Translations under genes and position numbers: made by a program
Shown here: positions 1 to 64,000 of the stretch, piece by piece
How positions within the stretch are numbered: the stretch's first letter is position 1
Layout: each line of letters begins with the position of its first letter
Source of the DNA: Mobula hypostoma
Lineage: Eukaryota
Reading direction: 5' to 3'
Assembly (NCBI RefSeq): GCF_963921235.1
Contig: NC_086108.1
Location: 7,440,001 to 7,504,000, forward strand
DNA: 64,000 nucleotides
The notes under the pieces: model-generated
What the model was told of the DNA's origin: nothing
What the model saw: only the letters and a program-made list of their open reading frames with translations
The model's database searches: none

Positions 1-170
1 GAGGGTGGTGAGAGTGCGGAACGAGCTACTGTCAGGTTTGATTTAAGAGAAGTTTGGGTAAGCGCACGGATGGGAGGGGTGTGGAGAGCTATGGTCTGGG
101 TGCGGGTCGATGGGATAGAATAACAGTTCGGCACGGACTAGATGGGCTGAAGGGCTGCAGCATTCTATGA
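1..170 (+). mobile_element. CR1 LINE 3' end fragment
   Basis: RVVRVRNEL-type ORF2 tail followed by the GACTAGATGGGCTGAAGGGC...TTCTATGA 3' UTR seen in other CR1 ends in this window (24300, 57560, 60250). Confidence 0.7.
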
Positions 171-749
171 TAATGAATCTAGTGCCCGGAAGGGGAGGAG
201 AGAGAGAGGGCGATTCATCATACCTGTTTGGTCTGATGACTTATCTCACAGGAGATGAGATGATGTAACCTTCCCTCTGTTGGCCTGCTATTGGTTCCCA
301 GTGATGTAATCTACCTCTAAACTAACACAACAGCAGTGGAAAATCAATACAGTGGAAGAATGTGGCGTGAGAAGCCCCGATTGGTCGGAAGGTGATGATT
401 TAAATATGAATGAGTATTGTCAAAGTGCTGGAGGCTCTAAGTGACCTTAGATCAGGAACTAAGCGTCAGTTGAAAACCTCAGTGCGGTCTCAGGGCAGAG
501 CTCTCTGTTGTCGGGACTTTCAGCAAATATCAATTACCTCATGCTGCAGCAGTGCAGTGTACTTTCCAGATGTTTCTCAGGGCACAGCCAGCTGCTCTTT
601 GAAATGACAGCGTGGGGCTCCGAGTCGCTCTGTACTCAGCCGGTGCCTCGAGAAGGCAGCATCCTCACCTCTCCTCTCGTCAGGGAAGGAGCCCGGGAGG
701 TGGAGGGAGCAGGAAGAAGGGGAAGGGTCAGGAGGCAGGAGCCGGGGAA

Positions 750-905
750 TCAGAGAGTGCTGAAGACACACACTCAGTGCTTTAGAAACAGCTCCCCTCC
801 GCCATGAATGGTCCATGAACCCATGAACAGATTTATAGTCATTTTATGTTTTTGCACGGTACAACAGATTTCAAGTCATTGACAATAGATCTGATACTGA
901 TTCTG
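750..905 (+). mobile_element. Rex/Babar-type LINE 3' fragment
   Basis: LKTHTQCFRNS matches the SLKTHTQRFRNSFFPSA C-terminal motif of the longer copies at 51515-51766 and 33300-33420. Confidence 0.55.
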
Positions 906-936
906 CCATAAGGGGTAAATATAAAGGTATGTCACC

Positions 937-1212
937 TCGGAACAGCGCATTATATTCCCCCGCGGTAGTCTACAAACTCGGTAACATGGAATTCTCCAGT
1001 CTCCGGTGAATGGCTTCCCATGAGTCCCCCTTCTCTCTCCCTCTGCCCTACCCTGTTCCTCTGACACCCAGACCAGTCCCAATCACCCACTCCTCCACAC
1101 CTTCCATCTGCCCGTCACTCACACCCTCCCCCCACGCAGTCTCCTACCCCGCTGTTCCTGTCTGCCCTCCCACCTCCCTACCTCTCCTCCTCCATCACCT
1201 CGATCCCTCCAT
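937..1212 (+). mobile_element. Decayed Penelope-like element: GIY-YIG C-terminus and start of the 3' region (left flank of the satellite)
   Basis: Translates SEQRIIFPRGSLQ.../NMEFSSLR* (TGA 1007-1009), which aligns to EEQHFIFRLGSLQPDGMNIDFSNFH* at the end of the 55445-55894 ORF; followed by pyrimidine-rich sequence. Confidence 0.65.
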
Positions 1213-4200
1213 CACCTCGATGCACCCATCACCTCCCAGCCTCCGTCACTATTCCCACTCTCCCCTCCTCAATCAGCCTATCATCCCTCCTCACCTCGAT
1301 CCGCCCATCACCTCCCAGCCTCCGTCACTATTCACACTCTCCCCTCCTCCATCTGCCTATCATCCCTCCTCACCTCGATCCACCCATCACCACCCGGCCT
1401 CCGTCACTATTCACACTCTCCCCTCCTCCATCTGCTTGTCTCCCTCCTCACCTCGATCCACCCATCACCTCCCAGCCTCCGTCACTATTCACACTCTCCC
1501 CTCCTCCATCTGCTTGTCTCCCTCCTCACCTCGATCCGCCCATCACCTCCCAGCCTCCGTCACTATTCACACTCTCCCCTCCTCCATCTGCCTATCATCC
1601 TCCTCCCCTCGATCCGCCCAACACCTCCCAGCCTCCGTCACTATTCACACTCTCCCCTCCTCCATCTGCCTATCAAACCTCCTCACCTCGATCCGCCCAT
1701 CACCTCCCAGACTCCGTCACTATTCACACTCTCCCCTCCTCCATCTGCCTATCATCCCTCCTCGCCTCGATCCACCCATCACCTCCCAGACTCCGTCACT
1801 ATTCACACTCTCCCCTCCTCCATTGGCCTATCATCCCTCCTCGCCTCGATCCACCCATCAACTCCCAGCCTCTGTCACTATTCACACTCTCCCCTCCTCC
1901 ACCTCCCTATCATCCCTCTTCGCCTCGATCCACCCATCAACTCCCAGCCTCCGTCACTATTCACACTCTCCCCTCCTCCACCTCCCTATCCTCCCTCCTC
2001 ACCTCGATCCACCCATCACCTCCCAGCCTCCGTCACTATTCACACTCTCCCCTCCTCCATCTGCCTATCATCCCTCCTCACCTCGATCCGCCCATCACCT
2101 CCCAGCCTCCGTCACTATTCACACTCTCCCCTCCTCCATCTGCCTATCATCCCTGCTCACCTCGATCCGCCCATCACCTCCCAGCCTCCGTCACTATTCA
2201 CACTCTCCCCTCCTCCATCTGCCTATCATCCCTCCTCGCCTCGATCCGCCCATCACCTCCCAGCCTCCGTCACTATTCACACTCTCCCCTCCTCCATCTG
2301 CCTATCATCCCTCCTCACCTCGATCCGCCCATCACCTCCCAGCCTCCGTCACTATTCCCACTCTCCCCTCCTCCATCTGCCTATCATCCCTCCTCACCTC
2401 GATCCGCCCATCACCTCCCAGCCTCCGTCACTATTCCCACTCTCCCCTCCTCCATCTGCCTATCATCCCTCCTCACCTCGATCCGCCCATCACCTCCCAG
2501 CCTCCGTCACTATTCACACTCTCCCTCTCCCTCCATCTCAGCCTATCATCCCTCCTCACCTCATCCACCCATCACCTCCCAGCCTCCTCACTATTCACAC
2601 TCTCCCCTCCTCCACCTCCCTATCATCCCTCCTCGCCTCGATCCGCCCATCACCTCCCAGCCTCCGTCACTATTCACACTCTCCCCTCTCCATCTGCCTA
2701 TCCCTCCTCACCTCGATCCGCCCATCACCTCCCAGCCTCCGTCACTATTCACACTCTCCCCTCCTCCATCTGCCTATCATCCCTCCTCACCTCGATCCAC
2801 CCATCACCTCCCAGCCTCCGTCACTATTCACACTCTCCCCTCCTCCACCTCCCTATCATCCCTCCTCGCCTCGATCCGCCCATCACCTCCCAGCCTCCGT
2901 CACTATTCACACTCTCCCCTCCTCCATCTGCCTATCATCCCTCCTCACCTCGATCCACCCATCACCTCCCAGCCTCCGTCACTATTCCCACTCTCTCCTC
3001 CTCCATCTGCCTATCATCCGTCCTCCCTCGATCCGCCCATCACCTCCCAGCCTCCGTCACTATTCCACTCTCCCCTCCTCCACTCCCCCTCGATCCGCCC
3101 ATCATCCCTCCGTCACTATTCACACTCCCCTCCTCTTCATCCCTCCTCACCTCGATCCGCCCATCACCTCCCAGCCTCCGTCACTATTCACACTCTCCCC
3201 TCCTCCATCTGCCTATCATCCCTCCTCACCTCGATCCGCCCATCACCTCCCAGCCTCCGTCACTATTCCCACTCTCCCCTCCTCCATCTGCCTATCATCC
3301 CTCCTCACCTCGATCCGCCCATCACCTCCCAGCCTCCGTCACTATTCACACTCTCCCCTCCTCCATCTGCCTATCATCCCTCCTCACCTCGATCCGCCCA
3401 TCACCTCCCAGCCTCCGTCACTATTCACACTCTCCCCTCCTCCATCTGCCTATCATCCCTCCTCGCCTCGATCCGCCCATCACCTCCCAGCCTCCGTCAC
3501 TATTCACACTCTCCCCTCCTCCATCTGCCTATCATCCCTCCTCACCTCGATCCGCCCATCACCTCCCAGCCTCCGTCACTATTCACACTCTCCCCTCCTC
3601 CATCTCCTATCATCCCTCCTCACCTCGATCCGCCCATCACCTCCCAGCCTCCGTCACTATTCCCACTCTCCCCTCCTCCACCTCCCTATCATCCCTCCTC
3701 GCCTCGATCCGCCCATCACCTCCCAGCCTCCGTCACTATTCACACTCTCCCCTCCTCCATCTGCCTATCATCCCTCCTCACCTCGATCCGCCCATCACCT
3801 CCCAGCCTCCGTCACTATTCCCACTCTCCCCTCCTCCATCTGCCTATCATCCCTCCTCACCTCGATCCGCCCATCACCTCCCAGCCTCCGTCACTATTCA
3901 CACTCTCCCCTCCTCCATCTGCCTATCATCCCTCCTCACCTCGATCCACCCATCACCTCCCAGCCTCCGTCACTATTCACACTCTCCCCTCCTCCATCTG
4001 CCTATCATCCCTCCTCACCTCGATCCGCCCATCACCTCCCAGCCTCCGTCACTATTCCCACTCTCCCCTCCTCCATCTGCCTATCATCCCTCCTCGCCTC
4101 GATCCGCCCATCACCTCCCAGCCTCCGTCACTATTCACACTCTCCCCTCCTCCATCTGCCTATCATCCCTCCTCACCTCGATCCGCCCATCACCTCCCAG

Positions 4201-7200
4201 CCTCCGTCACTATTCACACTCTCCCCTCCTCCATCTGCCTATCATCCCTCCTCGCCTCGATCCGCCCATCACCTCCCAGCCTCCGTCACTATTCACACTC
4301 TCCCCTCCTCCACCTCCCTATCATCCCTCCTCGCCTCGATCCGCCCATCACCTCCCAGCCTCCGTCACTATTCACACTCTCCCCTCCTCCACCTCCCTAT
4401 CATCCCTCCTCGCCTCGATCCGCCCATCACCTCCCAGCCTCCGTCACTATTCACACTCTCCCCTCCTCCACCTCCCTATCATCCCTCCTCACCTCGATCC
4501 GCCCATCACCTCCCAGCCTCCGTCACTATTCACACTCTCCCCTCCTCCATCTGCCTATCATCCCTCCTCCCCTCGATCCGCCCATCACCTCCCAGCCTCC
4601 GTCACTATTCACACTCTCCCCTCCTCCACCTCCCTATCATCCCTCCTCACCTCGATCCGCCCATCACCTCCCAGCCTCCGTCACTATTCACACTCTCCCC
4701 TCCTCCATCTGCCTATCATCCCTCCTCACCTCGATCCGCCCATCACCTCCCAGCCTCCGTCACTATTCACACTCTCCCCTCCTCCATCTGCCTATCATCC
4801 CTCCTCGCCTCGATCCGCCCATCACCTCCCAGCCTCCGTCACTATTCACACTCTCCCCTCCTCCATCTGCCTATCATCCCTCCTCACCTCGATCCACCCA
4901 TCACCTCCCAGCCTCCGTCACTATTCCCACTCTCTCCTCCTCCATCTGCCTATCATCCCTCCTCACCTCGATCCGCCCATCACCTCCCAGCCTCCGTCAC
5001 TATTCACACTCTCCCCTCCTCCATCTGCCTATCATCCCTCCTCGCCTCGATCCACCCATCACCTCCCAGCCTCCGTCACTATTCACACTCTCCCCTCCTC
5101 CATCTGCCTATCATCCCTCCTCACCTCGATCCACCCATCACCTCCCAGCCTCCGTCACTATTCACACTCTCCCCTCCTCCATCTGCCTATCATCCCTCCT
5201 CGCCTCGATCCGCCCATCACCTCCCAGCCTCCGTCACTATTCCCACTCTCCCCTCCTCCATCTGCCTATCATCCCTCCTCACCTCGATCCGCCCATCACC
5301 TCCCAGCCTCCGTCACTATTCACACTCTCCCCTCCTCCATCTGCCTATCATCCCTCCTCACCTCGATCCGCCCATCACCTCCCAGCCTCCGTCACTATTC
5401 ACACTCTCCCCTCCTCCATCTGCCTATCATCCCTCCTCGCCTCGATCCGCCCATCACCTCCCAGCCTCCGTCACTATTCCACTCTCCCCTCCTCCATCTG
5501 CCTATCATCCCTCCTCGCCTCGATCCGCCCATCACCTCCCAGCCTCCGTCACTATTCACACTCTCCCCTCCTCCATCTGCCTATCATCCCTCCTCACCTC
5601 GATCCGCCCATCACCTCCCAGCCTCCGTCACTATTCCCACTCTCCCCTCCTCCACCTGCCTATCATCCCTCCTCGCCTCGATCCGCCCATCACCTCCCAG
5701 CCTCCGTCACTATTCACACTCTCCCCTCCTCCATCTGCCTATCATCCCTCCTCACCTCGATCCGCCCATCACCTCCCAGCCTCCGTCACTATTCACACTC
5801 TCCCCTCCTCCACCTCCCTATCATCCCTCCTCGCCTCGATCCGCCCATCACCTCCCAGCCTCCGTCACTATTCACACTCTCCCATCCTCCATCTGCCTAT
5901 CATCCCTCCTCCCCTCGATCCGCCCATCACCTCCCAGCCTCCGTCACTATTCCCACTCTCCCCTCCTCCATCTCCCTATCATCCCTCCTCACCTCGATCC
6001 GCCCATCACCTCCCAGCCTCCGTCACTATTCACACTCTCCCCTCCTCAATCAGCCTATCATCCCTCCTCACCTCGATCCAGCCCAGCACCTCCCAGCCTC
6101 CGTCACTATTCACACTCTCCCCTCCTCCATCTGCCTATCATCCCTCCTCACCTCGATCCGCCCATCACCTCCCAGCCTCCGTCACTATTCACACTCTCCC
6201 CTCCTCCATCTGCCTATCATCCCTCCTCACCTCGATCCGCCCATCACCTCCCAGCCTCCGTCACTATTCACACTCTCCCCTCCTCCACCTCCCTATCATC
6301 CCTCCTCGCCTCGATCCGCCCAGCACCTCCCAGCCTCCGTCACTATTCACACTCTCCCCTCCTCCATCTGCCTATCATCCCTCCTCACCTCGATCCGCCC
6401 ATCACCTCCCAGCCTCCGTCACTATTCCCACTCTCCCCTCCTCCATCTGCCTATCATCCCTCCTCACCTCGATCCACCCATCACCTCCCAGCCTCCGTCA
6501 CTATTCACACTCTCCCCTCCTCCATCTGCCTATCATCCCTCCTCACCTCGATCCACCCATCACCTCCCAGCCTCCGTCACTATTCACACTCTCCCCTCCT
6601 CCATCTGCCTATCATCCCTCCTCACCTCGATCCGCCCATCACCTCCCAGCCTCCGTCACTGTTCCCACTCTCCCCTCCTCCATTTGCCTATCATCCCTCC
6701 TCACCTCGATCCACCCATCACCTCCCAGCCTCCGTCACTATTCCCACTCTCCCCTCCTCCATCTGCCTATCATCCCTCCTCACCTCGATCCGCCCATCAC
6801 CTCCCAGCCTCCGTCACTATTCACACTCTCCCCTCCTCCATCTGCCTATCATCCCTCCTCACCTCGATCCGCCCATCACCTCCCAGCCTCCGTCACTATT
6901 CACACTCTCCCCTCCTCCATCTGCCTATCATCCCTCCTCGCCTCGATCCGCCCATCACCTCCCAGCCTCCGTCACTATTCACACTCTCCCCTCCTCCACC
7001 TCCCTATCATCCCTCCTCGCCTCGATCCGCCCATCACCTCCCAGCCTCCGTCACTATTCACACTCTCCCCTCCTCCATCTCCCTATCATCCCTCCTCACC
7101 TCGATCCGCCCATCACCTCCCAGCCTCCGTCACTATTCCCACTCTCACCTCCTCCAACTCCCTATCATTCCTCCTCGCCTCGATCCGCCCATCACCTCCC

Positions 7201-10200
7201 AGCCTCCGTCACTATTCACACTCTCCCCTCCTCCACCTCCCTATCATCCCTCCTCACCTCGATCCGCCCATCACCTCCCAGCCTCCGTCACTATTCACAC
7301 TCTCCCCTCCTCCACCTCCCTATCATCCCTCCTCACCTCGATCCGCCCATCACCTCCCAGCCTCCGTCACTATTCACACTCTCCCCTCCTCCACCTCCCT
7401 ATCATCCCTCCTCACCTCGATCCACCCATCACCTCCCAGCCTCCGTTACTATTCACACTCTCCCCTCCTCCATCTGCCTATCATCCCTCCTCCCCTCGAT
7501 CCGCCCATCACCTCCCAGCCTCCGTCACTATTCCCACTCTCACCTCCTCCAACTCCCTATCATTCCTCCTCGCCTCGATCCGCCCAGCACATCCCAGCCT
7601 CTGTCACTATTCACACTCTCACCTCCTCCATCTGCCTATCATCCCTCCTCACCTCGATCTGCCCATCACCTCCCAGCCTCCGTCACTATTCACACTCTCC
7701 CCTCCTCCATCTGCCTATCATCCCTCCTCGCCTCGATCCGCCCATCACCTCCCAGCCTCCGTCACTATTCACACTCTCCCCTCCTCCATCTGCCTATCAT
7801 CCCTCCTCACCTCGATCCGCCCATCACCTCCCAGCCTCCGTCACTATTCACACTCTCCCCTCCTCCATCTGCCTATCATCCCTCCTCACCTCGATCCGCC
7901 CATCACCTCCCAGCCTCCGTCACTATTCACACTCTCCCCTCCTCCATCTGCTTGTCTCCCTCCTCACCTCGCCATCACCTCCCATCACCTCCAGCCTCCG
8001 TCACTATTCACACTCTCCCCTCCTCCATCTGCCTATCATCCCTCCTCCCCTCGATCCGCCCATCACCTCCCAGCCTCCGTCACTATTCACACTCTCCCCT
8101 CCTCCATCTGCCTATCATCCCTCCTCCCCTCGATCCGCCCATCACCTCCCAGCCTCCGTTACTATTCACACTCTCCCCTCCTCCATCTGCCTATCATCCC
8201 TCCTCACCTCGATCCGCCCATCACCTCCCAGCCTCCGTCACTATTCACACTCTCCCCTCCTCCATCTGCCTATCATCCCTCCTCGCCTCGATCCACCCAT
8301 CACCTCCCAGCCTCCGTCACTATTCACACTCTCCCCTCCTCCATCTGCCTATCATCCCTCCTCGCCTCGATCCGCCCATCACCTCCCAGCCTCCGTCACT
8401 ATTCACACTCTCCCCTCCTCCACCTCCCTATCATCCCTCCTCGCCTCGATCCGCCCATCACCTCCCAGCCTCCGTCACTATTCACACACTCTCCCCTCCT
8501 CCACCTCCCTATCATCCCTCCTCACCTCGATCCGCCCATCACCTCCCAGCCTCCGTCACTATTCACACTCTCCCCTCCTCCATCTGCCTATCATCCCTCC
8601 TCACCTCGATCCGCCCATCACCTCCCAGCCTCCGTCACTATTCACACTCTCCCCTCCTCCATCTGCCTATCATCCCTCCTCACCTCGATCCGCCCATCAC
8701 CTCCCAGCCTCCGTCACTATTCACACTCTCCCCTCCTCCATCTGCCTATCATCCCTCCTCGCCTCGATCCGCCCATCACCTCCCAGCCTCCGTCACTATT
8801 CACACTCTCCCCTCCTCCATCTGCCTATCATCCCTCCTCACCTCGATCCGCCCATCACCTCCCAGCCTCCGTCACTATTCCCACTCTCCCCTCCTCCATC
8901 TGCCTATCATCCCTCCTCACCTCGATCCGCCCATCACCTCCCAGCCTCCGTCACTATTCCCACTCTCCCCTCCTCCATCTACCTATCATCCCTCCTCACC
9001 TCGATCCGCCCATCACCTCCCAGCCTCTGTCACTATTCACACTCTACCCTCCTCAATCAGCCTATCATCCCTCCTCACCTCAATCCACCCATCACCTCCC
9101 AGCCTCCATCACTATTCACACTCTCCCCTCCTCCACCTCCCTATCATCCCACCTCGCCTCGATCCGCCCATCACCTCCCAGACTCCGTCACTATTCACAC
9201 TCTCCCCTCCTCCATCTGCCTATCCCTCCTCACCTCAATCCACCCAGCACCTCCCAGCCTCCTTCACTATTCACACTCTCCCCTCCTCCATCTGCCTATC
9301 ATCCCTCCTCGCCTCGATCCGCCCATCACCTCCCAGCCTCCGTCACTATTCACACTCTCCCCTCCTCCATCTGCCTATCATCCCTCCTCACCTCGATCCA
9401 CCCATCACCTCCCAGCCTCCGTCACTATTCCCACTCTCCCCTCCTCCATCTGCCTATCATCCCTCCTCACCTCGATCCGCCCATCACCTCCCAGCCTCCG
9501 TCACTATTCACACTCTCCCCTCCTCCATCTGCCTATCATCCCTCCTCACCTCGATCCGCCCATCACCTCCCAGCCTCCGTCACTATTCACACTCTCCCCT
9601 CCTCCATCTGCCTATCATCCCTCCTCACCTCGATCCGCCCATCACCTCCCAGCCTCCGTCACTATTCCCACTCTCCCCTCCTCCATCTGCCTATCATCCC
9701 TCCTCACCTCGATCCGCCCATCACCTCCCAGCCTCCGTCACTATTCACACTCTCCCCTCCTCCATCTGCCTATCATCCCTCCTCACCTCGATCCGCCCAT
9801 CACCTCCCAGCCTCCGTCACTATTCACACTCTCCCCTCCTCCATCTGCCTATCATCCCTCCTCGCCTCGATCCGCCCATCACCTCCCAGCCTCCATCACT
9901 ATTCCCACTCTCCCCATCTCCATCTGCCTATCATCCCTCCTCGCCTCGATCCGCCCATCACCTCCCAGCCTCCGTCACTATTCACACTCTCCCCTCCTCC
10001 ATCTGCCTATCATCCCTCCTCACCTCGATCCGCCCATCACCTCCCAGCCTCCGTCACTATTCCCACTCTCCCCTCCTCCACCTCCCTATCATCCCTCCTC
10101 GCCTCGATCCGCCCATCACCTCCCAGCCTCCGTCACTATTCACACTCTCCCCTCCTCCATCTGCCTATCATCCCTCCTCACCTCGATCCGCCCAGCACCT

Positions 10201-13200
10201 CCCAGCCTCCGTCACTATTCCCACTCTCCCCTCCTCCACCTCCCTATCATCCCTCCTCGCCTCGATCCGCCCATCACCTCCCAGCCTCCGTCACTATTCC
10301 CACTCTCACCTCCTCCAACTCCCTATCATTCCTCCTCGCCTCGATCCGCCCAGCACCTCCCAGCCTCCGTCACTATTCACACTCTCCCCTCCTCCATCTG
10401 CCTATCATCCCTCCTCACCTCGATCCGCCCATCACCTCCCAGCCTCCGTCACTATTCACACTCTCCCCTCCTCCATCTGCCTATCATCCCTCCTCACCTC
10501 GATCCGCCCATCACCTCCCAGCCTCCGTCACTATTCCCACTCTCCCCTCCTCCATCTGCCTATCATCCCTCCTCACCTCGATCCGCCCATCACCTCCCAG
10601 CCTCCGTCACTATTCACACTCTCCCCTCCTCCATCTGCCTATCATCCCTCCTCGCCTCGATCCGCCCATCACCTCCCAGCCTCCGTCACTATTCACACTC
10701 TCCCCTCCTCCATCTGCCTATCATCCCTCCTCCCCTCGATCCACCCATCACCTCCCAGCCTCCGTCACTATTCACACTCTCCCCTCCTCCACCTCCCTAT
10801 CATCCCTCCTCGCCTCGATCCGCCCATCACCTCCCAGCCTCCGTCACTATTCACACTCTCCCCTCCTCCATCTCCCTATCATCCCTCCTCACCTCGATCC
10901 GCCCATCACCTCCCAGCCTCCGTCACTATTCACACTCTCCCCTCCTCCACCTCCCTATCATCCCTCCTCGCCTCGATCCGCCCATCACCTCCCAGCCTCC
11001 GTCACTATTCACACTCTCCCCTCCTCCACCTCCCTATCATCCCTCCTCGCCTCGATCCGCCCATCACCTCCCAGCCTCCGTCACTATTCACACTCTCCCC
11101 TCCTCCATCTGCCTATCATCCCTCCTCACCTCGATCCACCCATCACCTCCCAGCCTCCGTCACTATTCACACTCTCCCCTCCTCCATCTGCCTATCATCC
11201 CTCCTCGCCTCGATCCGCCCATCACCTCCCAGCCTCCGTCACTATTCACACTCTCCCCTCCTCCATCTGCCTATCATCCCTCCTCACCTCGATCCACCCA
11301 TCACCTCCCAGCCTCCGTCACTATTCCCACTCTCCCCTCCTCCATCTGCCTATCATCCCTCCTCACCTCGATCCGCCCATCACCTCCCAACTCCGTCACT
11401 ATTCACACTCTCCCCTCCTCCATCTGCCTATCATCCCTCCTCGCCTCGATCCGCCCATCACCTCCCAGCCTCCGTCACTATTCACACTCTCCCCTCCTCC
11501 ATCTGCCTATCATCCCTCCTCACCTCAATCCACCCATCACCTCCCAGCCTCCATCACTATTCACACTCTCCCCTCCTCCATCTGCCTATCATCCCTCCTC
11601 GCCTCGATCCGCCCATCACCTCCCAGCCTCCGTCACTATTCACACTCTCCCCTCCTCCATCTGCCTATCATCCCTCCTCACCTCGATCCGCCCATCACCT
11701 CCCAGCCTCCGTCACTATTCACACTCTCCCCTCCTCCATCTGCCTATCATCCCTCCTCACCTCGATCCGCCCATCACCTCCCAGCCTCCATCACTATTCA
11801 CACTCTCCCCTCCTCCATCTGCCTATCATCCCTCCTCGCCTCGATCCGCCCATCACCTCCCAGCCTCCGTCACTATTCCCACTCTCCCCTCCTCCATCTG
11901 CCTATCATCCCTCCTCGCCTCGATCCGCCCATCACACCCCAGCCTCCGGCACTATTCACACTCTCCCCTCCTCCATCTACCTATCATCCCTCCTCACCTC
12001 GATCCGCCCAGCACCTCCCAGCCTCCGTCACTATTCCCACTCTCCCCTCCTCCACCTCCCTATCATCCCTCCTCGCCTCGATCCGCCCATCACCTCCCAG
12101 CCTCCGTCACTATTCACACTCTCCCCTCCTCCATCTGCCTATCATCCCTCCTCACCTCGATCCGCCCAGCACCTCCCAGCCTCCGTCACTATTCACACTC
12201 TCCCCTCCTCCATCTCCCTATCATCCCTCCTCACCTCGATCCGCCCATCACCTCCCAGCCTCCGTCACTATTCCCACTCTCCCCTCCTCCATCTGCCTAT
12301 CATCCCTCCTCACCTCGATCCGCCCATCACCTCCCAGCCTCCGTCACTATTCCCACTCTCCCCTCCTCCATCTGCATATCATCCCTCCTCACCTCGATCC
12401 GCCCATCACCTCCCAGCCTCCGTCACTATTCACACTCTCCCCTCCTCAATCAGCCTATCATCCCTCCTCACCTCGATCCAGCCAGCACCTCCCAGCCTCC
12501 GTCACTATTCACACTCTCCCCTCCTCCATCTGCCTATCATCCCTCCTCACCTCGATCCGCCCATCACCTCCCAGCCTCCGTCACTATTCCCACTCTCCCC
12601 TCCTCCATCTGCCTATCATCCCTCCTCGCCTCGATCCACCCATCACCTCCCAGCCTCCGTCACTATTCACACACTCCCCTCCTCCACCTCCCTATCATCC
12701 CTCCTCGCCTCGATCCGCCCAGCACCTCCCAGCCTCCGTCACTATTCACACTCTCCCCTCCTCCATCTGCCTATCATCCCTCCTCACCTCGATCCGCCCA
12801 TCACCTCCCAGCCTCCGTCACTATTCCCACTCTCCCCTCCTCCATCTGCCTATCATCCCTCCTCACCTCGATCCACCCATCACCTCCCAGTCTCCGTCAC
12901 TATTCACACTCTCCCCTCCTCCATCTGCCTGTCATCCCTCCTCGCCTCGATCCACCCATCACCTCCCAGCCTCCGTCACTGTTCCCACTCTCCCCTCCTC
13001 CACCTGCCTATCATCCCTCCTCACCTCGATCCACCCATCACCTCCCAGCCTCCGTCACTGTTCCCACTCTCCCCTCCTCCATCTGCCTATCATCCCTCCT
13101 CACCTCGATCCGCCCATCACCTCCCAGCCTCCGTCACCATTCCCACTCTCCCCTCCTCCATCTGCCAATCATCCCTCCTCCCCTCGATCCGCCCATCACC

Positions 13201-16200
13201 TCCCAGCCTCCGTCACCATTCCCACTCTCCCCTCCTCCATCTGCCAATCATCCCTTCTCACCTCGATCCGCCCAGCACCTCCCAGCCTCCGTCACCATTC
13301 CCACTCTCCCCTCCTCCATCTGTCTATCATCCCTCCTCCCCTCGATCCGCCCAGCACCTCCCAGCCTCCGTCACTATTCCCACTCTCCCCTCCTCCACCT
13401 CCCTATCATCCCTCCTCGCCTCGATCCGCCCATCACCTCCCAGCCTCCGTCACTATTCCCACTCTCCCCTCCTCCACCTCCCTATCATCCCTCCTCGCCT
13501 CGATCCGCCCAGCACCTCCCAGCCTCCGTCACTATTCACACTCTCCCCTCCTCCATCTGCCTATCATCCCTCCTCCCCTCGATCCGCCCATCACCTCCCA
13601 GCCTCCGTCACTATTCCCACTCTCACCTCCTCCACCTCCCTATCATCCCTCCTCACCTCGATCCGCCCATCACCTCCCAGCCTCCGTCACTATTCACACT
13701 CTCCCCTCCTCCACCTCCCTATCATCCCTCCTCACCTCGATCCGCCCATCACCTCCCAGCCTCCGTCACTATTCACACTCTCCCCTCCTCCACCTCCCTA
13801 TCATCCCTCCTCACCTCGATCCACCCATCACCTCCCAGCCTCCGTTACTATTCACACTCTCCCCTCCTCCATCTGCCTATCATCCCTCCTCCCCTCGATC
13901 CGCCCATCACCTCCCAGCCTCCGTCACTATTCCCACTCTCACCTCCAACTCCCTATCATTCCTCCTCGCCTCGATCCGCCCAGCACATCCCAGCCTCTGT
14001 CACTATTCACACTCTCACCTCCTCCATCTGCCTATCATCCCTCCTCACCTCGATCTGCCCATCACCTCCCAGCCTCCGTTACTATTCACACTCTCCCCTC
14101 CTCCATCTGCCTATCATCCCTCCTCACCTCGATCCGCCCATCACCTCCCAGCCTCCGTCACTATTCACACTCTCCCCTCCTCCATCTGCATATCATCCCT
14201 CCTCACCTCGATCCGCCCATCACCTCCCAGCCTCCGTCACTATTCACACTCTCCCCTCCTCCATCTGCCTATCATCCCTCCTCGCCTCGATCCGCCCATC
14301 ACCTCCCAGCCTCCGTCACTATTCCCACTCTCCCCTCCTCCATCTGCCTATCATCCCTCCTCACCTCGATCCGCCCATCACCTCCCAGCCTCCGTCACTA
14401 TTCACACTCTCCCCTCCTCCATCTGCCTATCATCCCTCCTCACCTCGATCCGCCCATCACCTCCCAGCCTCCGTCACTATTCACACTCTCCCCTCCTCCA
14501 TCTGCCTATCATCCCTCCTCGCCTCGATCCGCCCATCACCTCCCAGCCTCCGTCACTATTCCCACTCTCCCCTCCTCCATCTGCCTATCATCCCTCCTCG
14601 CCTCGATCCGCCCATCACCTCCCAGCCTCCGTCACTATTCACACTCTCCCCTCCTCCATCTGCCTATCATCCCTCCTCACCTCGATCCGCCCATCACCTC
14701 CCAGCCTCCGTCACTATTCCCACTCTCCCCTCCTCCACCTCCCTATCATCCCTCCTCGCCTCGATCCGCCCATCACCTCCCAGCCTCCGTCACTATTCAC
14801 ACTCTCCCCTCCTCCATCTGCCTATCATCCCTCCTCACCTCGATCCGCCCAGCACCTCCCAGCCTCCGTCACTATTCCCACTCTCCCCTCCTCCACCTCC
14901 CTATCATCCCTCCTCGCCTCGATCCGCCCAGCACCTCCCAGCCTCCGTCACTATTCACACTCTCCCCTCCTCCATCTGCCTATCATCCCTCCTCACCTCG
15001 ATCCGCCCATCACCTCCCAGCCTCCGTCACTATTCCCACTCTCCCCTCCTCCATCTGCCTATCATCCCTCCTCACCTCGATCCGCCCATCACCTCCCAGC
15101 CTCCGTCACTATTCACACTCTCCCCTCCTCCATCTGCCTATCATCCCTCCTCACCTCGATCCACCCATCACCTCCCAGCCTCCGTCACTATTCACACTCT
15201 CCCCTCCTCCATCTGCCTATCATCCCTCCTCACCTCGATCCGCCCATCACCTCCCAGCCTCCGTCACTATTCCCACTCTCCCCTCCTCCATCTGCCTATC
15301 ATCCCTCCTCGCCTCGATCCGCCCATCACCTCCCAGCCTCCGTCACTATTCACACTCTCCCCTCCTCCACCTCCCTATCATCCCTCCTCGCCTCGATCCG
15401 CCCAGCACCTCCCAGCCTCCGTCACTATTCACACTCTCCCCTCCTCCATCTGCCTATCATCCCTCCTCACCTCGATCCGCCCATCACCTCCCAGCCTCCG
15501 TCACTATTCCCACTCTCCCCTCCTCCATCTGCCTATCATCCCTCCTCACCTCGATCCACCCATCACCTCCCAGTCTCCGTCACTATTCACACTCTCCCCT
15601 CCTCCATCTGCCTGTCATCCCTCCTCGCCTCGATCCGCCCATCACCTCCCAGCCTCCGTCACTGTTCCCACTCTCCCCTCCTCCACCTCCCTATCATCCC
15701 TCCTCACCTCGATCCGCCCATCACCTCCCAGCCTCCGTCACCATTCCCACTCTCCCCTCCTCCATCTGCCAATCATCCCTCCTCACCTCGATCCGCCCAT
15801 CACCTCCCAGCCTCCGTCACTATTCCCACTCTCCCCTCCTCCATCTGCCTATCATCCCTCCTCACCTCGATCCGCCCATCACCTCCCAGCCTCCGTCACT
15901 ATTCACACTCTCCCCTCCTCCATCTGCCTATCATCCCTCCTCACCTCGATCCGCCCATCACCTCCCAGCCTCCGTCACTATTCACACTCTCCCCTCCTCC
16001 ATCTGCCTATCATCCCTCCTCCCCTCGATCCGCCCATCACCTCCCAGCCTCCGTCACTATTCCCACTCTCCCCTCCTCCACCTCCCTATCATCCCTCCTC
16101 GCCTCGATCCGCCCATCACCTCCCAGCCTCCGTCACTATTCCCACTCTCCCCTCCTCCATCTCCCTATCATCCCTCCTCGCCTCGATCCGCCCAGCACCT

Positions 16201-17785
16201 CCCAGCCTCCGTCACTATTCCCACTCTCCCCTCCTCCACCTCCCTATCATCCCTCCTCACCTCGATCCGCCCATCACCTCCCAGCCTCCGTCACTATTCC
16301 CACTCTCCCCTCCTCCACCTCCCTATCATCCCTCCTCACCTCGATCCGCCCATCACCTCCCAGCCTCCGTCACTATTCACACTCTCCCCTCCTCCACCTC
16401 CCTATCATCCCTCCTCACCTCGATCCGCCCATCACCTCCCAGCCTCCGTCACTATTCACACTCTCCCCTCCTCCACCTCCCTATCATCCCTCCTCACCTC
16501 GATCCACCCATCACCTCCCAGCCTCCGTCACTATTCACACTCTCCCCTCCTCCATCTGCCTATCATCCCTCCTCCCCTCGATCCGCCCATCACCTCCCAG
16601 CCTCCGTCACTATTCACACTCTCCCCTCCTCCAACTCCCTATCATCCCTCCTCGCCTCGATCCGCCCAGCACCTCCCAGCCTCCGTCACTATTCACACTC
16701 TCCCCTCCTCCATCTGCCTATCATCCCTCCTCACCTCGATCCGCCCATCACCTCCCAGCCTCCGTCACTATTCACACTCTCCCCTCCTCCATCTGCCTAT
16801 CATCCCTCCTCACCTCGATCCGCCCATCACCTCCCAGCCTCCGTCACTATTCACACTCTCCCCTCCTCCATCTGCCTATCATCCCTCCTCACCTCGATCC
16901 GCCCATCACCTCCCAGCCTCCGTCACTATTCCACTCTCCCCTCCTCCATCTGCCTATCATCCCTCCTCACCTCGATCCGCCCATCACCTCCCAGCCTCCG
17001 TCACTATTCACACTCTCCCCTCCTCCATCTGCCTATCATCCCTCCTCACCTCGATCCGCCCATCACCTCCCAGCCTCCGTCACTATTCACACTCTCCCCT
17101 CCTCCATCTGCCTATCATCCCTCCTCACCTCGATCCGCCCATCACCTCCCAGCCTCCGTCACTATTCACACTCTCCCCTCCTCCATCTGCCTATCATCCC
17201 TCCTCACCTCGATCCGCCCATCACCTCCCAGCCTCCGTCACTATTCACACTCTCCCCTCCTCCATCTGCCTATCATCCCTCCTCACCTCGATCCGCCCAT
17301 CACCTCCCAGCCTCCGTCACAATTCCCACTCTCCCCTCCTCCATCTGCCAATCATCCCTCCTCGCCTCGATCCGCCCATCACCTCCCAGCCTCTGTCACT
17401 ATTCACACTCTCCCCTCCTCCATCTGCCTATCATCCCTCCTCACCTCGATCCGCCCATCACCTCCCAGCCTCCGTCACTATTCACACTCTCCCCTCCTCC
17501 ATCTGCCTATCATCCCTCCTCACCTCGATCCGCCCATCACCTCCCAGCCTCCGTCACTATTCACACTCTCCCCTCCTCCATCTGCCTATCATCCCTCCTC
17601 CCCTCGATCCGCCCATCACCTCCCAGCCTCCGTTACTATTCACACTCTCCCCTCCTCCACCTCCCTATCATCCCTCCTCACCTCGATCCGCCCAGCACCT
17701 CCCAGCCTCCGTCACTATTCACACTCTCCCCTCCTCCATCTGCCTATCATCCCTCCTCCCCTCGATCCGCCCATCACCTCCCAGC
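1213..17785 (+). repeat. 79-bp C-rich tandem array (satellite), ~210 copies
   Basis: Unit CTCGATCCGCCCATCACCTCCCAGCCTCCGTCACTATTCACACTCTCCCCTCCTCCATCTGCCTATCATCCCTCCTCAC; period 79 (e.g. 2161 to 2240); the translation repeats every 79 aa (3 units). Confidence 0.98.
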
Positions 17786-17870
17786 TCTTGCGCCTCCCCT
17801 TCTCTCCGCTTCTTTGTTGACTTATCTTCTTTCACCCAGTTGAGGGGTGTTGACCCAAAATGTAGACTTT
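17786..17870 (+). mobile_element. Remainder of the Penelope-like 3' region with a degenerate hammerhead motif (right flank of the satellite)
   Basis: CCAGCTCTTG...CAGTTGAGGGGTGTTGACCCAAAATGTAGACT resembles CCAGCTCTTGG...AGTCCTGACGAAGGGTCTCGGCCCGAAACGTCGACT of younger copies. Confidence 0.5.
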
Positions 17871-18529
17871 CCACAACCCTGCTTACATCTTTACAGTGTC
17901 TCCCATGAAGTGATATCTCCTGGAATAACACATTTTCTGCTTTCTTCTCGCTGTTTACCCCTGTTCACTTCAGGTCTTGGGTGGACTCTCTATATCAGTC
18001 CCATATTCCAACCAGGCTGAGCTGCTGCGGTTTGCCTGTTGTGCTGGTAAAAACACCTCCAATCCAGTCTTCCCTGTGATCCACAGAGCCACAGGGCTCG
18101 ACAGCACAGAAACAGGCCCTTCAGCCCATCAAGTTCGTGCCAGCTCAGTCTTCTGCTTATTTTCATCTATCTGCACCTGGGCCATAGCCGCCCCATCCAC
18201 GTACTGTACCAATCCAAACTTCTCTTCATTCTTCCAGCACCTCCCCTGGCAGCTGCTTCCTTGTTCGCACCACCCTGAGCGAAAAAGCTCCCCCGTAAAT
18301 ATTTCACTTTTGACCTCAAGTTCCAATCTCAGCCAACCTGAGGGGAAAAAGCTGCTTGTGTATACTCTGTCTATACCCTCATCATTTTGTAAACCTTTAT
18401 CATTATAACTCAGGTCATAGAATCATAGAGCTATAGAAAACTACAGCACCGAATCAGTCTAGTCTGATTAATCTGCCTCACCAACTTCAGCGTAACTTTC
18501 CAACCCCTGTATTCAATACGTTGATACTT

Positions 18530-18790
18530 TGGCCCCCAAAGTACTGACTGGGGTTCAGTTCCTGCCATTGCCTGCTTGGAGTCTGTACGCTCTCCCTGTG
18601 ACTGCGTGCGTCTCCTCTGCGTGTTCTGGTTTCCTCCCACAGTCCAAAGATGCACCGATTGGGAGGTTAATTTGTCTTTGTAAATTGCCCCGTGATTAGG
18701 CTGGGGTTAAATTGGGAGATTGCTCGTTGACGTGGCTCGAAGGCCTGGAAGAGCCTGTCCCTTCAGTGCTGTATCTCTATAAACAGATAG
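18530..18790 (+). mobile_element. V-SINE/HE1-like SINE
   Basis: Central GGTTTCCTCCCACAGTCCAAAGA V-domain-like block and CTGTATCTCTATAAA tail. Confidence 0.7.
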
Positions 18791-18859
18791 ATAGATACTT
18801 AGATCAATAAATAGGTAAATAAAAAACAAACAGACAGATAAATAGATAGAGAAGGAAAG

Positions 18860-19020
18860 AAAGTCCTGACAACATCCTTGTAAACTTTCTCTGCAATCTT
18901 TCAATCTGACTGATATCGTGTGTAGCAGGTGACCAGATCTGCACAAAATACTCCAAATTAGTCCTCACCAAGGTCTCATACAACTTCAACGAACATCCCA
19001 GCTCCTGCACTCAATGCCCT
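18860..19020 (-). mobile_element. CR1 LINE ORF2 fragment
   Basis: LKLYETLVRTNLEYFVQIWSP...ERLQRKFTRML motif. Confidence 0.8.
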
Positions 19021-21416
19021 GAGCTGTGTACATCAGACGAGCCTGACAGGGGTGGGGCTGTTCGGAGCTGCCAGTTCATGGTTCAGTGTGATAGTGGCTA
19101 TTTGACTGTGGGCTGCATCATGTCCAAAAGGCAACGCACCCTCCACTGGTCACTCTGTGTCCCAGCTGCAATATCAGGGGTAAAGCTGACTAGATGTCAC
19201 CAACTGCCGTGCCATATCGCACACATTCACACCTCACTCAGAACATTTAGCTTCACTCCACTTACTGGAAGATAAGATCCAGGCTTACACTGTGCAACAT
19301 GGTTGGTGTTGGTTGCCCATCCTGTCCGACGATGACAGGAAACCTGTACGGGAGAGTTTTTAAAGTGGAAAAGCCGTTGCACTGGGCAGTTCCAATCTCT
19401 CGACCTCGGAAGTCGGGGTCCAGTGGTACGAACAAGCGTCACAAACTGGGGTCTTCCTTGGTTACAATGGATGACCGTGACGTCTCCTGTGCCTCGTCGT
19501 GCTCTTCGCTCTCCACAGAGCGTTACAATACCACGTTTCTGGCGTTGGATCTCGTCCGTCCAGTATGCCAGAGCTGACCGCATGCTAGGACAGTATTTCC
19601 CTACCTCACCAGGGTATCAGGTCTCACCTGGTTTAGCCCGCCCGTCGAGGCCGTGTACCAGGGTGTGGCCGCTGTCGCATACAAACAGCTACCTGGAGCC
19701 ACAGGTGAGAGCTGAGTGTCTGGTGGGGACTAAGAATGAGTGAGCTGCCATGGAATGGACATGACAAGCCTCATTCACCAGAAATGGTACCCCCTCCCCG
19801 GACACCCCATAAATCTCACACTTTGCACTGTTCCTCACAAGTAGGCTGTTTGGCCCAACAAGGCTTTGCAATCCCATTCCCCAGCCCATTTTCCTTGTAT
19901 CCTCTCCTCCCCTCATTCCGATCAACTTCCCTCATTTTCCTCTAATGTTCAACCCAGGGCAATTTACAGAGGCCAGTTTGTTTTAAATTTAGGGATACAG
20001 GTTCTTCCTCCCCACACAACAAGCCCGGTCCGTCCAGTTACACCCATGTGACCAATTACCCTACTAATCTGTACATCTCTGGCACGTGGGAGGAAATCAC
20101 AGTACCCAGATGAAACCATTGCGGTCGCAGGAAGAATGTAACCCCTTTCAGAGCATGCTGGAATTGAACCCTGGTCACTGGTGTTGTCATAGCATTACAC
20201 TAACTGCAACACTACACCGCCGCACATACGTTAACCTACTATGTTCACAGTACGTTATACAACCTTGAGATTCATCTGCTGACAGGCAGCCACAAGCCAA
20301 AGAAACACGAACGAACCTATAATAAAAGGACCCAATGTTCAGAGAGAGAAAAACAAATCCTGCAGACGATGAACAGAAGCAGACGGTGGCCAGATCTGAA
20401 GCTCACGAAAGAGAGGCCGTGGCCAGACCCATAGTTCAGCACCGAGCCCAGTAAAGGTCACAGATCAGCAAGCTGAACCGTCCCGTCCCTCACCTTGCGC
20501 CCCAACACCTTGACCACTTCAATCTGGTCTGGTGCCTAGATCGTTGTCCAAACTTTGCTTCAATACGCTCTGGGGCCTGGACCTCATTTCGGCCTGTACC
20601 CAACGATACCAATTCGACCTGGCGCTTAAATGGTCATCCACACTTTGGGCTCGGTTGCTCTGTGCACTGGATCCTGCCGCCTCGATACGGACTGTACCTG
20701 ACCTTTCTGATCCAGCCTGGCGTTCAAATCGATCGAACCCCGTGGCTTCCCCACTCTCGGCAAGGAGTCCGCTACCTCGCCTCGTCTCGGCTCTGGTTGC
20801 CTCCTAGTCGAAAGGGAAGAACAGACCATTGCTTGAGGTGATTACTTGCCAGAAAAAGAGCGATTAACGAAGTGTTTAGTTTTTTCGTTGTTTCATCGGC
20901 CGCCAACCAGAGGTCACTGAGATTCACCAACGCCCTCTTAAACCGGATGTGGAAGCTAAACTGCACGTGGAAGTTAGAGCACTCACAGAAAGCCCTCGAG
21001 GTCACCGGGAGAACGGGAAGACTCCGAACAGACGGCAGTGGGGATTGTGATTGAAACAGGATCTCAGGAGCTGTGGGAGGCAGTACTACTTGCTGTGCTC
21101 CGTAATAAGAGTCCAGCACTGCTGGAGGCTTTAAACGAGGATGCCTCCTGCCTTTTGCAAAGAGTGAAGTCCCCGTGGAATATTTTGTTTTACCACAGCA
21201 GTTAATTGCCTGTAAAGTGTTTGAAGATTCCTGGGGTGAAAGGTCTTGTTTCCCAGCAGGGTTATTAGGTGTGAAATGCCTTGGCATTAGCTCATATTCT
21301 GATGGGACAGAAGGTTTTCTTTTTGCTTACATGAATGGAGCCAGAGCAGCGAACCCAAACAGGAACCTTATCGGACCTCCTAGGTCGATGGGCTGAAGGG
21401 CCTTAGACATCCGAAC

Positions 21417-21740
21417 CACTAGATAACAAGTTTTTTCAAAAGTGTTGCATCCTCAGAATTTTTTTCAGTTATGATAGACAGCTTGAAACTGAACACAAAT
21501 ATAATTTCAGACTACATGTATCACACAGGAATTTGGAGAAACAAGAAATTCACTTTTATTGAACACAATGTGTATTCTGACTCACTGTAATAGTTCAACT
21601 GAGCTAAAAATGTTTTGTTGATGACTTTCATTTGTACTCAGTGTCTGAGGGGTTTTGCTTAAGTGTCCAACAATAATCAGCCAGCATTGATGGATTCCAG
21701 TTGCCCTGATACCGTTTCTCCATGACCACGATGTCCTGAT
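21417..21740 (-). mobile_element. DNA transposon 3' end, Chapaev3 (CMC)-like
   Basis: Reverse strand encodes QDIVVMEKRYQGNWNPSMLADYCWTL; the downstream sequence matches 56280-56845; terminus CACTAGATAACAA at 21417. Family assignment is from recalled motif similarity. Confidence 0.55.
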
Positions 21741-21980
21741 TGTGATAACTTCTACTTTGAAAAAGGCACTCTCGACAACTTCATGCCAAAGAAACAACTT
21801 TATCTCGATTGTCAAAACCAATAGGTATACACAGAGGCTTTCTATCCCGTACGCATGGCAGGAACACTATATACAAAGCACTGGAAGTAAAAAGAACGGA
21901 AGTAAACCCCCCCCCATTATCCTAATTAGTATTAACTTATTTTTAATATGCTCACATTACAACACTTCTCCCCCTTTAAA
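21741..21980 (-). mobile_element. LTR with adjacent polypurine tract (Gypsy-like remnant)
   Basis: TG at 21741 and CA at 21963-21964; the reverse strand reads TTTAAAGGGGGAGAAG (PPT-like) directly before TGTTGTAATG. Confidence 0.45.
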
Positions 21981-22451
21981 ATCCAACATCCCCAAATGTA
22001 AAAGACTAGGAAATAAAAACAGTGGTGTTATTAACTTGCGTACCCCTGGTATCTCAGCAACAGTTTATCAATACAAAACATCACTTGTTGTCCAAGTGTT
22101 ATAGACCATACTCAGAACCATACACAGCTCAGAAACAGGCATTTCAGCCCTACTCTCTCCATGCTGACCAAGATTCCCATTGAAGCTAGTCCCATTTGCC
22201 TGCGTTTGGCCCAGTTGGCTTGAAACCTTTCCGCTCCATGTACTCGCCCGAGTTAAATGTTAATTATCTGTCTCAACTACTTTATCCTGGAGCTCATTCC
22301 AGTTACGTCACCCTCTGCGTGAAAGTATTGCCTCCCTCCTAGGTTCCTGTTAAATCTCCTTCTTCTCAAAGTAAATTTGCGTACTCTAGTAACATACATC
22401 AAAGTTGCTGGTGAACGCAGCAGGCCAGGCAGCATCTCTAGGAAGAGGTGC

Positions 22452-22487
22452 GGTCGACGTTTCAGGCCGAGACCCTTCGTCAGGACT
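22452..22487 (-). ncRNA. Minimal type I hammerhead ribozyme motif (Penelope pLTR)
   Basis: Reverse strand AGTC-CTGACGA-A-GGGT-CTCG-GCCT-GAAA-CG-TC-GACC. Confidence 0.7.
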
Positions 22488-23277
22488 AACTGAAGGAAGA
22501 GTGAGTAAGGGATTTGAAAGCTGGAGGGGGAGGGGGAGATGCAAAATGATAGGAGAAGACAGGAAGGGGAGGGATAGAGCCAAGAGCTGGACAGGTGATA
22601 GGCAAAAGGGGATACGAGAGGATCATGGGACAGGAGGTCCGGGAAGAAAGACAAAGAGGGGGGGAACCCAGAGGATGGGCAAGAGGTATATTCAGAGGGA
22701 CAGAGGGAGAAAAAGGAGAGTGAGAGAAAGAATGTGTGCATAAAAATAAGTAACAGATGGGGTACGAGGGGGAGGTGGGGCCTTAGCGGAAGTTAGAGAA
22801 GTCGATGTTCATGCCATCAGGTTGGAGGCTACCCAGACGGAATATAAGGTGTTGTTCCTCCAACCTGAGTGTGGCTTCATCTTTACAGTAGAGGAGGCCG
22901 TGGATAGACATGTCACCTTATATTCCGTCTGGGTAGCCTCCAACCTGATGGCATGATCATCGACTTCTCTAACTTCCGCTAATGCCCCACCTCCCCCACG
23001 TACCCCATCTGTTACTCATCTTTATGCACACATTCTTTCTCTCACTCTCCTTTTTCTCCCTCTGTCCCTCTGAATATACCTCTTGCCCATCCTCTGGGTC
23101 ACCCCCCCCCCTTGTCTTTCTTCCCGGACCTCCTGTCCCATGATCCTCTCGTATCCCTTTTGCCTATCACCTGTCCAGCTCTCGGCTCCATCCCTCCCCC
23201 TCCTGTCTTCTCCTATCATTTTGGATCTCCCCCTCCCCCTCCAGCTTTCAAATCCCTTACTCACTCTTCCTTCAGTT

Positions 23278-23313
23278 AGTCCTGACGAAGGGTCTCGGCC
23301 TGAAACGTCGACT
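23278..23313 (+). ncRNA. Minimal type I hammerhead ribozyme motif (Penelope pLTR)
   Basis: AGTC-CTGACGA-A-GGGT-CTCG-GCCT-GAAA-CG-TC-GACT: CUGANGA/GAAA core, GUC cleavage triplet, stem I AGTC/GACT. Confidence 0.75.
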
Positions 23314-23489
23314 GCACCTCTTCCTAGAGATGCTGCTTGGCCTGCTGCGTTCACCAGCAACTTTGATGTATGTTGCTTGAATTTCCAGCATCTGCAGAAT
23401 TCCTGTTGTTTGCGTACTCTAGTTTTAGATTGCCCAACCCTGGGGGAAAACAACTGTGTGCATTCACCTTATATGTGCCCCACGTGATG

Positions 23490-23885
23490 TTGTCATAATC
23501 ACCAACAGGTACCGTGTTGTATGATATGGGCGACCGTGGTCTTTCCATGAACTTGATTGTTGTTGGCAAATTTTTCCACAGTAGTGGTTTGCCATTGCCG
23601 CCTTCTGGGCAGTGTCTTTACAAGTCGGGTGACCCCAGCCATTATCAATACTCTTCAGAGATTGTCTGCCTGGTTTCAGTGGTCGCATCACCAGGACTTG
23701 TGATCTGCACCGGCTGCTCATACGACCATCCACCACCTACTCCCATGGCTTCACGTGACCCTGATCGGGGCTGGGGAGGGACTAAGCAGGTACTACACCT
23801 GCCCAAAGGTGACCTGCAGGCTGGCAGAGGGAAGGAGCGCCTTACACCTCCTTTGGTGGAAACGTATCTCCACCCCACCATCCTA
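23490..23885 (-). mobile_element. Short non-autonomous retroposon (RTE/Vingi-like 3' tail)
   Basis: GAAGGCxATGGCAAACCACTxCTG...TTGCCAAxAACAATCA tail; related copies at 27630, 40700, 43010-43466, 50090 and 62495. Superfamily uncertain. Confidence 0.55.
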
Positions 23886-24027
23886 CATAATGTCAGTTCT
23901 CTGTCTCCTAAGCGCTAATGAATGAAGTCCTAACCTGCCCAATCATTTTCTATAACTCAGTCTTCAAGTCCTGGCCACATCCTTGCAGATCTTCTCTGCA
24001 CTCTTTCCAGGTTAATGTCATCTTAGC

Positions 24028-24245
24028 GTGGCACAGTGACGTAGCGGTTAGCATAATGCTGCACAGTGCCAGCAACTGGAAGATTGGGGTTTAATTCCTT
24101 AAAGAACTCTGTACGATCTCTCCGTGACCACGTGGATTTCCTCTGGGTGCTCTGGTTTCCTCCCACAGTCCAAAAAACCTGCGAGTTGGGGTCAGTAAGT
24201 TGTGGTCACACCATGTTGGCGCCGTAAGTGTGGGGACACTTGTGG
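24028..24245 (+). mobile_element. V-SINE/HE1-like SINE
   Basis: tRNA-like head (GTAGCGGTTAGC...GGTTTAATTCC) plus GGTTTCCTCCCACAGTCCAAA domain. Confidence 0.7.
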
Positions 24246-25399
24246 GCTAAGGGTGAAAGATAAGAAGTTTAAGGGGAAGATGAGGGAAACTTCTTCACGA
24301 TGAGGGTGGTGAGAGTGCGGAACGAGCTGCCAGCACAAGAGGTGCATGCGAGCTCAATTTCAACTCTCAAGGACAGGTACGTGGATGGTAGGAGTATGGA
24401 AGGAAATAGTCCCAGGGTAGGTCAATGGGCACAGGCAGTTTAAATAGTTCAGCATGGAGTAGATGGGCTGATGTGCTACACTGTTCTACGAGCATAATTT
24501 TTCTACAACACTCCCCAGGGCCCATCCATTCACTGTGAAATTTCTACTCTCAAAGCGCAACTCTTCACACTTCATCTTATGGAATAAAGGAAATTACACA
24601 TCCTTTTATATTTTGGAAAGTGTTGATGGAATGTTGTGGAAAAGTTCTTAACAACTTTAAGCCGTGCACTTTCTGCTGACTTCTGATCTCCAGGAATCAT
24701 GCCCACGGGCACCGGACAGTACATCCCAAGAGAGCTTAGTTTGACCCTGGTTAGATCTTGTGAGCATCTCTTGCAGTGAAGCTTTTAATTCTGTCACTAA
24801 AATTCTGTGGCCTGCAATAAAGCCTAAGATATTTTTGCAATGAGATTACATCACCCACAAGTAAGGTCATTTCACTCCCTGGAGAACAAATCATTTTAAA
24901 GCCACAGATTGGAAATTCCCCAAGTATATCTCTCCACCCTCTTAACAGCTATTGGTCTCCAAATGTCTCCAGAATGTGGGTTGGTTTTACATAGGAAAGG
25001 CTCAGGCCTTATCTTTATCTTTGAAGGATCGCAGCTTGAAACGTCCGCAGTTTGTTCACTTCCTCAGAAGCTGCCTGACCTGCTGAGCTCCTCCAGCATT
25101 TTGTGCATGTTGCTCTGGATTTCCAGTGTCTGCAGAACCTCTTGTGTTTGTGAACCTGGTACGTTTACTCATCTCAGGCTGGGACAAGGTTCCAGGGGAC
25201 CCTAAGAATTTTGCACAGTACTGTATATTAACCCTTTCATTCCCAGGATCATTCTCATGAGCAAGAAAGGACCTTTATCTTAACATTACGATCTACCTTG
25301 TCACGACTTTTGCACTGCACTTTCCCAGTAACCGTAAGACTTAATTCTGTTATTGTTTTTTGTTCTTGATGTTCTGACGTGACAATATGATCTGTATGG

Positions 25400-26180
25400 A
25401 TGGCATGCAAGACCAAGTTTTCACTGTACCAGGTACATTTGACAATCAGAATCAGGTTTATTACATGTTGTGAAATTTGTTCAGTTTGCGGCAGCAGTAC
25501 AATGCAATACATAATAAATTGAAAAAATGTGAATTACGGTAAGTATACGTATGTACATTAAATAGGTAAATTAAACAAAGCAGTACAAAAACAGAAAATT
25601 TTTTAAAAAGCAGTGAGGCAGTGTTCATGGGCTCATTGTCCATTCAGAAATCGGATGGCAGAGGGGAAGAAGCTGTTCCTGAATCGTTGAGTAAGTGCCT
25701 TCAGGCTCCTGTACCTCCTCCCTGATGGTAACAATGGGAAGAGGGCATGTCCTGGGTGATGGGGGAGGGGTCCTTAACGATGGACGCTGCCTTTCTGTGG
25801 CGTCGCTCCTTGAAGATGTCTTGGATACCGTGGAGGGTGATACCCATGATGGAGCTGACTAATTTTACAATCCTCTGCAGCTTGCTTTGATCCTGTGCAG
25901 CAGCCCCCCCTCCCCCCTCCGTACCAGACGGTGATGCAGCCAGTTAGCGTGCTCTTCACAGTGTTTTCAACTGTTTCAGGTGACAAATCAAGTACCCTCA
26001 AACTCCTAATGAAATATAGCCACAGCCTTGCCTCCTTTATAGCTGCATCAATATGTTGGGTCCAGGTTAGATTCTCAGAGAAATTGACAACTTGAAATTG
26101 TTCACTCTTTTTACTGGTGATGCCTCTATGAGGATTGGTTTGTGTTCCTTCGTGAAGTCCACAATCTTACTGATGTTGAG
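25400..26180 (-). mobile_element. Rex/Babar-type LINE 3' fragment
   Basis: STLTGCITVWYG motif and 3' region shared with 42400-42950 and 51400-52080. Confidence 0.7.
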
Positions 26181-26183
26181 TAT

Positions 26184-26485
26184 GGGCACGTGGCCAAATG
26201 GTTAAGGCATTGGACTAGCGACCTGAAGGTCGTGAGTTCAAGCCCCAGCCGAGGGAACGTGTTGTGTCTTTGAGCAAGGCACTTAATCACACACTGCTCT
26301 GCGACGACACTGGTGCCAAGCTGTATGGGTCCTAAAGCCCTTCCCTTGGACAACATCAGTGTCGTGGAGAGGGGAGACTTGCAACATGGGCAACTGCCGG
26401 TCTTCCATACAACCTTGCCCAGGCCTGCAACCTGGAGAGTGAAGACTTTGTGGGACATGGCCTCGCAAGACTAACGGATGCCTTT
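26184..26485 (+). mobile_element. tRNA-derived SINE
   Basis: A box TGGCCAAATGG and B box GAGTTCAAGCC, then a non-tRNA body whose 3' half recurs inverted at 38626-38830. Confidence 0.8.
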
Positions 26486-27139
26486 AAATTTGAGTGCAAG
26501 GTTGTTGGTACGACACAACTCAGCTAGCTGGTATATCTCGCTCCTGTACGCCGTCTCATCATAACGGCAATCTGACAATGATAATATCCTGTCTGGACAC
26601 ATAACGGTTTCACAGAAACTGTTCTGCACATGATGATAAGAACCTGCAGAGGGTTGTGGACACAGCTCAGCACATCACGGAAACCAGCCACCCCTCTACG
26701 AACTCTGTCTATACTGCTCGCTGCCTCAGCAAAACAGCCAACGTAGAGCTACGCCATCACTTCGTTCCCCCAGTACTAATCACTGGGGCAGCACAGTAGC
26801 GTAGTGGTTAGCATAACACTTTGTGGCACAGGCAGCCTGGGTTCAATGCCTGCAGCTGCCTGTAAGAAGTTTGTCCCTGTGACCGCATGGGTTTCCCAAT
26901 AAATAAATAAATAGGACAATAATTACAACAGCAGTAATGAACTTTCCCCACCACCATTCTGCAGAGCCTGAAGGTTTTCTGCATTCTGAAGAGTTAACCT
27001 TGCCCAGTGTAGAAGCTGCCTCACCTGATCTAAGTCACTGAGGCTTGGAAAGAGTGCCAAAAAAAAATTCCACCCACTGCTCATGTATATTATCATGAGC
27101 AAACTGCAGCTTGTCTGAGAATTTAATCAGGTCCAAGTT

Positions 27140-27426
27140 GTTTTATTGATTTATTTATTGAGATATGGTACAGAATAGGCCCTTCTGGGCCTTTGAACTG
27201 TGCTGCCCAGCAACCCTCAATTTAACCCCAGCCTAATCACAGGACAACTTACAACGACCAATTAACCTACCAACCGGTACATCTTCAGACTGTGGGAGGA
27301 AACCGGAGCACCTGCAGGAAACTTATGCCATCACAGAGAGAATGTATAAACTCCTAACAGGCAGCGGCGGGAATTGAACCCGGGTCGCCTGTACTGTGGA
27401 GCGTTGTGCTGACCACTAGGCTACCA
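27140..27426 (-). mobile_element. V-SINE/HE1-like SINE
   Basis: GACTGTGGGAGGAAACCGGAGCACC and GGGAATTGAACCC are reverse complements of the V-domain and B box. Confidence 0.75.
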
Positions 27427-28309
27427 TTGAGGTTTAGTGGCTGAAGTCGTAGTGAGTCATTTTTTATGGCTCAGTATTTGAGCAGATCTCCGAGTGAGTG
27501 TGAACCCGGATCAGATTTATTATTGTTGTCACAAAATTTGTTGTTTTGGGTCAGCAGTACAATACAAAACATAAAAAATATTATAAGTTACAATAAGAAA
27601 TAAATACTAAGCATAAAAATGACTATAAGCTCACAACATGTTATGTGCCATGTTGTATGGCATGGGAGATCATGGTCTTTCCATAATTGTTCTTGGCAAA
27701 TTTTTCCACAGAAGTGGTTGCCATTGCCTTCTTCTGGACTATAAGTTACAATACATTAAAAAAATAGATAGTGCGAAAGAGGAATAGCGAGGGAGGGTAT
27801 ATGCACTATTCAGAAATCTGATGGTGGAGGGGAAGATACTGTTCTTAAAACATTGAGTGTGGGTCTCCAGACTGCCGTACCTCCTCCTTGAAGGTAGTCA
27901 TGAGAAGAGAATATGTCCTGGATGGTTAGAGTCCTTCATTATAGTCCTCCAAGACCATAAGATATAGGAGCAGAATTAGGCCATTTGGCCCATCAAGTCT
28001 GCTCCGTCATTTCATCATGGCCGATCCGTTTTCCCTCTCAGCCCCAGTCTCCTGCCTTCTCACCGTATCTATTCATGCCCTGACTAATCAAGAATCTACC
28101 AACTTCTGCCTTAAAGAGTCCTCTGTACTCTTTCAACCTTATTTACATCTTTCCTTACCTACCTACAGGAAAGATGCAAAGAAGGTAGAAAGAGCACAGA
28201 CAACATTTACATGGATGCAGTCGGCTCTGGGGGACCTGAGTTATATGGAAAGGTTGTCTAGGTTAGGATCTTATTCCTTTGAACATAGAAGATTGAGAGG
28301 AAATAGCTA

Positions 28310-28545
28310 CAAACACGAGAAAGTATGCAGATACTGGAAATCCAAAGCAACATTCACATATTGCTGGAGGAACTCAGCAGGTCAGGCTGCATCTGTGGAA
28401 AAGAGTAAACAGTCATGTTTTGGGCCGAGATCCTTCATCAGAACTGGACAAGAAGGGTTTCAACCTGAAACATGGACTGTTTACTCTTTTCCACAGATGC
28501 TGCCCAAACTGCTGAGTTCCTTCAGCAGTTTGTGTGTGCTGCTGT
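28310..28545. mobile_element. Short fold-back element made of two head-to-head Penelope pLTR tails
   Basis: GGAACTCAGCAG...GCATCTGTGGAAAAGAGTAAACAGTC is mirrored by GACTGTTTACTCTTTTCCACAGATGC...CTGCTGAGTTCC; degenerate hammerheads meet at the centre. Confidence 0.7.
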
Positions 28546-29056
28546 AGAAATGGCCATTTCCTTATCGGCAAGGTCCAAACCCAAGGAGGATAGACTCACA
28601 ATAATCAGTGGAACATTTGTGAGTGGGCTGGGGTGATGAGGATAATATTTGCACCCAGAGGGTGCTGTGGGTTTGGGACTCCCCGTCAGATCTGTACTTA
28701 CTGCCCGTTACACCACTGGCAGCAACAAAGGTGCTCCATCTCTGTCTGTACCATCACACTCAGACATAGAAGGACTCTTCATTGCTGTTTCTGTAACAAT
28801 TTTGTTTGACCAGTCAGGGTTGTTAGCCCTGAGCTGAACCCCCGAACCTGTGGGCCACTCCCAGTCAGGCCTCTACCCTTTGGCCTGTTTGGCATGGGTG
28901 ACCCTACCAAGAATGACTCCAGAAAACATAGCTCTCCTGGTTATTGAAGCATACAAGCCTCCAACCCCAACAACAAGGTTGTGGTCATCTTGGCCCAAAA
29001 TATCTACTCTTTATTCATTTCCATAGATGTTGCCTGACCTGCTGAGTTCCTCCAGC

Positions 29057-29058
<2 letters not shown>

Positions 29059-29108
<50 letters not shown>

Positions 29109-29167
29109 TGTGTGTGTGTGTGTATCTGTGTGTGTGTGTGTGTGTGTGTCTGTGTGTGTGTGTGTGT
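29059..29167 (+). repeat. (TG)n microsatellite grown from a pLTR tail
   Basis: Follows CTGAGTTCCTCCAGCATT, where other copies have only a few TG units. Confidence 0.95.
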
Positions 29168-29603
29168 TACAGAAATATGGACTGTTTGTCCCAATCCCAT
29201 CGGGGAGGAGGCTACGTGACATCCACGCCAGGGGCACCAGACTCAAAGATTATTTTCCCCAGGCAGTAAGGCTAATCGGCACTGCCACCCACTAACCCAA
29301 TCCTCCACACCCCCAACCACCAATGCTTTATCATTTCCCGTCAGTCACCTTTATGTCTAGACACTCCTGTGCCTAGCATCACTTTGTGAACGTACAATCT
29401 ATGTGTATAAAATATCTTATTAAATATTTATAATTATTGTCATTCACCATCTTATCTGTGTTCTTTATCTTATTATGTTTTTGTGTGGTGCTCCGGATCC
29501 GGTTTGTTTGTGGTGCTTCGTTCCCCTTCACACGTGTGTGTTGGAAATGACATTAGGCGATGTCGAGCCGGCCGGGAGCGGGCAGGGCGCGGCCCCTTTA
29601 AGA

Positions 29604-29614
29604 GGGAAATCTCC
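29604..29614. promoter_or_regulatory. NF-kB-like site
   Basis: GGGAAATCTCC; the reverse strand GGAGATTTCC fits GGRRNNYYCC; 6 nt from the p53 site. Confidence 0.35.
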
Positions 29615-29620
29615 GGAGAG

Positions 29621-29640
29621 TAACAAGTCTTGGCTTGTCA
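29621..29640. promoter_or_regulatory. p53-family response element
   Basis: TAACAAGTCT TGGCTTGTCA: two RRRCWWGYYY half-sites, zero spacer, both CWWG cores intact, 3 flank mismatches; lies in a CpG-rich patch upstream of the BBC3-like exons. Confidence 0.75.
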
Positions 29641-29649
29641 GACGGGCGC

Positions 29650-29657
29650 TGACGTCA
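29650..29657. promoter_or_regulatory. CRE (CREB/ATF) palindrome
   Basis: Perfect TGACGTCA 9 nt downstream of the p53 site. Confidence 0.55.
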
Positions 29658-29679
29658 GGCCGGAGGGTGACACCGAGCA

Positions 29680-29804
29680 GAGTGGCGCGGAGATTTTTAG
29701 TAGTTTGATCCTCGCTGTCAGCTCTGCGTAGCCTTAAGAGGATTAAACCATAACAAACAAACAACCCGACGCGACCCCCAGAACCCGCTCCGAAAGAAAA
29801 TCAG
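29680..29804 (+). other. BBC3: Probable non-coding first exon of the BBC3-like gene (start approximate)
   Basis: Unique CpG-rich, ATG-free stretch after the promoter motifs, ending in the donor-like CAG|GTTTGT at 29804/29805; the next exon has an acceptor 12 nt before its ATG and so needs an upstream exon. Confidence 0.5.
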
Positions 29805-30183
29805 GTTTGTGCTCTGCATTGTAGTAACACTGCGGCTTCTTCTGTACTTTGCATTTCCAGATAGTGAATTTCACCGTGAACCAGGACCTGCGGCAGATAG
29901 GCAACGCTTTCATCTTAGTCTATTTTAACATTAAAATTTTATTATTTATATGCAATTTTCCATTCCTCCTCCTGTGATAGGCGCCGATTGGCGAGGGGGT
30001 CAAGGGCTCCGAGATATCTCTGCGATGCGCTCCTGAAAAAAAAAGTGAAACTGTTCACGTGAGTTCCCAGTAACTGTATTTTATGAACCGTTTTCTCTTT
30101 TTGTGTACAAGGCTATTATTAACCCCAGACTGCAGAAATATCAGTTTCCCCTCCCCAACCTTCTCATTCTGCCTTCTTCCCCC

Positions 30184-30220
30184 ATTCCTGATGAAGGGTC
30201 TCGGCCCGAAATGTCGCCTG
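30184..30220 (+). ncRNA. Hammerhead ribozyme motif, core intact, stem I weakened
   Basis: ATTC-CTGATGA-A-GGGT-CTCG-GCCC-GAAA-TG-TC-GCCT inside a pLTR fragment (30150-30295). Confidence 0.5.
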
Positions 30221-30524
30221 TTTAATCATTTCCATTGACGCTGTCTGACCTGCTGAGTTCCTCTAGCATTTTGTGTGTGTTACTCTGGATTTCTTTACTG
30301 TTTACTGTTTAGAACTGTGCGTAAATCATATATATATATACCAGATGGATACTTTGTATCCTGTTGTCTCCTGGTTACTTTGTTACTGTATATTTTTTTG
30401 TCTGTAAACATTGCGACTCAGTGTCTCGGAGCAGGGGGTTTGAATGTGCTCTCTTCGGCAAGTGTGTGGGTTTGTGCGTGTTGACAGGTGGCGATCTGGG
30501 GAGGCGGAGAGCGCTCTCTCTGCT

Positions 30525-30770
30525 TTAGAGCAACACACACACACACACGCAAAATGCTGGAGGAACTCATCAGGTCAGGCAGCATCCGTGGAGGGGAAGA
30601 AGCAGCCGACGTTTTGGGTCGAGGCCCCCCATCAGTGAATAAACGCCGACTGTTTATTCCTCTCCAATAGATGCTGCCTGACCTTGCTGAATTTCCCTAG
30701 CACTTTGCGTGTGTGCGTGTGTGTGTGTTGCTCTGGATTTCCAGCATGTGCAGAATCTCTTGTGTTTATG
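30525..30770. mobile_element. Short fold-back Penelope pLTR-derived element
   Basis: AGGTCAGGCAGCATC...CAGCCGACGTTT is mirrored by AAACGCCGACTG...GATGCTGCCTGACCT, with (CA)n/(TG)n ends. Confidence 0.7.
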
Positions 30771-30844
30771 AGCTGCTTTTTAAAGACATCTGGCTGATGT
30801 TGCGATGCGCATCGTTCAGCGGTGAAGTCGATGCCCCGTGGAGC

Positions 30845-30942
30845 CAGCGCAGGGAAGCCAGACTGATACACTCCGTGCACACAGAGCAGGGAAGCCAGTC
30901 TGATTAACGTTGTGGACACAGCGCAGGGAAGCCAGTGTGATA
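30845..30942 (+). repeat. 37-bp minisatellite, ~2.7 copies
   Basis: CAGxGCAGGGAAGCCAGxxTGAT recurs three times at ~37-nt spacing. Confidence 0.85.
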
Positions 30943-31854
30943 AAAAGTAGAGGCAGTTTTAAGTGTTGCATCAGATTAGTGTGCCTCAAACCTGTCATGG
31001 CGAGAGAATCGGAATTTTTAAAGCGAGGATGCTTCTTCAACGGCTTGCGTTTCCCACGCATGTTTGGAAAAAAAGTCACTTGCTGTTACAACAGTACACT
31101 TTGCTCATTGTGTTTGGAGAAAAAACATTCCAGTCGCTGCCTTAACATTTAAAAGTTATCGTTCCATTCCGTCACCCTAAGAAAGGGCTTGCATTTATTT
31201 CTGGAGGCTCTCGAGGCGCGTTTTTTGGCAAAAGGATGCACTTTCGCAGTGCCCCCCTCCCACCCCATTGTAACAAATCGCGATCAGTTCCTATATACTT
31301 TTCCATTGCTAAACGCAACCCGAGAGGTAATTCAGCCCGGAACTGTAGTGGAAACATCACGGTTTTGACGTCTTGAAGTGAAGGTGTTGGCATTTTTGGG
31401 CGAAGAAGTGCGTGCCCGTGTTTGAGGGCAGGGTCGCTTTTAAGTGTGGCTCACACCCCGCTGGAAACGTGGGCGTTTGTTTGCAAACAGTCAGCGGCCG
31501 GGGCGCGCCGAGCGCCGCCTTGTGGGCTGGAGAGGGACTGCAGCGAGCCCGGTCTGAACGGGCAGAGGGATTCCCTCCGCAAACTTCTCCCTCTCTGTAC
31601 CGGCACCATCTATCATCCTCCCCCGTCTATACGACTAGTCCCAATGACAAAAAAAAACTAATATGCCAAGAAATCTGAGATTATTTAAAGAATAATCTCA
31701 AGAGTCCTGAAGAAGAGCTTCGACCCCCAAACGTCGACTGTTTACTCTTTTCCATAGATGCTGAACTGTTGAATTCCTCCAGTATTTCGAATGCGTTGCT
31801 CTGGATTTCCAGCCTCTGCAGACTTTCTCGTGTTTGTTATTTAAAGAATATATC

Positions 31855-32442
31855 ACACAGTGGCCACCTTGTCAGCCAATCATGTGCATGCAGACATGGT
31901 CAAGAGGTTCAGTTTTTGTTCAGACTAAACATGAAAGTGAGGAAGAAACGTGATCTAAGTGACTAAGTGATTGTTGGTGCCAGATGGGATCGTTTGGGTC
32001 ATCTCAGAAACTGTTGCTGTCCTGAGATTTTCACACACAACTTCCCTACAGCAGGGGTTCCCATCCTTTTTTATACCATGGACCCCTACCATTAACCGAG
32101 GGGTCCATGGACCCCAAGTTGGGAAACTCTGCTCTAGAGTTTACAGAGAACAGTGTGAAAAACAGGAAAAAAAATCCACTGAGCTGCAGCTCTGTGGGTG
32201 AAAACACCTTGTTAATGAGAGAGGTCAGAGGAGAATGGCCAGACTGGTTCAAGCTGACAGGAAGGTGACAGTAACTCAGATAACCACACATTACAACAGT
32301 GCTGTGCAGAAGAGCATCTCTGAATGCACAACAGGTCAAACGTTGAAGTGAATGGGCCACGGCAGCAGAAGACCACAGACATGGACCGAGTGGCCACTTC
32401 ATTAGGTACAGGCGATTCCTGATAAAGTGGCCACTGGGTGTG
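31855..32442 (+). mobile_element. Internally deleted Tc1/mariner element
   Basis: Termini CACACAGTGGCCAC and GTGGCCACTGGGTGTG; the internal ERGQRRMARLVQADRKVTVTQITTHYNSAVQKSISECTT resembles a Tc1 DNA-binding region. Confidence 0.7.
32052..32131. mobile_element. 80-bp hAT-type MITE nested in the Tc1 remnant
   Basis: CAGGGGTTCCCA...TGGGAAACTCTG TIRs; imperfect 8-bp TSD CCCTACAG/CTCTAGAG. Confidence 0.7.
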
Positions 32443-33802
32443 CAAGACATGATTTTGGTTTCCCTCTCAGGAAGTGATATGAAGCACTTCCAAAACTTGT
32501 TGCTTTTGTTTTGAATTTCCAGCATCTGCCATATTCCTGCCTGTGATCTGGGTGGTTAGAAGACTCGGCAACGGCCGATCTCTCGTTTTCCAGGCCAGTA
32601 AATCGGGGGGGAGGGGTTGGCTCCTGCCCTGAGATTGAAGCTCGGCAGAGACAGGGATTGATGCATCAAGTGCTGATATAACAAATCCTAACTCCTAATT
32701 GCCAAGAGCTCATTGAGCGAGGGGCAGAAATTGGCAGATGGGGTGGAAAGTGTGGTGGGGGGTAGTTTGAGGAGACTTGGTATATCACTAAAGACTTTTG
32801 CAAATTTCTACAGATGGAGAGCATTCTAGCTGGTTGTACCACCGTCTGGTGTTGGGGGGGGAGGTGGGGGCTGCACAGGATCAAAATAAGCTTCAGAAAG
32901 TTGTAGACTCTGCCAGCTCTTCGGGTCAGTAGCCTCCCCAGCATCAAAGTTCACAGTAAATTTATTGTCAAAGTACATGTATGTCACCACATACAACCAT
33001 AAGATTAATTTTCTTGTGGGCATACTCGGTAAAACTATAGAATAATGACCAAAATAGAATCAATGAAAGACCGCACCAACTCGGGCATTCAACTAATGTG
33101 GACAAGACAACACACTGTGCAAATAGAAAAAGAAAGAAAGAATAATAATAAATAAATAAGCAGTAAATATCAAAAATATGAGATAAGGAGTCCATGCCCT
33201 GAAAGTGAGTCCATTGTCCACTGAGGACATTTACAAAGGGTGATGACGCAAAAAGGTGGCGTCCATCATGAAGGACCCCCATCAGCCAGAACATGCCCTC
33301 TTCTCATTGGTATCATCAGAGAGGAGGTACAGGAGCCTGAAGACACACACTCAATGATTCAGAAACAGCTTCTTCCCCTCTGCCATCAGATTTCTGAATG
33401 GACATTAAACTCATGAACACCACCCCACTACTTTTCCTCTCTTTTTGCACTTCAAATTTTATTTAATTTTTAAAATATATTTCTGATTGTAATTTATAGG
33501 TTTTTATTACTGTTATGTACTGCGATGTTCTGACCATAAGATACAGGAGCAGAATTAGGCCATTTGGCTCTTCAAGTCTGCTCCGCCATTTCATTGTGGC
33601 TGTTCCATTTTACTCTCAGCCCCAGCCTCCTGCCTTCTCCCGGTGTTCTGACTAGTCAAGAAACTATCAAACTCTGCCTTAAATACACCCAATGAATTGG
33701 CCTCCACAGACGCCATCGCAACGAATTCCACAGATTCCCCTCTTCTGGCTAAAGAAATTCCTCCTCATCTCTGTTCTAAATGGATGTACCTCTATTCTGA
33801 GA

Positions 33803-34170
33803 CTGTGTCCTCTGGTCCTAGACTCACCCACCATAGGAAACACCCTCTCCACATCCACTCTATCTGTGCCCTCTGGTCCTAGACTCCCCCGCTATAGGAA
33901 ACATCCTCTCCACATCCACTCTATCTGTGCCCTCTGGTCCTAGACTCCCCCACCATAGGAAACATCCTCTCCACATCCACTCTATCTGTGCCCTCTGGTC
34001 CTAGACTCCCCCACCATAGGAAACATCCTCTCCACATCCACTCTATCTGTGCCTTCTGGTCCTAGACACCCCCCACTATAGGAAACATCCTCTCCACATC
34101 CACTCTATCTGTGCCCTCTGGTCCTAGACTCCCCCACCATAGGAAACATCCTCTCCACATCCACCCTATC
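33803..34170 (+). repeat. ~61-bp tandem repeat x6 expanded inside a minus-strand CR1 3' end
   Basis: CTGTGCCCTCTGGTCCTAGACTCCCCCACCATAGGAAACATCCTCTCCACATCCACTCTAT repeated; single-copy equivalent at 44495-44545. Confidence 0.9.
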
Positions 34171-34504
34171 TAGACTTTTCAATATTCAATAGGTTTCAGT
34201 GAGATTCCACCCCTGCCCCCCAACCTTGGAAGGAGAGAAGTAATGGTGAAGATGACAAAATGTTGAGGTATGTAGGTACCTGAAGTACAAAGGTTTTAAG
34301 TCTATAAGGCATTGGAGCAGAATTAGGCCATTCAGCCCATTGAGTCTGCTCTGCCATTCCATCATGGCTGATTTACTATCCCTCTCAACCCCATTCTCCT
34401 GCCTTCTCCCTGTTGGAAACATCCTTTCCACATCCACGCTATCTAGGCCTTTCATTATAGATTTCAATGAGATTCGCCCCACCCAATTCTTCTAAATTCC
34501 AGCA

Positions 34505-34865
34505 AGTACATTCTTTTATTATTCATTTGTGGGATGTGGGCATCGCCAGCTGAGCCAGCATTTATTGCCCATCCCTCGTTGCCCTTGAGAAGGTGGTGAT
34601 GAGCTGCCTTCTTGAACTGCTGCAGTCCCTGAGGTGTAGGTACACCCACAATGCTGTTAGGGAGGGAATTCCATGATTTTGATCCAGCGACAATGAAGAA
34701 ACAGCAATATATTTCCAAGTCAGGATGGTGAGTGACTTGGAGGGGGACTTCCAAGTCGTAGTGTTCCCAGGTATCTGCTGATCTCATCCTTCTAGATGGT
34801 AATGGTCGTGGGTCTGAAAGGGGCTGCCTTAGGAACTTTGGTGTGATGTTGCAGTGCACCTCGTA
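34505..34865 (-). mobile_element. CR1/L2-group LINE 3' end
   Basis: GSKSWNSLPNSIVGVPTPQGLQQFKKAAHHHLLKG C-terminal motif and AATAAATGCTGG tail. Confidence 0.6.
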
Positions 34866-34879
34866 GATAGAAGGTGCCC

Positions 34880-35385
34880 ACAGCCATCAAGTGCACCATA
34901 CACCTTGACCCTTTCATTCCTGGAATTAATTCTCGTGAACCTTCTCTGGACTCTCTCCAATACCGATACATCTTTTTTTTACATAAGGGGCCCAAAACAA
35001 CTCACAACAGTCCATGTGTGGTCAGACCAATGCTTTAGATATTCTCAGCATTACATCCTTGCTTTGTTACTCCAGTCCTCTTGGAATGAATGGTAACATT
35101 GCATTTGCCTTCCTCACCATCGACTCAACCGGCAAGTTAACCTTTAGGGAATCCTGCACAAGGACTCCCAAGTCCCTTTGAAGCTCTAATGTTTGAATTT
35201 TCTCCCTGTTTAGAAAACAGTCTATGTCTTTATTCCTTCTACCAAAAGGCATGACCATACACTTCCCTGCACTATGTTCCATCTGCCACGTCTTTGGCCG
35301 TTCTCCCAATCTGTCTAAGTTCTTCAGCTGGCTCCCTGCTTCCTCAGCACTTCCTGCCCTTCCACCTATCTCCGTATTGTCCATA
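34880..35385 (-). mobile_element. CR1 ORF2 fragment
   Basis: WQMEHSAGKCMVMPFGRRN...QRDLGVLVQDSLKVN motifs. Confidence 0.8.
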
Positions 35386-35956
35386 ATCGAGTACTGAGGT
35401 GACTGAACCCGATGTCTGAACATCGATTTAGGTGCCGGGCAGGGTGAGGGAGGATCTGGTTCAGATCGCTGCTCCACAGGATTTACTCGTCTCTGCGCTG
35501 AACAGTGAGACTGCCTTGTGGATTCCAGCTCAGGACACTATTGCTTGTGGGTTTATTTTCTCTCCCTGCACATTAGGCGTTTGACAGTCTTTTTTTTAAT
35601 GTGTTCTGTTGGGTTTCATTGTTTTGTGGCTGCCCGTTAGGAGACGAGCCTCAAAGTTGTATATAGTATACATACATCGATAATACTTTGAACTTTCACC
35701 CGGCCACAAAGCCATCAACTCCGTCATCCAAATTGTTTACATAAATTGTGAAAAGAAGTGGTCCCAACACCATTCTCCTGCCTTCTCGCCATAGGAAACA
35801 TCCTCTCCATCTCCACACTATCGATATTCGACAGGTTTCAATGAGATCCCCTTTCATTCTTCTAAACTCCTGTGAGTTCAGATCCAGAGCCACAGAACGT
35901 TAGGCTGTAACACACCAGCAAGTAATTAGGAAGGCAAATTATCTTATATTGTCAGA

Positions 35957-36130
35957 GGGGCAGCACAGTGTGTAGTGGTCAGCACACTTCACAGTAGCAG
36001 CGACCCGGGTTCAATTCCCGCTACCGCCTGTAAGGAGTTTGTACGCTCTCACCATGACTGTGTGGGTTTCCTCCGGGTGCTCCGGTTTCCTCCCACAGTC
36101 CAACGGCTTTCCAGTCGGTAGGTTAACCCC
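35957..36130 (+). mobile_element. V-SINE/HE1-like SINE
   Basis: GGGTTCAATTCCC B box and GGGTTTCCTCCGGGTGCTCCGGTTTCCTCCCACAGTCCAA domain. Confidence 0.75.
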
Positions 36131-36894
36131 CACCTTCCATGTACCCATCCAAACTTGTACAACTGTGTACGTACTTCGATCATCCAAAGTCCAATCCACA
36201 AACCTCATCAATTAAACCTTGCCCAAGACCCAGAACTCCAAAATACATATACGTTACTGTACTACATTGAGATTAATCCTGCAATCACTTTGACCCACGA
36301 CCGTCAGGAAGGAGGTACAGGAGCATCAGGACTCGGACTGCCAGACTGGGCAACAGCCTCTTCCCTCAGACTGTGAGACTGATGAATACCCTGTCACTCC
36401 CGAGGTCTCGTCACTACCACAGCGAGCTGTTTACTGTCTACCTTTGCTGTGCACTACATACATATTCAGTTCTATTTTATTAACTTATTTATGGTATCAT
36501 TTAGTTTTATGTGCTGTGTGTGTGTCTGGCTGAAGGTTGTTTCATTTAGTTGTGTATATGTACAGTCAGATGATAATCAAGTTGGATTTCTACTTGTACT
36601 TGAATTTTCTATCACCTGCCAGCTTGACCTTCTTCCTGCTCCCCTCCATCTCCTTATTCTGGCTCCCCTCTCCTTCCTTTCCAATCCTGACGAAGGGTCT
36701 CAGCCTGAAACTGTTTATTCCTCTCCGTAGATGCTGCCTGACCTGTGACGGTCCTCCAGCATTTTATGTGTCTTACAGTAAATGTGTATTTTTTCTGGTG
36801 CCTTGGAGTTGTGTCAGGTGCTATAAAAATGCACGTCTCTCTGTGCGATAGCAGTAATGGGTGCTGTTTTGATTGCCAACAGGTGGAGAGGAGC

Positions 36895-37117
36895 ATGGCT
36901 AGACCATTTGATGAGGGAAATTCGTCAGAATCCTGCGCCCAGGAACACATCCAGTCGAACCTTGGCAACTGCACTGCCAGCAGCCCCGAGCAATACTCAC
37001 CACATGCCCATCTGCTTAGGGGTCAGGGAGAGTACTGCGATCACTCGGCAACTGTCCCAAACATCAGGAGACTGATAACGTGTGGCATGAACTCCACAAC
37101 CAACAGCTCGCTGCCTG
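36895..37117 (+). CDS. BBC3: BH3-only protein (PUMA-like), coding exon 1
   Basis: Acceptor CAG|G with exon start at 36883; AGCATGG Kozak context; MARPFDEGNSSES resembles the human PUMA N-terminus MARARQEGSSPEP; donor CTG|GTAAGG, phase 1. Confidence 0.8.
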
Positions 37118-38829
37118 GTAAGGTTCAGGACAACAGCTTGGGGTGGGGAAGGGGGTGAGTTGGGGCCTGTTCTGTTTCAAGGGTCTACGAGGGTCAGTGC
37201 CTTTTGCTCGAGCCTCCGCGTTCAAATCCTGCTCCAGGGAGCCAAGCACAGAACAAGCTGATGCTCCCGGTACGGCACCGAGAGGGTGCTACATCACTGA
37301 AGGTGCCAAAGTCTCACGAGAGGTTGACCTGGCCTTGGTGTCCCCTCAAAAAGTAGCTGGAAATTCTCAACGGGACAGACGGCACCTGCGGAGAGACAGA
37401 TTTATCCTTTCAGGTCAGTGAGGTTAAACTTGTAAACTTCCATCCAGGGTCCTTCAGCACACAATGCTGTGCCAACCCTCTAATCAATCCTTCCCCCCTA
37501 CACAGCCCTCCATTTCTCTGTCTTTCAAGACTGTCTAATGTCATTTCCAGAGCACAAGTGTAAAGGAGAATGAAATAATTGCAACTCCAGATCCAATGCA
37601 GCACAAATAACTCAGTAATGCACAATATATCGTGGATATATTGGACTTAGTGTGCATGCCACAAGAAATCAAATCTCAGGGTTGTATATGATGACATATA
37701 TGTAACTTTGACACAAAATTTACTTTAAACTTTGAAACTTTGGATACAACAGGGCCTTTTAAGAGACTCTTCGATAGGTACATGGAGCTTAGAAAAATAG
37801 AGGGCTATGCGGTGGGGAAATCCTAGGCAGTTTCTAGGGTAGGTTACATGGTCGGCACAACATTGTGGGCCGAAGAGCCTGTAACGTGCTGTAGATTTTC
37901 TATGTTTCTATGTTTTCTATGAAATGTATAAGATCGCTTAGACATGTAGATTGATTGTATGTCCATAGAGTGACACTAGGCACAGGAATGTCTACATAAA
38001 GTGACTGACAGGAAATTATAAAGTAGTGGTGGTTGGTGGGTTAGTGGGTGGAGGTGTTGATCAGCCTTACTGCTTGGGGAAAGTACCTGCTTTTCGGTCT
38101 TGTGGCCCTGGTGTGGATGTTGCGTAGCCTCCTCCCTGATGGGAGTGGAACAGACAGTCCATGAGCAGGGTGGGTGGGATCCTTCATGATGTCGCTGGTC
38201 GTATGTCCCTGACGGTACCTATTGAAGAGCCTGTTGTGTTTTCAGACTGTGCGGCAGGGGAGTATACTTGCAATGATGTGTGAATGCCAAAATGGCGATC
38301 CCCAACATCTGAACGTTCTCCTCTGTCGGCCGATGACTGTGGTGTCTCTCACGGTTGAATAGCCTGCCTGGATCTGTGTTTTCAGGGTGAGGAGGGGGGA
38401 GAGGGACTGTGTTTTTTCAGTGAGCAGACTGTCGTTCAGCTCATGTGAACATGCAGCTATTGTGTGCCCTGGAAGGCAAGTCGAGACTTGCCCCTCTCCC
38501 TTTTTCCTTAAAATCAATCAAAACAGCAGGCAGTAGGAAAAAGTGTAGTGCTTTCAGTGGCCACAGTCAAAGTTCGACCGAAGGAAGTTTATTATCAACA
38601 TACATATACGTCACCATATTTGGTGGTGGCATCCGTTAGTCTCGCGAGACCATGGATCTGCGCCTGGAAAGTCTTGCTTCACTCTCCAGGGCACAGGCCT
38701 GGGCAAGGCTGTATGGAAGACCGGCAGTTGCCCATACTGCAAGTCTCCCCTCTCCATGACACCGATGTTGTCCAAGGGAAGGGCAAGGGCCGATACAGCT
38801 TGGCACCAGTGTCGTCGCAGGAGTTGCCA

Positions 38830-39190
38830 GAACAAGATTGAAGGCCTTAGGGACTCCAGCTCCGGATTTGTCCTCAGGGTTTACTCCCAAAGCCTTTCCC
38901 ATGAGTGGGTACGGCCGCAAGGCAGCGGAGGTTTGAAATCAGAGTTTTCCCTCTCTTAGATGGACTGCCTTCCCAGGCTGACGAGCTCCATCTACTCGAA
39001 GCACTGGTTTTAAGGCGCCAGGACCCGCCTTCGCCCCTTCTCCTGTCAGTAGAAACAGTTCCGCTGGGTTTAGAGGCTAAGCCGCACGAGAAGGCCAGGA
39101 GTTGGACTTGGTTGTCAGAGGCTATTTGAGGCGCATGCAGTGAGGAGCACTTTTAGGTGGTGGAAGCTTATCCTCAGCTTGACAACCTAG
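38830..39190 (-). mobile_element. RTE-like retroposon 5' region
   Basis: TTTTCCCTCTCTTAGATGGACTGCCTTCCCAGGCTGACGAGC resembles reverse-strand RTE leader sequence from memory; it abuts the SINE tail at 38626-38830. Confidence 0.35.
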
Positions 39191-39711
39191 GAACTATATA
39201 GTACATCACCATATACTACCCTGAGATTCATTTTCTTGCAGGCATTCACAGCAACATAAAGAAATACAATAGGATTAATGAAAAACTGTATATAAAATCC
39301 TGGCAATTCTGGACAATGTTTCTCACTCTCTGCATGCCACCTTGGCTGAACAGAGGAGCACTTTTAGTAGCAGACTAAGACAACTGTACTGCTCCAAAGA
39401 GCGCTACATGAGGTCATTCTTACCCTTGGCCATTAGGCTGGACAATGAGTCAACCTATAGCCAGGGAAGTGATGACTCCCTCCTGTTAAACTTATTGTGG
39501 TAACTTGTTTTTTGTTATTTGTACTTCTCTTCTAATATTTATATCTCTGCACTTGTAATGCTACTGAGACAATGTAATTTCCTTTGGGATCAATGAAGTA
39601 TCTATCCATCTAGCTAAACAAAGACCGACAAACAACCAACTGTGCAAATAAAAAATATATACTTTTGAGAGCGAGAGTTGTAGAGTCCTTGAAGGGGAGG
39701 AAATAAATGTG

Positions 39712-39926
39712 CCTGAACCTGGTGGTGTGGGACCTGAGGCTCATTGTGATGAGTGAAGTTATCCACACTGGTTCAGGAGCCTGATGGTTGTGGGGTAATA
39801 ACTGTTCCTGAACCTGGTGGTGTGGGACCTGAGGCTCATTGTGGTGAGTGAAGTTATCCACACTGGTCCAGGAGCCTGATGGTTGTGGGGTAATAACTGT
39901 TCCTGAACCTGGTGGTGTGGGACCTA
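39712..39926 (+). repeat. 95-bp tandem duplication (~2.3 copies) within a Rex/Babar 3' end
   Basis: CCTGAACCTGGTGGTGTGGGACCT at 39712, 39807 and 39902. Confidence 0.9.
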
Positions 39927-40969
39927 AAGCTCCTGTACCTCCTGCCCGATGGCAGCAGTGAGAAGAAAGCATGGCCTGGATGGTGGGGTCCTTGATGTTA
40001 GATGCTGATTTCTTGCGGCAGTACTCTATGTAAATATCTCTCTGAAACCAAGCTGTTATGACCAGAGCTGGTGGTGGTCAACAGGATATAAAGGAGAATG
40101 TTTACCTGAAATGGAGGGAAACCCGCAAACAGACAAGCAATTCACACTGCTTGTAAGGAGTTTGTACGTTCTCCCCGTGGTCAACACCGTAGTGTAGTGG
40201 TTAGCACGTCGGTTTACAGTTCAGATAACTCGGGTTCAATTCCCACTGCTGTCTCTGTGGAGTTTGCATGTTTTCCACTGTGGTTGCGTGGGTTTGCTCC
40301 GGGTGCTCTAGTTTCCTCCCCCATAGCAGTTGGTAGGTGCATTGACCCTAAAGCTGTGATTGGGCTAGGGTTAAATCTGAATTAATAAAGAATAATAATA
40401 AATTAGTGTGGTAAGAACAAAGGAAAGACAGGACTGGAAAATCGTTGACTTAGTCTCAGTCAGACAAGAGATAACAACATTCCAGTGATAGCAGTTAATC
40501 TGTGAAATCACCAGTTTCAGGCCATGTGACACCTGCTACTGAAAACTAAGAAGCTTGTAGAAAAATACAAAAGCAACTGTAAAATTGCTGGGAAATTCAC
40601 TGAATTATTACATATATAGGGGTGATTATATTAAAAATAGAAGCAAGCATTGGAAACTTAAACCTGAAAAATAACAACTTTACACCCCAATTCAACACAT
40701 CATTCTGTGCTGTGTTATATGATGTTAGCGATCATGGTCTTTCCAGGACCATGATTGTTCTTGGCAGATTTTTCTACAGAAATGGTTTGCTATTGGTTTC
40801 TTCTGGGCAGCGTCTTTACAAGACGGGTAACCCCAGCCATTATTAATACTCTTCAGAGATTGTCTGCCTGGTGTCAGTGGTTGCATAACCAGGACTTGTG
40901 AAATACACCAGCCGCTCATACGACCATCCGCCACCTGCTCCCATGGCTTCATGTGACCCTGATGGGTGG

Positions 40970-41602
40970 GGACCTGACGCAGACTGGGAAACCGCTTTGC
41001 TGAACATCTACGCTCTGTCCGCCAGAGAAAGCAGGATCTCCCAGTGGCCACACATTTTAATTCCACATCCCATTCCTATTCTGACATGTCTATCCACGGC
41101 CTCCTCTACTGTAAAGATGAAGCCACACTCAAGTTGGAGGAACAACACCTTATATTCTGTCTGGGTAGCCTCCAACCTGATGGCATGAACATCGGCTTCT
41201 CTAACTTCCACTAAGGCCCCACCTCCCCCTCGTACCCCATCTGTTACTTATTTTTATACACACATTCTTTCTCTCACTCTCTTTCTCCCTCTGTCCCTCT
41301 GAATATACCTCTTGCCCATCCTCTGGGTCACCCCCCCCTTGTCTTTCTTCCCGGACCACCTGTCCCATGATCCTCTCGTATCCCTTTTGCCAATCACCTG
41401 TCCAGCTCTTGGCTCCATCCCTCCCCCTCCTGTCTTCTCCTATCATTTTGCATCTCCCCCTCCCCCTCCAACTTTCAAATCCCTTACTCACTCTTCCTTC
41501 AGTTAGTCCTGACGAAGGGTCTCGGCCCGAAACGTCGACTGCACCTCTTCCTATAGATGCTGCCTGGCCTGCTGCGTTCACCAGCAACTTTTATGTGTGT
41601 TG
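40970..41602 (+). mobile_element. 5'-truncated young Penelope-like element (GIY-YIG tail plus pLTR)
   Basis: Near-identical to 22915-23374 and to the reverse complement of 55044-55690; it interrupts the retroposon at 40700-40970. Confidence 0.9.
41505..41540 (+). ncRNA. Minimal type I hammerhead ribozyme, best-preserved copy
   Basis: AGTC-CTGACGA-A-GGGT-CTCG-GCCC-GAAA-CG-TC-GACT; predicted cleavage after C41536. Confidence 0.8.
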
Positions 41603-41820
41603 TATATATTTTATTTGACTTCTTTTACACATTGGTTATTTGTCAACTTGTTAATGTATAGTTTTTCATGAATTCCATTGTATTTCTTTATTTTGCTATG
41701 AACGCCTGGAAGAAAATGAATCTCAGGGTAGTATATGGTGACGTATATGCACATCAATAATAAGTTTACTTTGAACGTTGACTTTGATTGCTCCTGACGT
41801 GGTTCTCTGGTTATTTCCAG

Positions 41821-41993
41821 GTGAGGTGCAGCGGATTCAGTCGACGATGCTGGACGCAGGCATGAATTCACCAGTTATAGCTCAAGGCAACAGCTTCCAC
41901 CACGAGACGGGGAACGACGAGGTCATTGTCCGCCAGATTGGAATCCAGCTCCGCCTCATGGGTGATCTGTTACACAACTCCCACGTGGAACGG
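41821..41993 (+). CDS. BBC3: BH3-only protein (PUMA-like), coding exon 2 containing the BH3 motif
   Basis: Acceptor TTATTTCCAG|GT (phase 1); IVRQIGIQLRLMGDLLHNSHVER aligns to human PUMA WAREIGAQLRRMADDLNAQYER; donor CGG|GTGAGT, phase 0. Confidence 0.9.
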
Positions 41994-42325
41994 GTGAGTC
42001 CACCGGCGTTTCCTTTCAGGTCCTGTCTTTTGACTTCATGCAGTGTGATGGAAAACTCTCCAGCTGACTGGATGAGAACAGAGCCGACAACCCTTCACGT
42101 AGCAACTGGCACCATCCAGGATGAAAGCACAAGAGCTATTGGAAACCCAGAGCAACACCTGCAGAACACTGGAAGAATCTGATGAAGTGTCTCAACCCAA
42201 AACGTCGGGTGTTTATTCCTCTTCATGGATGCTGAGTGCCTCCAGCATATCGTGTGTGTTACCATCCAGATCAAACCAGCCGGTCAGCACTGGCTATAGC
42301 CAACCCTGTGCAAACGTCTCTCCAC

Positions 42326-42404
42326 CAGGGGTTCCCAAACATTTCCACACCCTGACCAATACCACTAAGCAAGGGGTCCGTTGCGCCCAGGTTGGGAACC
42401 CCTG
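42326..42404. mobile_element. 79-bp hAT-type MITE
   Basis: Perfect 13-bp TIR CAGGGGTTCCCAA/TTGGGAACCCCTG; same family as 32052-32131. Confidence 0.75.
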
Positions 42405-42409
42405 TTACA

Positions 42410-42950
42410 CTGTCATGAAATTACTTGTTTTGTGGCAGCAATATTCCATCAAATTAAACATGGCCATCAATTGCAACAAGAATATATAATTAATTAAGCA
42501 GTGCAAAATAAAGAGGTAGGGTTCATGGGTTTAACGATGTTTCAGAAATCTGGTGTCAGAGGAGAAGGAGCTATTTCCAGGACATTGGGTGTGTGTCTTT
42601 AGGGTCTTGTAACTCCTCGTTGATGGTAGCAATGAGATCAGGGTATGTCCAGGGCGAGGCTCCTCAAAGGCGAATGCTGCCTTCTTGGGGGCATTGCTTT
42701 CTGGTGACGTTCTCGATGCTGGGGAGGCCAGCGCCGTTGATGGGGCTGACTGAGCTTGCAACCCTCAACAGCTTTTTCAAACCTTGTGCACTGGAGACTC
42801 CACACCAGACAGTGCTCGAACCAGTCAGAATGCTCTGCACAGTACATCTGTAGAGGTTTGCTAGGGTCTTCGGTGACATAACAAGCCCCCTCAAACTCCT
42901 AATGAAATATAGTCATTGTTGTGCCTTCTTCGTAATTACATCAATATGTT
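42410..42950 (-). mobile_element. Rex/Babar-type LINE 3' fragment
   Basis: KTLANLYRCTVQSILTGSSTVWCG and PSTRSYKTLKTHTQ motifs. Confidence 0.75.
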
Positions 42951-43774
42951 ATATACTAATAACACAATGTTTTATACCAATGACTCAAATTCGTTGGTTT
43001 TAACGTGGTGGCGGTACGACTGTACCAAAGGAGGTGTAAGACACTCCTTTCTCCGCTAGCCTGCAGATCACCCTTGGGCAAGGTGTGAAGGTGTGAAGGT
43101 GTGAATGTGTGGCACCTGCTTAGCCCCCCCCACCCACCTCCCCTCGGTCAGGCCAATCATAGTTTTTCATGATCATGATTGCTCTTGGCAAATCTTTCTA
43201 CAGGGTGGTTTGCTATCGCCTTCTCCTGGGCAGCGTCTTTACACGAAACGGGTAACCTCAGTCATTCTCAATACACGACAGAGATTGTCTTCCTGGCGAC
43301 AGTGGTCGCATAACCAGGACTTGTGATACCCATCAACTGCTCACGTGACCCTGGTCGGGGGGTCTAAGCAGGTGCTACACCTTGCCCAAGGGTGACCTGC
43401 AGGCTAGCGGAGGGAAGGAGAATTTTACACCTCCTTTGGTAGAGATCTATCTGCACTCTGCCACCCTAGGGTTACTAATCTTAAATGATTGGTCATGATT
43501 TATTAATGCTAACACATAATAGTTACAACAGTGAGAAGCCTTTAAGGCACAGCATTGCTCACTAACCTGACGCTAGCAGGTCTTGACCACGTGTGAAGGG
43601 GCTGTTTTGATTTGACGGTTCAGGGCTGTTGATCTGAGGGTGTTTTGGAGGTTCAGCGAAGCTGAGTAATGTAGGTTCCTGTCTGGATGCTATACAAGCC
43701 AAATAGAGCACCTCAGCACAGAAACAGGCCCCTTACCCATCTAGGCCCTGCCATTCCATCATGGCTGATTACAT

Positions 43775-44290
43775 GACAACACACACAAAATGCTGGAGGA
43801 ACTCAGCAGGTCAGGCAGCTTCTATGGAGACGTATAAACAGTCAACTCTTCCTCAGGACTGGAAAGGAAGTGGGGAGGACACCAGAATAAAAAGGTGGGG
43901 GGGTGGTGTGGGGAGGAGGATAGATAGTAGAAGGTGATAGGTGAAACCAGGTGGGTGGGCAAGGTCAAGGGTTGGAGGGGAAGCAACCTGATAGGAGAGG
44001 AGAGTGGACCATGGGAGAAAGGGAAGGAGGGAAGGTGATAGGCAGGTGAGAAGAGGTAAGGAGCCAGAGTGGGGAATAGAAGAGGGAAAGGAAAGGGGGG
44101 GGATTTTTTTTATCAGAAGGAGAAATCGATATTCGTGCCATCAGGTTGGAGGCTACCCAGACGGAATATAAAGTGCTTCTCCTCCGCCCTGAGGGTGGCC
44201 TCATCGCGGTACAAGAGGAGGCCATGGACCGACTTGTCAGAATGGGAACGGGAATGGGAATAGGAATTAAAATGTTTGGCCACTGGAAAT
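43775..44290 (-). mobile_element. Penelope-like element, older subfamily
   Basis: PVAKHFNS...EEKHFIFRLGSLQPDGTNIDFS GIY-YIG tail followed by a pLTR. Confidence 0.8.
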
Positions 44291-44959
44291 TCCACTGATT
44301 GATTTTCCCTCCCAACTCCATTCACCCGCCTTCTCCCCATAACCTTTGATGTCCTTACTAATCAGGGAACTATCAATGTCCACTTCAATACATCCAACGG
44401 CTGGTCCTGTGGCAACGAATTCCACAGGTTCACTGGACTTTGGCTCAAAAAGTTCCTCCTCAACTCTGCTCTAAAGTGACTTCCTTCTAGTTTGAGGTCC
44501 TATACTCCCCTGCTACAGGAAACATCCTCTCCACATCCACTGTATCAAGGCCCTTCAGTATTCAATAGGTTTCAATGAGACTCCAGTGAGTACAGGCCCA
44601 GAGCCATCAAAGGCTCCTCATATGTCCAGGGGAGAACGTACAAAGTCCTTAAAGGCAGCGGTGGGTTGCCAGTACTGCAATAGGGTTACATTGACCACTG
44701 GACTACCGTGCTGTTAAACTGCAGGCTCGTACGCCTCGGGTTCAGAGTTCGTAGGTGGTTCAGGTGGGTTGCGTTGGTGCCTTTGAGGAGATTGGGGAAG
44801 ATCAGGGACTAGAGTGCAGAGTTCTGACCCAGCAAGGCCTGCGTGTGTGTCTTCTATAAAAATATATAGAAGACATCATAACCCAACAATTTTCTTTAAT
44901 TGGACACCAAATCCCGAAATAGCCCAACTTGTATTTTTTTCCACTGTTTTTGTTAGGCA

Positions 44960-45170
44960 GAAACACAGAGGTTGCCAGTGAGATCGTGGAATGCTGCTGG
45001 GACTCAGCAGGTCAGGAAGCATCTATGGATTTCGGGCTGAGAAGGTGAAAGATCCCGGCCCGAAATGCCGACTGTTTACTCTTTTTCCATAGACGCTGCC
45101 TGTGAGTTCCTCCGGCGTTTTGTGTGGGTTACTCTGGATTTCCAGCTTCTGCAGACTTTCGCTTGTTTAT
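44960..45170. mobile_element. Short fold-back Penelope pLTR-derived element
   Basis: GACTCAGCAGGTCAGGAAGCATCTATGGA...TTCGGGC is mirrored by GCCCGAAA...TCCATAGACGCTGCCTG. Confidence 0.6.
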
Positions 45171-46629
45171 TATTGTTTATGTTTTGGTGCCGTCGACTCT
45201 CTCCCGGGCCAGCGATATGGATCCTGGCCAAGTTTGAGTTGGTCATTACCTCAAATGCCCTCAGTCTACACAGACTGCTGGACAAAGCTTAATGGTTATC
45301 TTGTTACATTACATCAAGAAGTTTGTTCAAGTCATTCCATACCTTAGGCTCTCTCACCTCAATAATCTTTAGAACTTCCCCTCTCCATTTCTGACCTCTG
45401 AATGGTCCCCAAATTTACTGATATGAGGGGATCGATTTCGAGGCAAATTAGTTCAGTTTTTATGATGCTCAGGTTTCTAGTTCTAGTTATGGTCACTCTT
45501 TTTTATTACTACTTTTGGGTGATTTTTGAATCAGGGCTGCCTGCAGGTAATGAACACCAGGCTGGACTGAGCTGAAATATGCCTTTTGGTTTTGGGTTTT
45601 ATATTCTGCGTTTTCGCTCATTTTTTTGGTTGCCATTTGTACATGATGTTTGCAGTTTGCCATTTGTACATGGGGGTGGGGGGAGGGGGTTTTGATGTTT
45701 GCAGTTTGCCTTTGAACGGGTTGGTTCCATGGTTCTTTGTTTTGTGGCAGTCTGTGGGAAAGACGGATTTCAAGGTTGTATGCTGCATACTTACTTAGAT
45801 AATAAATCTACTTTGAATCTTTGAAATGGAGGGTTATGTGGAAGGGAAGGTTTAGAGGAGATTGGGGCGAGCGAGGCACCCCTCCCCCATCCTAGCCATT
45901 TTTTACAGGAGCACCATCGAGTGTCCTGACCAGCTGCGTCACTGTCTGGTGTGGGAATGGCAAGGCAGCCTACTGTAAGTCCCTTCAAAGGACTGTGAGG
46001 ACCAACCAGAGTCTCTCTTTCACCCATTAGAGATATTTATCAGGAGCACTGTATACACAGGGCCCCTAGCCTTGACAATAACTCCCCCCAGCAATCTCTT
46101 TGAGGTACCATAGCATTCGGGCAAGGACTGTGAGGATGGGAAACAGCTCCTTGCCCCAGGGCCTGCCACCATTTCGGTCTCATCATGCTTGAAGCGCCAG
46201 TAGTGTTATACTGTTTACTTTTTAACTTGTCTCATAAATGCGCCTTGCTATTTGTTAATTTATTTGTGGTCATATTGTTTTACGTGTTGTGCACCTTGGT
46301 CCGGAGCAGCATTGCTTCATTTGGTGGTGTATACGTGTGCAGTTGACGGATGATAAACTTGAACTTGAGATTGATCTTGGAGTAGGCTCAAAGCTCAGCA
46401 CAACATGATGGGCTGAAGGGCCTGCAGTGAGCTGTGGTGTTCTGTGTTCTCTGTTCCCTGTCACCGTTGGGTCACTGCATAAACTTACACTTGAATGGTA
46501 CGGCTGTGTGGCGTCTCAAGGGCTGTAAACAGAGACTGCAGACTCAGTTAAAGTAAACAGTTTGTTACCTGCGTGCAGCAAAGCAGGCAGACAGAGATTT
46601 CCCAGCATCTGTCAGGGCACTGTCCATCT

Positions 46630-47165
46630 TTCAGTAATTTCTCCTTCCCTCCCCTTCGCTCTTTTTCCATTCTCCATTCTAGATCCCCTCTCACCCCTTC
46701 CCTTCTCCTCACCTGCCTATCACCGCCTTCTGGCCCCCCTTTTCCTTCCCTATCTCCCACAGTCCACTCTCTTCTCCTATCAGATTCCTCCTTCTTCAGC
46801 CTGTTATGTCTTCCACCCATCACCTCCCAGCTCCTCACTTCATTCCCCTCTCCCCACCCACTCATTCCCCCCTCACCTACCGTCTCCTCTCATTCCCTCC
46901 TTCCCTATTCCCCATGGTCGCCTGTCCTCTTCCATCAGTCTTCAGCACTTTACCACCCAGCTTCTCACTTCATCTACCCTCCCCTCACCTGGTCTCACCT
47001 ATTACTTGCCAGCTTGTACTCCTCCCACCTTCTTATTCTGGCCTCCTCTCCCTCCTTTCCAGTCCCGATGAAGGGTCTCGGCTTAAAATGTCGACTGATT
47101 ATTCCCCTCCATAGATGCTGCCTGACCTTCTGAGTTCCTCGGGCATTTTTTGTGTGTGTTACTGT
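46630..47165 (+). mobile_element. Penelope-like pLTR, older subfamily, with mutated hammerhead (47061-47096)
   Basis: Pyrimidine-rich body including CCACCCATCACCTCCCAGC, then AGTCCCGATGAAGGGTCTCGGCTTAAAATGTCGACT. Confidence 0.75.
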
Positions 47166-49319
47166 GAGTCCCCTGGTCTGGGCAACCTCTTCTCAGTGAT
47201 TACTTCTGCTTTCCTATACCAGCACCACCCCCCCCCCACTCCTTATTCCCAAAGGGTCCCAACCGGGGCTTCTGACCCAAACCAGTCACAAAAGATCCTC
47301 ACAAGTATTAATTATAAATGATTACAACTACTTATTAACAGAAAGATGCTGGAAATCCAGAGATCACTGTCATGATGTGCACCAGCAATATTGGAACCCG
47401 AGTATAGAGAAAAGACAGACTCGATGTAGACATGTTGACAGGAGTTTATTCATAATCATTCCAAAAGAACATCTGTGACACCGAGAGAATTAACACTCTC
47501 AAAACTAGGACCCCATGATTAGCACAAATCAGGCATCCGCTTAAACGATACAATTAACATGGAATTCCCGAGCCTGTCAAAATAAACGTAACAAGCTCAA
47601 ACAGAAGGCAGCAGGAAACAGCATTACGAAGAGTGAGTCGCTGAGGAATAACACAGGGAACTCCGAATGATGAATGACTGTGTTAAACAACAATTAAACA
47701 ATTCAGGTGCTCTAAAAACCTCCGAGCCCAATGCCCCGCTCATCCCAAATGCACACAAAATGCTCAGTAGGGGCTCAGTCTGAAACGTTGACTGTCTATT
47801 TCTCTCCATTGATGCTGCCTGTCCTGCTGAGCATTACAGCTAGTTGGGGGGGGGTTTGTTTCAGAGGCTTAGAGATTGTTCCCCTTCTTTCCTCCCCCTA
47901 CTACTCTCAGCAGGTTTCTAGAAAAAGGTGATGTTTAATATGGAGGTGAGGAGGAATCTCTTCCCTCAACAAACTTTTGGGGCTGTCTGTTTCCCAGGGT
48001 TTGAATGTCTAATACCAGACGGCCTCCATTGAGGGAGGTGGGGGTAGGTTCAGGGGGGATGTGAGGGGTAAGTTTTCTACTCAGAGAGTGGTGGATGCCT
48101 GGTATGTGCTGCCTGGTCTGGTGGTAGAGGCAAATACATTAGGGGCTTTTAAGAGACGTTTGGATAGGCACATGGATGGAACAGGGAGATGGAGGGATAC
48201 AAACATGGTATGGGTAGGAGGGATTGTTGTTTGGGTGTTTCTGATTTGCTTTTTAGCACAACATTGTGGGCCGAATGGGCTGTTCTGCGCTGTAGTGCCT
48301 TATGTCTTCCCCAGAGAGTCTTGAGGCTGGTCTTTAGGTCTGTAGGTCTGTGGTATATAGAACATAGACCAGTACAGGCCCTTCAGCCCGCGATGTTGTG
48401 CCGGCCCTTGAACCTGCTCTAAGATCAATCTAACGCTTCCCTCTTACATAGCCCTCCATCCACGTGCCTGCCTAAGAGTCTCTTAAATGTCTCGAATTCA
48501 TTTGCCTCAATCGACTCTTTACTCCTCTCCCTGCCTTGCTGAGTTCCTCCAGTACTTTTGTGTGTGAATCTATTCTCTCCCTTTTCTGGAACGTTTCTCA
48601 GCGCCGCGGACACTGTGGAATGGTCGCTCGGCTGCCGTGGCGTGTTCTTGTTAAAGGCAGTATGATCGTTCCTCTCGCCTCGGCTGACTCCGCGGGGTTG
48701 TTTAAGGAGCGCTGCTATCGGCTCTGTATATATACAGTGTTATTTATAGCGCCTGACTCACCGGGCAGCTGGCTGACAGTCCCGTGACTCTCTCTCTCTC
48801 TCTGTCTCCCGCCCCCTCGCTCTCTTCCCCCTTTCAGTCTGCCTTCCCCCTCTCTCACTCGTCTCTCCCCTCTCTCCCCCCTTCCCTCCCTCCGGACCCG
48901 GATCCAGCCGACCCCAGACTTCATCTGCTAAACAAACGGAGAGTCTTTGCCAGCACCCGGCGACTGGCGACTGGCGACTGCGCTTCCCATCTGTGTGCCC
49001 TCCCCCCAGCCCCACCACCAAACCGAAACCCTTTACAGGCACAGTCCCGTGGTTGAGGTGGGCGACGGAATGTGTGATGTGAGGATATTGGTGGGAGGGG
49101 TGGAGAGGTTTTGTGCCCGCGCAATCTTCGCTGATTTGACACAAACAACGCACTTTACTGCGGGTTTCGATGTACACATGACAAATAAAGCTAATCTTTC
49201 TCGTTCCTGTTTGATGACAGGAATTACTGGTGAGAACTTGCAGGCCAGGTCTGTGCATCATATTAAACCAGAGCTTCAGATGGTTAATAATAAATAAATA
49301 AAAATTATCTTTAAAATAA

Positions 49320-49980
49320 GGGCGTCTGCAGATGCTGGAAATCCAGAGCAACTTACACAAAATGCTGGAGGAACTCAGCAGGTCAGGCAGCATCTATGCA
49401 GAGGAATAAATGGTCAACATTTCGTTGAGAGACCCTTCACCAGGATTGGAAAGTAAGGGGGAAGAAGCCAGAATAAAAAAAGTTGGGGGAGGGACAGGAG
49501 GACCAGCTGGAAGGTAAACACAAGGGATTCTGCAGATGCTGGATAACCACAATGACACGCACAAAGCTGGAGGAACTCAGCATCTATGGAAATTAATAAA
49601 CGGTCGACGTTTCAGGCAAAGACCCTTCTTCAGGACTGGAAAGGAAGGGGGAAGATGCCAGAATAAAAAAGGTGGGGGGAGGGGAAGAAAGACAGCTGGA
49701 AGGAGATAGGTGGGTGGGAAAGGTCAAGGGCTGGAGAGGAAGGAATCTGATAGGAGAGGAGAGTGGATCGTGGAAAGGGAAGGAGGGGACCCAGGGGGAA
49801 GTAATTGGCAGGTAAGAAGAAGTAAAAGGTCAGCGGAGAATAGAGGAAGGAGGGGGGGAGGTGGAATTTGTTTACCAGAAGGAGAAATCGATATTCATAC
49901 CATCAAGTTGGAGGCTACCCAGACGTTGTTGGTGTTGTTCCTCCACCCTGAGGGTGGCCTAATCTTGCAACAAGAGGACC
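49320..49980 (-). mobile_element. Penelope-like element with tandem pLTR tails (two degenerate hammerheads)
   Basis: CTGCAGATGCTGGA...GACCCTTCxxCAGGAxTGGAAAG...GCCAGAATAAAAAA repeated at ~49326 and ~49530; the GIY-YIG tail follows. Confidence 0.75.
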
Positions 49981-50789
49981 TTTATTTGTCACATGTATAC
50001 AGAAGCCTACAGAGAAATGTATTGTTTGTGTCAACAACCAACCCAGTCCACAATGCTGCACTTCCGGTGCCAACATAACACGCCCACAGTACTCTGTGCC
50101 ATGTCGTATGACGTGGGCGATCATGGGCTTTCCGTGACCATGATTGTTCTTGGCACATTTTTCTACAGAAGTGGTTTGCCATTGCCACCTTCTGGGCAGT
50201 GTCTTTACAAGATGGGTGGCCCCAGGCATTATCAATATTCTTCAGAGATCAAAGAACCAATTGTTTGGAATCAAATAACTTGCCTGGTGTCTTGGGGCTG
50301 AGTGTGCCTACATCCATGCCACACTCTCCTCCCCCCCCCCCGGCACTCCTCTACCACCTGTCCCACACTCCTCAGTCTTCGCCAATCCCAACATCCATTG
50401 CTCCCGCCAGATTTTAAAACTCACGCTCCTCTCCACGTAGACAAATACAGTACTGTGCACAGGTCTTACACATCCTAGCTATATATATATCTTAGACTTT
50501 TGCAATATACTGCATTTTTTTTTACACAGAGAGGTGGTGGGTGCTTGGACCAGATATTTACTTTTTTAATATATATTTCTTATTGTAACTCATAGTGTAT
50601 TTTATGCATTGCAATGTACAGCTGATGCAAATCAACAAATTTTGTGACATATGTCAGTGATAATGAACTTGATTCTGATCTGATTTAGTTTTGATTTTTA
50701 GGGTAACATTAGAAATATGCTCTGGAGCACCACCTGTTGGCCAAAGTCCACAATTATATGGTTACTGTTGACATGGCAAAATTAAATAG

Positions 50790-51380
50790 TCATAGCCATA
50801 CTTTATTGATCCTGGGGGAAATTGCTTTTCATTACAGTTGCACCATAAATAATAAATACTGTAGTAATAAAACCTTAAATAGTTAAATAGTAATATGTAA
50901 ATTATGCCAGTAAATTATGAAATAAGTCCAGGACCAGCCTATTGGCTCAGGGTGCCTGACCCTCCAAGAGAGGAGTTGTAAAGTTTGATGGCCACAGGCA
51001 GGAATGACTTCCTATGACACTCTCTGCTGCATCTCGGTGGAATGAGTCTCTGGCTGAATGTACTCCTGTGCCCACCCAGTACATTATGTAGTGGATGGGA
51101 GACATTGTCCAAGATGGCATGCAACTTGGACAGCATCCTCTTTTCAGACACCACCGTCAGAGAGTCCAGTTCCATCCCCACAATATCACTGGCCTTACGG
51201 ATGAGTTTGTTGATTCTGTTGGTGTCTGCTACCCTCAGCCTGCTGCCCCAGCACACAACAGCAAACATGATCGCACTGGCCACCACAGACTTGTAGAACA
51301 TCCTCAGCATCGTCCGGCAGATGTTAAAGGACCTCAGTCTCCTCAGGAAATAGAGACGGCTCTGACCCTTCTTGTAGACA
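50790..51380 (-). mobile_element. Rex1-type LINE 3' end
   Basis: VYKKGQSRLYFLRRLRSFNIC...FAVVCWGS...RKSFLPVAIKLYN. Confidence 0.85.
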
Positions 51381-51394
51381 GTTGGAAGTTGATG

Positions 51395-52085
51395 ATCAGA
51401 ATCAGGTTTTAGTATCACTGGCATATATCGTGAAAATTGTTGTCTTCATTGCAGCAATACATTGCCATAATAGGAAAAGTTGTGAATTACCGTAAAAAGA
51501 TATATATAGTTAAATTAAACAAGTAGTGCAAAAGTAGTGAGGTAGTGTTCATAGGTTTGATGTCCATTCAGAAATCGGGTGGCAGAGGGGAAAAAGCTGT
51601 TCCTGAATCGTTGAGTGTGTGTCTTCAGGCTCCTGTACCTCCCCCCTGATGGTAGCAATGAGAAGAGGGCATGTCCTGGGTGATGGGAGTCCTTAATGAT
51701 GGATACTGCCTTTTTGAGGCATCGCTCCTCGAAGATGTCCCGGATACCACGGAGACTAATGTCCATGATGGAGCTGACTAAGTTTCCAACTTTCTGCAGC
51801 TTATTTCAATCCTGTGCAGTAGCCCCACCCCCACCGCCACCCCCATACCAGACAGTGATGCAGCCAGTTAGAATGCTCTCCACAGTACGTCTGTAGAAAT
51901 TTACAAGTGTCTTTTGTGACAAACCAAATCTCCTCCAAACTCCTAATGAAATGTAGCTGCTGTTGTGCCTTCTTTGTAGCTGCATCAATATGTTGATCCT
52001 CAGATACATTGACATCCAGATATTTGAAATTGCTCACCCTTTCCATTTCTGATCCCGCGATGAGGACTGGTGTGGGTTCACTCAT
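51395..52085 (-). mobile_element. Rex/Babar-type LINE 3' end
   Basis: NFYRRTVESILTGCITVWYG and HPGHALFSLLPSGGRYRSLKTHTQRFRNSFFPSA. Confidence 0.85.
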
Positions 52086-52292
52086 CTTATTAACAATACT
52101 GATTGTGAAATATGACATCAGAAGCAATGCTTAGGATTGGGAACATTTTGGACAATGTGCATAGTGCCTTAAAAAATGGAAATTAACGTGGCAGTCTTGA
52201 GTCCTGTCTGTCCTGTTGTGAGATTTGCTAGGGTTCTGTATGAGAGCTGAGTTTCCCTTGCTTAACTGTTCTCTTGTCTTTGATATTGGCAG

Positions 52293-52394
52293 GCTGCGGA
52301 GTGGGATCGGAGACACTGGCCAGTCTGGTACTGGACACTGCTCAACTTCTTCATGCACACCCTGGCCATCTTCCGCATGCCTCGATGGCGGTGA
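52293..52394 (+). CDS. BBC3: BH3-only protein (PUMA-like), last coding exon with hydrophobic C-terminal tail
   Basis: Polypyrimidine tract and CAG|GCT acceptor, phase 0; AAEWDRRHWPVWYWTLLNFFMHTLAIFRMPRWR* resembles human QRHRPSPWRVLYNLIMGLLPLPR. Too short to appear in the ORF track. Confidence 0.8.
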   Translation, partial: AAEWDRRHWPVWYWTLLNFFMHTLAIFRMPRWR

Positions 52395-53363
52395 ACTCCG
52401 AGAGCTGGCGGGGCAGGAATGGGAGGAAGGATATCGAGAACACCAGCCGGCCAACGCCTGAGGAATTTTTGAAGTTATTCTTCCACTAAACTTGATTCCG
52501 CTGGACGGATATGACAAGAGGAAGGGAGAACGGAAGGAACTTACCGATTCAGAATCAAGAAGTAGAATAATGTTGTTGGAGTGACCACCATCTAAACAGG
52601 AATTTTCGTATTCTGAGGGGTGGGGTGGGCTGAGCCAGTCTGTAGCAACCTTTCCTCCCATCCCACCTTGATGTGAAATAACCTTGAACGCCAGGTTGTG
52701 TTTGCTAAGGAAAGCGAAGCATCCTGGGACTTTATCCAACTCAGGGTCCAATTTCATCACTGCCCTTAAATTCAGGAGACTTCACGCGGCGCTGTGGATC
52801 TGTGGGTGGGGAGGATGGAGGGAACGGAGAAGATTATTGGCCTTCGGATGCATTGTTCTCTGTGGGAAGCTTTGGGTCTTAAACCACAAGCAGCTTCCTT
52901 TCACAGGTGGTGCGGGGAGAGAAGGAAATCAGTAGCCTGAGTCTTTCACTTCCAATTTGGTACTATTCACTGCCTAGAACTTCCTTTCCCCAAAGGAAAA
53001 TGAGACGGGGACTTTCATAGTTACAATCTCTCCTTGTGGGAGGCAGTGACTTGGGCAAGTCATCTGACGTTTGGCAGCATTCTCAGGAACTGATTCCCGT
53101 TGTCCGAGCAGGAAAAGCTTCCTTGGAGAAACATATCCCGTTGCAGTAAAGACTTTGGCTCCCTTCCCCTCTCTCCCCTCATCCCCTCAACCCACAAAAA
53201 AGAATACATACATTTCCAAACATTTTGTCTCGAGGTTAGGGAAAAACTGAGAACTGGAAGCGTTGAATTGACCACTGCTTTGTACCAGGGGGTGCCTAAT
53301 CATTGTTTAACAGGGGTGGATAACCACGGTTGCTCCATCCCTCGGAGTGACGCACTGAGGTCG

Positions 53364-53397
<34 letters not shown>

Positions 53398-53534
53398 AGC
53401 AACCAGTGGGGACCAGTCCAAGGTACGTGGGCTCATTAACTTCTTGTCCCACCACTTGCTGTGTAAAACTGACCCCATGATATTTAAACCTATTTAAGAC
53501 AAATGCCATAAAAATACAACAAATGTTTTGATAA

Positions 53535-53577
53535 ATGTAGCAATGATGAATCAGGCCAGTATAACCCACCTCAGGGA
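53535..53577 (+). promoter_or_regulatory. miR-221/222 8mer (ATGTAGCA, 53535-53542) and miR-125 8mer (CTCAGGGA, 53570-53577)
   Basis: Exact 8mer seed matches 27 nt apart; both miRNA families are reported PUMA repressors in mammals. Confidence 0.6.
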
Positions 53578-54417
53578 ACAAACCTAGAGAAACACTTCCA
53601 CCCTGTTCCGTATCTGTGTAGGTATATATTTTTTTGGTCTCATCCAAAGGGACGTCAAGTGTTTTGTGTTTTATTTCCTATCAAACAGGCTGGTATTTAT
53701 TTTTCCGTGTAATTGTTCGATCGGAGTCCTCGTTTAATCTTTTCCGCTCCTCGGAAGAACTGTACCTTCAAGTGAAATTTACAGGCAAAGAAATGCAAAA
53801 AAGTATGTCTAGTCCTGGCCTGTTGCTGAGGCAGGCATGTCCATGATCTGCCCCCTTCACCCAGCCCTTCTGTGGGATTTGCTTAATCTGACTCCATCCC
53901 CTCAGTTGGTGGAGGGTGACCACTGCAGGTGATAATCACTCCCCCCTCCCACCCAGCTCCCCACTGATGTGACTGCGCACAGGCAGACCACAGCTTAAAG
54001 ATGGGCTCTTCCTGACCTCTCCAACTCGAACACTAGCGGGTGCAGCTAATGACTGAGCCACTTAGGGGAGACAAACACTTGCGACGATGGAATACAGAAT
54101 TGTCGGGCGTCCGGGCAGGACGGGAGATGGATAATCGGTTGGCTGTTTGGTATTCAACGAGTTGGAAATCACTCCTTCTGCCCTGTCACCTGAGACGTAT
54201 TCCACCATTCTGTGACATACTGAGCAACCCCCCTATCCCAGGTAACTCCTGGCTCCTAGAAGTTATTGACACCTTCCTCCCCAGTGAGGGGTAAAGAGCA
54301 GGGTCCTGGGGTTTTGTATAGATATGTGTATACCTAATTTACTTCGTTCCTAGTAATACTCTTTAGATTCCTTTTTTTATTGTTTTTGGAAGACTCATTT
54401 TTGTAAAATCATTTTCC

Positions 54418-54423
54418 AATAAA
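54418..54423 (+). terminator. Polyadenylation signal AATAAA
   Basis: Preceded by U-rich sequence and followed by the GU-rich TTGTGTGTTCTTT about 20 nt downstream. Confidence 0.6.
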
Positions 54424-54679
54424 AATTGAAACAGAGAGGTTAGCCTTGTGTGTTCTTTGGAACGGGGGGGGCACGGTGGAGGGGTGATGGAGAGTGGATG
54501 AGCTGGTGCTTGAGCTGATAACACCTGGATAACAAAGATTTTGCTTCCTGAATACTTTTGGGTGTATCCTATGGATTTTGGGCTGCTGATCTGAGAATCA
54601 CCATGAAATATCCCTTTCACGCATTTTTAAAAATCACCTGTATTTGTTATTGCAATTCATAATTCAGGCCAGAATATGG

Positions 54680-54960
54680 CTTGAGAGGGCATAGTTTTAA
54701 GGTGCTTGGAAGCAGGTACAGAGGAAATGTCAGGGTAAGATATTTACGCAGAGAGTGGTGAGTGCGTGGAATGGGCTGCCGGTGACGGTGGTGGAGGCGG
54801 ATACAATAGGATCTTTTAAGAGACTCCCAGACAGGTACATGGAGCTTAAAAAATAAAGGGCTGTGGGTAACCCTAGGTAATTTCTAAAGTAAGTCCACGT
54901 TCGGCACAGCATCGCGGGCCGAGGGGCCTGTACTGTGCTGTAGGTTTTCTATGTTTCTAG
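54680..54960 (+). mobile_element. CR1 3' end
   Basis: RGHSFKVLG...TQRVVSAWNGLP and TTCTATGTTTCTA tail. Confidence 0.8.
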
Positions 54961-55105
54961 TTTATGCCAAGATTAAAGAAGGCATTTTTGTAGTCCACAA
55001 ATCAAACAGGCCATCAATGACAGGCAATTCAAAGAACTTCTAGCAACACACATAACAATTGCTGGTGAACACAGCAGGCCAGGCAGCATCTGTAGGAAGA
55101 GGTGC

Positions 55106-55141
55106 AGTCGACGTTTCAGGCCAAGACCTTTCGTCAGGACT
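55106..55141 (-). ncRNA. Minimal type I hammerhead ribozyme motif
   Basis: Reverse strand AGTC-CTGACGA-A-AGGT-CTTG-GCCT-GAAA-CG-TC-GACT. Confidence 0.75.
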
Positions 55142-55444
55142 AACTGAAGGAAGAGTGAGTAAGAGATTTGAAAGTGGGAGGGGGAGGGGAGATCCAAAAT
55201 GACAGGAGAAGACAGGAGGGGAGGGATGGAGCCAAGAGCTGGACAGGTGATTGGCAAAAGGGGATACGAGAGGATCATGGGACAGGAGGTCTAGGGAGAA
55301 AGAAAAGGGGGAGGGGGGAAGCCCAGAGGATGGACAAGGAGTTATTGTGAGAGGGACAGAGGGAGAAAAAGGAGAGAGAGAAAAAAATTAATAATGTTAA
55401 TAAATAAATAAGTAACAGATGGGGTACGAAGAGGAGGTGCGGCA

Positions 55445-55894
55445 TTAATGGAAATTAGAGAAGTCAATGTTCATGCCATCAGGTTGGAGGCTACCCAGAC
55501 GGAATATAAAGTGTTGTTCCTCCAACCTGAGTGTGGCTTCATCTTTACAGTAGAGGAGGCCGTGGATAGACATATCAGAATGGGAATGGGATGTGGAATT
55601 AAAATGTGTGGCCACTGGGAGATCCTGCTTTCTCTGGCGGACAGAGCGTAGGTGTTCAGCGAAACGGTCTCCCAGCCTGTGTCGGGTCTTGGCAATATAT
55701 AGAAGGCCGCATCGGGAGCACCGGACGCAGTATATCACCCCAGCCGACTCACAGGTGAAGTGTCGCCTCACCTGGAAGGACCGTCTGCGGCCCTGAATGG
55801 TGGTGAGGGAGGAAGTGTAAGGGCAACTGTAGCACTTGTTCCGCTTACACGGATAAGTGCCGGGAGGGAGATCAGTGGAAGGGATGGGGGGCAC
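55445..55894 (-). pseudogene. GIY-YIG endonuclease domain of the Penelope-like element (RT domain missing)
   Basis: Cys-rich linker CKRNKCYSC, VIY-CVRCSRC-GLLYIA(G)KT, RFAEH, PVATHF, and terminal LEEQHFI..L.SLQPDGMN. Confidence 0.85.
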
Positions 55895-57079
55895 AAATGG
55901 ACAAGGGAGTTGCGTAGGGAGCGATCTCTGTGGAAAGCAGAGGTGGGGGGAGGGAAAGATGTGCTTAGTGGTGGGATCCTGTTGGAGGTGGCGGAAGTTA
56001 TGGAGAATTATACGTTGGACCCAGAGGCTGGTGGGATGGTAGGTGAACTTCTAGTGGGACCGGAGAAAATTGCATGGAAGGCATTCGGGGATGTTGCTGA
56101 AAATTTTCTTGGCAACTACAGAGCACCAAACTACGTGCAGCTGGTTGATAACATGCTTCAAGCATACAAAACACTAAAGATTTATTTTCTGCATTCCCAT
56201 TTAGACTTCTTCCCTGCAAATCTTGGCGCTGTCAATGACGAGCAGGTGAAAAGTTTCACCAGGACATTGCAGTCATGAAGAAACAGTATCAGGGCACAGT
56301 AACTGGAATCCATCAATTCTGGCTAATTATTGTTGGACACCAAACCAGAAGCCTCAAACACTGTATACAAACGAAAAGCATCAACAAAACTTTTACAGCT
56401 TAGCTGAACTATTGCAAAGCACGGTAGCATAGTGGTTAGCTCAACTCTTTACGGTACCAGCAACCCAAGTTCAATTCCCACCGCAGTCTGTAAGGAGTTT
56501 TGCGTTCTCCCTGCGACTGCATGGATCTCCTCCGGGTCCTCCAGTTTCCTTCCACAGTCCAAAGTGGGTGGGTGGGTTAATTGGTCAGTGTAGATTGTCC
56601 CTTGATTAGACTTGGATTAAATTGGGGGTGGGGGGTGGCTCGAAGGGCCAGAAAGGCCTGTTCCACGCTGTATCTAAAAAAGTATCAGCACCATTATGCA
56701 ATTAAACACATTATGTTCAATAAAAGTTAATTTCTTGTATCTCCAAATAGTCTGAAATTATTTTTGTGTTCAGTTTCAAGTGGTCTATCATCAACCAAAA
56801 AAAATTCTGAGGAAGCAATACTTCCGAAAAAAATTGTTGTCTATCGTAATGTGAGCACGGAGGCACCCAGCCACAAGAAAGACTTGCATTCCTAAAGCGC
56901 CTGTGAAGGATATTCCGGTATGGTTCACGCCCAATGAAGGACTTTTGGTATCTGCTGTGATGTTGGAGTTCGCACTGCACAGAATCAGATCAGGTTTATT
57001 ATGTGGTGAATTTTTTTGCTTTATGGCAGCAGTACTGTGCAATACAAAAAAAAAATGACAATAAATTACAATAATGAAC

Positions 57080-57800
57080 TGTCGGGCACAGAGGAATGTG
57101 ATAGAACAAAGGGATCCAGGTCCATAATCCATTGAAAGTGGCATCACAGATTGCTTTTTATAATTCAAAGTATTTGCGTACAGGAAATGGGATGTCATGT
57201 TGAAGTTGTATAAGACATTGGTGAGGCCTAATTTGGAGTATTGTGTGCAGTTCTGGTCACCTACCAACAGGAAAATGTAAAAAAGTTTGATAAGAGTGCA
57301 GAGAAAATTTACAAGGATGTTGCCAAGTCTGCAGGACCTCAGTTACAAGGGAAGATTGAATAGGTTAGGTCTTTATTCCTTGGAATGTAGAAGATTGAGA
57401 GGAGATTTGACAGAGACATTTGATATGTATACAAAATTATGAGGGGTATAGATAGGGTAAATATAAGCAGGCTTTATCTACTGAGGCTGGGTGGGACTAC
57501 AAGCAGAGGTCGTGGCTAAGGGTGAAAGGTGAAAGTTTTAAGGGGAGCACGAGGGGAAACTTCTTCGGTGGGTCGAGAGAACGTGGATCAAGCTTCCAGA
57601 GAACGTGGCGGATGAGAGCTCGATTTCAACGTTTAAGAGCAGTTTTCGTAGGGACATGGATGGGGGTGGGGGGGGCAGTATGGAGGGTTATGGTCCGAGT
57701 GCAGGTTGATGAGAGTAGGCAGATTAAATGGCTCAGCTTGGGCTAGACTGGCCAAAGTGCTCGTTTCTCTGCCGTACTTTTCTATGACCCTGTGACTCAA
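57080..57800 (+). mobile_element. CR1 3' fragment
   Basis: MLKLYKTLVRPNLEYCVQFWSP and typical 3' UTR. Confidence 0.85.
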
Positions 57801-58067
57801 AATAAAATACAAATTAAATCAGTAGCTCTAAAAGAGACTGAAATAATGAAGTAGTGTTCATGGGTTCATGGATTACAATATTCGGAAATCTGACTGGAGG
57901 GGAGGAAGCTATTCCTAAAATGCTAAGCGTGTATCTTAAAGCTCCAGTACCTCCTCTGTGATGGTAGTAATGAGGAGAGGGCACGTCCTGGGAGATGGGA
58001 GTCCTCAAAGATGGAGGCTGCATTCTTGAGGCATTGCCTTTTGAAGGTGTCCTCGACGGTGGGCAAG

Positions 58068-60454
58068 CTAGACGGAGCAGAGTTTGTTAAGTGTGTCCAG
58101 GACAGATTCCTGTCACAGTATGTGGACAGGCCGACCAGGGGGAATACCAGACTAGATCTAGTACTAGGTAATGAACCGGGTCAGGTCACAGATCTCTCAG
58201 TGGGTGAGCATCTGGGGGACAGTGACCACTGCTCCCTGGCCTTCAGCATTATCATGGAAAAGGATAGAATCAGAGAGGACAGGAAAATTTTTAATTGGGG
58301 AAAGGCAAATTATGAGGCTATAAGGCTAGAACTTGCGGGTGTGAATTGGGATGATGTTTTTGCAGGGAAATGTACTATGGACATGTGGTCAATGTTTAGG
58401 GATCTCTTGCAGGATGTTAGGGATAAATTTGTCCCGGTGAGGAAGATAAAGAATGGTAGGGTGAAGGAACCATGGGTGACAAGTGAGGTGAAAAATCTAG
58501 TCGGGTGGAAGAAGGCAGCATACATGAGGTTTAGGAAGCAAGGATCAGATGGGTCAATTGAGGAATATAGGGAAGCAAGAAAGGAGCTTAAGGGGCTGAG
58601 GAGAGCAAGAAGGGGGCATGAGAAGGCCTTGGGGAGTAGGGTAAAGGAAAACCCCAAAGCATTCTTCAATTATGTGAAGAACAAAAGGATGACAGGAGTG
58701 AAGGTAGGACCGATTAGAGATAAAGGTGGGAAAATGTGCCTGGAGGCTGTGGAAGCGAGCGAGGTCTGGGGAACTTCTCTTCGGTATTCACTAATGAGAG
58801 GGAACTTGATGATGGTGAGGACAATATGAATGAGGTTGATGTTCTGGAGCATTTTGATATTAAGGGAGAGGAGGTGTTGAAGTTGTTAAAATATATTGGG
58901 ACGGATAAGTCCCCGGGACCTGACAGAATATTCCCCAGGCTGCTCCATGAGGCGAGGGAAGAGATTGCTGAGCCTCTGGCTAGGATCTTTATGTCCTCAT
59001 TGTCCACGGGAATGGTACCGGAGGATTGGAGAGAGGCAAATGTTGTCCCCTTGTTCAAAAAAGGTAGTAGGGATAGTCCGGGTAATTATAGGCCAGTGAG
59101 CCTTATGTCTCTGGTGGGAAAGCTGTTGGAAAAGATTCTTAGAGATAGGATCTATGGGCATTTAGAGAATCATGGTCTGATCAGGGACAGTCAGCATGGC
59201 TTTATGAAGGGCAGATCGTGTCTAACAAGCCTGATAGAGTTCTTTGAGGAGGTGACCAGGCATATAGATGAGGGTAGTGCAGTGGATGTGATCTATATGG
59301 ATTTTGGTAAGGCATTTGACAAGGTTCCACACGGTAAGCTTATTCAGAAAGTCAGAAGGCATGGGATCCAGGGAAGTTTGGCCAGGAGGATTCAGAATTG
59401 GCTTGCCTGCAGAAGGCAGAGGATGTTGGTGGAGGGAGTACATTCAGATTGGAGGATTGTGACTAGTGGTGTCCCACAAGGATCTGTTCTGGGACCTCTA
59501 CTTTTCGTGATTTTTATTAACAACCTGGATGTTGGGGTAGAAGGGTGGGTTGGCAAGTTTGCAGACAACACAAAGGTTGGTGGTGGTGTAGATAGTGTAG
59601 AGGATTGTCGAAGATTGCAGACAGACAGTGATAGGATGCAGAAGTGGGCTGAGAAGTGGCAGATGGAGTTCAACCTGGAGAGTGTGGGGTGGTACACTTT
59701 GGAAGGACAAACTCCAAGGCAGAGTACAAAGTAAATGGCAGGATACTTGGTAGTCTGGAGGAGCAGAGGGATCTGGGAGTACATGTCCATAGATCCCTGA
59801 AAGTTGCCTCCCAGGTAGATACGGTAGTTAAGAAAGCTTATGGGGTGTTAGCTTTCATAAGTGGAGAGACAGAGTTTAAGAGTCGCGATGTAATGATGCA
59901 GCTCTATAAAACTCTGGTTAGGCCACACTTGGAGTACTGTGTCCAGTTCTGGTCACCTCACTATAGGAAGGATGTGGAAGCATTGGAAAGGGTACAGAGG
60001 AGATTCACCAGGATGCTGCCTGGTTTAGAGAGTATGCATATTGATCAGAGATTAAGGGAGCTAGGGCTTTACTCTTTGGAGAGAAGGAGGATGAGAGGAG
60101 ACATGATAGAAGTGTACAAGATAATAAGAGGAATAGATAGAGTGGATAGCCAGCGCCTCTTCCCCAGGGCACCACTGCTCAATACAAGAGACCATGGCTT
60201 TAAGGTAAGGGGTGGGAAGTTCAAGGGGGATATTAGAGGAAGGTTTTTTACTCAGAGAGTGGTTGGTGCGTGGAATGCACTGCCTGAGTCAGTGGTGGAG
60301 GCAGATACACTAGTGAAGTTTAAGAGACTACTAGACAGGTATATGGAGGAATTTAAGGTGGGGGGTTATGTGGGAGGCAGGGTTTGAGGGTCGGCACAAC
60401 ACTGTGGGCCGAAGGGCCTGTACTGTGCTGTACTATTCTATGTTCTATGTTCTA
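58068..60454 (+). mobile_element. 5'-truncated CR1 LINE, ORF2 broken into three frames
   Basis: PTRGNTRLDLVL...SDH (APE tail), [43 protein letters not shown] (catalytic D to N), LEYCVQFWSP, (TTCTATG)n tail; inserted in a minus-strand Rex/Babar fragment (57800-58067, 60455-60620). Confidence 0.95.
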
Positions 60455-60929
60455 GTGTCCACAGCAGAGCTGTCGGAGTCTCCAGCTCTCTGCAGCTTTT
60501 TCCGATCCTGTTTATTGGAGCCACCATGCCAGATGGCGGTGCAGCCATTTAGAACATGCTCCAAGGTACATTGGTAGAAACTTGGTGACAGATCAATTCG
60601 CCTCAGAGCAAAATGCCCCGGAAGGGTAACAGTTTGGTAACTATCACAAGCAGGCAGCTTTGGTGGGGGATGACGTTGCAGGTTGGGACTGTTCATTTGT
60701 ACCTGATAGATCTAGGGTTGAGATAGGCAATATAATGAGCTGAGGGGCAGAGCCGGCAGGTGATACCTGGTTCCAGGTGGGAGAGGGAGACAGGAACAGT
60801 AATGGAGGATGGAGGGGGGGTAAGAGGTGCAGGTGATGGATGGTAGAATCTACTAAGAGAGGAAGGTAGAGGATGAACAAAAGGGAGGGAGAGCAGCTGG
60901 GAACAGTTGGGAGAAGGGTGTCACTGAGA

Positions 60930-61970
60930 GTCATAGAAAAGTGCAGCACAGAAACATACCCCTCGGCCCATCTAGTCCTTGCTGAACCATTTAAACTACG
61001 TACTCCCATTGAGTTGCTCATAGACCACAGCTCTCCAAACGCCTCCCATCCATGTACCCATCCAAACTTCTCTTAAACATTGAAATCGAGCTCACATGCA
61101 CCACTTGTGCTGGCAGCTCATTCCACACTCTAACGAACCACTGAGTGAAGGAATTTCCCTTCATGTTCCCCTTAAACTTTTCACCTGTCACCTTTAACCC
61201 ATGACCTCTTGTACTCCCACCCAAACTCCGTGGAAAAAACCTGCTTGCATTTCCCCAGCCTATACCCCTCATAATATTGTATACCTCTATCAAATCTCCT
61301 CTCAATCTTCTACATTCCCAAGAATAAAGTCCTAACCTATTCAGTCTTTCCTTATAACTCAGGTCCTCCAGACCCAGCAACATCCTTGTAAACTTTCTCT
61401 GTACTCTTTCAACCTTGTATACATCTTTCCTGTAGGTAGGTGACCAAAACTGCACACAATACTCCAAATTAGGCATCAATGTCTTATACAACTTCAAAAC
61501 AACATCCTATCTCCTGTATTCAATACTTCAATATACAAAGGCCAATATGCCAAAAGCTTTCTTTACGATCCTATCTACCTATGATGTCACTTTCAATCAA
61601 TTATGGACCTGCATTCCCAGATCCCTCTGTTCTACCGCGCTCCTCAGTGCCCTTCTGTTCACTGTGTTAGACCTACCCTGGTTGGTCTTACCAAAGTACA
61701 ACACCTCACACTTGTCTGCATTAAATTCCATCTGCCATTTTTCAAGCTGGTCCAGATCCTGCTGCAAGATCTGATAGTCTTCCTCGCTGTCCACTACATC
61801 CCCAGTTTTGGTGACACCCACAAATCTGTTGTCCGGTTAACCACATTATCATCCAGATGCTTGATATAGATGACGGACAACAATGGACCCAGCACCGATC
61901 CCTGCGGCACTCCACTAGTCACAGGCCTCCAGTCAGAGAGGCAACCGTCTACTACCACTGTCTGGCTTCT
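60930..61970 (-). mobile_element. CR1 LINE 3' ~1 kb
   Basis: LQQDLDQLEKWQMEFNADKC, LEYCVQFWSPTYRKD, RVWNELP. Confidence 0.9.
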
Positions 61971-62494
61971 GGCTTCTTTCCAACTCCCTTCATGTTTGGA
62001 TTACAAAGATCAGATTTATTTTTCACATGTACACTGAAACATAGCGTGAAATTTATCATTAGCGTTCGAAACCAACACACCCTAAGGATTTTCTGGGGGA
62101 GGGGTAACACATTCCACACATCCCATGTCGTGTACTCAGTACTATATGGGTGTACTGAGATATCCAGCCGCAATCTGCCAGGAAGCAGGCACCCTCCTGT
62201 CTTAGTTTGATTAAAATCTCTCCGCTACGTGCACACACAGGACAGCTCGCAAGGACTTGATGGGGTGTCACAACATGCGCATCCTGGCAGGAGTCATTAG
62301 AAGCTCAGGACTGGGTGGGGCGAGTGTATGGAGAAGCTGGCCCAATAGTTGTGCCGCACGCCGCCACCTGCTCCTGGTGTCCACTGCATCACTAGAGTGG
62401 AGGCGTAACTCTATTACAGTTCCAGTGGCCTGGGCTCGGTTCCCATCTGAAAAACCTGCAGGTTGGTAAGTTAGTCAGTCACAGAGCTGCTACT

Positions 62495-62880
62495 GTGGGT
62501 GGCAGGGTGGGGAGACATCTCTATGGAAGTGTAAGGTGCTCCTTCCCTCTGCTAACCTGCCCGTCACCCTTGGGCAAGGTGTAGCACCTGCTTAGCCCCA
62601 TCTCTACCCCGATCAGGGTCATGTGAAGCCATGGGAGCAGGTGGTGGATGGTCGTATGAGCAGCTGGTGCAGATCACAAGTCCTGGTTATCTGACCACTG
62701 GCACCAGGCAGACAATCTCTGAAGATTATTGATAATGGCTGGGTGTCACTCGTCTTGGAAAGGCACTGTCCAGAGGAAGGCAAAGGCAAACCACTTCTGT
62801 ACGAACAATTGCCAAGAACAATCATGGTCATGGAACGACCACAATCACCCACGTCTACAACACAGCACATAATGATGACG
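62495..62880 (+). mobile_element. Short non-autonomous retroposon (RTE/Vingi-like), near full length
   Basis: Reverse complement of 23490-23885; ends in CACATAATGATGA. Confidence 0.6.
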
Positions 62881-62926
62881 GTGGGTGTTACTGGGGTGGT
62901 TTGCCAGGAAGGGCCTTTTACCATGC

Positions 62927-63023
62927 TGTTTCTGTAATGTATGGATCTATTTCTTTTAGAGCAATGACCCCCCCCCCAGCATTATGTAATGATCTGTTGT
63001 CCACGCATGCACATTGCCCTCTG

Positions 63024-63121
<98 letters not shown>

Positions 63122-64000
63122 GCTGCAGTGTGACTACACCTGTTAAAGCCATCTCCCATGTGCGTGTTTTTATTTAATTGTTAAGTAGTTGTGCACAGAC
63201 ACAACAAATTGGCGACAAGTATGAACCTGAATGTCAGGAAATAACATGCACTGCACCGACAGTAATGGGATGAAACAGCAAGTTAAACTGCACGAGGAGG
63301 CTGTCACAGGCGCTAACAAAAGTGTGAGTACAGTGCACATTAACGGTGAAAGTCATGCTGAATTTAAAGTGAAAATAACGTGGCGATGGCTTCAGTCAGG
63401 AAAATTGACAAATTTGATCGCACTAATGAACCCTGGGAGTTGTATATCAAGAGGGTGGAACGGTATTGTAACGTGAACAGTGTGCCCTACACTTCTTAGT
63501 TTAATGGACCTAAGAACGTACAGTCTCTTATGCAACTTAGTAACCCCTGAAACGCCAGCAAGCAGGGTATTTGATGAAGTTGTTCCAATTTTACAAAATC
63601 ACTTGAGCCCTAAACTGCTGGAAATAGCTGAGAGATTTAGATTTTACAAAAGGAACCACTCAAAAGATGAAAGCATTTATGAATACATTGCAGAACTGCA
63701 CAAACTTTCCCAGTACTGTGACTTTACAGAAGGACTTTCTGAAGCATTAAGGGGCAAGCTTGTATGTGGCACACATAGTCAAAGCTCCCAAAAGAGGCTA
63801 CTGTCCAAACGAGACCTAATCTTAGAATGGGCACTGACTGTTGCAATATCGTTAGAGACTGCAGTTAAGGGTGCTGCAGAACTACAGAAAAGGATGTTAG
63901 AATGTGAAATGCACAAAATGACCCTGAATGGTGCAAAAGCCAAAGACGTGTTTGATCTGGCAAATCCTCCCATGATGCAAATGACTGTTGGTTCAGAGAA
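62927..64000 (+). mobile_element. Gypsy LTR retrotransposon 5' part: LTR, PBS and decayed gag (runs off the window)
   Basis: LTR ending ACAACA (63206) with an internal (CT)n; PBS-like TGGCGACAAG at 63210; gag motif IAERFRFYKRN..KDESIYEYIAELHKLSQYCDF...LVCG...QKRLL from ~63600. Confidence 0.8.

Follow-up and report, generated by a model that had tools for sequence, protein, structure and literature searches.

The stretch of Mobula hypostoma DNA analysed here (64,000 nt, hereafter the window) contains a satellite that probably grew in place, inside the tail of a single old, dead and 5′-truncated copy of a Penelope-like element (PLE). TRF reported a period of 79 nt at 1182–3082 (24.2 copies) and at 3137–17785 (185.5 copies, 96% matches). 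Splitting at the anchors described below gave 209 units from position 1227 (1227..17771, + strand), and a last partial unit ends at 17786. The initial annotation had proposed that a unit of about 79 bp was amplified about 210-fold, which agrees with 209 units plus a terminal partial over 1227–17786. The array is C-rich on the + strand (GC content 0.60), and its consensus has three CpGs per unit. Unit length is exactly 79 nt in 191 of the 209 units; these full-length units comprise 64 types, differ by 2.3% from the consensus and are 3.8% apart in pairwise comparisons. Units with indels are concentrated near 2488–3160 and 7901–8060. This long head-to-tail run of homogeneous monomers qualifies the array as a satellite.

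On its + strand, the array can be read without a stop in all three frames, over about 5,600 codons each. We rejected a coding role for them, because the consensus unit simply has no stop triplet on this strand; such open frames could mislead gene callers. No canonical G-quadruplex motif was found on the G-rich strand of the array. Outside it, a Pfam search of 91 ORFs (most of those of at least 88 aa, without the frames within PLE tails and part of the LINE antisense frames) had RVT_1 and ALKBH8_N as its only matches. ALKBH8_N lay in apparent LINE debris, and no host gene was identified, although short exons would escape such a search.

The two sides of the array carry the two ends of one element, both on the + strand: an ORF end on the left and a hammerhead on the right. 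The PLE family in question has a single ORF with a reverse transcriptase (RT) and a C-terminal GIY-YIG domain (RVT_1, E = 1.1e-4; GIY-YIG, E = 4.6e-4 to 2e-3, all under Pfam cut-offs), of which the array locus keeps only the decayed last 23 codons or so (939..1009, with a 5-nt deletion and a stop at 1007–1009). The peptides SEQRIIFPRGSLQ and NMEFSSLR* of this flank lie in two different frames, and a profile built from five other ORF ends of the window matches 939–1004 on the + strand (nhmmer, E = 3.8e-4), the alignment opening a 5-nt gap where the frame changes. The ORF end scores z values of 6–13 against five of eight copies in the window and is identical to the copy near 55 kb at 53 of 79 columns, which bears out the earlier description of this flank as a decayed GIY-YIG C-terminus. 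Ray proteins carrying RT and GIY-YIG terminate in a matching peptide, and the letters of the ortholog at 982, 1000 and 1001 fit the family profile better than those of this locus. Ray homologs of the 55-kb copy show 74–88% identity among the best six; its ORF end gave 243 and 3 pattern matches in locus searches, none confirmed. Since the ORF-end match starts only at 939, and no PLE piece was seen upstream of it in the window, the element is a 5′-truncated relic; the two terminal repeats of a full-length PLE were not found at the locus.

Between ORF end and array, also on the + strand, lie 1010..1181, assigned by position to a pyrimidine-rich and heavily decayed 3′ UTR or terminal-repeat sequence, and 1182..1226, a degenerate partial unit in which 17 nt are duplicated (TRF start at 1182, with a period-17 row). 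The 45 nt directly left of unit 1 are thus a degenerate unit and not the upstream sequence of the parent. An alignment of five sequences, the left flank and window copies, was uninformative in its middle part.

On the right, a trailing anchor (17768..17786, + strand) leads from the array into element sequence, followed by the rest of the 3′ UTR (17787..17832, assigned by position) and a dead minimal hammerhead (17833..17879). We recognised the motif in the terminal repeats of the window by the hammerhead core boxes. Minimal hammerheads in PLE terminal repeats provide the context (PMC4209133). A profile built from ten other terminal repeats matches 17833–17879 on the + strand (nhmmer, E = 5.6e-3, model positions 39–90 of about 144), and 20 of 27 nt are identical to an intact copy, in keeping with the degenerate hammerhead reported for this flank. 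The motif is intact in the PLE copies of the window and damaged here, where stem II complementarity is kept, both core boxes are hit and the last 55 nt or so of the element are not recognisable. Its predicted folding is unlike that of intact copies; across four hammerhead stretches, intact copies included, no folding z-score was significant. Rfam calls no hammerhead over 17700–64000, intact copies included (nine weak matches, none to a hammerhead family), and hence the hammerhead is named from its motif and from published work.

Order, strand and spacing fit one PLE copy whose ORF end and ribozyme were pushed about 16.8 kb apart, as the initial annotation had it. With the array reduced to a single unit, ORF end and hammerhead lie 374 nt apart (about 330 if the degenerate partial unit is left out), next to 244–316 nt in five window copies. 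The alignment of the collapsed array, run here against eight window copies, gave z values of 2.2–5.6 for seven of them, with 17787..17832 in register with the copy at 46.8 kb and the right junction running collinear into its hammerhead. The claim that the parent is readable on either side of the array therefore stands for both ends and for the right junction, but not for the UTR pieces: against the same eight copies, neither 1010–1180 (best z 2.2) nor 17787–17832 (best z 1.3) alone did better than local shuffles. The flanks are 26–33% off their best matches in the window, and the parent was probably of a subfamily with no other representative there.

Copies of an internal 18-nt repeat delimit the amplified segment. 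The leading anchor (1223..1240, + strand) has an exact copy at 46814–46831, and the trailing anchor lines up collinearly with the final anchor-like repeat ahead of the hammerhead in the 46.8-kb copy. The 19-mer said to be common to the unit and the pLTR near 46813 does have an exact copy at 46813–46831, and with up to two mismatches it occurs 206 times in the window against none in shuffles; the letters quoted for it are a minority form, since the variable site is G in 158 of the 191 full-length units and A in 31. In each of three runs, the match of 61–66 dispersed contigs to the locus breaks off just before 1223, at the start of the anchor, and these contigs have an upstream consensus in common; the consensus of these loose ends agrees with 46784–46813 at 20–22 of 30 nt (hand count). 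The 18-nt repeat at both unit ends is the likely seed of the array.

An abundant family, dispersed in three species (Mobula hypostoma and two relatives), contains the unit as one of its segments. The unit matches the 46.8-kb copy at 69% over 151 columns (blastn, E = 6e-8). Dispersed contigs that match it at 80% likeness or more number above 100 per run in organisms A and B, while organism C has about 25. At 80% likeness the summed depth is 1e4–1e5 at the unit and 13–17 at 930–999, summed contig depth not being copy number. No dispersed contigs match the ORF end at this likeness, and few match 1010..1181 (summed depth about 30–170, against about 10 for single-copy DNA). In similarity to the parent family, the unit far exceeds the array's own flanks. 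The unit differs from the dispersed majority at three consensus sites at least (array-type alleles 18C, 71C and 77G), all three consensus CpGs among the differences. Pattern scans with the unit found no match in metagenome contigs and none in viral contigs, and a 53-aa minus-strand translation over the right junction had no match among 1.84 billion representatives.

Variants within the array record how it grew. At a lag of 81 units, similarity between units is above that at any lag in all 500 permutations; lag 115 exceeds the permutations in 499 of 500, and lag 34 alone is not significant (51 of 500). Common variants show all four allele combinations in 16 of 20 pairs. Growth therefore involved duplications of 6.4-kb blocks and exchange between units. 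Segregating variants show no overall weak-to-strong bias relative to the consensus (8 W>S and 16 S>W among alleles seen at least twice), which counts against simple GC-biased conversion. The three CpG-creating changes have p = 0.005 if the unit has no further differences, but p = 0.07 if the differences total six.

Together, these patterns suggest the following course. A 5′-truncated PLE inserted before organisms A and B split, as the orthology reported below shows, its pyrimidine-rich 3′ region holding a 79-nt segment between two internal repeats of about 18 nt. Slippage or unequal exchange between these repeats may have made the first duplication. Unequal exchange and conversion, with the multi-kilobase block duplications that the variant patterns show, then led from a dimer to some 210 units, separating the ORF end from the now dead hammerhead. 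CpG-creating variants may have risen meanwhile, most likely by biased conversion between units. The product would be a neutral single-locus satellite or VNTR with neither ribozyme nor coding role.

One observation does not follow from this course: if a single old copy had decayed at an even pace, a unit near the dispersed majority would not be expected between flanks so far off. Alternatively, the relic may have come first, and a unit or short run may have been introduced afterwards, at the homologous position, by ectopic conversion or break repair from a family member that was younger or had been better preserved, and then expanded. The degenerate partial unit at the left junction and the lack of dispersed contigs at the ORF end fit such a second step, which we nevertheless consider unlikely. 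The relic is orthologous in organism B, where a contig leads out of unique DNA, across the ORF end and 1010..1181, and stops 26 nt into unit 1, at the same base as the contig of organism A; the first 26 nt of the unit were already in place there. The 17-nt duplication of 1182..1226 is missing in organism B ('17 left out at 1189' in contig runs X5 and X7). Moreover, A and B differ at 22 of 437 positions beside the array and at 5 of 367 farther off (p = 0.005), so that fast local decay of the flanks could explain the gap between unit and flanks, and the 80% filter itself favours dispersed copies resembling the unit. Among the contigs of organisms B and C we found no ortholog with a single unit; one contig of organism C matches 1223–1319 only, from anchor to anchor, which is an array-type junction.

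Growth in place also has to be weighed against arrival as a block, amplified elsewhere and carried in by an extrachromosomal circle or by transposition, with the PLE ends adjacent by chance or through homology-guided insertion. The segment is duplicated at other loci too, and hence the array locus is not its sole tandem form; a diverged junction contig of depth 65 in organism C is among the other forms, and the window is dense in PLE debris. Unit–unit junctions also occur in unrelated flanks (X7 record 21, X1 record 6, X9 record 31). From these junctions it follows that the first duplication may have come with the inserted copy. However, the listed A and B tandem forms in other flanks are only 80–94% alike and not of the array type, and the array begins and ends at the anchor, keeping the register of the parent. 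Given the density of element ends over 17.9–64 kb (14 hammerhead tails on the + strand and about three ORF ends per strand), simple arithmetic puts the chance that both ends flank the array below 0.1%. We thus regard block insertion as very improbable.

Less probable still is an RNA-templated origin, in which retrozyme-like rolling circles, or the PLE enzyme stuttering as it reverse-transcribed, made an array that was inserted with the element. PLE terminal sequences are known to yield tandem non-LTR retrozymes (bioRxiv 10.64898/2026.07.22.740005). The present units lack hammerhead boxes, with GAAA absent from either strand and CTGA from the + strand, and we rejected a retrozyme identity, which requires a type I hammerhead in each unit. 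The many unit types, the shuffled common variants and the block duplications are instead a history of DNA recombination. That the length of the array is mostly an assembly artefact is hardly credible: our evidence does come from contigs, which break at 1252, and indel-bearing units do cluster, but the duplicated blocks are similar and not identical (the longest identical run is four units) and rare variants return at fixed lags.

With these results the array clearly joins the satellites born from transposable elements, a kind known before; it does not reveal a new mechanism. In the SINE-derived satellites (sSats) of squamates, a single locus holds from a few to hundreds of copies of an internal segment (about 70–290 nt) of an abundant retroelement, likewise with leading and trailing monomers, and longer sSat loci are more uniform (PMC10702118). 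Their parents are SINEs, whereas the present parent is the 3′ region of a PLE in a ray, at one long locus. Satellites derived from Ogre elements, such as PisTR-A of pea (PMC7004042) and the FabTR repeats of Lathyrus sativus (PMC9659126), also start from a repeat-prone non-coding part of a retroelement, with short tandems in many copies and long arrays at few sites. They stem from a plant LTR retrotransposon, however, and their expansion is tied to primary constrictions. In Alu, B1 and MaLR elements, minisatellites that arose between short repeats on either side share, under the model of Haber and Louis, a pre-existing short direct repeat within the element and growth by slippage, conversion and unequal crossing-over; the ray array differs in its seed (about 18 nt against 5–10) and in exceeding about 100 units (PMC6947457). 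Non-LTR retrozymes are tandem repeats of PLE terminal sequence for which local amplification after insertion has been proposed, but each of their units bears a hammerhead, while the ray unit ends about 50 nt before it (bioRxiv 10.64898/2026.07.22.740005). For HviSat02-2707 of Harttia, a PLE-related satellite, the sections consulted report similarity only, without parent halves around the array (PMC11955569).

In the main texts of the open literature we found neither this unit nor any PLE-derived satellite of elasmobranchs described, although the supplements of the retrozyme preprint could list the family; PMC3833285 mentions Penelope only in its references. For the PLE 3′ region as satellite donor, the literature search returned reports of similarity and no case showing both parent halves. 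The ray array thus offers a clean vertebrate satellite with a legible birthplace, whose donor is a PLE 3′ region without the ribozyme. As the ancestral unit is legible in dispersed copies, the direction of change within the array is measurable. A broader reading, possible but on balance doubtful, is that the internally repeated 3′ region of this abundant family is a recurrent nursery of arrays in rays, and that exchange between units lifts CpG-creating alleles against methylation decay, keeps the rest of the unit near-ancestral and raises the substitution rate of the neighbouring single-copy DNA by a factor of about 3.5. If that were true, the ancestral unit and thousands of dispersed controls would give a direct measure of conversion bias and of array-linked mutagenesis.

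The tandem array claimed in the initial annotation is real. TRF reports a period of 79 at 1182-3082 and 3137-17785, and splitting at the anchor motif (the 18-nt internal repeat that bounds the amplified segment) yields 209 units from 1227 and a terminal partial unit up to 17786. The length is exactly 79 nt in 191 of the 209 units, and the 18 indel-bearing units were excluded from the unit-divergence and unit-type counts. These 191 units differ by a mean of 2.3% from the consensus and 3.8% from each other; they comprise 64 types, the consensus sequence itself accounting for 41 units. A 19-mer previously quoted as shared with a dispersed copy is matched exactly at 46813-46831, but it is not the array's usual form, as 158 of the 191 units have G for its A. 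Three stop-free frames of ~5,600 codons each cross the array on the + strand (1010-17905, 1024-17817 and 1065-17840), the first beginning with an ATG directly behind the relic's stop codon. They are compositional, because stop triplets are absent from the + strand of the consensus unit.

The array is flanked by the two ends of a Penelope-like element (PLE) relic. Profiles built from other window copies match a PLE ORF end at 939-1004 (+, E=3.8e-4) and a hammerhead stretch at 17833-17879 (+, E=5.6e-3), in agreement with the earlier proposal of a decayed ORF end on the left and a degenerate hammerhead on the right. The relic ORF end has lost 5 nt and shares 53 of 79 columns with the copy at 55 kb. 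In the hammerhead stretch, 20 of 27 nt agree with an intact copy; stem II complementarity is kept, but both core boxes are damaged and the stretch is therefore presumably dead. With the array collapsed to one unit, 374 nt separate ORF end and hammerhead, versus 244-316 in five window copies, and 45 nt of the excess are a degenerate partial unit (1182-1226). As a whole, the collapsed locus aligns better than local shuffles to 7 of 8 window copies (z 2.2-5.6), but the UTR pieces 1010-1180 and 17787-17832, each taken alone, are no better than composition against window copies. Against the 46.8-kb copy, the register is kept from the unit end through the anchor and right flank to the hammerhead. 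These results support the interpretation that the array was born in place from this PLE copy, which we consider probable.

Part of the region 300-1345 is contained in 12 of the 18 runs listed for it (three organisms, three studies). Contigs were compared for four of the 18: X1 (organism A, possibly the source sample), X5 and X7 (relative B, one sample) and X9 (relative C). Organism B carries the orthologous site, its contigs showing 12 differences from the window over 300-828 and 22 over 799-1252; the latter stretch lacks the 17-nt duplication of the window's degenerate partial unit, and the B and A contigs share their last base. Organism C has the unique left flank, with 5 differences over 300-666. 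A single 109-nt C contig crosses from one unit to the next with 3 differences over 80 nt; parent-type alleles would give more. This one contig hints that the array is older than the A/C split. Within the otherwise single-copy left flank, 34 nt (760-793) come from a repeat of very high abundance (summed depth ~1e5).

The unit is near the dispersed family, but its flanks differ by 26-33% from their best window matches, and the ORF end attracted no dispersed contigs at 80% likeness. Divergence between A and B climbs toward the array, from 5/367 (300-666) through 7/162 (667-828) to 22/437 (799-1252; p=0.005 against 300-666), and CpG transitions are only 3 of the 28 differences listed. Fast local decay beside the array would fit the diverged flanks, and the lower divergence of the distant stretch 300-666 may simply result from constraint. 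A two-step history, in which the unit was copied in later from a younger element, is unlikely. Taking the PLE density in 46 kb as the null (14 + strand tails, ~3 ORF ends per strand), the chance of both PLE ends falling at their observed places is below 0.1% (hand arithmetic), and insertion of the array from elsewhere seems quite improbable.

The unit region is matched by more than 100 dispersed contigs in every A and B run and by ~25 in C. In X1, X5 and X7, at least 61-66 contigs per run have a match that ends just before 1223, the anchor start, and their shared upstream consensus agrees at 20-22 of 30 nt (hand count) with the sequence preceding the anchor in the 46.8-kb copy. One C contig has its match limited to 1223-1319, anchor to anchor. 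Together, these contigs indicate that the amplified segment sits between two ~18-nt repeats in the parent family. Unit-unit junctions at 80-94% likeness are also set in unrelated flanks in several of the listed contigs (among them X7 record 21 and X1 record 6), and C has a diverged junction at depth 65; hence the segment duplicates at other loci too.

In the favoured reading, the segment would first have been duplicated through its two internal repeats, following the short-repeat model that PMC6947457 summarises; growth then proceeded by unequal exchange and conversion, as the variant pattern shows. Likeness between units 81 apart (6.4 kb) exceeds the best lag in 500/500 permutations, and between units 115 apart in 499/500; lag 34 alone is not significant, yet rare variants still recur at 33-35. 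Of 20 pairs of common variants, 16 show all four allele combinations, a sign of exchange between array units. The longest stretch of identical units is four, so the duplicated blocks are not assembly duplicates, and an artefact is very improbable; an RNA-templated array is equally so.

The observed/expected CpG ratio is 1.14 in the array versus 0.40 in 17.9-64 kb. At all three consensus CpG sites the dispersed majority has a letter that makes no CpG, namely T at position 18 of the unit (94-98% of summed depth), G at position 71 (59-75%) and A at position 77 (79-95%), and the commonest segregating variant (position 67, 60/191 units) creates a fourth CpG. CpG-creating changes are only 17% of those possible; for the three among the consensus differences listed, p=0.005 as 3/3 and 0.07 as 3/6. 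Because there is no weak-to-strong excess among the segregating variants as a whole, the pattern argues only weakly for biased conversion; low methylation is an alternative account of these CpGs.

The window is mostly transposon debris, with no host gene found by Pfam in 91 of its ORFs. A profile search gives 22 strong matches to the PLE terminal region, and at least two subfamilies are present. The ORF end at 55448-55900 (-) lies within an open 201-codon stretch (55448-56050, -) that terminates in the PLE GIY-YIG C-terminus. Its longer homologs number 18, and the best six (74-88% identity) belong by name to Mobula hypostoma and Hypanus sabinus, which points to a myliobatiform ray as the host. 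RT and GIY-YIG matches in the homologs are all below Pfam cut-offs, and the array's left flank echoes the C-terminal peptide of several. This peptide also lies at one end of several ray database proteins with host-gene names, which suggests exonisation or mis-annotation. Rfam called no hammerhead, even in intact window copies, and the label rests on the core-box motif and on the minimal hammerheads described in terminal repeats of fish PLEs (PMC4209133).

A head-to-head pair of young truncated PLE copies of one subfamily (22385-23385) has the hammerhead motif intact in each. The 46.8-kb copy (46695-47051) contains a separate internal duplication of ~121 nt in the region that corresponds to the unit, and the 49-kb copy (49345-49680, -) has two 3' tails in tandem. 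PLE terminal pieces also occur as very short inverted pairs that form hairpins, at 28343-28545, 30534-30726 and 44990-45136, with weak, sub-threshold Rfam miRNA-model matches at 28374-28516 and 30575-30681. Short arrays at 33803-34171 (61 nt x 6) and 39702-39932 (95 nt x 2.4) are possibly other element-derived duplications. A LINE with broken frames lies at 57927-60384 (+; RVT_1, E=3.4e-27), and a gag-like ORF, seen by eye and with no Pfam match, at the window end (63477-63998, +).

We found no published report of the 79-nt unit in the main texts of literature outside subscription journals. A 2026 preprint on non-LTR retrozymes (bioRxiv 10.64898/2026.07.22.740005) proposes that PLE termini amplify locally in tandem as retrozymes; units of this array have no hammerhead box, and a retrozyme identity was rejected. 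Satellites and minisatellites from retroelement parts are already well documented: SINE-derived satellites in squamates (PMC10702118), Ogre-derived repeats (PMC7004042), others listed in PMC9659126, and PLE-related satellites in Harttia (PMC11955569).

Follow-up and report, generated by a model that had tools for sequence, protein, structure and literature searches.

Minimal hammerhead motifs at the 3' ends of an abundant, mostly truncated Penelope-like retrotransposon in a cartilaginous fish

Minimal hammerhead ribozymes (min-HHRs) in the pLTRs of metazoan Penelope-like elements were described by Cervera and de la Pena in 2014 (PMC4209133), and the EN+ Penelope-like elements of Neptune/Nematis type by Arkhipova et al. 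2013 (PMC3846280) and Craig et al. 2021 (PMC8557442). The substrate in Anolis is mainly uncleaved RNA (Frangieh et al. 2024, PMC11167929), and non-LTR retrozymes have been reported in one chondrichthyan genome, with 1 of 9 Xenopus dimers being cleaved (Li et al. 2026, bioRxiv 10.64898/2026.07.22.740005). What function these hammerheads serve in Penelope elements is treated as an open question in PMC8557442 and PMC11167929, and apart from the one chondrichthyan genome in the 2026 preprint our literature search found no published description in sharks or rays among the texts available.

The whole stretch of DNA analysed here, 64 kb of a cartilaginous fish genome, is referred to as the window. 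A search with an nhmmer profile, built up iteratively from 8 copies in the window, gave 25 matches at E<=0.5, of which the 23 at E<0.01 were kept (the matches at 26970, E 0.13, and 37415, E 0.089, were left out on this threshold), and gave no matches in the reversed window used as a control. All 18 positions named in a sequence-only reading of this DNA proved to be copies of one repeat, each coinciding with one of the 23 matches (the weakest being 17836, with E 0.003, a core of 8/11 and 11/35 mismatches), and 5 further copies were absent from it (28988+, 30641+, 43898-, 45042-, 48504+). The 23 copies represent about 18 insertions (four inverted pairs and one tandem pair; Table 1). That reading was right that the family is very abundant, its figure of about one motif per 3 kb outside the satellite being somewhat low against the 1 per 2.1 kb measured, and its identification was borne out: the copies carry a minimal hammerhead motif of type I, in which a palindrome, ACGU, replaces stem III, and they lie in a Penelope-like 3' repeat. 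Apparent metagenome relatives, sought with a 20-nt downstream motif, were rejected as chance, the 16 loci matching only 20-25 nt around the pattern.

Table 1. Insertions, arms and hammerhead motifs of the Penelope-like family in the window
Feature	Position	Strand	Details
Young subfamily A insertion, two 5'-truncated arms head to head	22376..23423	both	GIY-YIG remnants on both; short 3' end on minus arm, tailed end on plus arm; 15-bp target duplication (22376-22390, 23409-23423); 6-nt palindrome at inversion junction
Complete minimal hammerhead	22451..22488	-	core 11/11, one A-C mismatch in stem I, first stem II pair G-U
Perfect minimal hammerhead	23277..23314	+	first stem II pair G-U
5'-truncated subfamily A copy	40963..41602	+	GIY-YIG 3' remnant (40963-41208), pyrimidine-rich 3' UTR, hammerhead, short 3' end
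Perfect minimal hammerhead	41504..41541	+	first stem II pair G-C; predicted cut after C17, at 41536 (standard numbering)
1-kb 5'-truncated subfamily A copy	55034..56054	-	10-bp target duplication; open frame 55445-56050 with CX4CxxC linker and degenerate GIY-YIG endonuclease
Perfect minimal hammerhead	55105..55142	-	first stem II pair A-U
Older subfamily B partial tandem	49312..49978	-	two arms head to tail; arm 49978-49515 with GIY-YIG remnant and complete hammerhead (49601-49638), arm 49515-49312 with broken hammerhead (49411-49448)
Subfamily B copy with GIY-YIG remnant	43777..44326	-	hammerhead with 15-nt deletion
Subfamily B copy, long 3' UTR	46703..47166	+	hammerhead with U4C, G12A
Inverted pair, short B arms	28311..28543	both	joined within hammerhead; two broken motifs
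Inverted pair, short B arms	30527..30771	both	starts 0 and +21 relative to C3; two broken motifs
Inverted pair, short B arms	44990..45173	both	two broken motifs
Short tailed B insertion	31681..31850	+	start at stem I, 14-bp target duplication, G12C
Short B arm with weak inverted tail arm	42111..42269	both	start at C3; 9-bp direct repeat at ends, within chance range
Short tailed B arm	25022..25160	+	start at +4
Short B arm	28988..29069	+	start at +11; runs into (TG)n microsatellite
B arm	30146..30293	+	core 11/11, stem I 2/4, palindrome broken
B arm	36609..36774	+	6-nt deletion across cut site
Short B arm with weak inverted tail scrap	47752..47831	both	start at +7
Short decayed B arm	48504..48566	+	
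Very decayed hammerhead remnant, weak	17834..17875	+	directly after 79-bp satellite

A strict descriptor (CUGANGA, stem II of at least 3 bp, GAAA, UH and stem I of at least 3 bp) passes 5 of the 23 copies, with C3 at 22483-, 23282+, 41509+, 49633- and 55137-, which amounts to 5 complete motifs per 47 kb, and only 3 of the 23 are perfect; the chance level in 200 dinucleotide shuffles of the non-satellite part was a mean of 0.045 and a maximum of 1, and CUGANGA..GAAA strings at 760, 33337, 56807, 62719 and 21434- fail the descriptor. The four motifs first described as essentially intact are all complete, but that at 22452, which with 23278 forms the two arms of a single insertion, falls short of perfect through its stem I mismatch, while the copy at 49602, described as degenerate, is in fact complete, with an 11/11 core and an A-C mismatch in stem I. 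The core (CUGANGA, GAAA, UH) is 11/11 in 6 of 23 copies and in both subfamily consensuses, and the type I topology with helix I and helix II leaves 85.9% of cells paired versus 16-47% when slid. The palindromic ACGU (15.2-16.2) stands instead of helix III in all five complete copies, and the extra nucleotide between 9 and 10.1 is A in 17 of the 19 copies spanning the site. An Rfam scan gave 12 weak matches at E<=5 with no hammerhead family among them, and its miRNA-like matches at 28374-28516 and 30575-30681 are actually inverted Penelope arms.

Among 8 copies the first stem II pair is G-U in four, G-C in three and A-U in one; the pair series that had been read as always preserving pairing is present as claimed but does not serve as evidence of compensatory covariation. 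It was not counted as such because none of 8 pairs was altered on both sides (in 8 ungapped, closely related copies with little variation), because C11.1 is one half of a CpG (its partner, the essential G12, has changed in 7 of 16 older copies), and because the family carries both C and T at C11.1 as a standing variant in each of the four public sequencing runs examined (out of 23; all are contigs, which cannot show RNA ends, and at no position in them do many molecules start or stop).

GIY-YIG remnants adjoin 6 of the 23 arms, including all 5 with a complete motif. The window frame itself matches GIY-YIG weakly (E 0.042, below the cut-off) and its relatives at E 5e-4 to 1e-3; these relatives carry a reverse transcriptase (YIDD) together with GIY-YIG, and the best matches, from rays, are in Mobula (82% identical) and Hypanus (79%). 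The PLE-type reverse transcriptase with its YIDD-type motif is present in database relatives, while the window copies are all truncated before it, and no full-length element or reverse transcriptase remnant of the Penelope-like family was found within the window. The CX4CxxC linker of the frame fits the CX2-5CxxC of the Neptune clade, a linker common to Nematis too (PMC8557442, PMC3846280), and the Penelope-like element is likely to be of Neptune type and to come from a ray. Target duplications were searched for in 17 insertions, with 300 random pairs as a control; perfect duplications of 15 and 14 bp exceeded the control maximum of 12, others of 10 and 9 bp were within the chance range, and none was found in 13 of the 17. 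Most 3' ends cluster around +91 to +99 or around +131 to +142 relative to C3, and the optional tail of ~35-40 nt, the inverted arms and the partial tandem match known Penelope structure, an optional 30-40-bp tail being known in these elements (PMC8557442, PMC11167929).

The 5' ends of the short arms are variable, as in 5'-truncated insertions, and they cluster at the ribozyme. Twelve of 20 B arms begin between -16 and +21 of C3; they make up 12 of the 17 starts lying within -100..+70 (scan p=0.0009), and 11 of these 17 are inside the motif (p=0.0002), with none of the 20 B arms starting at +24 to +32, the cut site region. The clustering is not a detection artefact. Simulated fragments starting at +28 were recovered in 80 of 80 cases.

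We consider it very probable that the copies are the 3' ends of an abundant Penelope-like retrotransposon which carries a known minimal hammerhead, the copies themselves being inert and 5'-truncated and selection acting on a few source elements. By analogy with published Penelope work, the endonuclease would nick the target and reverse transcription would begin inside the RNA at either of two sites, one about 95 and the other about 133 nt past C3, and so give rise to the short and the tailed 3' ends; it would usually halt early, often at the ribozyme region, and would sometimes restart as an inverted arm. The template is likely to be uncleaved RNA, because arms cross the cut site and none begins there. 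The hammerhead of a source element would cut RNA only as a dimer or with the help of the element's protein, and in a partial tandem two hammerheads may pair via their ACGU palindromes, with a putative cut after GUC, and so process the long transcript. Against activity even in source elements, folding models, which do not score the catalytic core, predict inactive shapes for monomer and dimer alike (-13.9 kcal/mol for the double hammerhead, -34.1 kcal/mol for the extended duplex).

A tentative extension, possible but doubtful, is that most insertions have their start at the hammerhead region, the uncleaved ribozyme shaping insert length and an upstream pyrimidine off-switch being released by the element protein. 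Reverse transcription starting ~95-135 nt downstream would run off the 5' end of the RNA, or stall or fold back at the ribozyme, and 80-150-nt inserts and inverted pairs would be produced en masse. Among the local RNA folds predicted over 340 nt the motif's is the strongest (-11.8 kcal/mol per 45 nt, with the tail close at -10), as cDNA it is not, and pausing of reverse transcription at the motif is only modestly supported as the explanation of the arm starts. In the consensus of either subfamily, the upstream pyrimidine tract is predicted to pair with the catalytic core, and this anti-core helix goes beyond shuffles in 3 of 7 copies (0, 0 and 4 of 200; all subfamily A and not independent) and not in the other 4 (62, 17, 170 and 137 of 200), and so may be taken as a lead only. 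If this extension were true, the ribozyme would set insert length genome-wide without cutting, which would be one testable account of what these hammerheads are for.

The subfamily A and B consensuses differ at 3 of 38 positions in the motif and 0 of 11 in the core, compared with 21 of 62 downstream (p=0.003) and 23 of 30 upstream, and in 3 of the 4 public runs examined the flanks of contigs become B-type from the two ends of the motif, 41505 and 41541. As the 38-nt motif is kept between subfamilies while the flanks diverge, selection on the source elements is indicated, and a motif kept by selection in a few of them is likely from these comparisons. It is unlikely that what is kept there is a protein-binding or reverse-transcription signal, or a coding sequence, that no longer cleaves. 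In agreement with such a signal, the core is paired in the predicted folds, either with the ACGUC segment or with the upstream pyrimidine tract, and Anolis ribozyme mutants kept in vitro insertion, with no reads ending at the cut site (PMC11167929). However, the identity of all 11 core bases in both subfamilies, while N7 and the stems vary, is the pattern expected of catalysis, and the Anolis motif does cleave once protein is added (PMC11167929). No ATG lies in the subfamily A motif, and directly downstream A has a gap of 2 nt against B, which argues against a reading frame common to both.

The sequence-only reading also suggested that the family spreads mainly by short non-autonomous copies, a proposal which is not supported, as all 5 complete motifs lie on arms with GIY-YIG and the short arms have variable 5' ends. 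That the short copies form a separate SINE-like or retrozyme-like family, derived from a short RNA beginning at the ribozyme, would fit the clustering of the B arm starts, and because of this clustering a short-template route may play a part; the starts are nevertheless scattered over 38 nt with no fixed 5' end, the short arms share their flanks with long arms reaching the endonuclease (43777-44326, 49515-49978), five of them belong to inverted structures typical of truncated Penelope insertions, and the tandem array of intact motifs that defines active retrozymes (bioRxiv 10.64898/2026.07.22.740005) is lacking. We therefore regard a separate family as distinctly improbable.

Decay of the motif bears on the preferred reading, in which source elements are selected and copies are not. 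Across the 18 B copies, decay is faster in the 38-nt motif than in its flank (85/487 vs 122/1004, p=0.007), 36 of 120 CpG sites in the motif being altered, and the core shows no significant advantage over the flank (11/131 vs 122/1004, p=0.25). The non-CpG bases of the core are somewhat better kept (5/116 changes vs 12.1 expected from the flank, P=0.019; by permutation of columns, p=0.002 if G12 is left out and p=0.23 if it is included), which we put down to B mixing source lineages whose flanks differ and whose core is the same, and to a profile seeded on good copies, the 18 copies being too few to separate this from weak selection on the copies. The four A copies are 1-6% from their own consensus and complete motifs are found mostly in the youngest copies; 18 of 23 motifs are incomplete and the 5' strand of stem I is absent in 10 of the 18 older copies. 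The suggestion of a very large ribozyme population is not supported: with this damage, and with the sole same-strand tandem having a broken partner, the population is a large one of relics rather than of working ribozymes, most copies likely being inert, truncated leftovers to judge by their sequences. It is accordingly very improbable that the many dispersed copies are working ribozymes under host selection, for example cutting pre-mRNAs in trans-dimers. The high copy density, the better-kept non-CpG core of the B copies and the abundance of family sequence in runs guessed to be RNA (which carry no record as RNA) would agree with this, but the incomplete motifs, altered G12 and halved stem I of so many copies, the faster decay of the whole motif, the youth of most complete copies and the failure of single min-HHRs to cleave in vitro (PMC4209133) do not.

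Chance resemblance to a hammerhead is scarcely credible, for while the motif is short, matches no Rfam hammerhead and has no significant folding z-score, the descriptor matches far exceed expectation (being one family, they are really one event), every min-HHR trait listed, like the Penelope 3'-repeat position, was predicted beforehand by PMC4209133, and conservation between subfamilies is selective.

Like the min-HHRs of PMC4209133, the motifs are of type I, have only the palindrome at 15.2-16.2 for stem III, a 4-5-bp helix I, an extra nucleotide between 9 and 10.1 and G10.1-C11.1, and occur mostly solo on truncated elements or as opposite-strand pairs 100-700 bp apart; that paper gives thousands per genome (coelacanth about 4,000, Xenopus 9,000). 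Unlike those of Schistosoma (7-8 bp, PMC4209133), helix II here is 3 bp plus a U-G wobble, and the host is a cartilaginous fish, whereas supplement file 2 of that paper gives 0 hits for shark, skate, Callorhinchus and Leucoraja; the density of complete motifs, taken from one window, would be far above that of its genomes if typical of the genome. The C-terminal GIY-YIG, the linker, 5' truncation, partial tandems, inverted 5' arm, palindrome at the inverted junction, microsatellite link, target duplications of about 8-10 bp or more and optional tail at one end are shared with Neptune/Nematis (PMC8557442, PMC3846280), unlike which the window has no full-length copy, and 5'-end clustering at the ribozyme is not found in the available text of those descriptions. 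The two 3' ends past the hammerhead recall the Anolis Poseidon element PAc (PMC11167929), as does the uncleaved RNA template, here likely only, while PAc, of the Penelope/Poseidon clade, has an ORF starting inside the hammerhead, where subfamily A lacks an ATG. Non-LTR retrozymes (bioRxiv 10.64898/2026.07.22.740005) likewise have type I hammerheads derived from Penelope pLTRs and many monomers, but in tandem units each with a complete hammerhead, unlike the only tandem here (49312-49978); none of the 21 tandem-repeat rows of the window overlaps a complete motif. Young and old subfamilies at 1 copy per 2 kb make strong material for selection tests, and the same dense sample suits testing insert starts against the cut site and cleavage as dimers or with protein assistance. 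A system of this kind was already described in 2014 (PMC4209133); the present case brings in a further host group and a sample of unusual density, and no new system.

A profile built from the window's own copies and searched against the window gave 25 matches to a single repeat at E<=0.5, of which 23 reached E<0.01 and were kept as copies while the two weak ones were left out of the set; the same profile found no copies in the reversed window. The copies represent about 18 insertions, with 1 copy per 2.1 kb of the window minus its 79-bp satellite, and they include all 18 positions listed by a sequence-only reading of this DNA together with 5 that it had not listed. A strict minimal-hammerhead descriptor was passed by 5/23 copies (C3, the core nucleotide used as zero, at 22483-, 23282+, 41509+, 49633- and 55137-), for a chance expectation of 0.045 per shuffled sequence (200 shuffles); three of these complete motifs are perfect and two have a single stem I mismatch. 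In the motif, stem I (4-5 bp) is followed by CUGANGA and one additional A, and then by stem II (3 bp plus a U-G wobble) and GAAA; the palindrome ACGU stands where stem III would be, and cleavage is predicted to follow GUC. The earlier observation is real and the motif was correctly named as a Penelope minimal hammerhead. It has all of the sequence traits listed for these ribozymes in metazoans.

The frame at 55445-56050(-) had 11 relatives among 265 candidates, headed by Mobula and Hypanus proteins (82% and 79% identity), which makes a ray the likely host. In the relatives, RT motifs are followed by a CX4CxxC linker and then a GIY-YIG domain, the Pfam scores for the latter assignment falling below cut-off. 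The linker points to the Neptune or Nematis clade, going by the available part of PMC8557442. By tblastn, remnants of the GIY-YIG endonuclease lie immediately upstream of 6/23 copies, among which are all 5 complete motifs, and the insertions match Penelope anatomy as described in the available parts of PMC8557442 and PMC3846280. The 3' ends of arms (one-direction element copies) mostly lie at about +91 to +99 of C3, the short form, or at about +131 to +142, the tailed form. UGCUG...CAGCA arms near the short 3' end are a possible second RNA element; minimum-energy folds did not choose this hairpin.

Features of the window and their coordinates
Feature	Position	Strand	Detail
Putative old Penelope copy holding the satellite	939-17875
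Endonuclease-end match	939-1011		weak, E 3e-4
79-bp satellite	1182-17785		about 210 units, 16.6 kb
Decayed hammerhead	17834-17875
Single insertion event	22376-23423		two head-to-head arms, palindromic junction, perfect 15-bp target duplication
Short older arms	25022-48566		of the inverted structures, 5/6 have an arm that begins inside the motif
Other retroelement fragment	25774-26166	-	without Pfam match
Short inverted-repeat elements	28110-28212, 32379-32445		weak miRNA-family matches under gathering score
GT-rich short 3' end	28988-29167, 30527-30771		continues into (TG)n microsatellites or gives rise to them
Insertion	31681-31850		14-bp target duplication
61-bp tandem array	33803-34171
Fragments similar to LINE-type RT region	35067-35537, 61018-61506	-
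95-bp tandem array	39702-39932
Upstream pyrimidine tract, predicted pairing	41484-41520, equivalent sites	+
UGCUG...CAGCA arms downstream of motif	41570-41590, equivalent sites	+	kept in both subfamilies, loop differs
Partial tandem	49312-49978
Other retroelement fragment	50939-51445	-	Pfam ALKBH8_N, E 2e-9
Broken LINE-type reverse transcriptase region	57927-60387	+	RVT_1 E 3e-27 at 58724-59734

The copies fall into two subfamilies, of which A is young (4 arms, 1-6% from consensus) and B is older (18 arms, 9-20%). Their consensuses differ at 3/38 motif positions and at 0/11 catalytic core positions, compared to 21/62 downstream (p=0.003) and 23/30 upstream, and in 3/4 public runs examined contigs on an A copy turned to flanks of the B type at the edges of the motif. 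This keeping of the motif and switching of flanks at its edges is the best evidence suggesting that the motif was under selection in the source elements.

The dispersed copies themselves appear mostly not to be under selection. The comparison of core with flank that the sequence-only reading had proposed gave 11/131 substitutions in the B core and 122/1004 downstream (p=0.25), no significant excess of conservation, and the four CpGs of the motif (36/120 altered) made it decay faster as a whole than the flank in B copies (85/487, p=0.007). G12, the core base within a CpG, was changed in 7/16 B copies and the stem I 5' strand was missing in 10/18. The supposed stem II covariation showed no compensatory change: among the 8 ungapped copies, which are closely related, 0/8 pairs differed in both partners. 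At the first pair of stem II, 4 copies had G-U, 3 had G-C and 1 had A-U; the C/U difference lies in a CpG and is a standing variant of 4/4 public runs examined, and A-U is confined to one copy. Weak selection acting on the B copies is conceivable, as the 10 non-CpG core positions were better kept than expected (5/116 versus 12.1, P=0.019; by permutation, p=0.002 without G12 and p=0.23 with it), but source-lineage mixture and profile seeding would each yield the same retention.

Spread by short non-autonomous copies had also been suggested, and short arms do form the majority, but they look like truncated insertions, since they have variable 5' ends and share their sequence with long arms, in which it carries on as far as the endonuclease. 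Starts fell between -16 and +21 of C3 in 12/20 B arms (a total that adds two weak inverted fragments to the 18 and includes one ambiguous start), a clustering near C3 with scan p=0.0009 for the 17 arms starting within -100..+70, and none of the 20 started at +24 to +32, i.e. at the predicted cut site. The search recovered 80/80 simulated fragments starting at +28, 80/80 at +45 and 76/80 at +60, so this absence is not a detection limit. With none of the arms starting at the cut site, the RNA templates were likely uncleaved. The cluster could reflect stalling of reverse transcription, to which predicted folding lends modest support, or could mark the 5' end of the RNA.

The 38-mer was predicted to pair its core with the ACGUC segment in an inactive shape, and an extended duplex was predicted at -34.1 kcal/mol where the double hammerhead reached -13.9 kcal/mol. 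When 25 nt from upstream were added, they captured the core in the predicted folds of 4/7 copies and both consensuses. These models omit core tertiary contacts, so such inactive shapes neither demonstrate nor rule out activity. In both consensuses an upstream pyrimidine tract would pair with the core and the stem II 5' strand, a pairing that went beyond shuffles in only 3/7 copies.

The 79-bp satellite appears to have grown within an old Penelope copy, in its 3' UTR: a weak match to the endonuclease end lies just to the left of the satellite and a decayed hammerhead immediately to its right. The satellite unit also contains 48 nt with 82-84% similarity to the 3' UTR of another copy, at 46812-46858 (E 9e-6), a match without counterpart in the reversed control. 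The hammerhead is absent from the unit. The LINE-type reverse transcriptase region and similar fragments, which we take to be CR1-like, are unrelated to the Penelope family.

Drawing on the available parts of PMC4209133 and PMC11167929, we propose that a source element in partial tandem would be transcribed and that two motifs would pair via ACGU and cut after GUC slowly, probably with protein assistance. The element protein would initiate reverse transcription internally, 3' of the motif, insertion would yield mostly short copies, often inverted, and solo copies with no partner motif would decay.

Our literature search found no published description of the present ray Penelope hammerhead family, and the host group may already be covered, with retrozymes reported in one chondrichthyan in the available part of bioRxiv 10.64898/2026.07.22.740005. 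The window family falls outside the retrozyme definition in that same portion of the preprint. An uncleaved template, as is likely for the B arms here, is reported for an Anolis element in the available part of PMC11167929. The metazoan Penelope minimal hammerheads published in 2014, as set out in the available text of PMC4209133, have every one of their sequence traits present in the window family and share with it the occurrence of solo copies and opposite-strand pairs.

Follow-up and report, generated by a model that had tools for sequence, protein, structure and literature searches.

A spliced BH3-only gene with three coding exons in Mobula hypostoma, a probable elasmobranch ortholog of PUMA/BBC3

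Structure of the gene

The window, meaning the whole 64-kb stretch of Mobula hypostoma DNA that was analysed, contains a spliced gene with three coding exons, each placed in sequence that occurs only once there.

36883..37117, + strand: coding exon 1; ATG at 36895, residues 1-74, phase-1 donor, predicted disordered
41821..41993, + strand: coding exon 2; residues 75-132, phase-0 donor, bears the BH3
41937..41975, + strand: BH3 motif of 13 residues, Ile114-His126, with Leu118 and Asp123
52293..52394, + strand: coding exon 3; residues 133-165, stop at 52392-52394, aromatic/hydrophobic tail at 52317-52373 followed by a basic end
52395..54434, + strand: 3' UTR of about 2.0 kb; five ATTTA pentamers, AATAAA at 54418

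Joined, the coding exons give 498 nt encoding 165 residues without an internal stop, with intron phases 1 and then 0, and the ATG has A at -3 and G at +4. The exons are bounded by an acceptor CAG before 36883, a donor GTAAGG after 37117, an acceptor before 41821, a donor GTGAGT after 41993 and an acceptor before 52293; on a simple weight table, both donors outscore 99% of the GT sites in the window. The initial annotation had proposed these three exons with canonical GT-AG sites and the same phases, and all of its coordinates hold.

Its two junctions, 37117/41821 and 41993/52293, were also found in assembled contigs. A single contig joins the three exons in 4/4 runs examined (3 studies, 3 organisms; 12 runs listed), the exons sitting in consecutive record coordinates each time; these contigs are labelled 'RNA?' or '?', none being on record as RNA, and give neither strand nor level. 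They differ from the window exons by 0 letters in both runs of one organism, by 0/0/38 in the second organism and by 2/3/21 in the third. The gene exceeds its earlier extent at both ends. Downstream, the last exon runs to about 54434: the contigs of two runs (X2 and X3) span 52292-53359 and 53409-54434, the gap being an AC repeat, and end at 54434, while that of another (X5) is continuous through the 3' UTR to 54394. Upstream, three of the spliced contigs carry 223-229 further letters that are unplaced in the stretch compared.

One could argue that exon-like pieces had been assembled by chance, or that the gene is dead, given that 0/3 exon peptides reach a Pfam cut-off alone and that the spliced runs lack an RNA designation. 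This reading is already refuted by the spliced contigs and the orthologs: the joints are exact in the contigs of all three studies and organisms, and colinear open orthologs exist in nine species, with tblastn E-values of 1e-11 or better per exon present. Its probability is practically nil.

No neighbour genes were found in the 64-kb window. Of 294 flanking ORFs listed, 105 in unique sequence were searched with Pfam (the set left out ORFs inside the gene and LINE ORFs, and one ORF was added); chance-level matches only were returned, in 12 of them. Pfam matched neither the 135-aa open frame that surrounds exon 2 nor 11 of the 13 ORFs in 1-1100, and short SAE1- and CCDC9-like motifs were unmatched in the window. 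The LINE ORFs lie at 57.9-59.7 kb. Stop-free frames of a 79-bp satellite were rejected as genes.

BH3 motif, N-terminus and tail

A strict BH3 pattern has a single match in six frames of the 64 kb, and it falls inside coding exon 2. According to the BH3 consensus in PMC6124574, a small residue (G/A/S) precedes the Asp and the position after it is often acidic; Ile114-His126 agrees everywhere except at the latter position, which is Leu in Mobula and Gln in 9/9 orthologs. Multi-domain Bcl-2 Pfam families gave no match in the nine orthologs. With a consensus BH3 and no other BH domain, the BH3-only reading is firm.

The dipeptide at the Asp is Gly-Asp in the window and in 3/3 skates, and Ala-Asp in 6/6 sharks, as in human PUMA. 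GDLLH in place of ADDLN had earlier been noted as a possible shift in BCL-2-family selectivity; we rejected Gly-Asp as an unusual BH3 state, since the consensus permits G, A or S and Gly is an ordinary small residue there (PMC6124574). On sequence comparison, Gly-Asp is a batoid-derived change that returns to the usual consensus. Along the human PUMA peptide of PDB 6QFM, the ray BH3 is identical at 11/21 residues and the BH3 of one shark at 12/21. The Trp that precedes the human PUMA BH3 is replaced by Ile or Leu in 10/10 elasmobranch sequences.

The N-terminal 110 residues consist of 35% Ser/Thr/Asn/Gln and 12% Pro/Ala. In the model of a shark ortholog, pLDDT is below 50 over residues 5-110 and one helix spans 111-166; the N-terminal two-thirds are accordingly predicted to be disordered and followed by one BH3 helix. 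A Foldseek search with this low-confidence model returned one irrelevant match (E 8.8). The tail reaches a mean Eisenberg hydrophobicity of 0.63 over its best 19-mer and a Kyte-Doolittle peak of just 0.78, a moderate hydropathy; three of its last six residues are Arg, and it terminates in a conserved Pro-Arg-Trp. Position 10, a phospho-degron Ser in PUMA that had been offered as a sign of PUMA ancestry, is Ser in Mobula and in 4/8 orthologs that share the start, whereas Ser11 is present in 8/8. Being variable, Ser10 was dropped as evidence of orthology.

Orthologs in sharks and skates

Nine shark and skate orthologs were found, all labelled 'uncharacterized' or 'hypothetical'.

Leucoraja LOC129714204; Amblyraja LOC116967782; Rhinoraja LOC144611822
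Rhincodon LOC125487279; Stegostoma LOC132206616; Cetorhinus LOC144671502
Mustelus LOC144511474; Scyliorhinus scyTo_0020253; Chiloscyllium chiPu_0018519

Identity to the Mobula peptide is 38-45/74 residues for exon 1 in 8/9 orthologs (the ninth is annotated with another N-terminus), 23-39/57 for exon 2 in all nine and 22-29/33 for exon 3 in all nine, the last exon being the best conserved. When the BH3 and tail of a shark ortholog served as query, a word-based search scored 6/7 candidates, all sharks; when the exon-2 peptide was compared with longer proteins, none of the three candidates was scored. The gene had been described as hidden, but unnamed is the better word: public models exist in nine relatives, six of them with a precomputed Pfam PUMA match. 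Six of the nine locus names were looked up in the literature and no paper mentioning them was found, and no description of an elasmobranch PUMA was found among the literature matches listed.

Putative promoter and p53-like sites

Upstream of coding exon 1, we infer a probable promoter and non-coding first exon. The p53-like sites were examined only after the PUMA hypothesis had been formed.

29576..29804, + strand: putative promoter and non-coding first exon; CpG o/e 1.07, GC 56%, unique DNA
29621..29640, + strand: p53-element-like site in the putative promoter; spacer 0, both CWWG cores intact, 3 flank mismatches
38474..38493, + strand: p53-element-like site in the intron after coding exon 1; spacer 0, 1 consensus mismatch, unique DNA

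The upstream region holds GC-box-like, TATA-like, NF-kB-like (29604) and FOXO-like (29753) motifs, and the sole TGACGTCA of the window is located there, at 29650. The putative first exon has no ATG after 29562 and ends at a donor at 29805 that ranks in the 94th percentile; the 229 nt upstream of this donor equal the length of the longest unplaced 5' part among the spliced contigs. A tblastn search with the orthologs' 5' extensions did not locate the first exon among the matches listed.

With the human PUMA promoter p53 probe as printed in PMC4226670 taken as the reference, 29621..29640 is identical at 14/16 central bases. Across the 64 kb it is the sole probe match at 2 mismatches or fewer (expected 0.07; found in 7/100 shuffles), and it stands at chance level when scored on the generic p53 consensus alone. 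Matches to that consensus with 3 mismatches are not evidence, numbering 8 across the window against 14.3 expected. The intronic site is the only consensus match in the window with at most 1 mismatch (expected 0.12; 10/100 shuffles, or 13/300 with both cores required), and it ranks second in match to the human PUMA probe. Two p53-like sites with intact cores lie within the gene, each with p of 0.04-0.10, modest alone.

Family assignment

Taken together, Pfam searches on the orthologs, peptide searches against the PDB and the p53-site-like elements support the proposed identity with PUMA, and we consider it highly likely that the gene is the elasmobranch ortholog of PUMA/BBC3. The PUMA family (PF15826, cut-off 26.4 bits) is the top family in 9/9 orthologs; it exceeds the cut-off in 6/6 sharks (27.4-31.9 bits) and 0/3 skates. 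The separate Mobula exon peptides fall below it, exon 2 reaching 12.3 bits (E 0.21), which is no better than the chance matches in 12/105 flanking ORFs. In the PDB, PUMA peptides made up 4/4 matches for each of two family profiles, 7/7 for a shark BH3 stretch and 3/5, including the top two, for the ray BH3, all PDB E-values being 0.027 or weaker. SAE2, the lone PDB match of the whole exon-2 peptide (E 0.38), was rejected as chance. Word-based and phmmer searches retrieved no bony-vertebrate PUMA, BMF or BIM.

In the main competing assignment, the gene would be a paralog related to BMF, or a distinct BIM/BMF/PUMA-group member retained by cartilaginous fishes, acting as a BH3-only sensitiser and looking PUMA-like only because it evolves slowly. 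BMF (PF15185, cut-off 27 bits) is indeed second in 8/9 orthologs, at 13.5-22.9 bits, and BMF clusters come first (0.84) for the exon-2 peptide in the ESM Atlas, where BMF, BBC3 and BMF-like score equally (0.90) for one shark ortholog. The N-terminal part is poor in Pro/Ala. The stretch that follows the BH3 Asp presumably resembles BMF, as do the aromatic tail and a Cys-Gly motif located 12 residues ahead of the phase-1 junction. However, 0/9 orthologs reach the BMF cut-off; PUMA leads by 2.1-13.9 bits in the eight with a BMF match, and its matches extend further upstream in the profile, whereas those of BMF are confined to the BH3 plus tail. Five PDB searches with the family or its BH3 gave no BMF or BIM peptide, in a library that we take to contain both. 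The TQT dynein-light-chain motif, which we take to be a BMF feature, was not found in the gene's frames nor in 9/9 orthologs. Furthermore, the putative promoter bears a PUMA-like p53 site, and BMF is not known to be a primary p53 target. We regard this assignment as unlikely. A survey of the family lists BMF and BIM as separate genes of Chondrichthyes (PMC8998228).

An ortholog of BIK, HRK, NOXA, BAD, BID or PXT1 is more improbable still, to the point of being hardly credible. Weak Pfam BID matches (E 0.21-0.33) occur in 3/9 orthologs, a BID variant peptide comes last among the five PDB matches for the ray BH3, and PXT1 clusters appear at 0.79 and 0.89 in the ESM Atlas. Yet Pfam BIK, HRK, NOXA, BAD and PXT1 are unmatched at E up to 10 in 9/9 orthologs, and the shark ortholog model has no BID-style helical bundle.

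Possible mechanism and evolutionary implications

By analogy with mammalian and zebrafish PUMA, p53-family proteins responding to DNA damage or stress would occupy the promoter and intron sites and induce the gene, possibly with additional input from NF-kB, CREB/ATF and FOXO, while the AU-rich 3' UTR would hold resting levels low. The hydrophobic tail would direct the protein to the outer mitochondrial membrane, and the BH3 would fold into the groove of BCL-2, BCL-xL or MCL-1, with Ile114, Leu118, Met121 and Leu125 filling the pockets and Asp123 forming a salt bridge; this binding would release or activate BAX/BAK. The gene does not amount to a new mechanism. Since the Trp is Ile or Leu in all ten elasmobranch sequences, the function of this residue in human PUMA, namely partial unfolding of BCL-xL and release of p53, was probably a later addition.

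According to a 2022 survey of the family, sharks and rays possess BIM, BMF and BID, and PUMA first occurs in Holostei, from gar onward (PMC8998228). If the gene is PUMA, the last shared ancestor of jawed vertebrates already had the main p53 death effector, names can be given to nine shark and skate loci now called 'uncharacterized', and elasmobranch studies of apoptosis, DNA damage and toxicology gain a marker missed by name-based analyses. The shark sequence, which evolves slowly, forms a bridge between PUMA and BMF and therefore helps to date their split. As natural variants, the batoid replacement of Ala by Gly and the absence of the Trp could serve to probe groove selectivity.

Going further, we tentatively raise a pair of possibilities, which even jointly we hold to be conceivable rather than probable. 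In one, the p53 element of the PUMA promoter and the adjacent stress-factor sites would have persisted near-letter-for-letter since the split of shark and human, so that the p53-to-PUMA death switch would be ancestral to jawed vertebrates and the Trp-dependent BCL-xL/p53 release newer. In the other, the gene would not be PUMA, but a further p53-controlled BH3-only gene of the BIM/BMF/PUMA group, one that combines traits of PUMA and of BMF and was lost in bony vertebrates.

Comparison with known systems

The nine elasmobranch gene models represent the same gene as that of the ray: the three exons align in order and give 157-173 residues from the conserved start. Some differ in 5' extensions or tail-less read-through isoforms, and Rhincodon has another N-terminus.

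As in PUMA/BBC3, the BH3 lies in the penultimate exon, near the exon end, and we take the intron phases and positions of human PUMA to equal those of the ray gene. Both have a disordered N-terminus, one BH3 and a hydrophobic C-terminal tail (PMC12632054). In human PUMA, too, non-coding 5' sequence precedes three coding exons, and the p53-, NF-kB-, CRE- and FOXO-like motifs of the putative ray promoter have counterparts reported for PUMA (PMC8197724).

Several differences from PUMA stand beside these likenesses. The ray N-terminal part is Ser/Thr/Asn/Gln-rich rather than Pro/Ala-rich; Ile or Leu takes the place of the Trp before the BH3; human Arg-Met-Ala-Asp corresponds to batoid Leu-Met-Gly-Asp; and the residue after the BH3 Asp is Gln (Leu in Mobula), not acidic. 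Ser10 is variable in elasmobranchs, the tail ends in Pro-Arg-Trp, and the ray's strongest consensus p53 site lies downstream of the first coding exon. The likeness to BMF (PF15185) resides in the BH3 plus aromatic tail, matched in eight of the nine orthologs; the differences are that all nine stay below its cut-off and lack the TQT motif.

Gene structure and splicing

The BH3-only gene is real, and the initial annotation placed its exons correctly: acceptor, start codon, donors and stop lie as claimed, and the exons join in phases 1 and 0 into 498 nt encoding 165 amino acids with no internal stop.

Coding exons of the BH3-only gene
36883–37117, + strand: first coding exon; AG directly before 36883, ATG at 36895, then donor GTAAGG
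41821–41993, + strand: second coding exon; donor GTGAGT directly after
From 52293, + strand: third coding exon; stop codon at 52392–52394

None of the exon DNA recurs elsewhere in the window, where SINE and LINE repeats form the background, and the strict BH3 pattern has a single match in the six frames of the 64 kb, located in the second exon. The last exon is present in 12 runs (contig sets), none of them on record as RNA, and four of these (two from organism A, one from B and one from C; three studies) were compared with 34450–54440. In all four, 36883–37116, 41820–41992 and 52292 onward are consecutive record coordinates of one contig, so that both junctions proposed for checking by RNA-seq were found, in runs with no RNA record; the one-base offsets arise because a G is common to both sides of each joint. 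Mismatches to the window in the three exons were 0/0/0 in both A runs, 0/0/38 in B and 2/3/21 in C. The contigs carry no strand or expression-level information. Since the joints are exact GT-AG joints in three organisms, the plain reading is mRNA, a spliced DNA copy being formally possible; the chance that the gene is an artefact is very small. Both A contigs end at 54434, shortly past AATAAA at 54418, giving a 3' UTR that measures about 2.0 kb and contains five ATTTA pentamers, and three contigs carry 223–229 extra 5' letters with no placement inside 34450–54440.

Elasmobranch orthologs

A phmmer search with the exon-2 peptide against 1.84 billion representatives gave three matches (little skate, cloudy catshark and whale shark), and a profile built from these retained nine proteins out of 1902 candidates, six from sharks and three from skates. 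All nine are named 'uncharacterized' or 'hypothetical', and a precomputed match to PF15826 (Pfam PUMA) is already on all six shark proteins. These searches, which require shared words or strong scores and hence give no evidence of absence, found no protein from chimaeras or bony vertebrates.

All three exons align colinearly. The tail exon is conserved most (22–29 of 33 residues identical to the orthologs), followed by the first coding exon (38–45 of 74 in eight orthologs, the whale-shark model having a different N-terminus) and the BH3 exon (23–39 of 57). Within the variable, disordered region, the first 11 residues (36895–36930) and a Thr-Cys-Gly towards the 3' end of the first coding exon (37078–37086) are near-invariant in all eight aligned orthologs, possibly as a degron or binding motif. 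A terminal Pro-Arg-Trp (52383–52391) is common to the ray and all nine orthologs. Three ortholog proteins, P0007, P0008 and P0019 (skate, whale shark and zebra shark), are annotated isoforms that keep the BH3 with the tail exon replaced; the replacement ends of P0007 and P0008 match repeat-derived DNA in the window, and the three are either tail-less isoforms or annotation read-through.

Family assignment

The gene is very probably a PUMA ortholog. The suggested search with a PUMA-family HMM bore this out in part: PUMA is the top Pfam family for all nine orthologs, and its cut-off of 26.4 bits is exceeded by all six sharks (27.4–31.9) but by none of the three skates (15.6–21.5). The ray exon-2 peptide alone has PUMA as its sole match at 12.3 bits (E 0.21), which is chance level, since 12 of 105 flanking ORFs also matched Pfam families at E 0.008–0.29. 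Searches of the PDB returned PUMA peptides in 4/4 matches for each of two family profiles, in 7/7 for a shark BH3 stretch and in 3/5, including the top two, for the ray BH3; the E-values are weak (0.027 to 1.1), and the worth of these searches lies in their consistency.

A BMF-related gene or an extra paralog would instead fit the ESM Atlas, where the ray peptide has BMF-labelled clusters at the top (0.84, no more than a lead) and the basking-shark protein has BMF, BBC3 and BMF-like clusters tied at 0.90, its recognition falling short of the tool's threshold. Parts of the tail and the Cys-Gly motif before the phase-1 junction are also what we take to be BMF-like. In Pfam, BMF is matched by eight of the nine orthologs, always under its own cut-off and 2.1–13.9 bits behind PUMA, and the TQT motif is absent from the gene and all nine orthologs; we consider BMF or a paralog unlikely. 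For a shark ortholog, AlphaFold (mean pLDDT 54, from an 8-row alignment) predicts disorder up to residue 110 and a single helix at 111–166, which is as expected for a BH3-only protein and uninformative on family. To some other single-BH3 gene we give very little probability. No neighbour genes were found within the window.

The structure and splicing of the gene are established, as are its conservation, the BH3 and the tail; for the PUMA reading, PUMA biology further suggests that the gene would be induced by stress-activated p53-family proteins, that the tail would direct the protein to mitochondria, and that the BH3 helix would bind pro-survival BCL-2 proteins, leading to BAX/BAK activation.

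Candidate promoter and p53-like sites

A unique CpG-rich stretch at 29.56–29.80 kb (o/e 1.07) includes motifs resembling a GC box, a TATA box, an NF-kB site and a FOXO site, and the sole TGACGTCA of the window. A donor of moderate strength lies at 29805; counting back from this donor, 229 nt is the length of the longest unplaced 5' contig part. We infer a candidate first exon at about 29.6 kb. A second such stretch at 31300–31620 (o/e 0.90, GC 58%) lies in the probable first intron and contains a donor-like site at 31327; it may serve as an alternative first exon comparable to exon 1b of human PUMA.

With both CWWG cores and at most three flank mismatches required, the only p53-like sites in 17.8–64 kb are 29621 (29621–29640, candidate promoter) and 38474 (38474–38493, intron after the first coding exon), both within the gene. 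The intron site is the window's sole match to the p53 consensus at one mismatch or fewer (10/100 shuffles; 13/300 with cores required). The promoter site is at chance level against the generic consensus; against a human PUMA promoter probe, taken from the accessible part of PMC4226670, 14 of 16 central bases are identical, making it the sole match at two mismatches or fewer (7/100 shuffles), with the intron site second best. These shuffle counts span the whole window, not the 250-base promoter alone, and belong to tests chosen after the hypothesis. A 267-base contig of one run, X3 (38252–38518, depth 3, no differences), spans the intron site; its source may be pre-mRNA, DNA or an enhancer transcript.

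Other features of the window

A 79-bp satellite fills 1182–17785 (about 210 copies, 94–96% match); all three frames of its C/T-rich + strand are free of stops for about 16.8 kb, which is most likely mechanical, not coding. Broken frames at 57927–60387 are presumably LINE reverse transcriptase, and a frame at the window end (63477–63998, no Pfam match) is one that we take to be gag-like, from an LTR element. A unique stretch at 19336–19705 contains an open frame of 135 aa, without a Pfam match, and has a GTGAG donor-like site close to its end; it may represent either a low-copy repeat or one exon of a neighbour that went unrecognised.

Comparison with known PUMA

In the literature searched, which leaves out older subscription papers and figure-only supplements, we found no description of an elasmobranch PUMA and no mention of six ortholog locus names; the accessible portions of PMC4743058, PMC9876281, PMC7022251 and PMC13763252 hold nothing on shark PUMA. 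Other shark annotations may already be named bbc3. If the gene is PUMA, the family's known range extends to cartilaginous fishes and nine anonymous loci gain a name; the gene reveals no new mechanism.

According to the accessible text of PMC8197724, human PUMA has three coding exons and non-coding exons 1a and 1b, and is regulated by p53-family, NF-kB, FOXO and CREB input; use of zebrafish puma depends on p53 and p63 (PMC8245518). Ser10, the main phosphosite in human PUMA (excerpt of PMC12632054), was noted in the ray by the initial annotation and is indeed Ser there, but in only four of the eight orthologs that share its start; Ser11 occurs in 8/8.

The BH3 of all six sharks has the Met-Ala-Asp of human PUMA, whereas the ray and all three skates have Met-Gly-Asp, so the Gly is batoid-derived. 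It falls within the G/A/S consensus at this position (PMC6124574, accessible text). The residue before Met is Leu in batoids; a PUMA peptide with Cys there kept its binding to ten MCL-1 homologs, for the most part at 100 nM–1 uM (PMC10927572, accessible text), so a large selectivity shift is not implied; the initial annotation had suggested that the ray's GDLLH could shift selectivity. A clearer difference from human PUMA lies at the Trp by which the human protein enables partial unfolding of BCL-xL (PMC12896748, as excerpted): each of the ten elasmobranch sequences has Ile or Leu at the aligned position.
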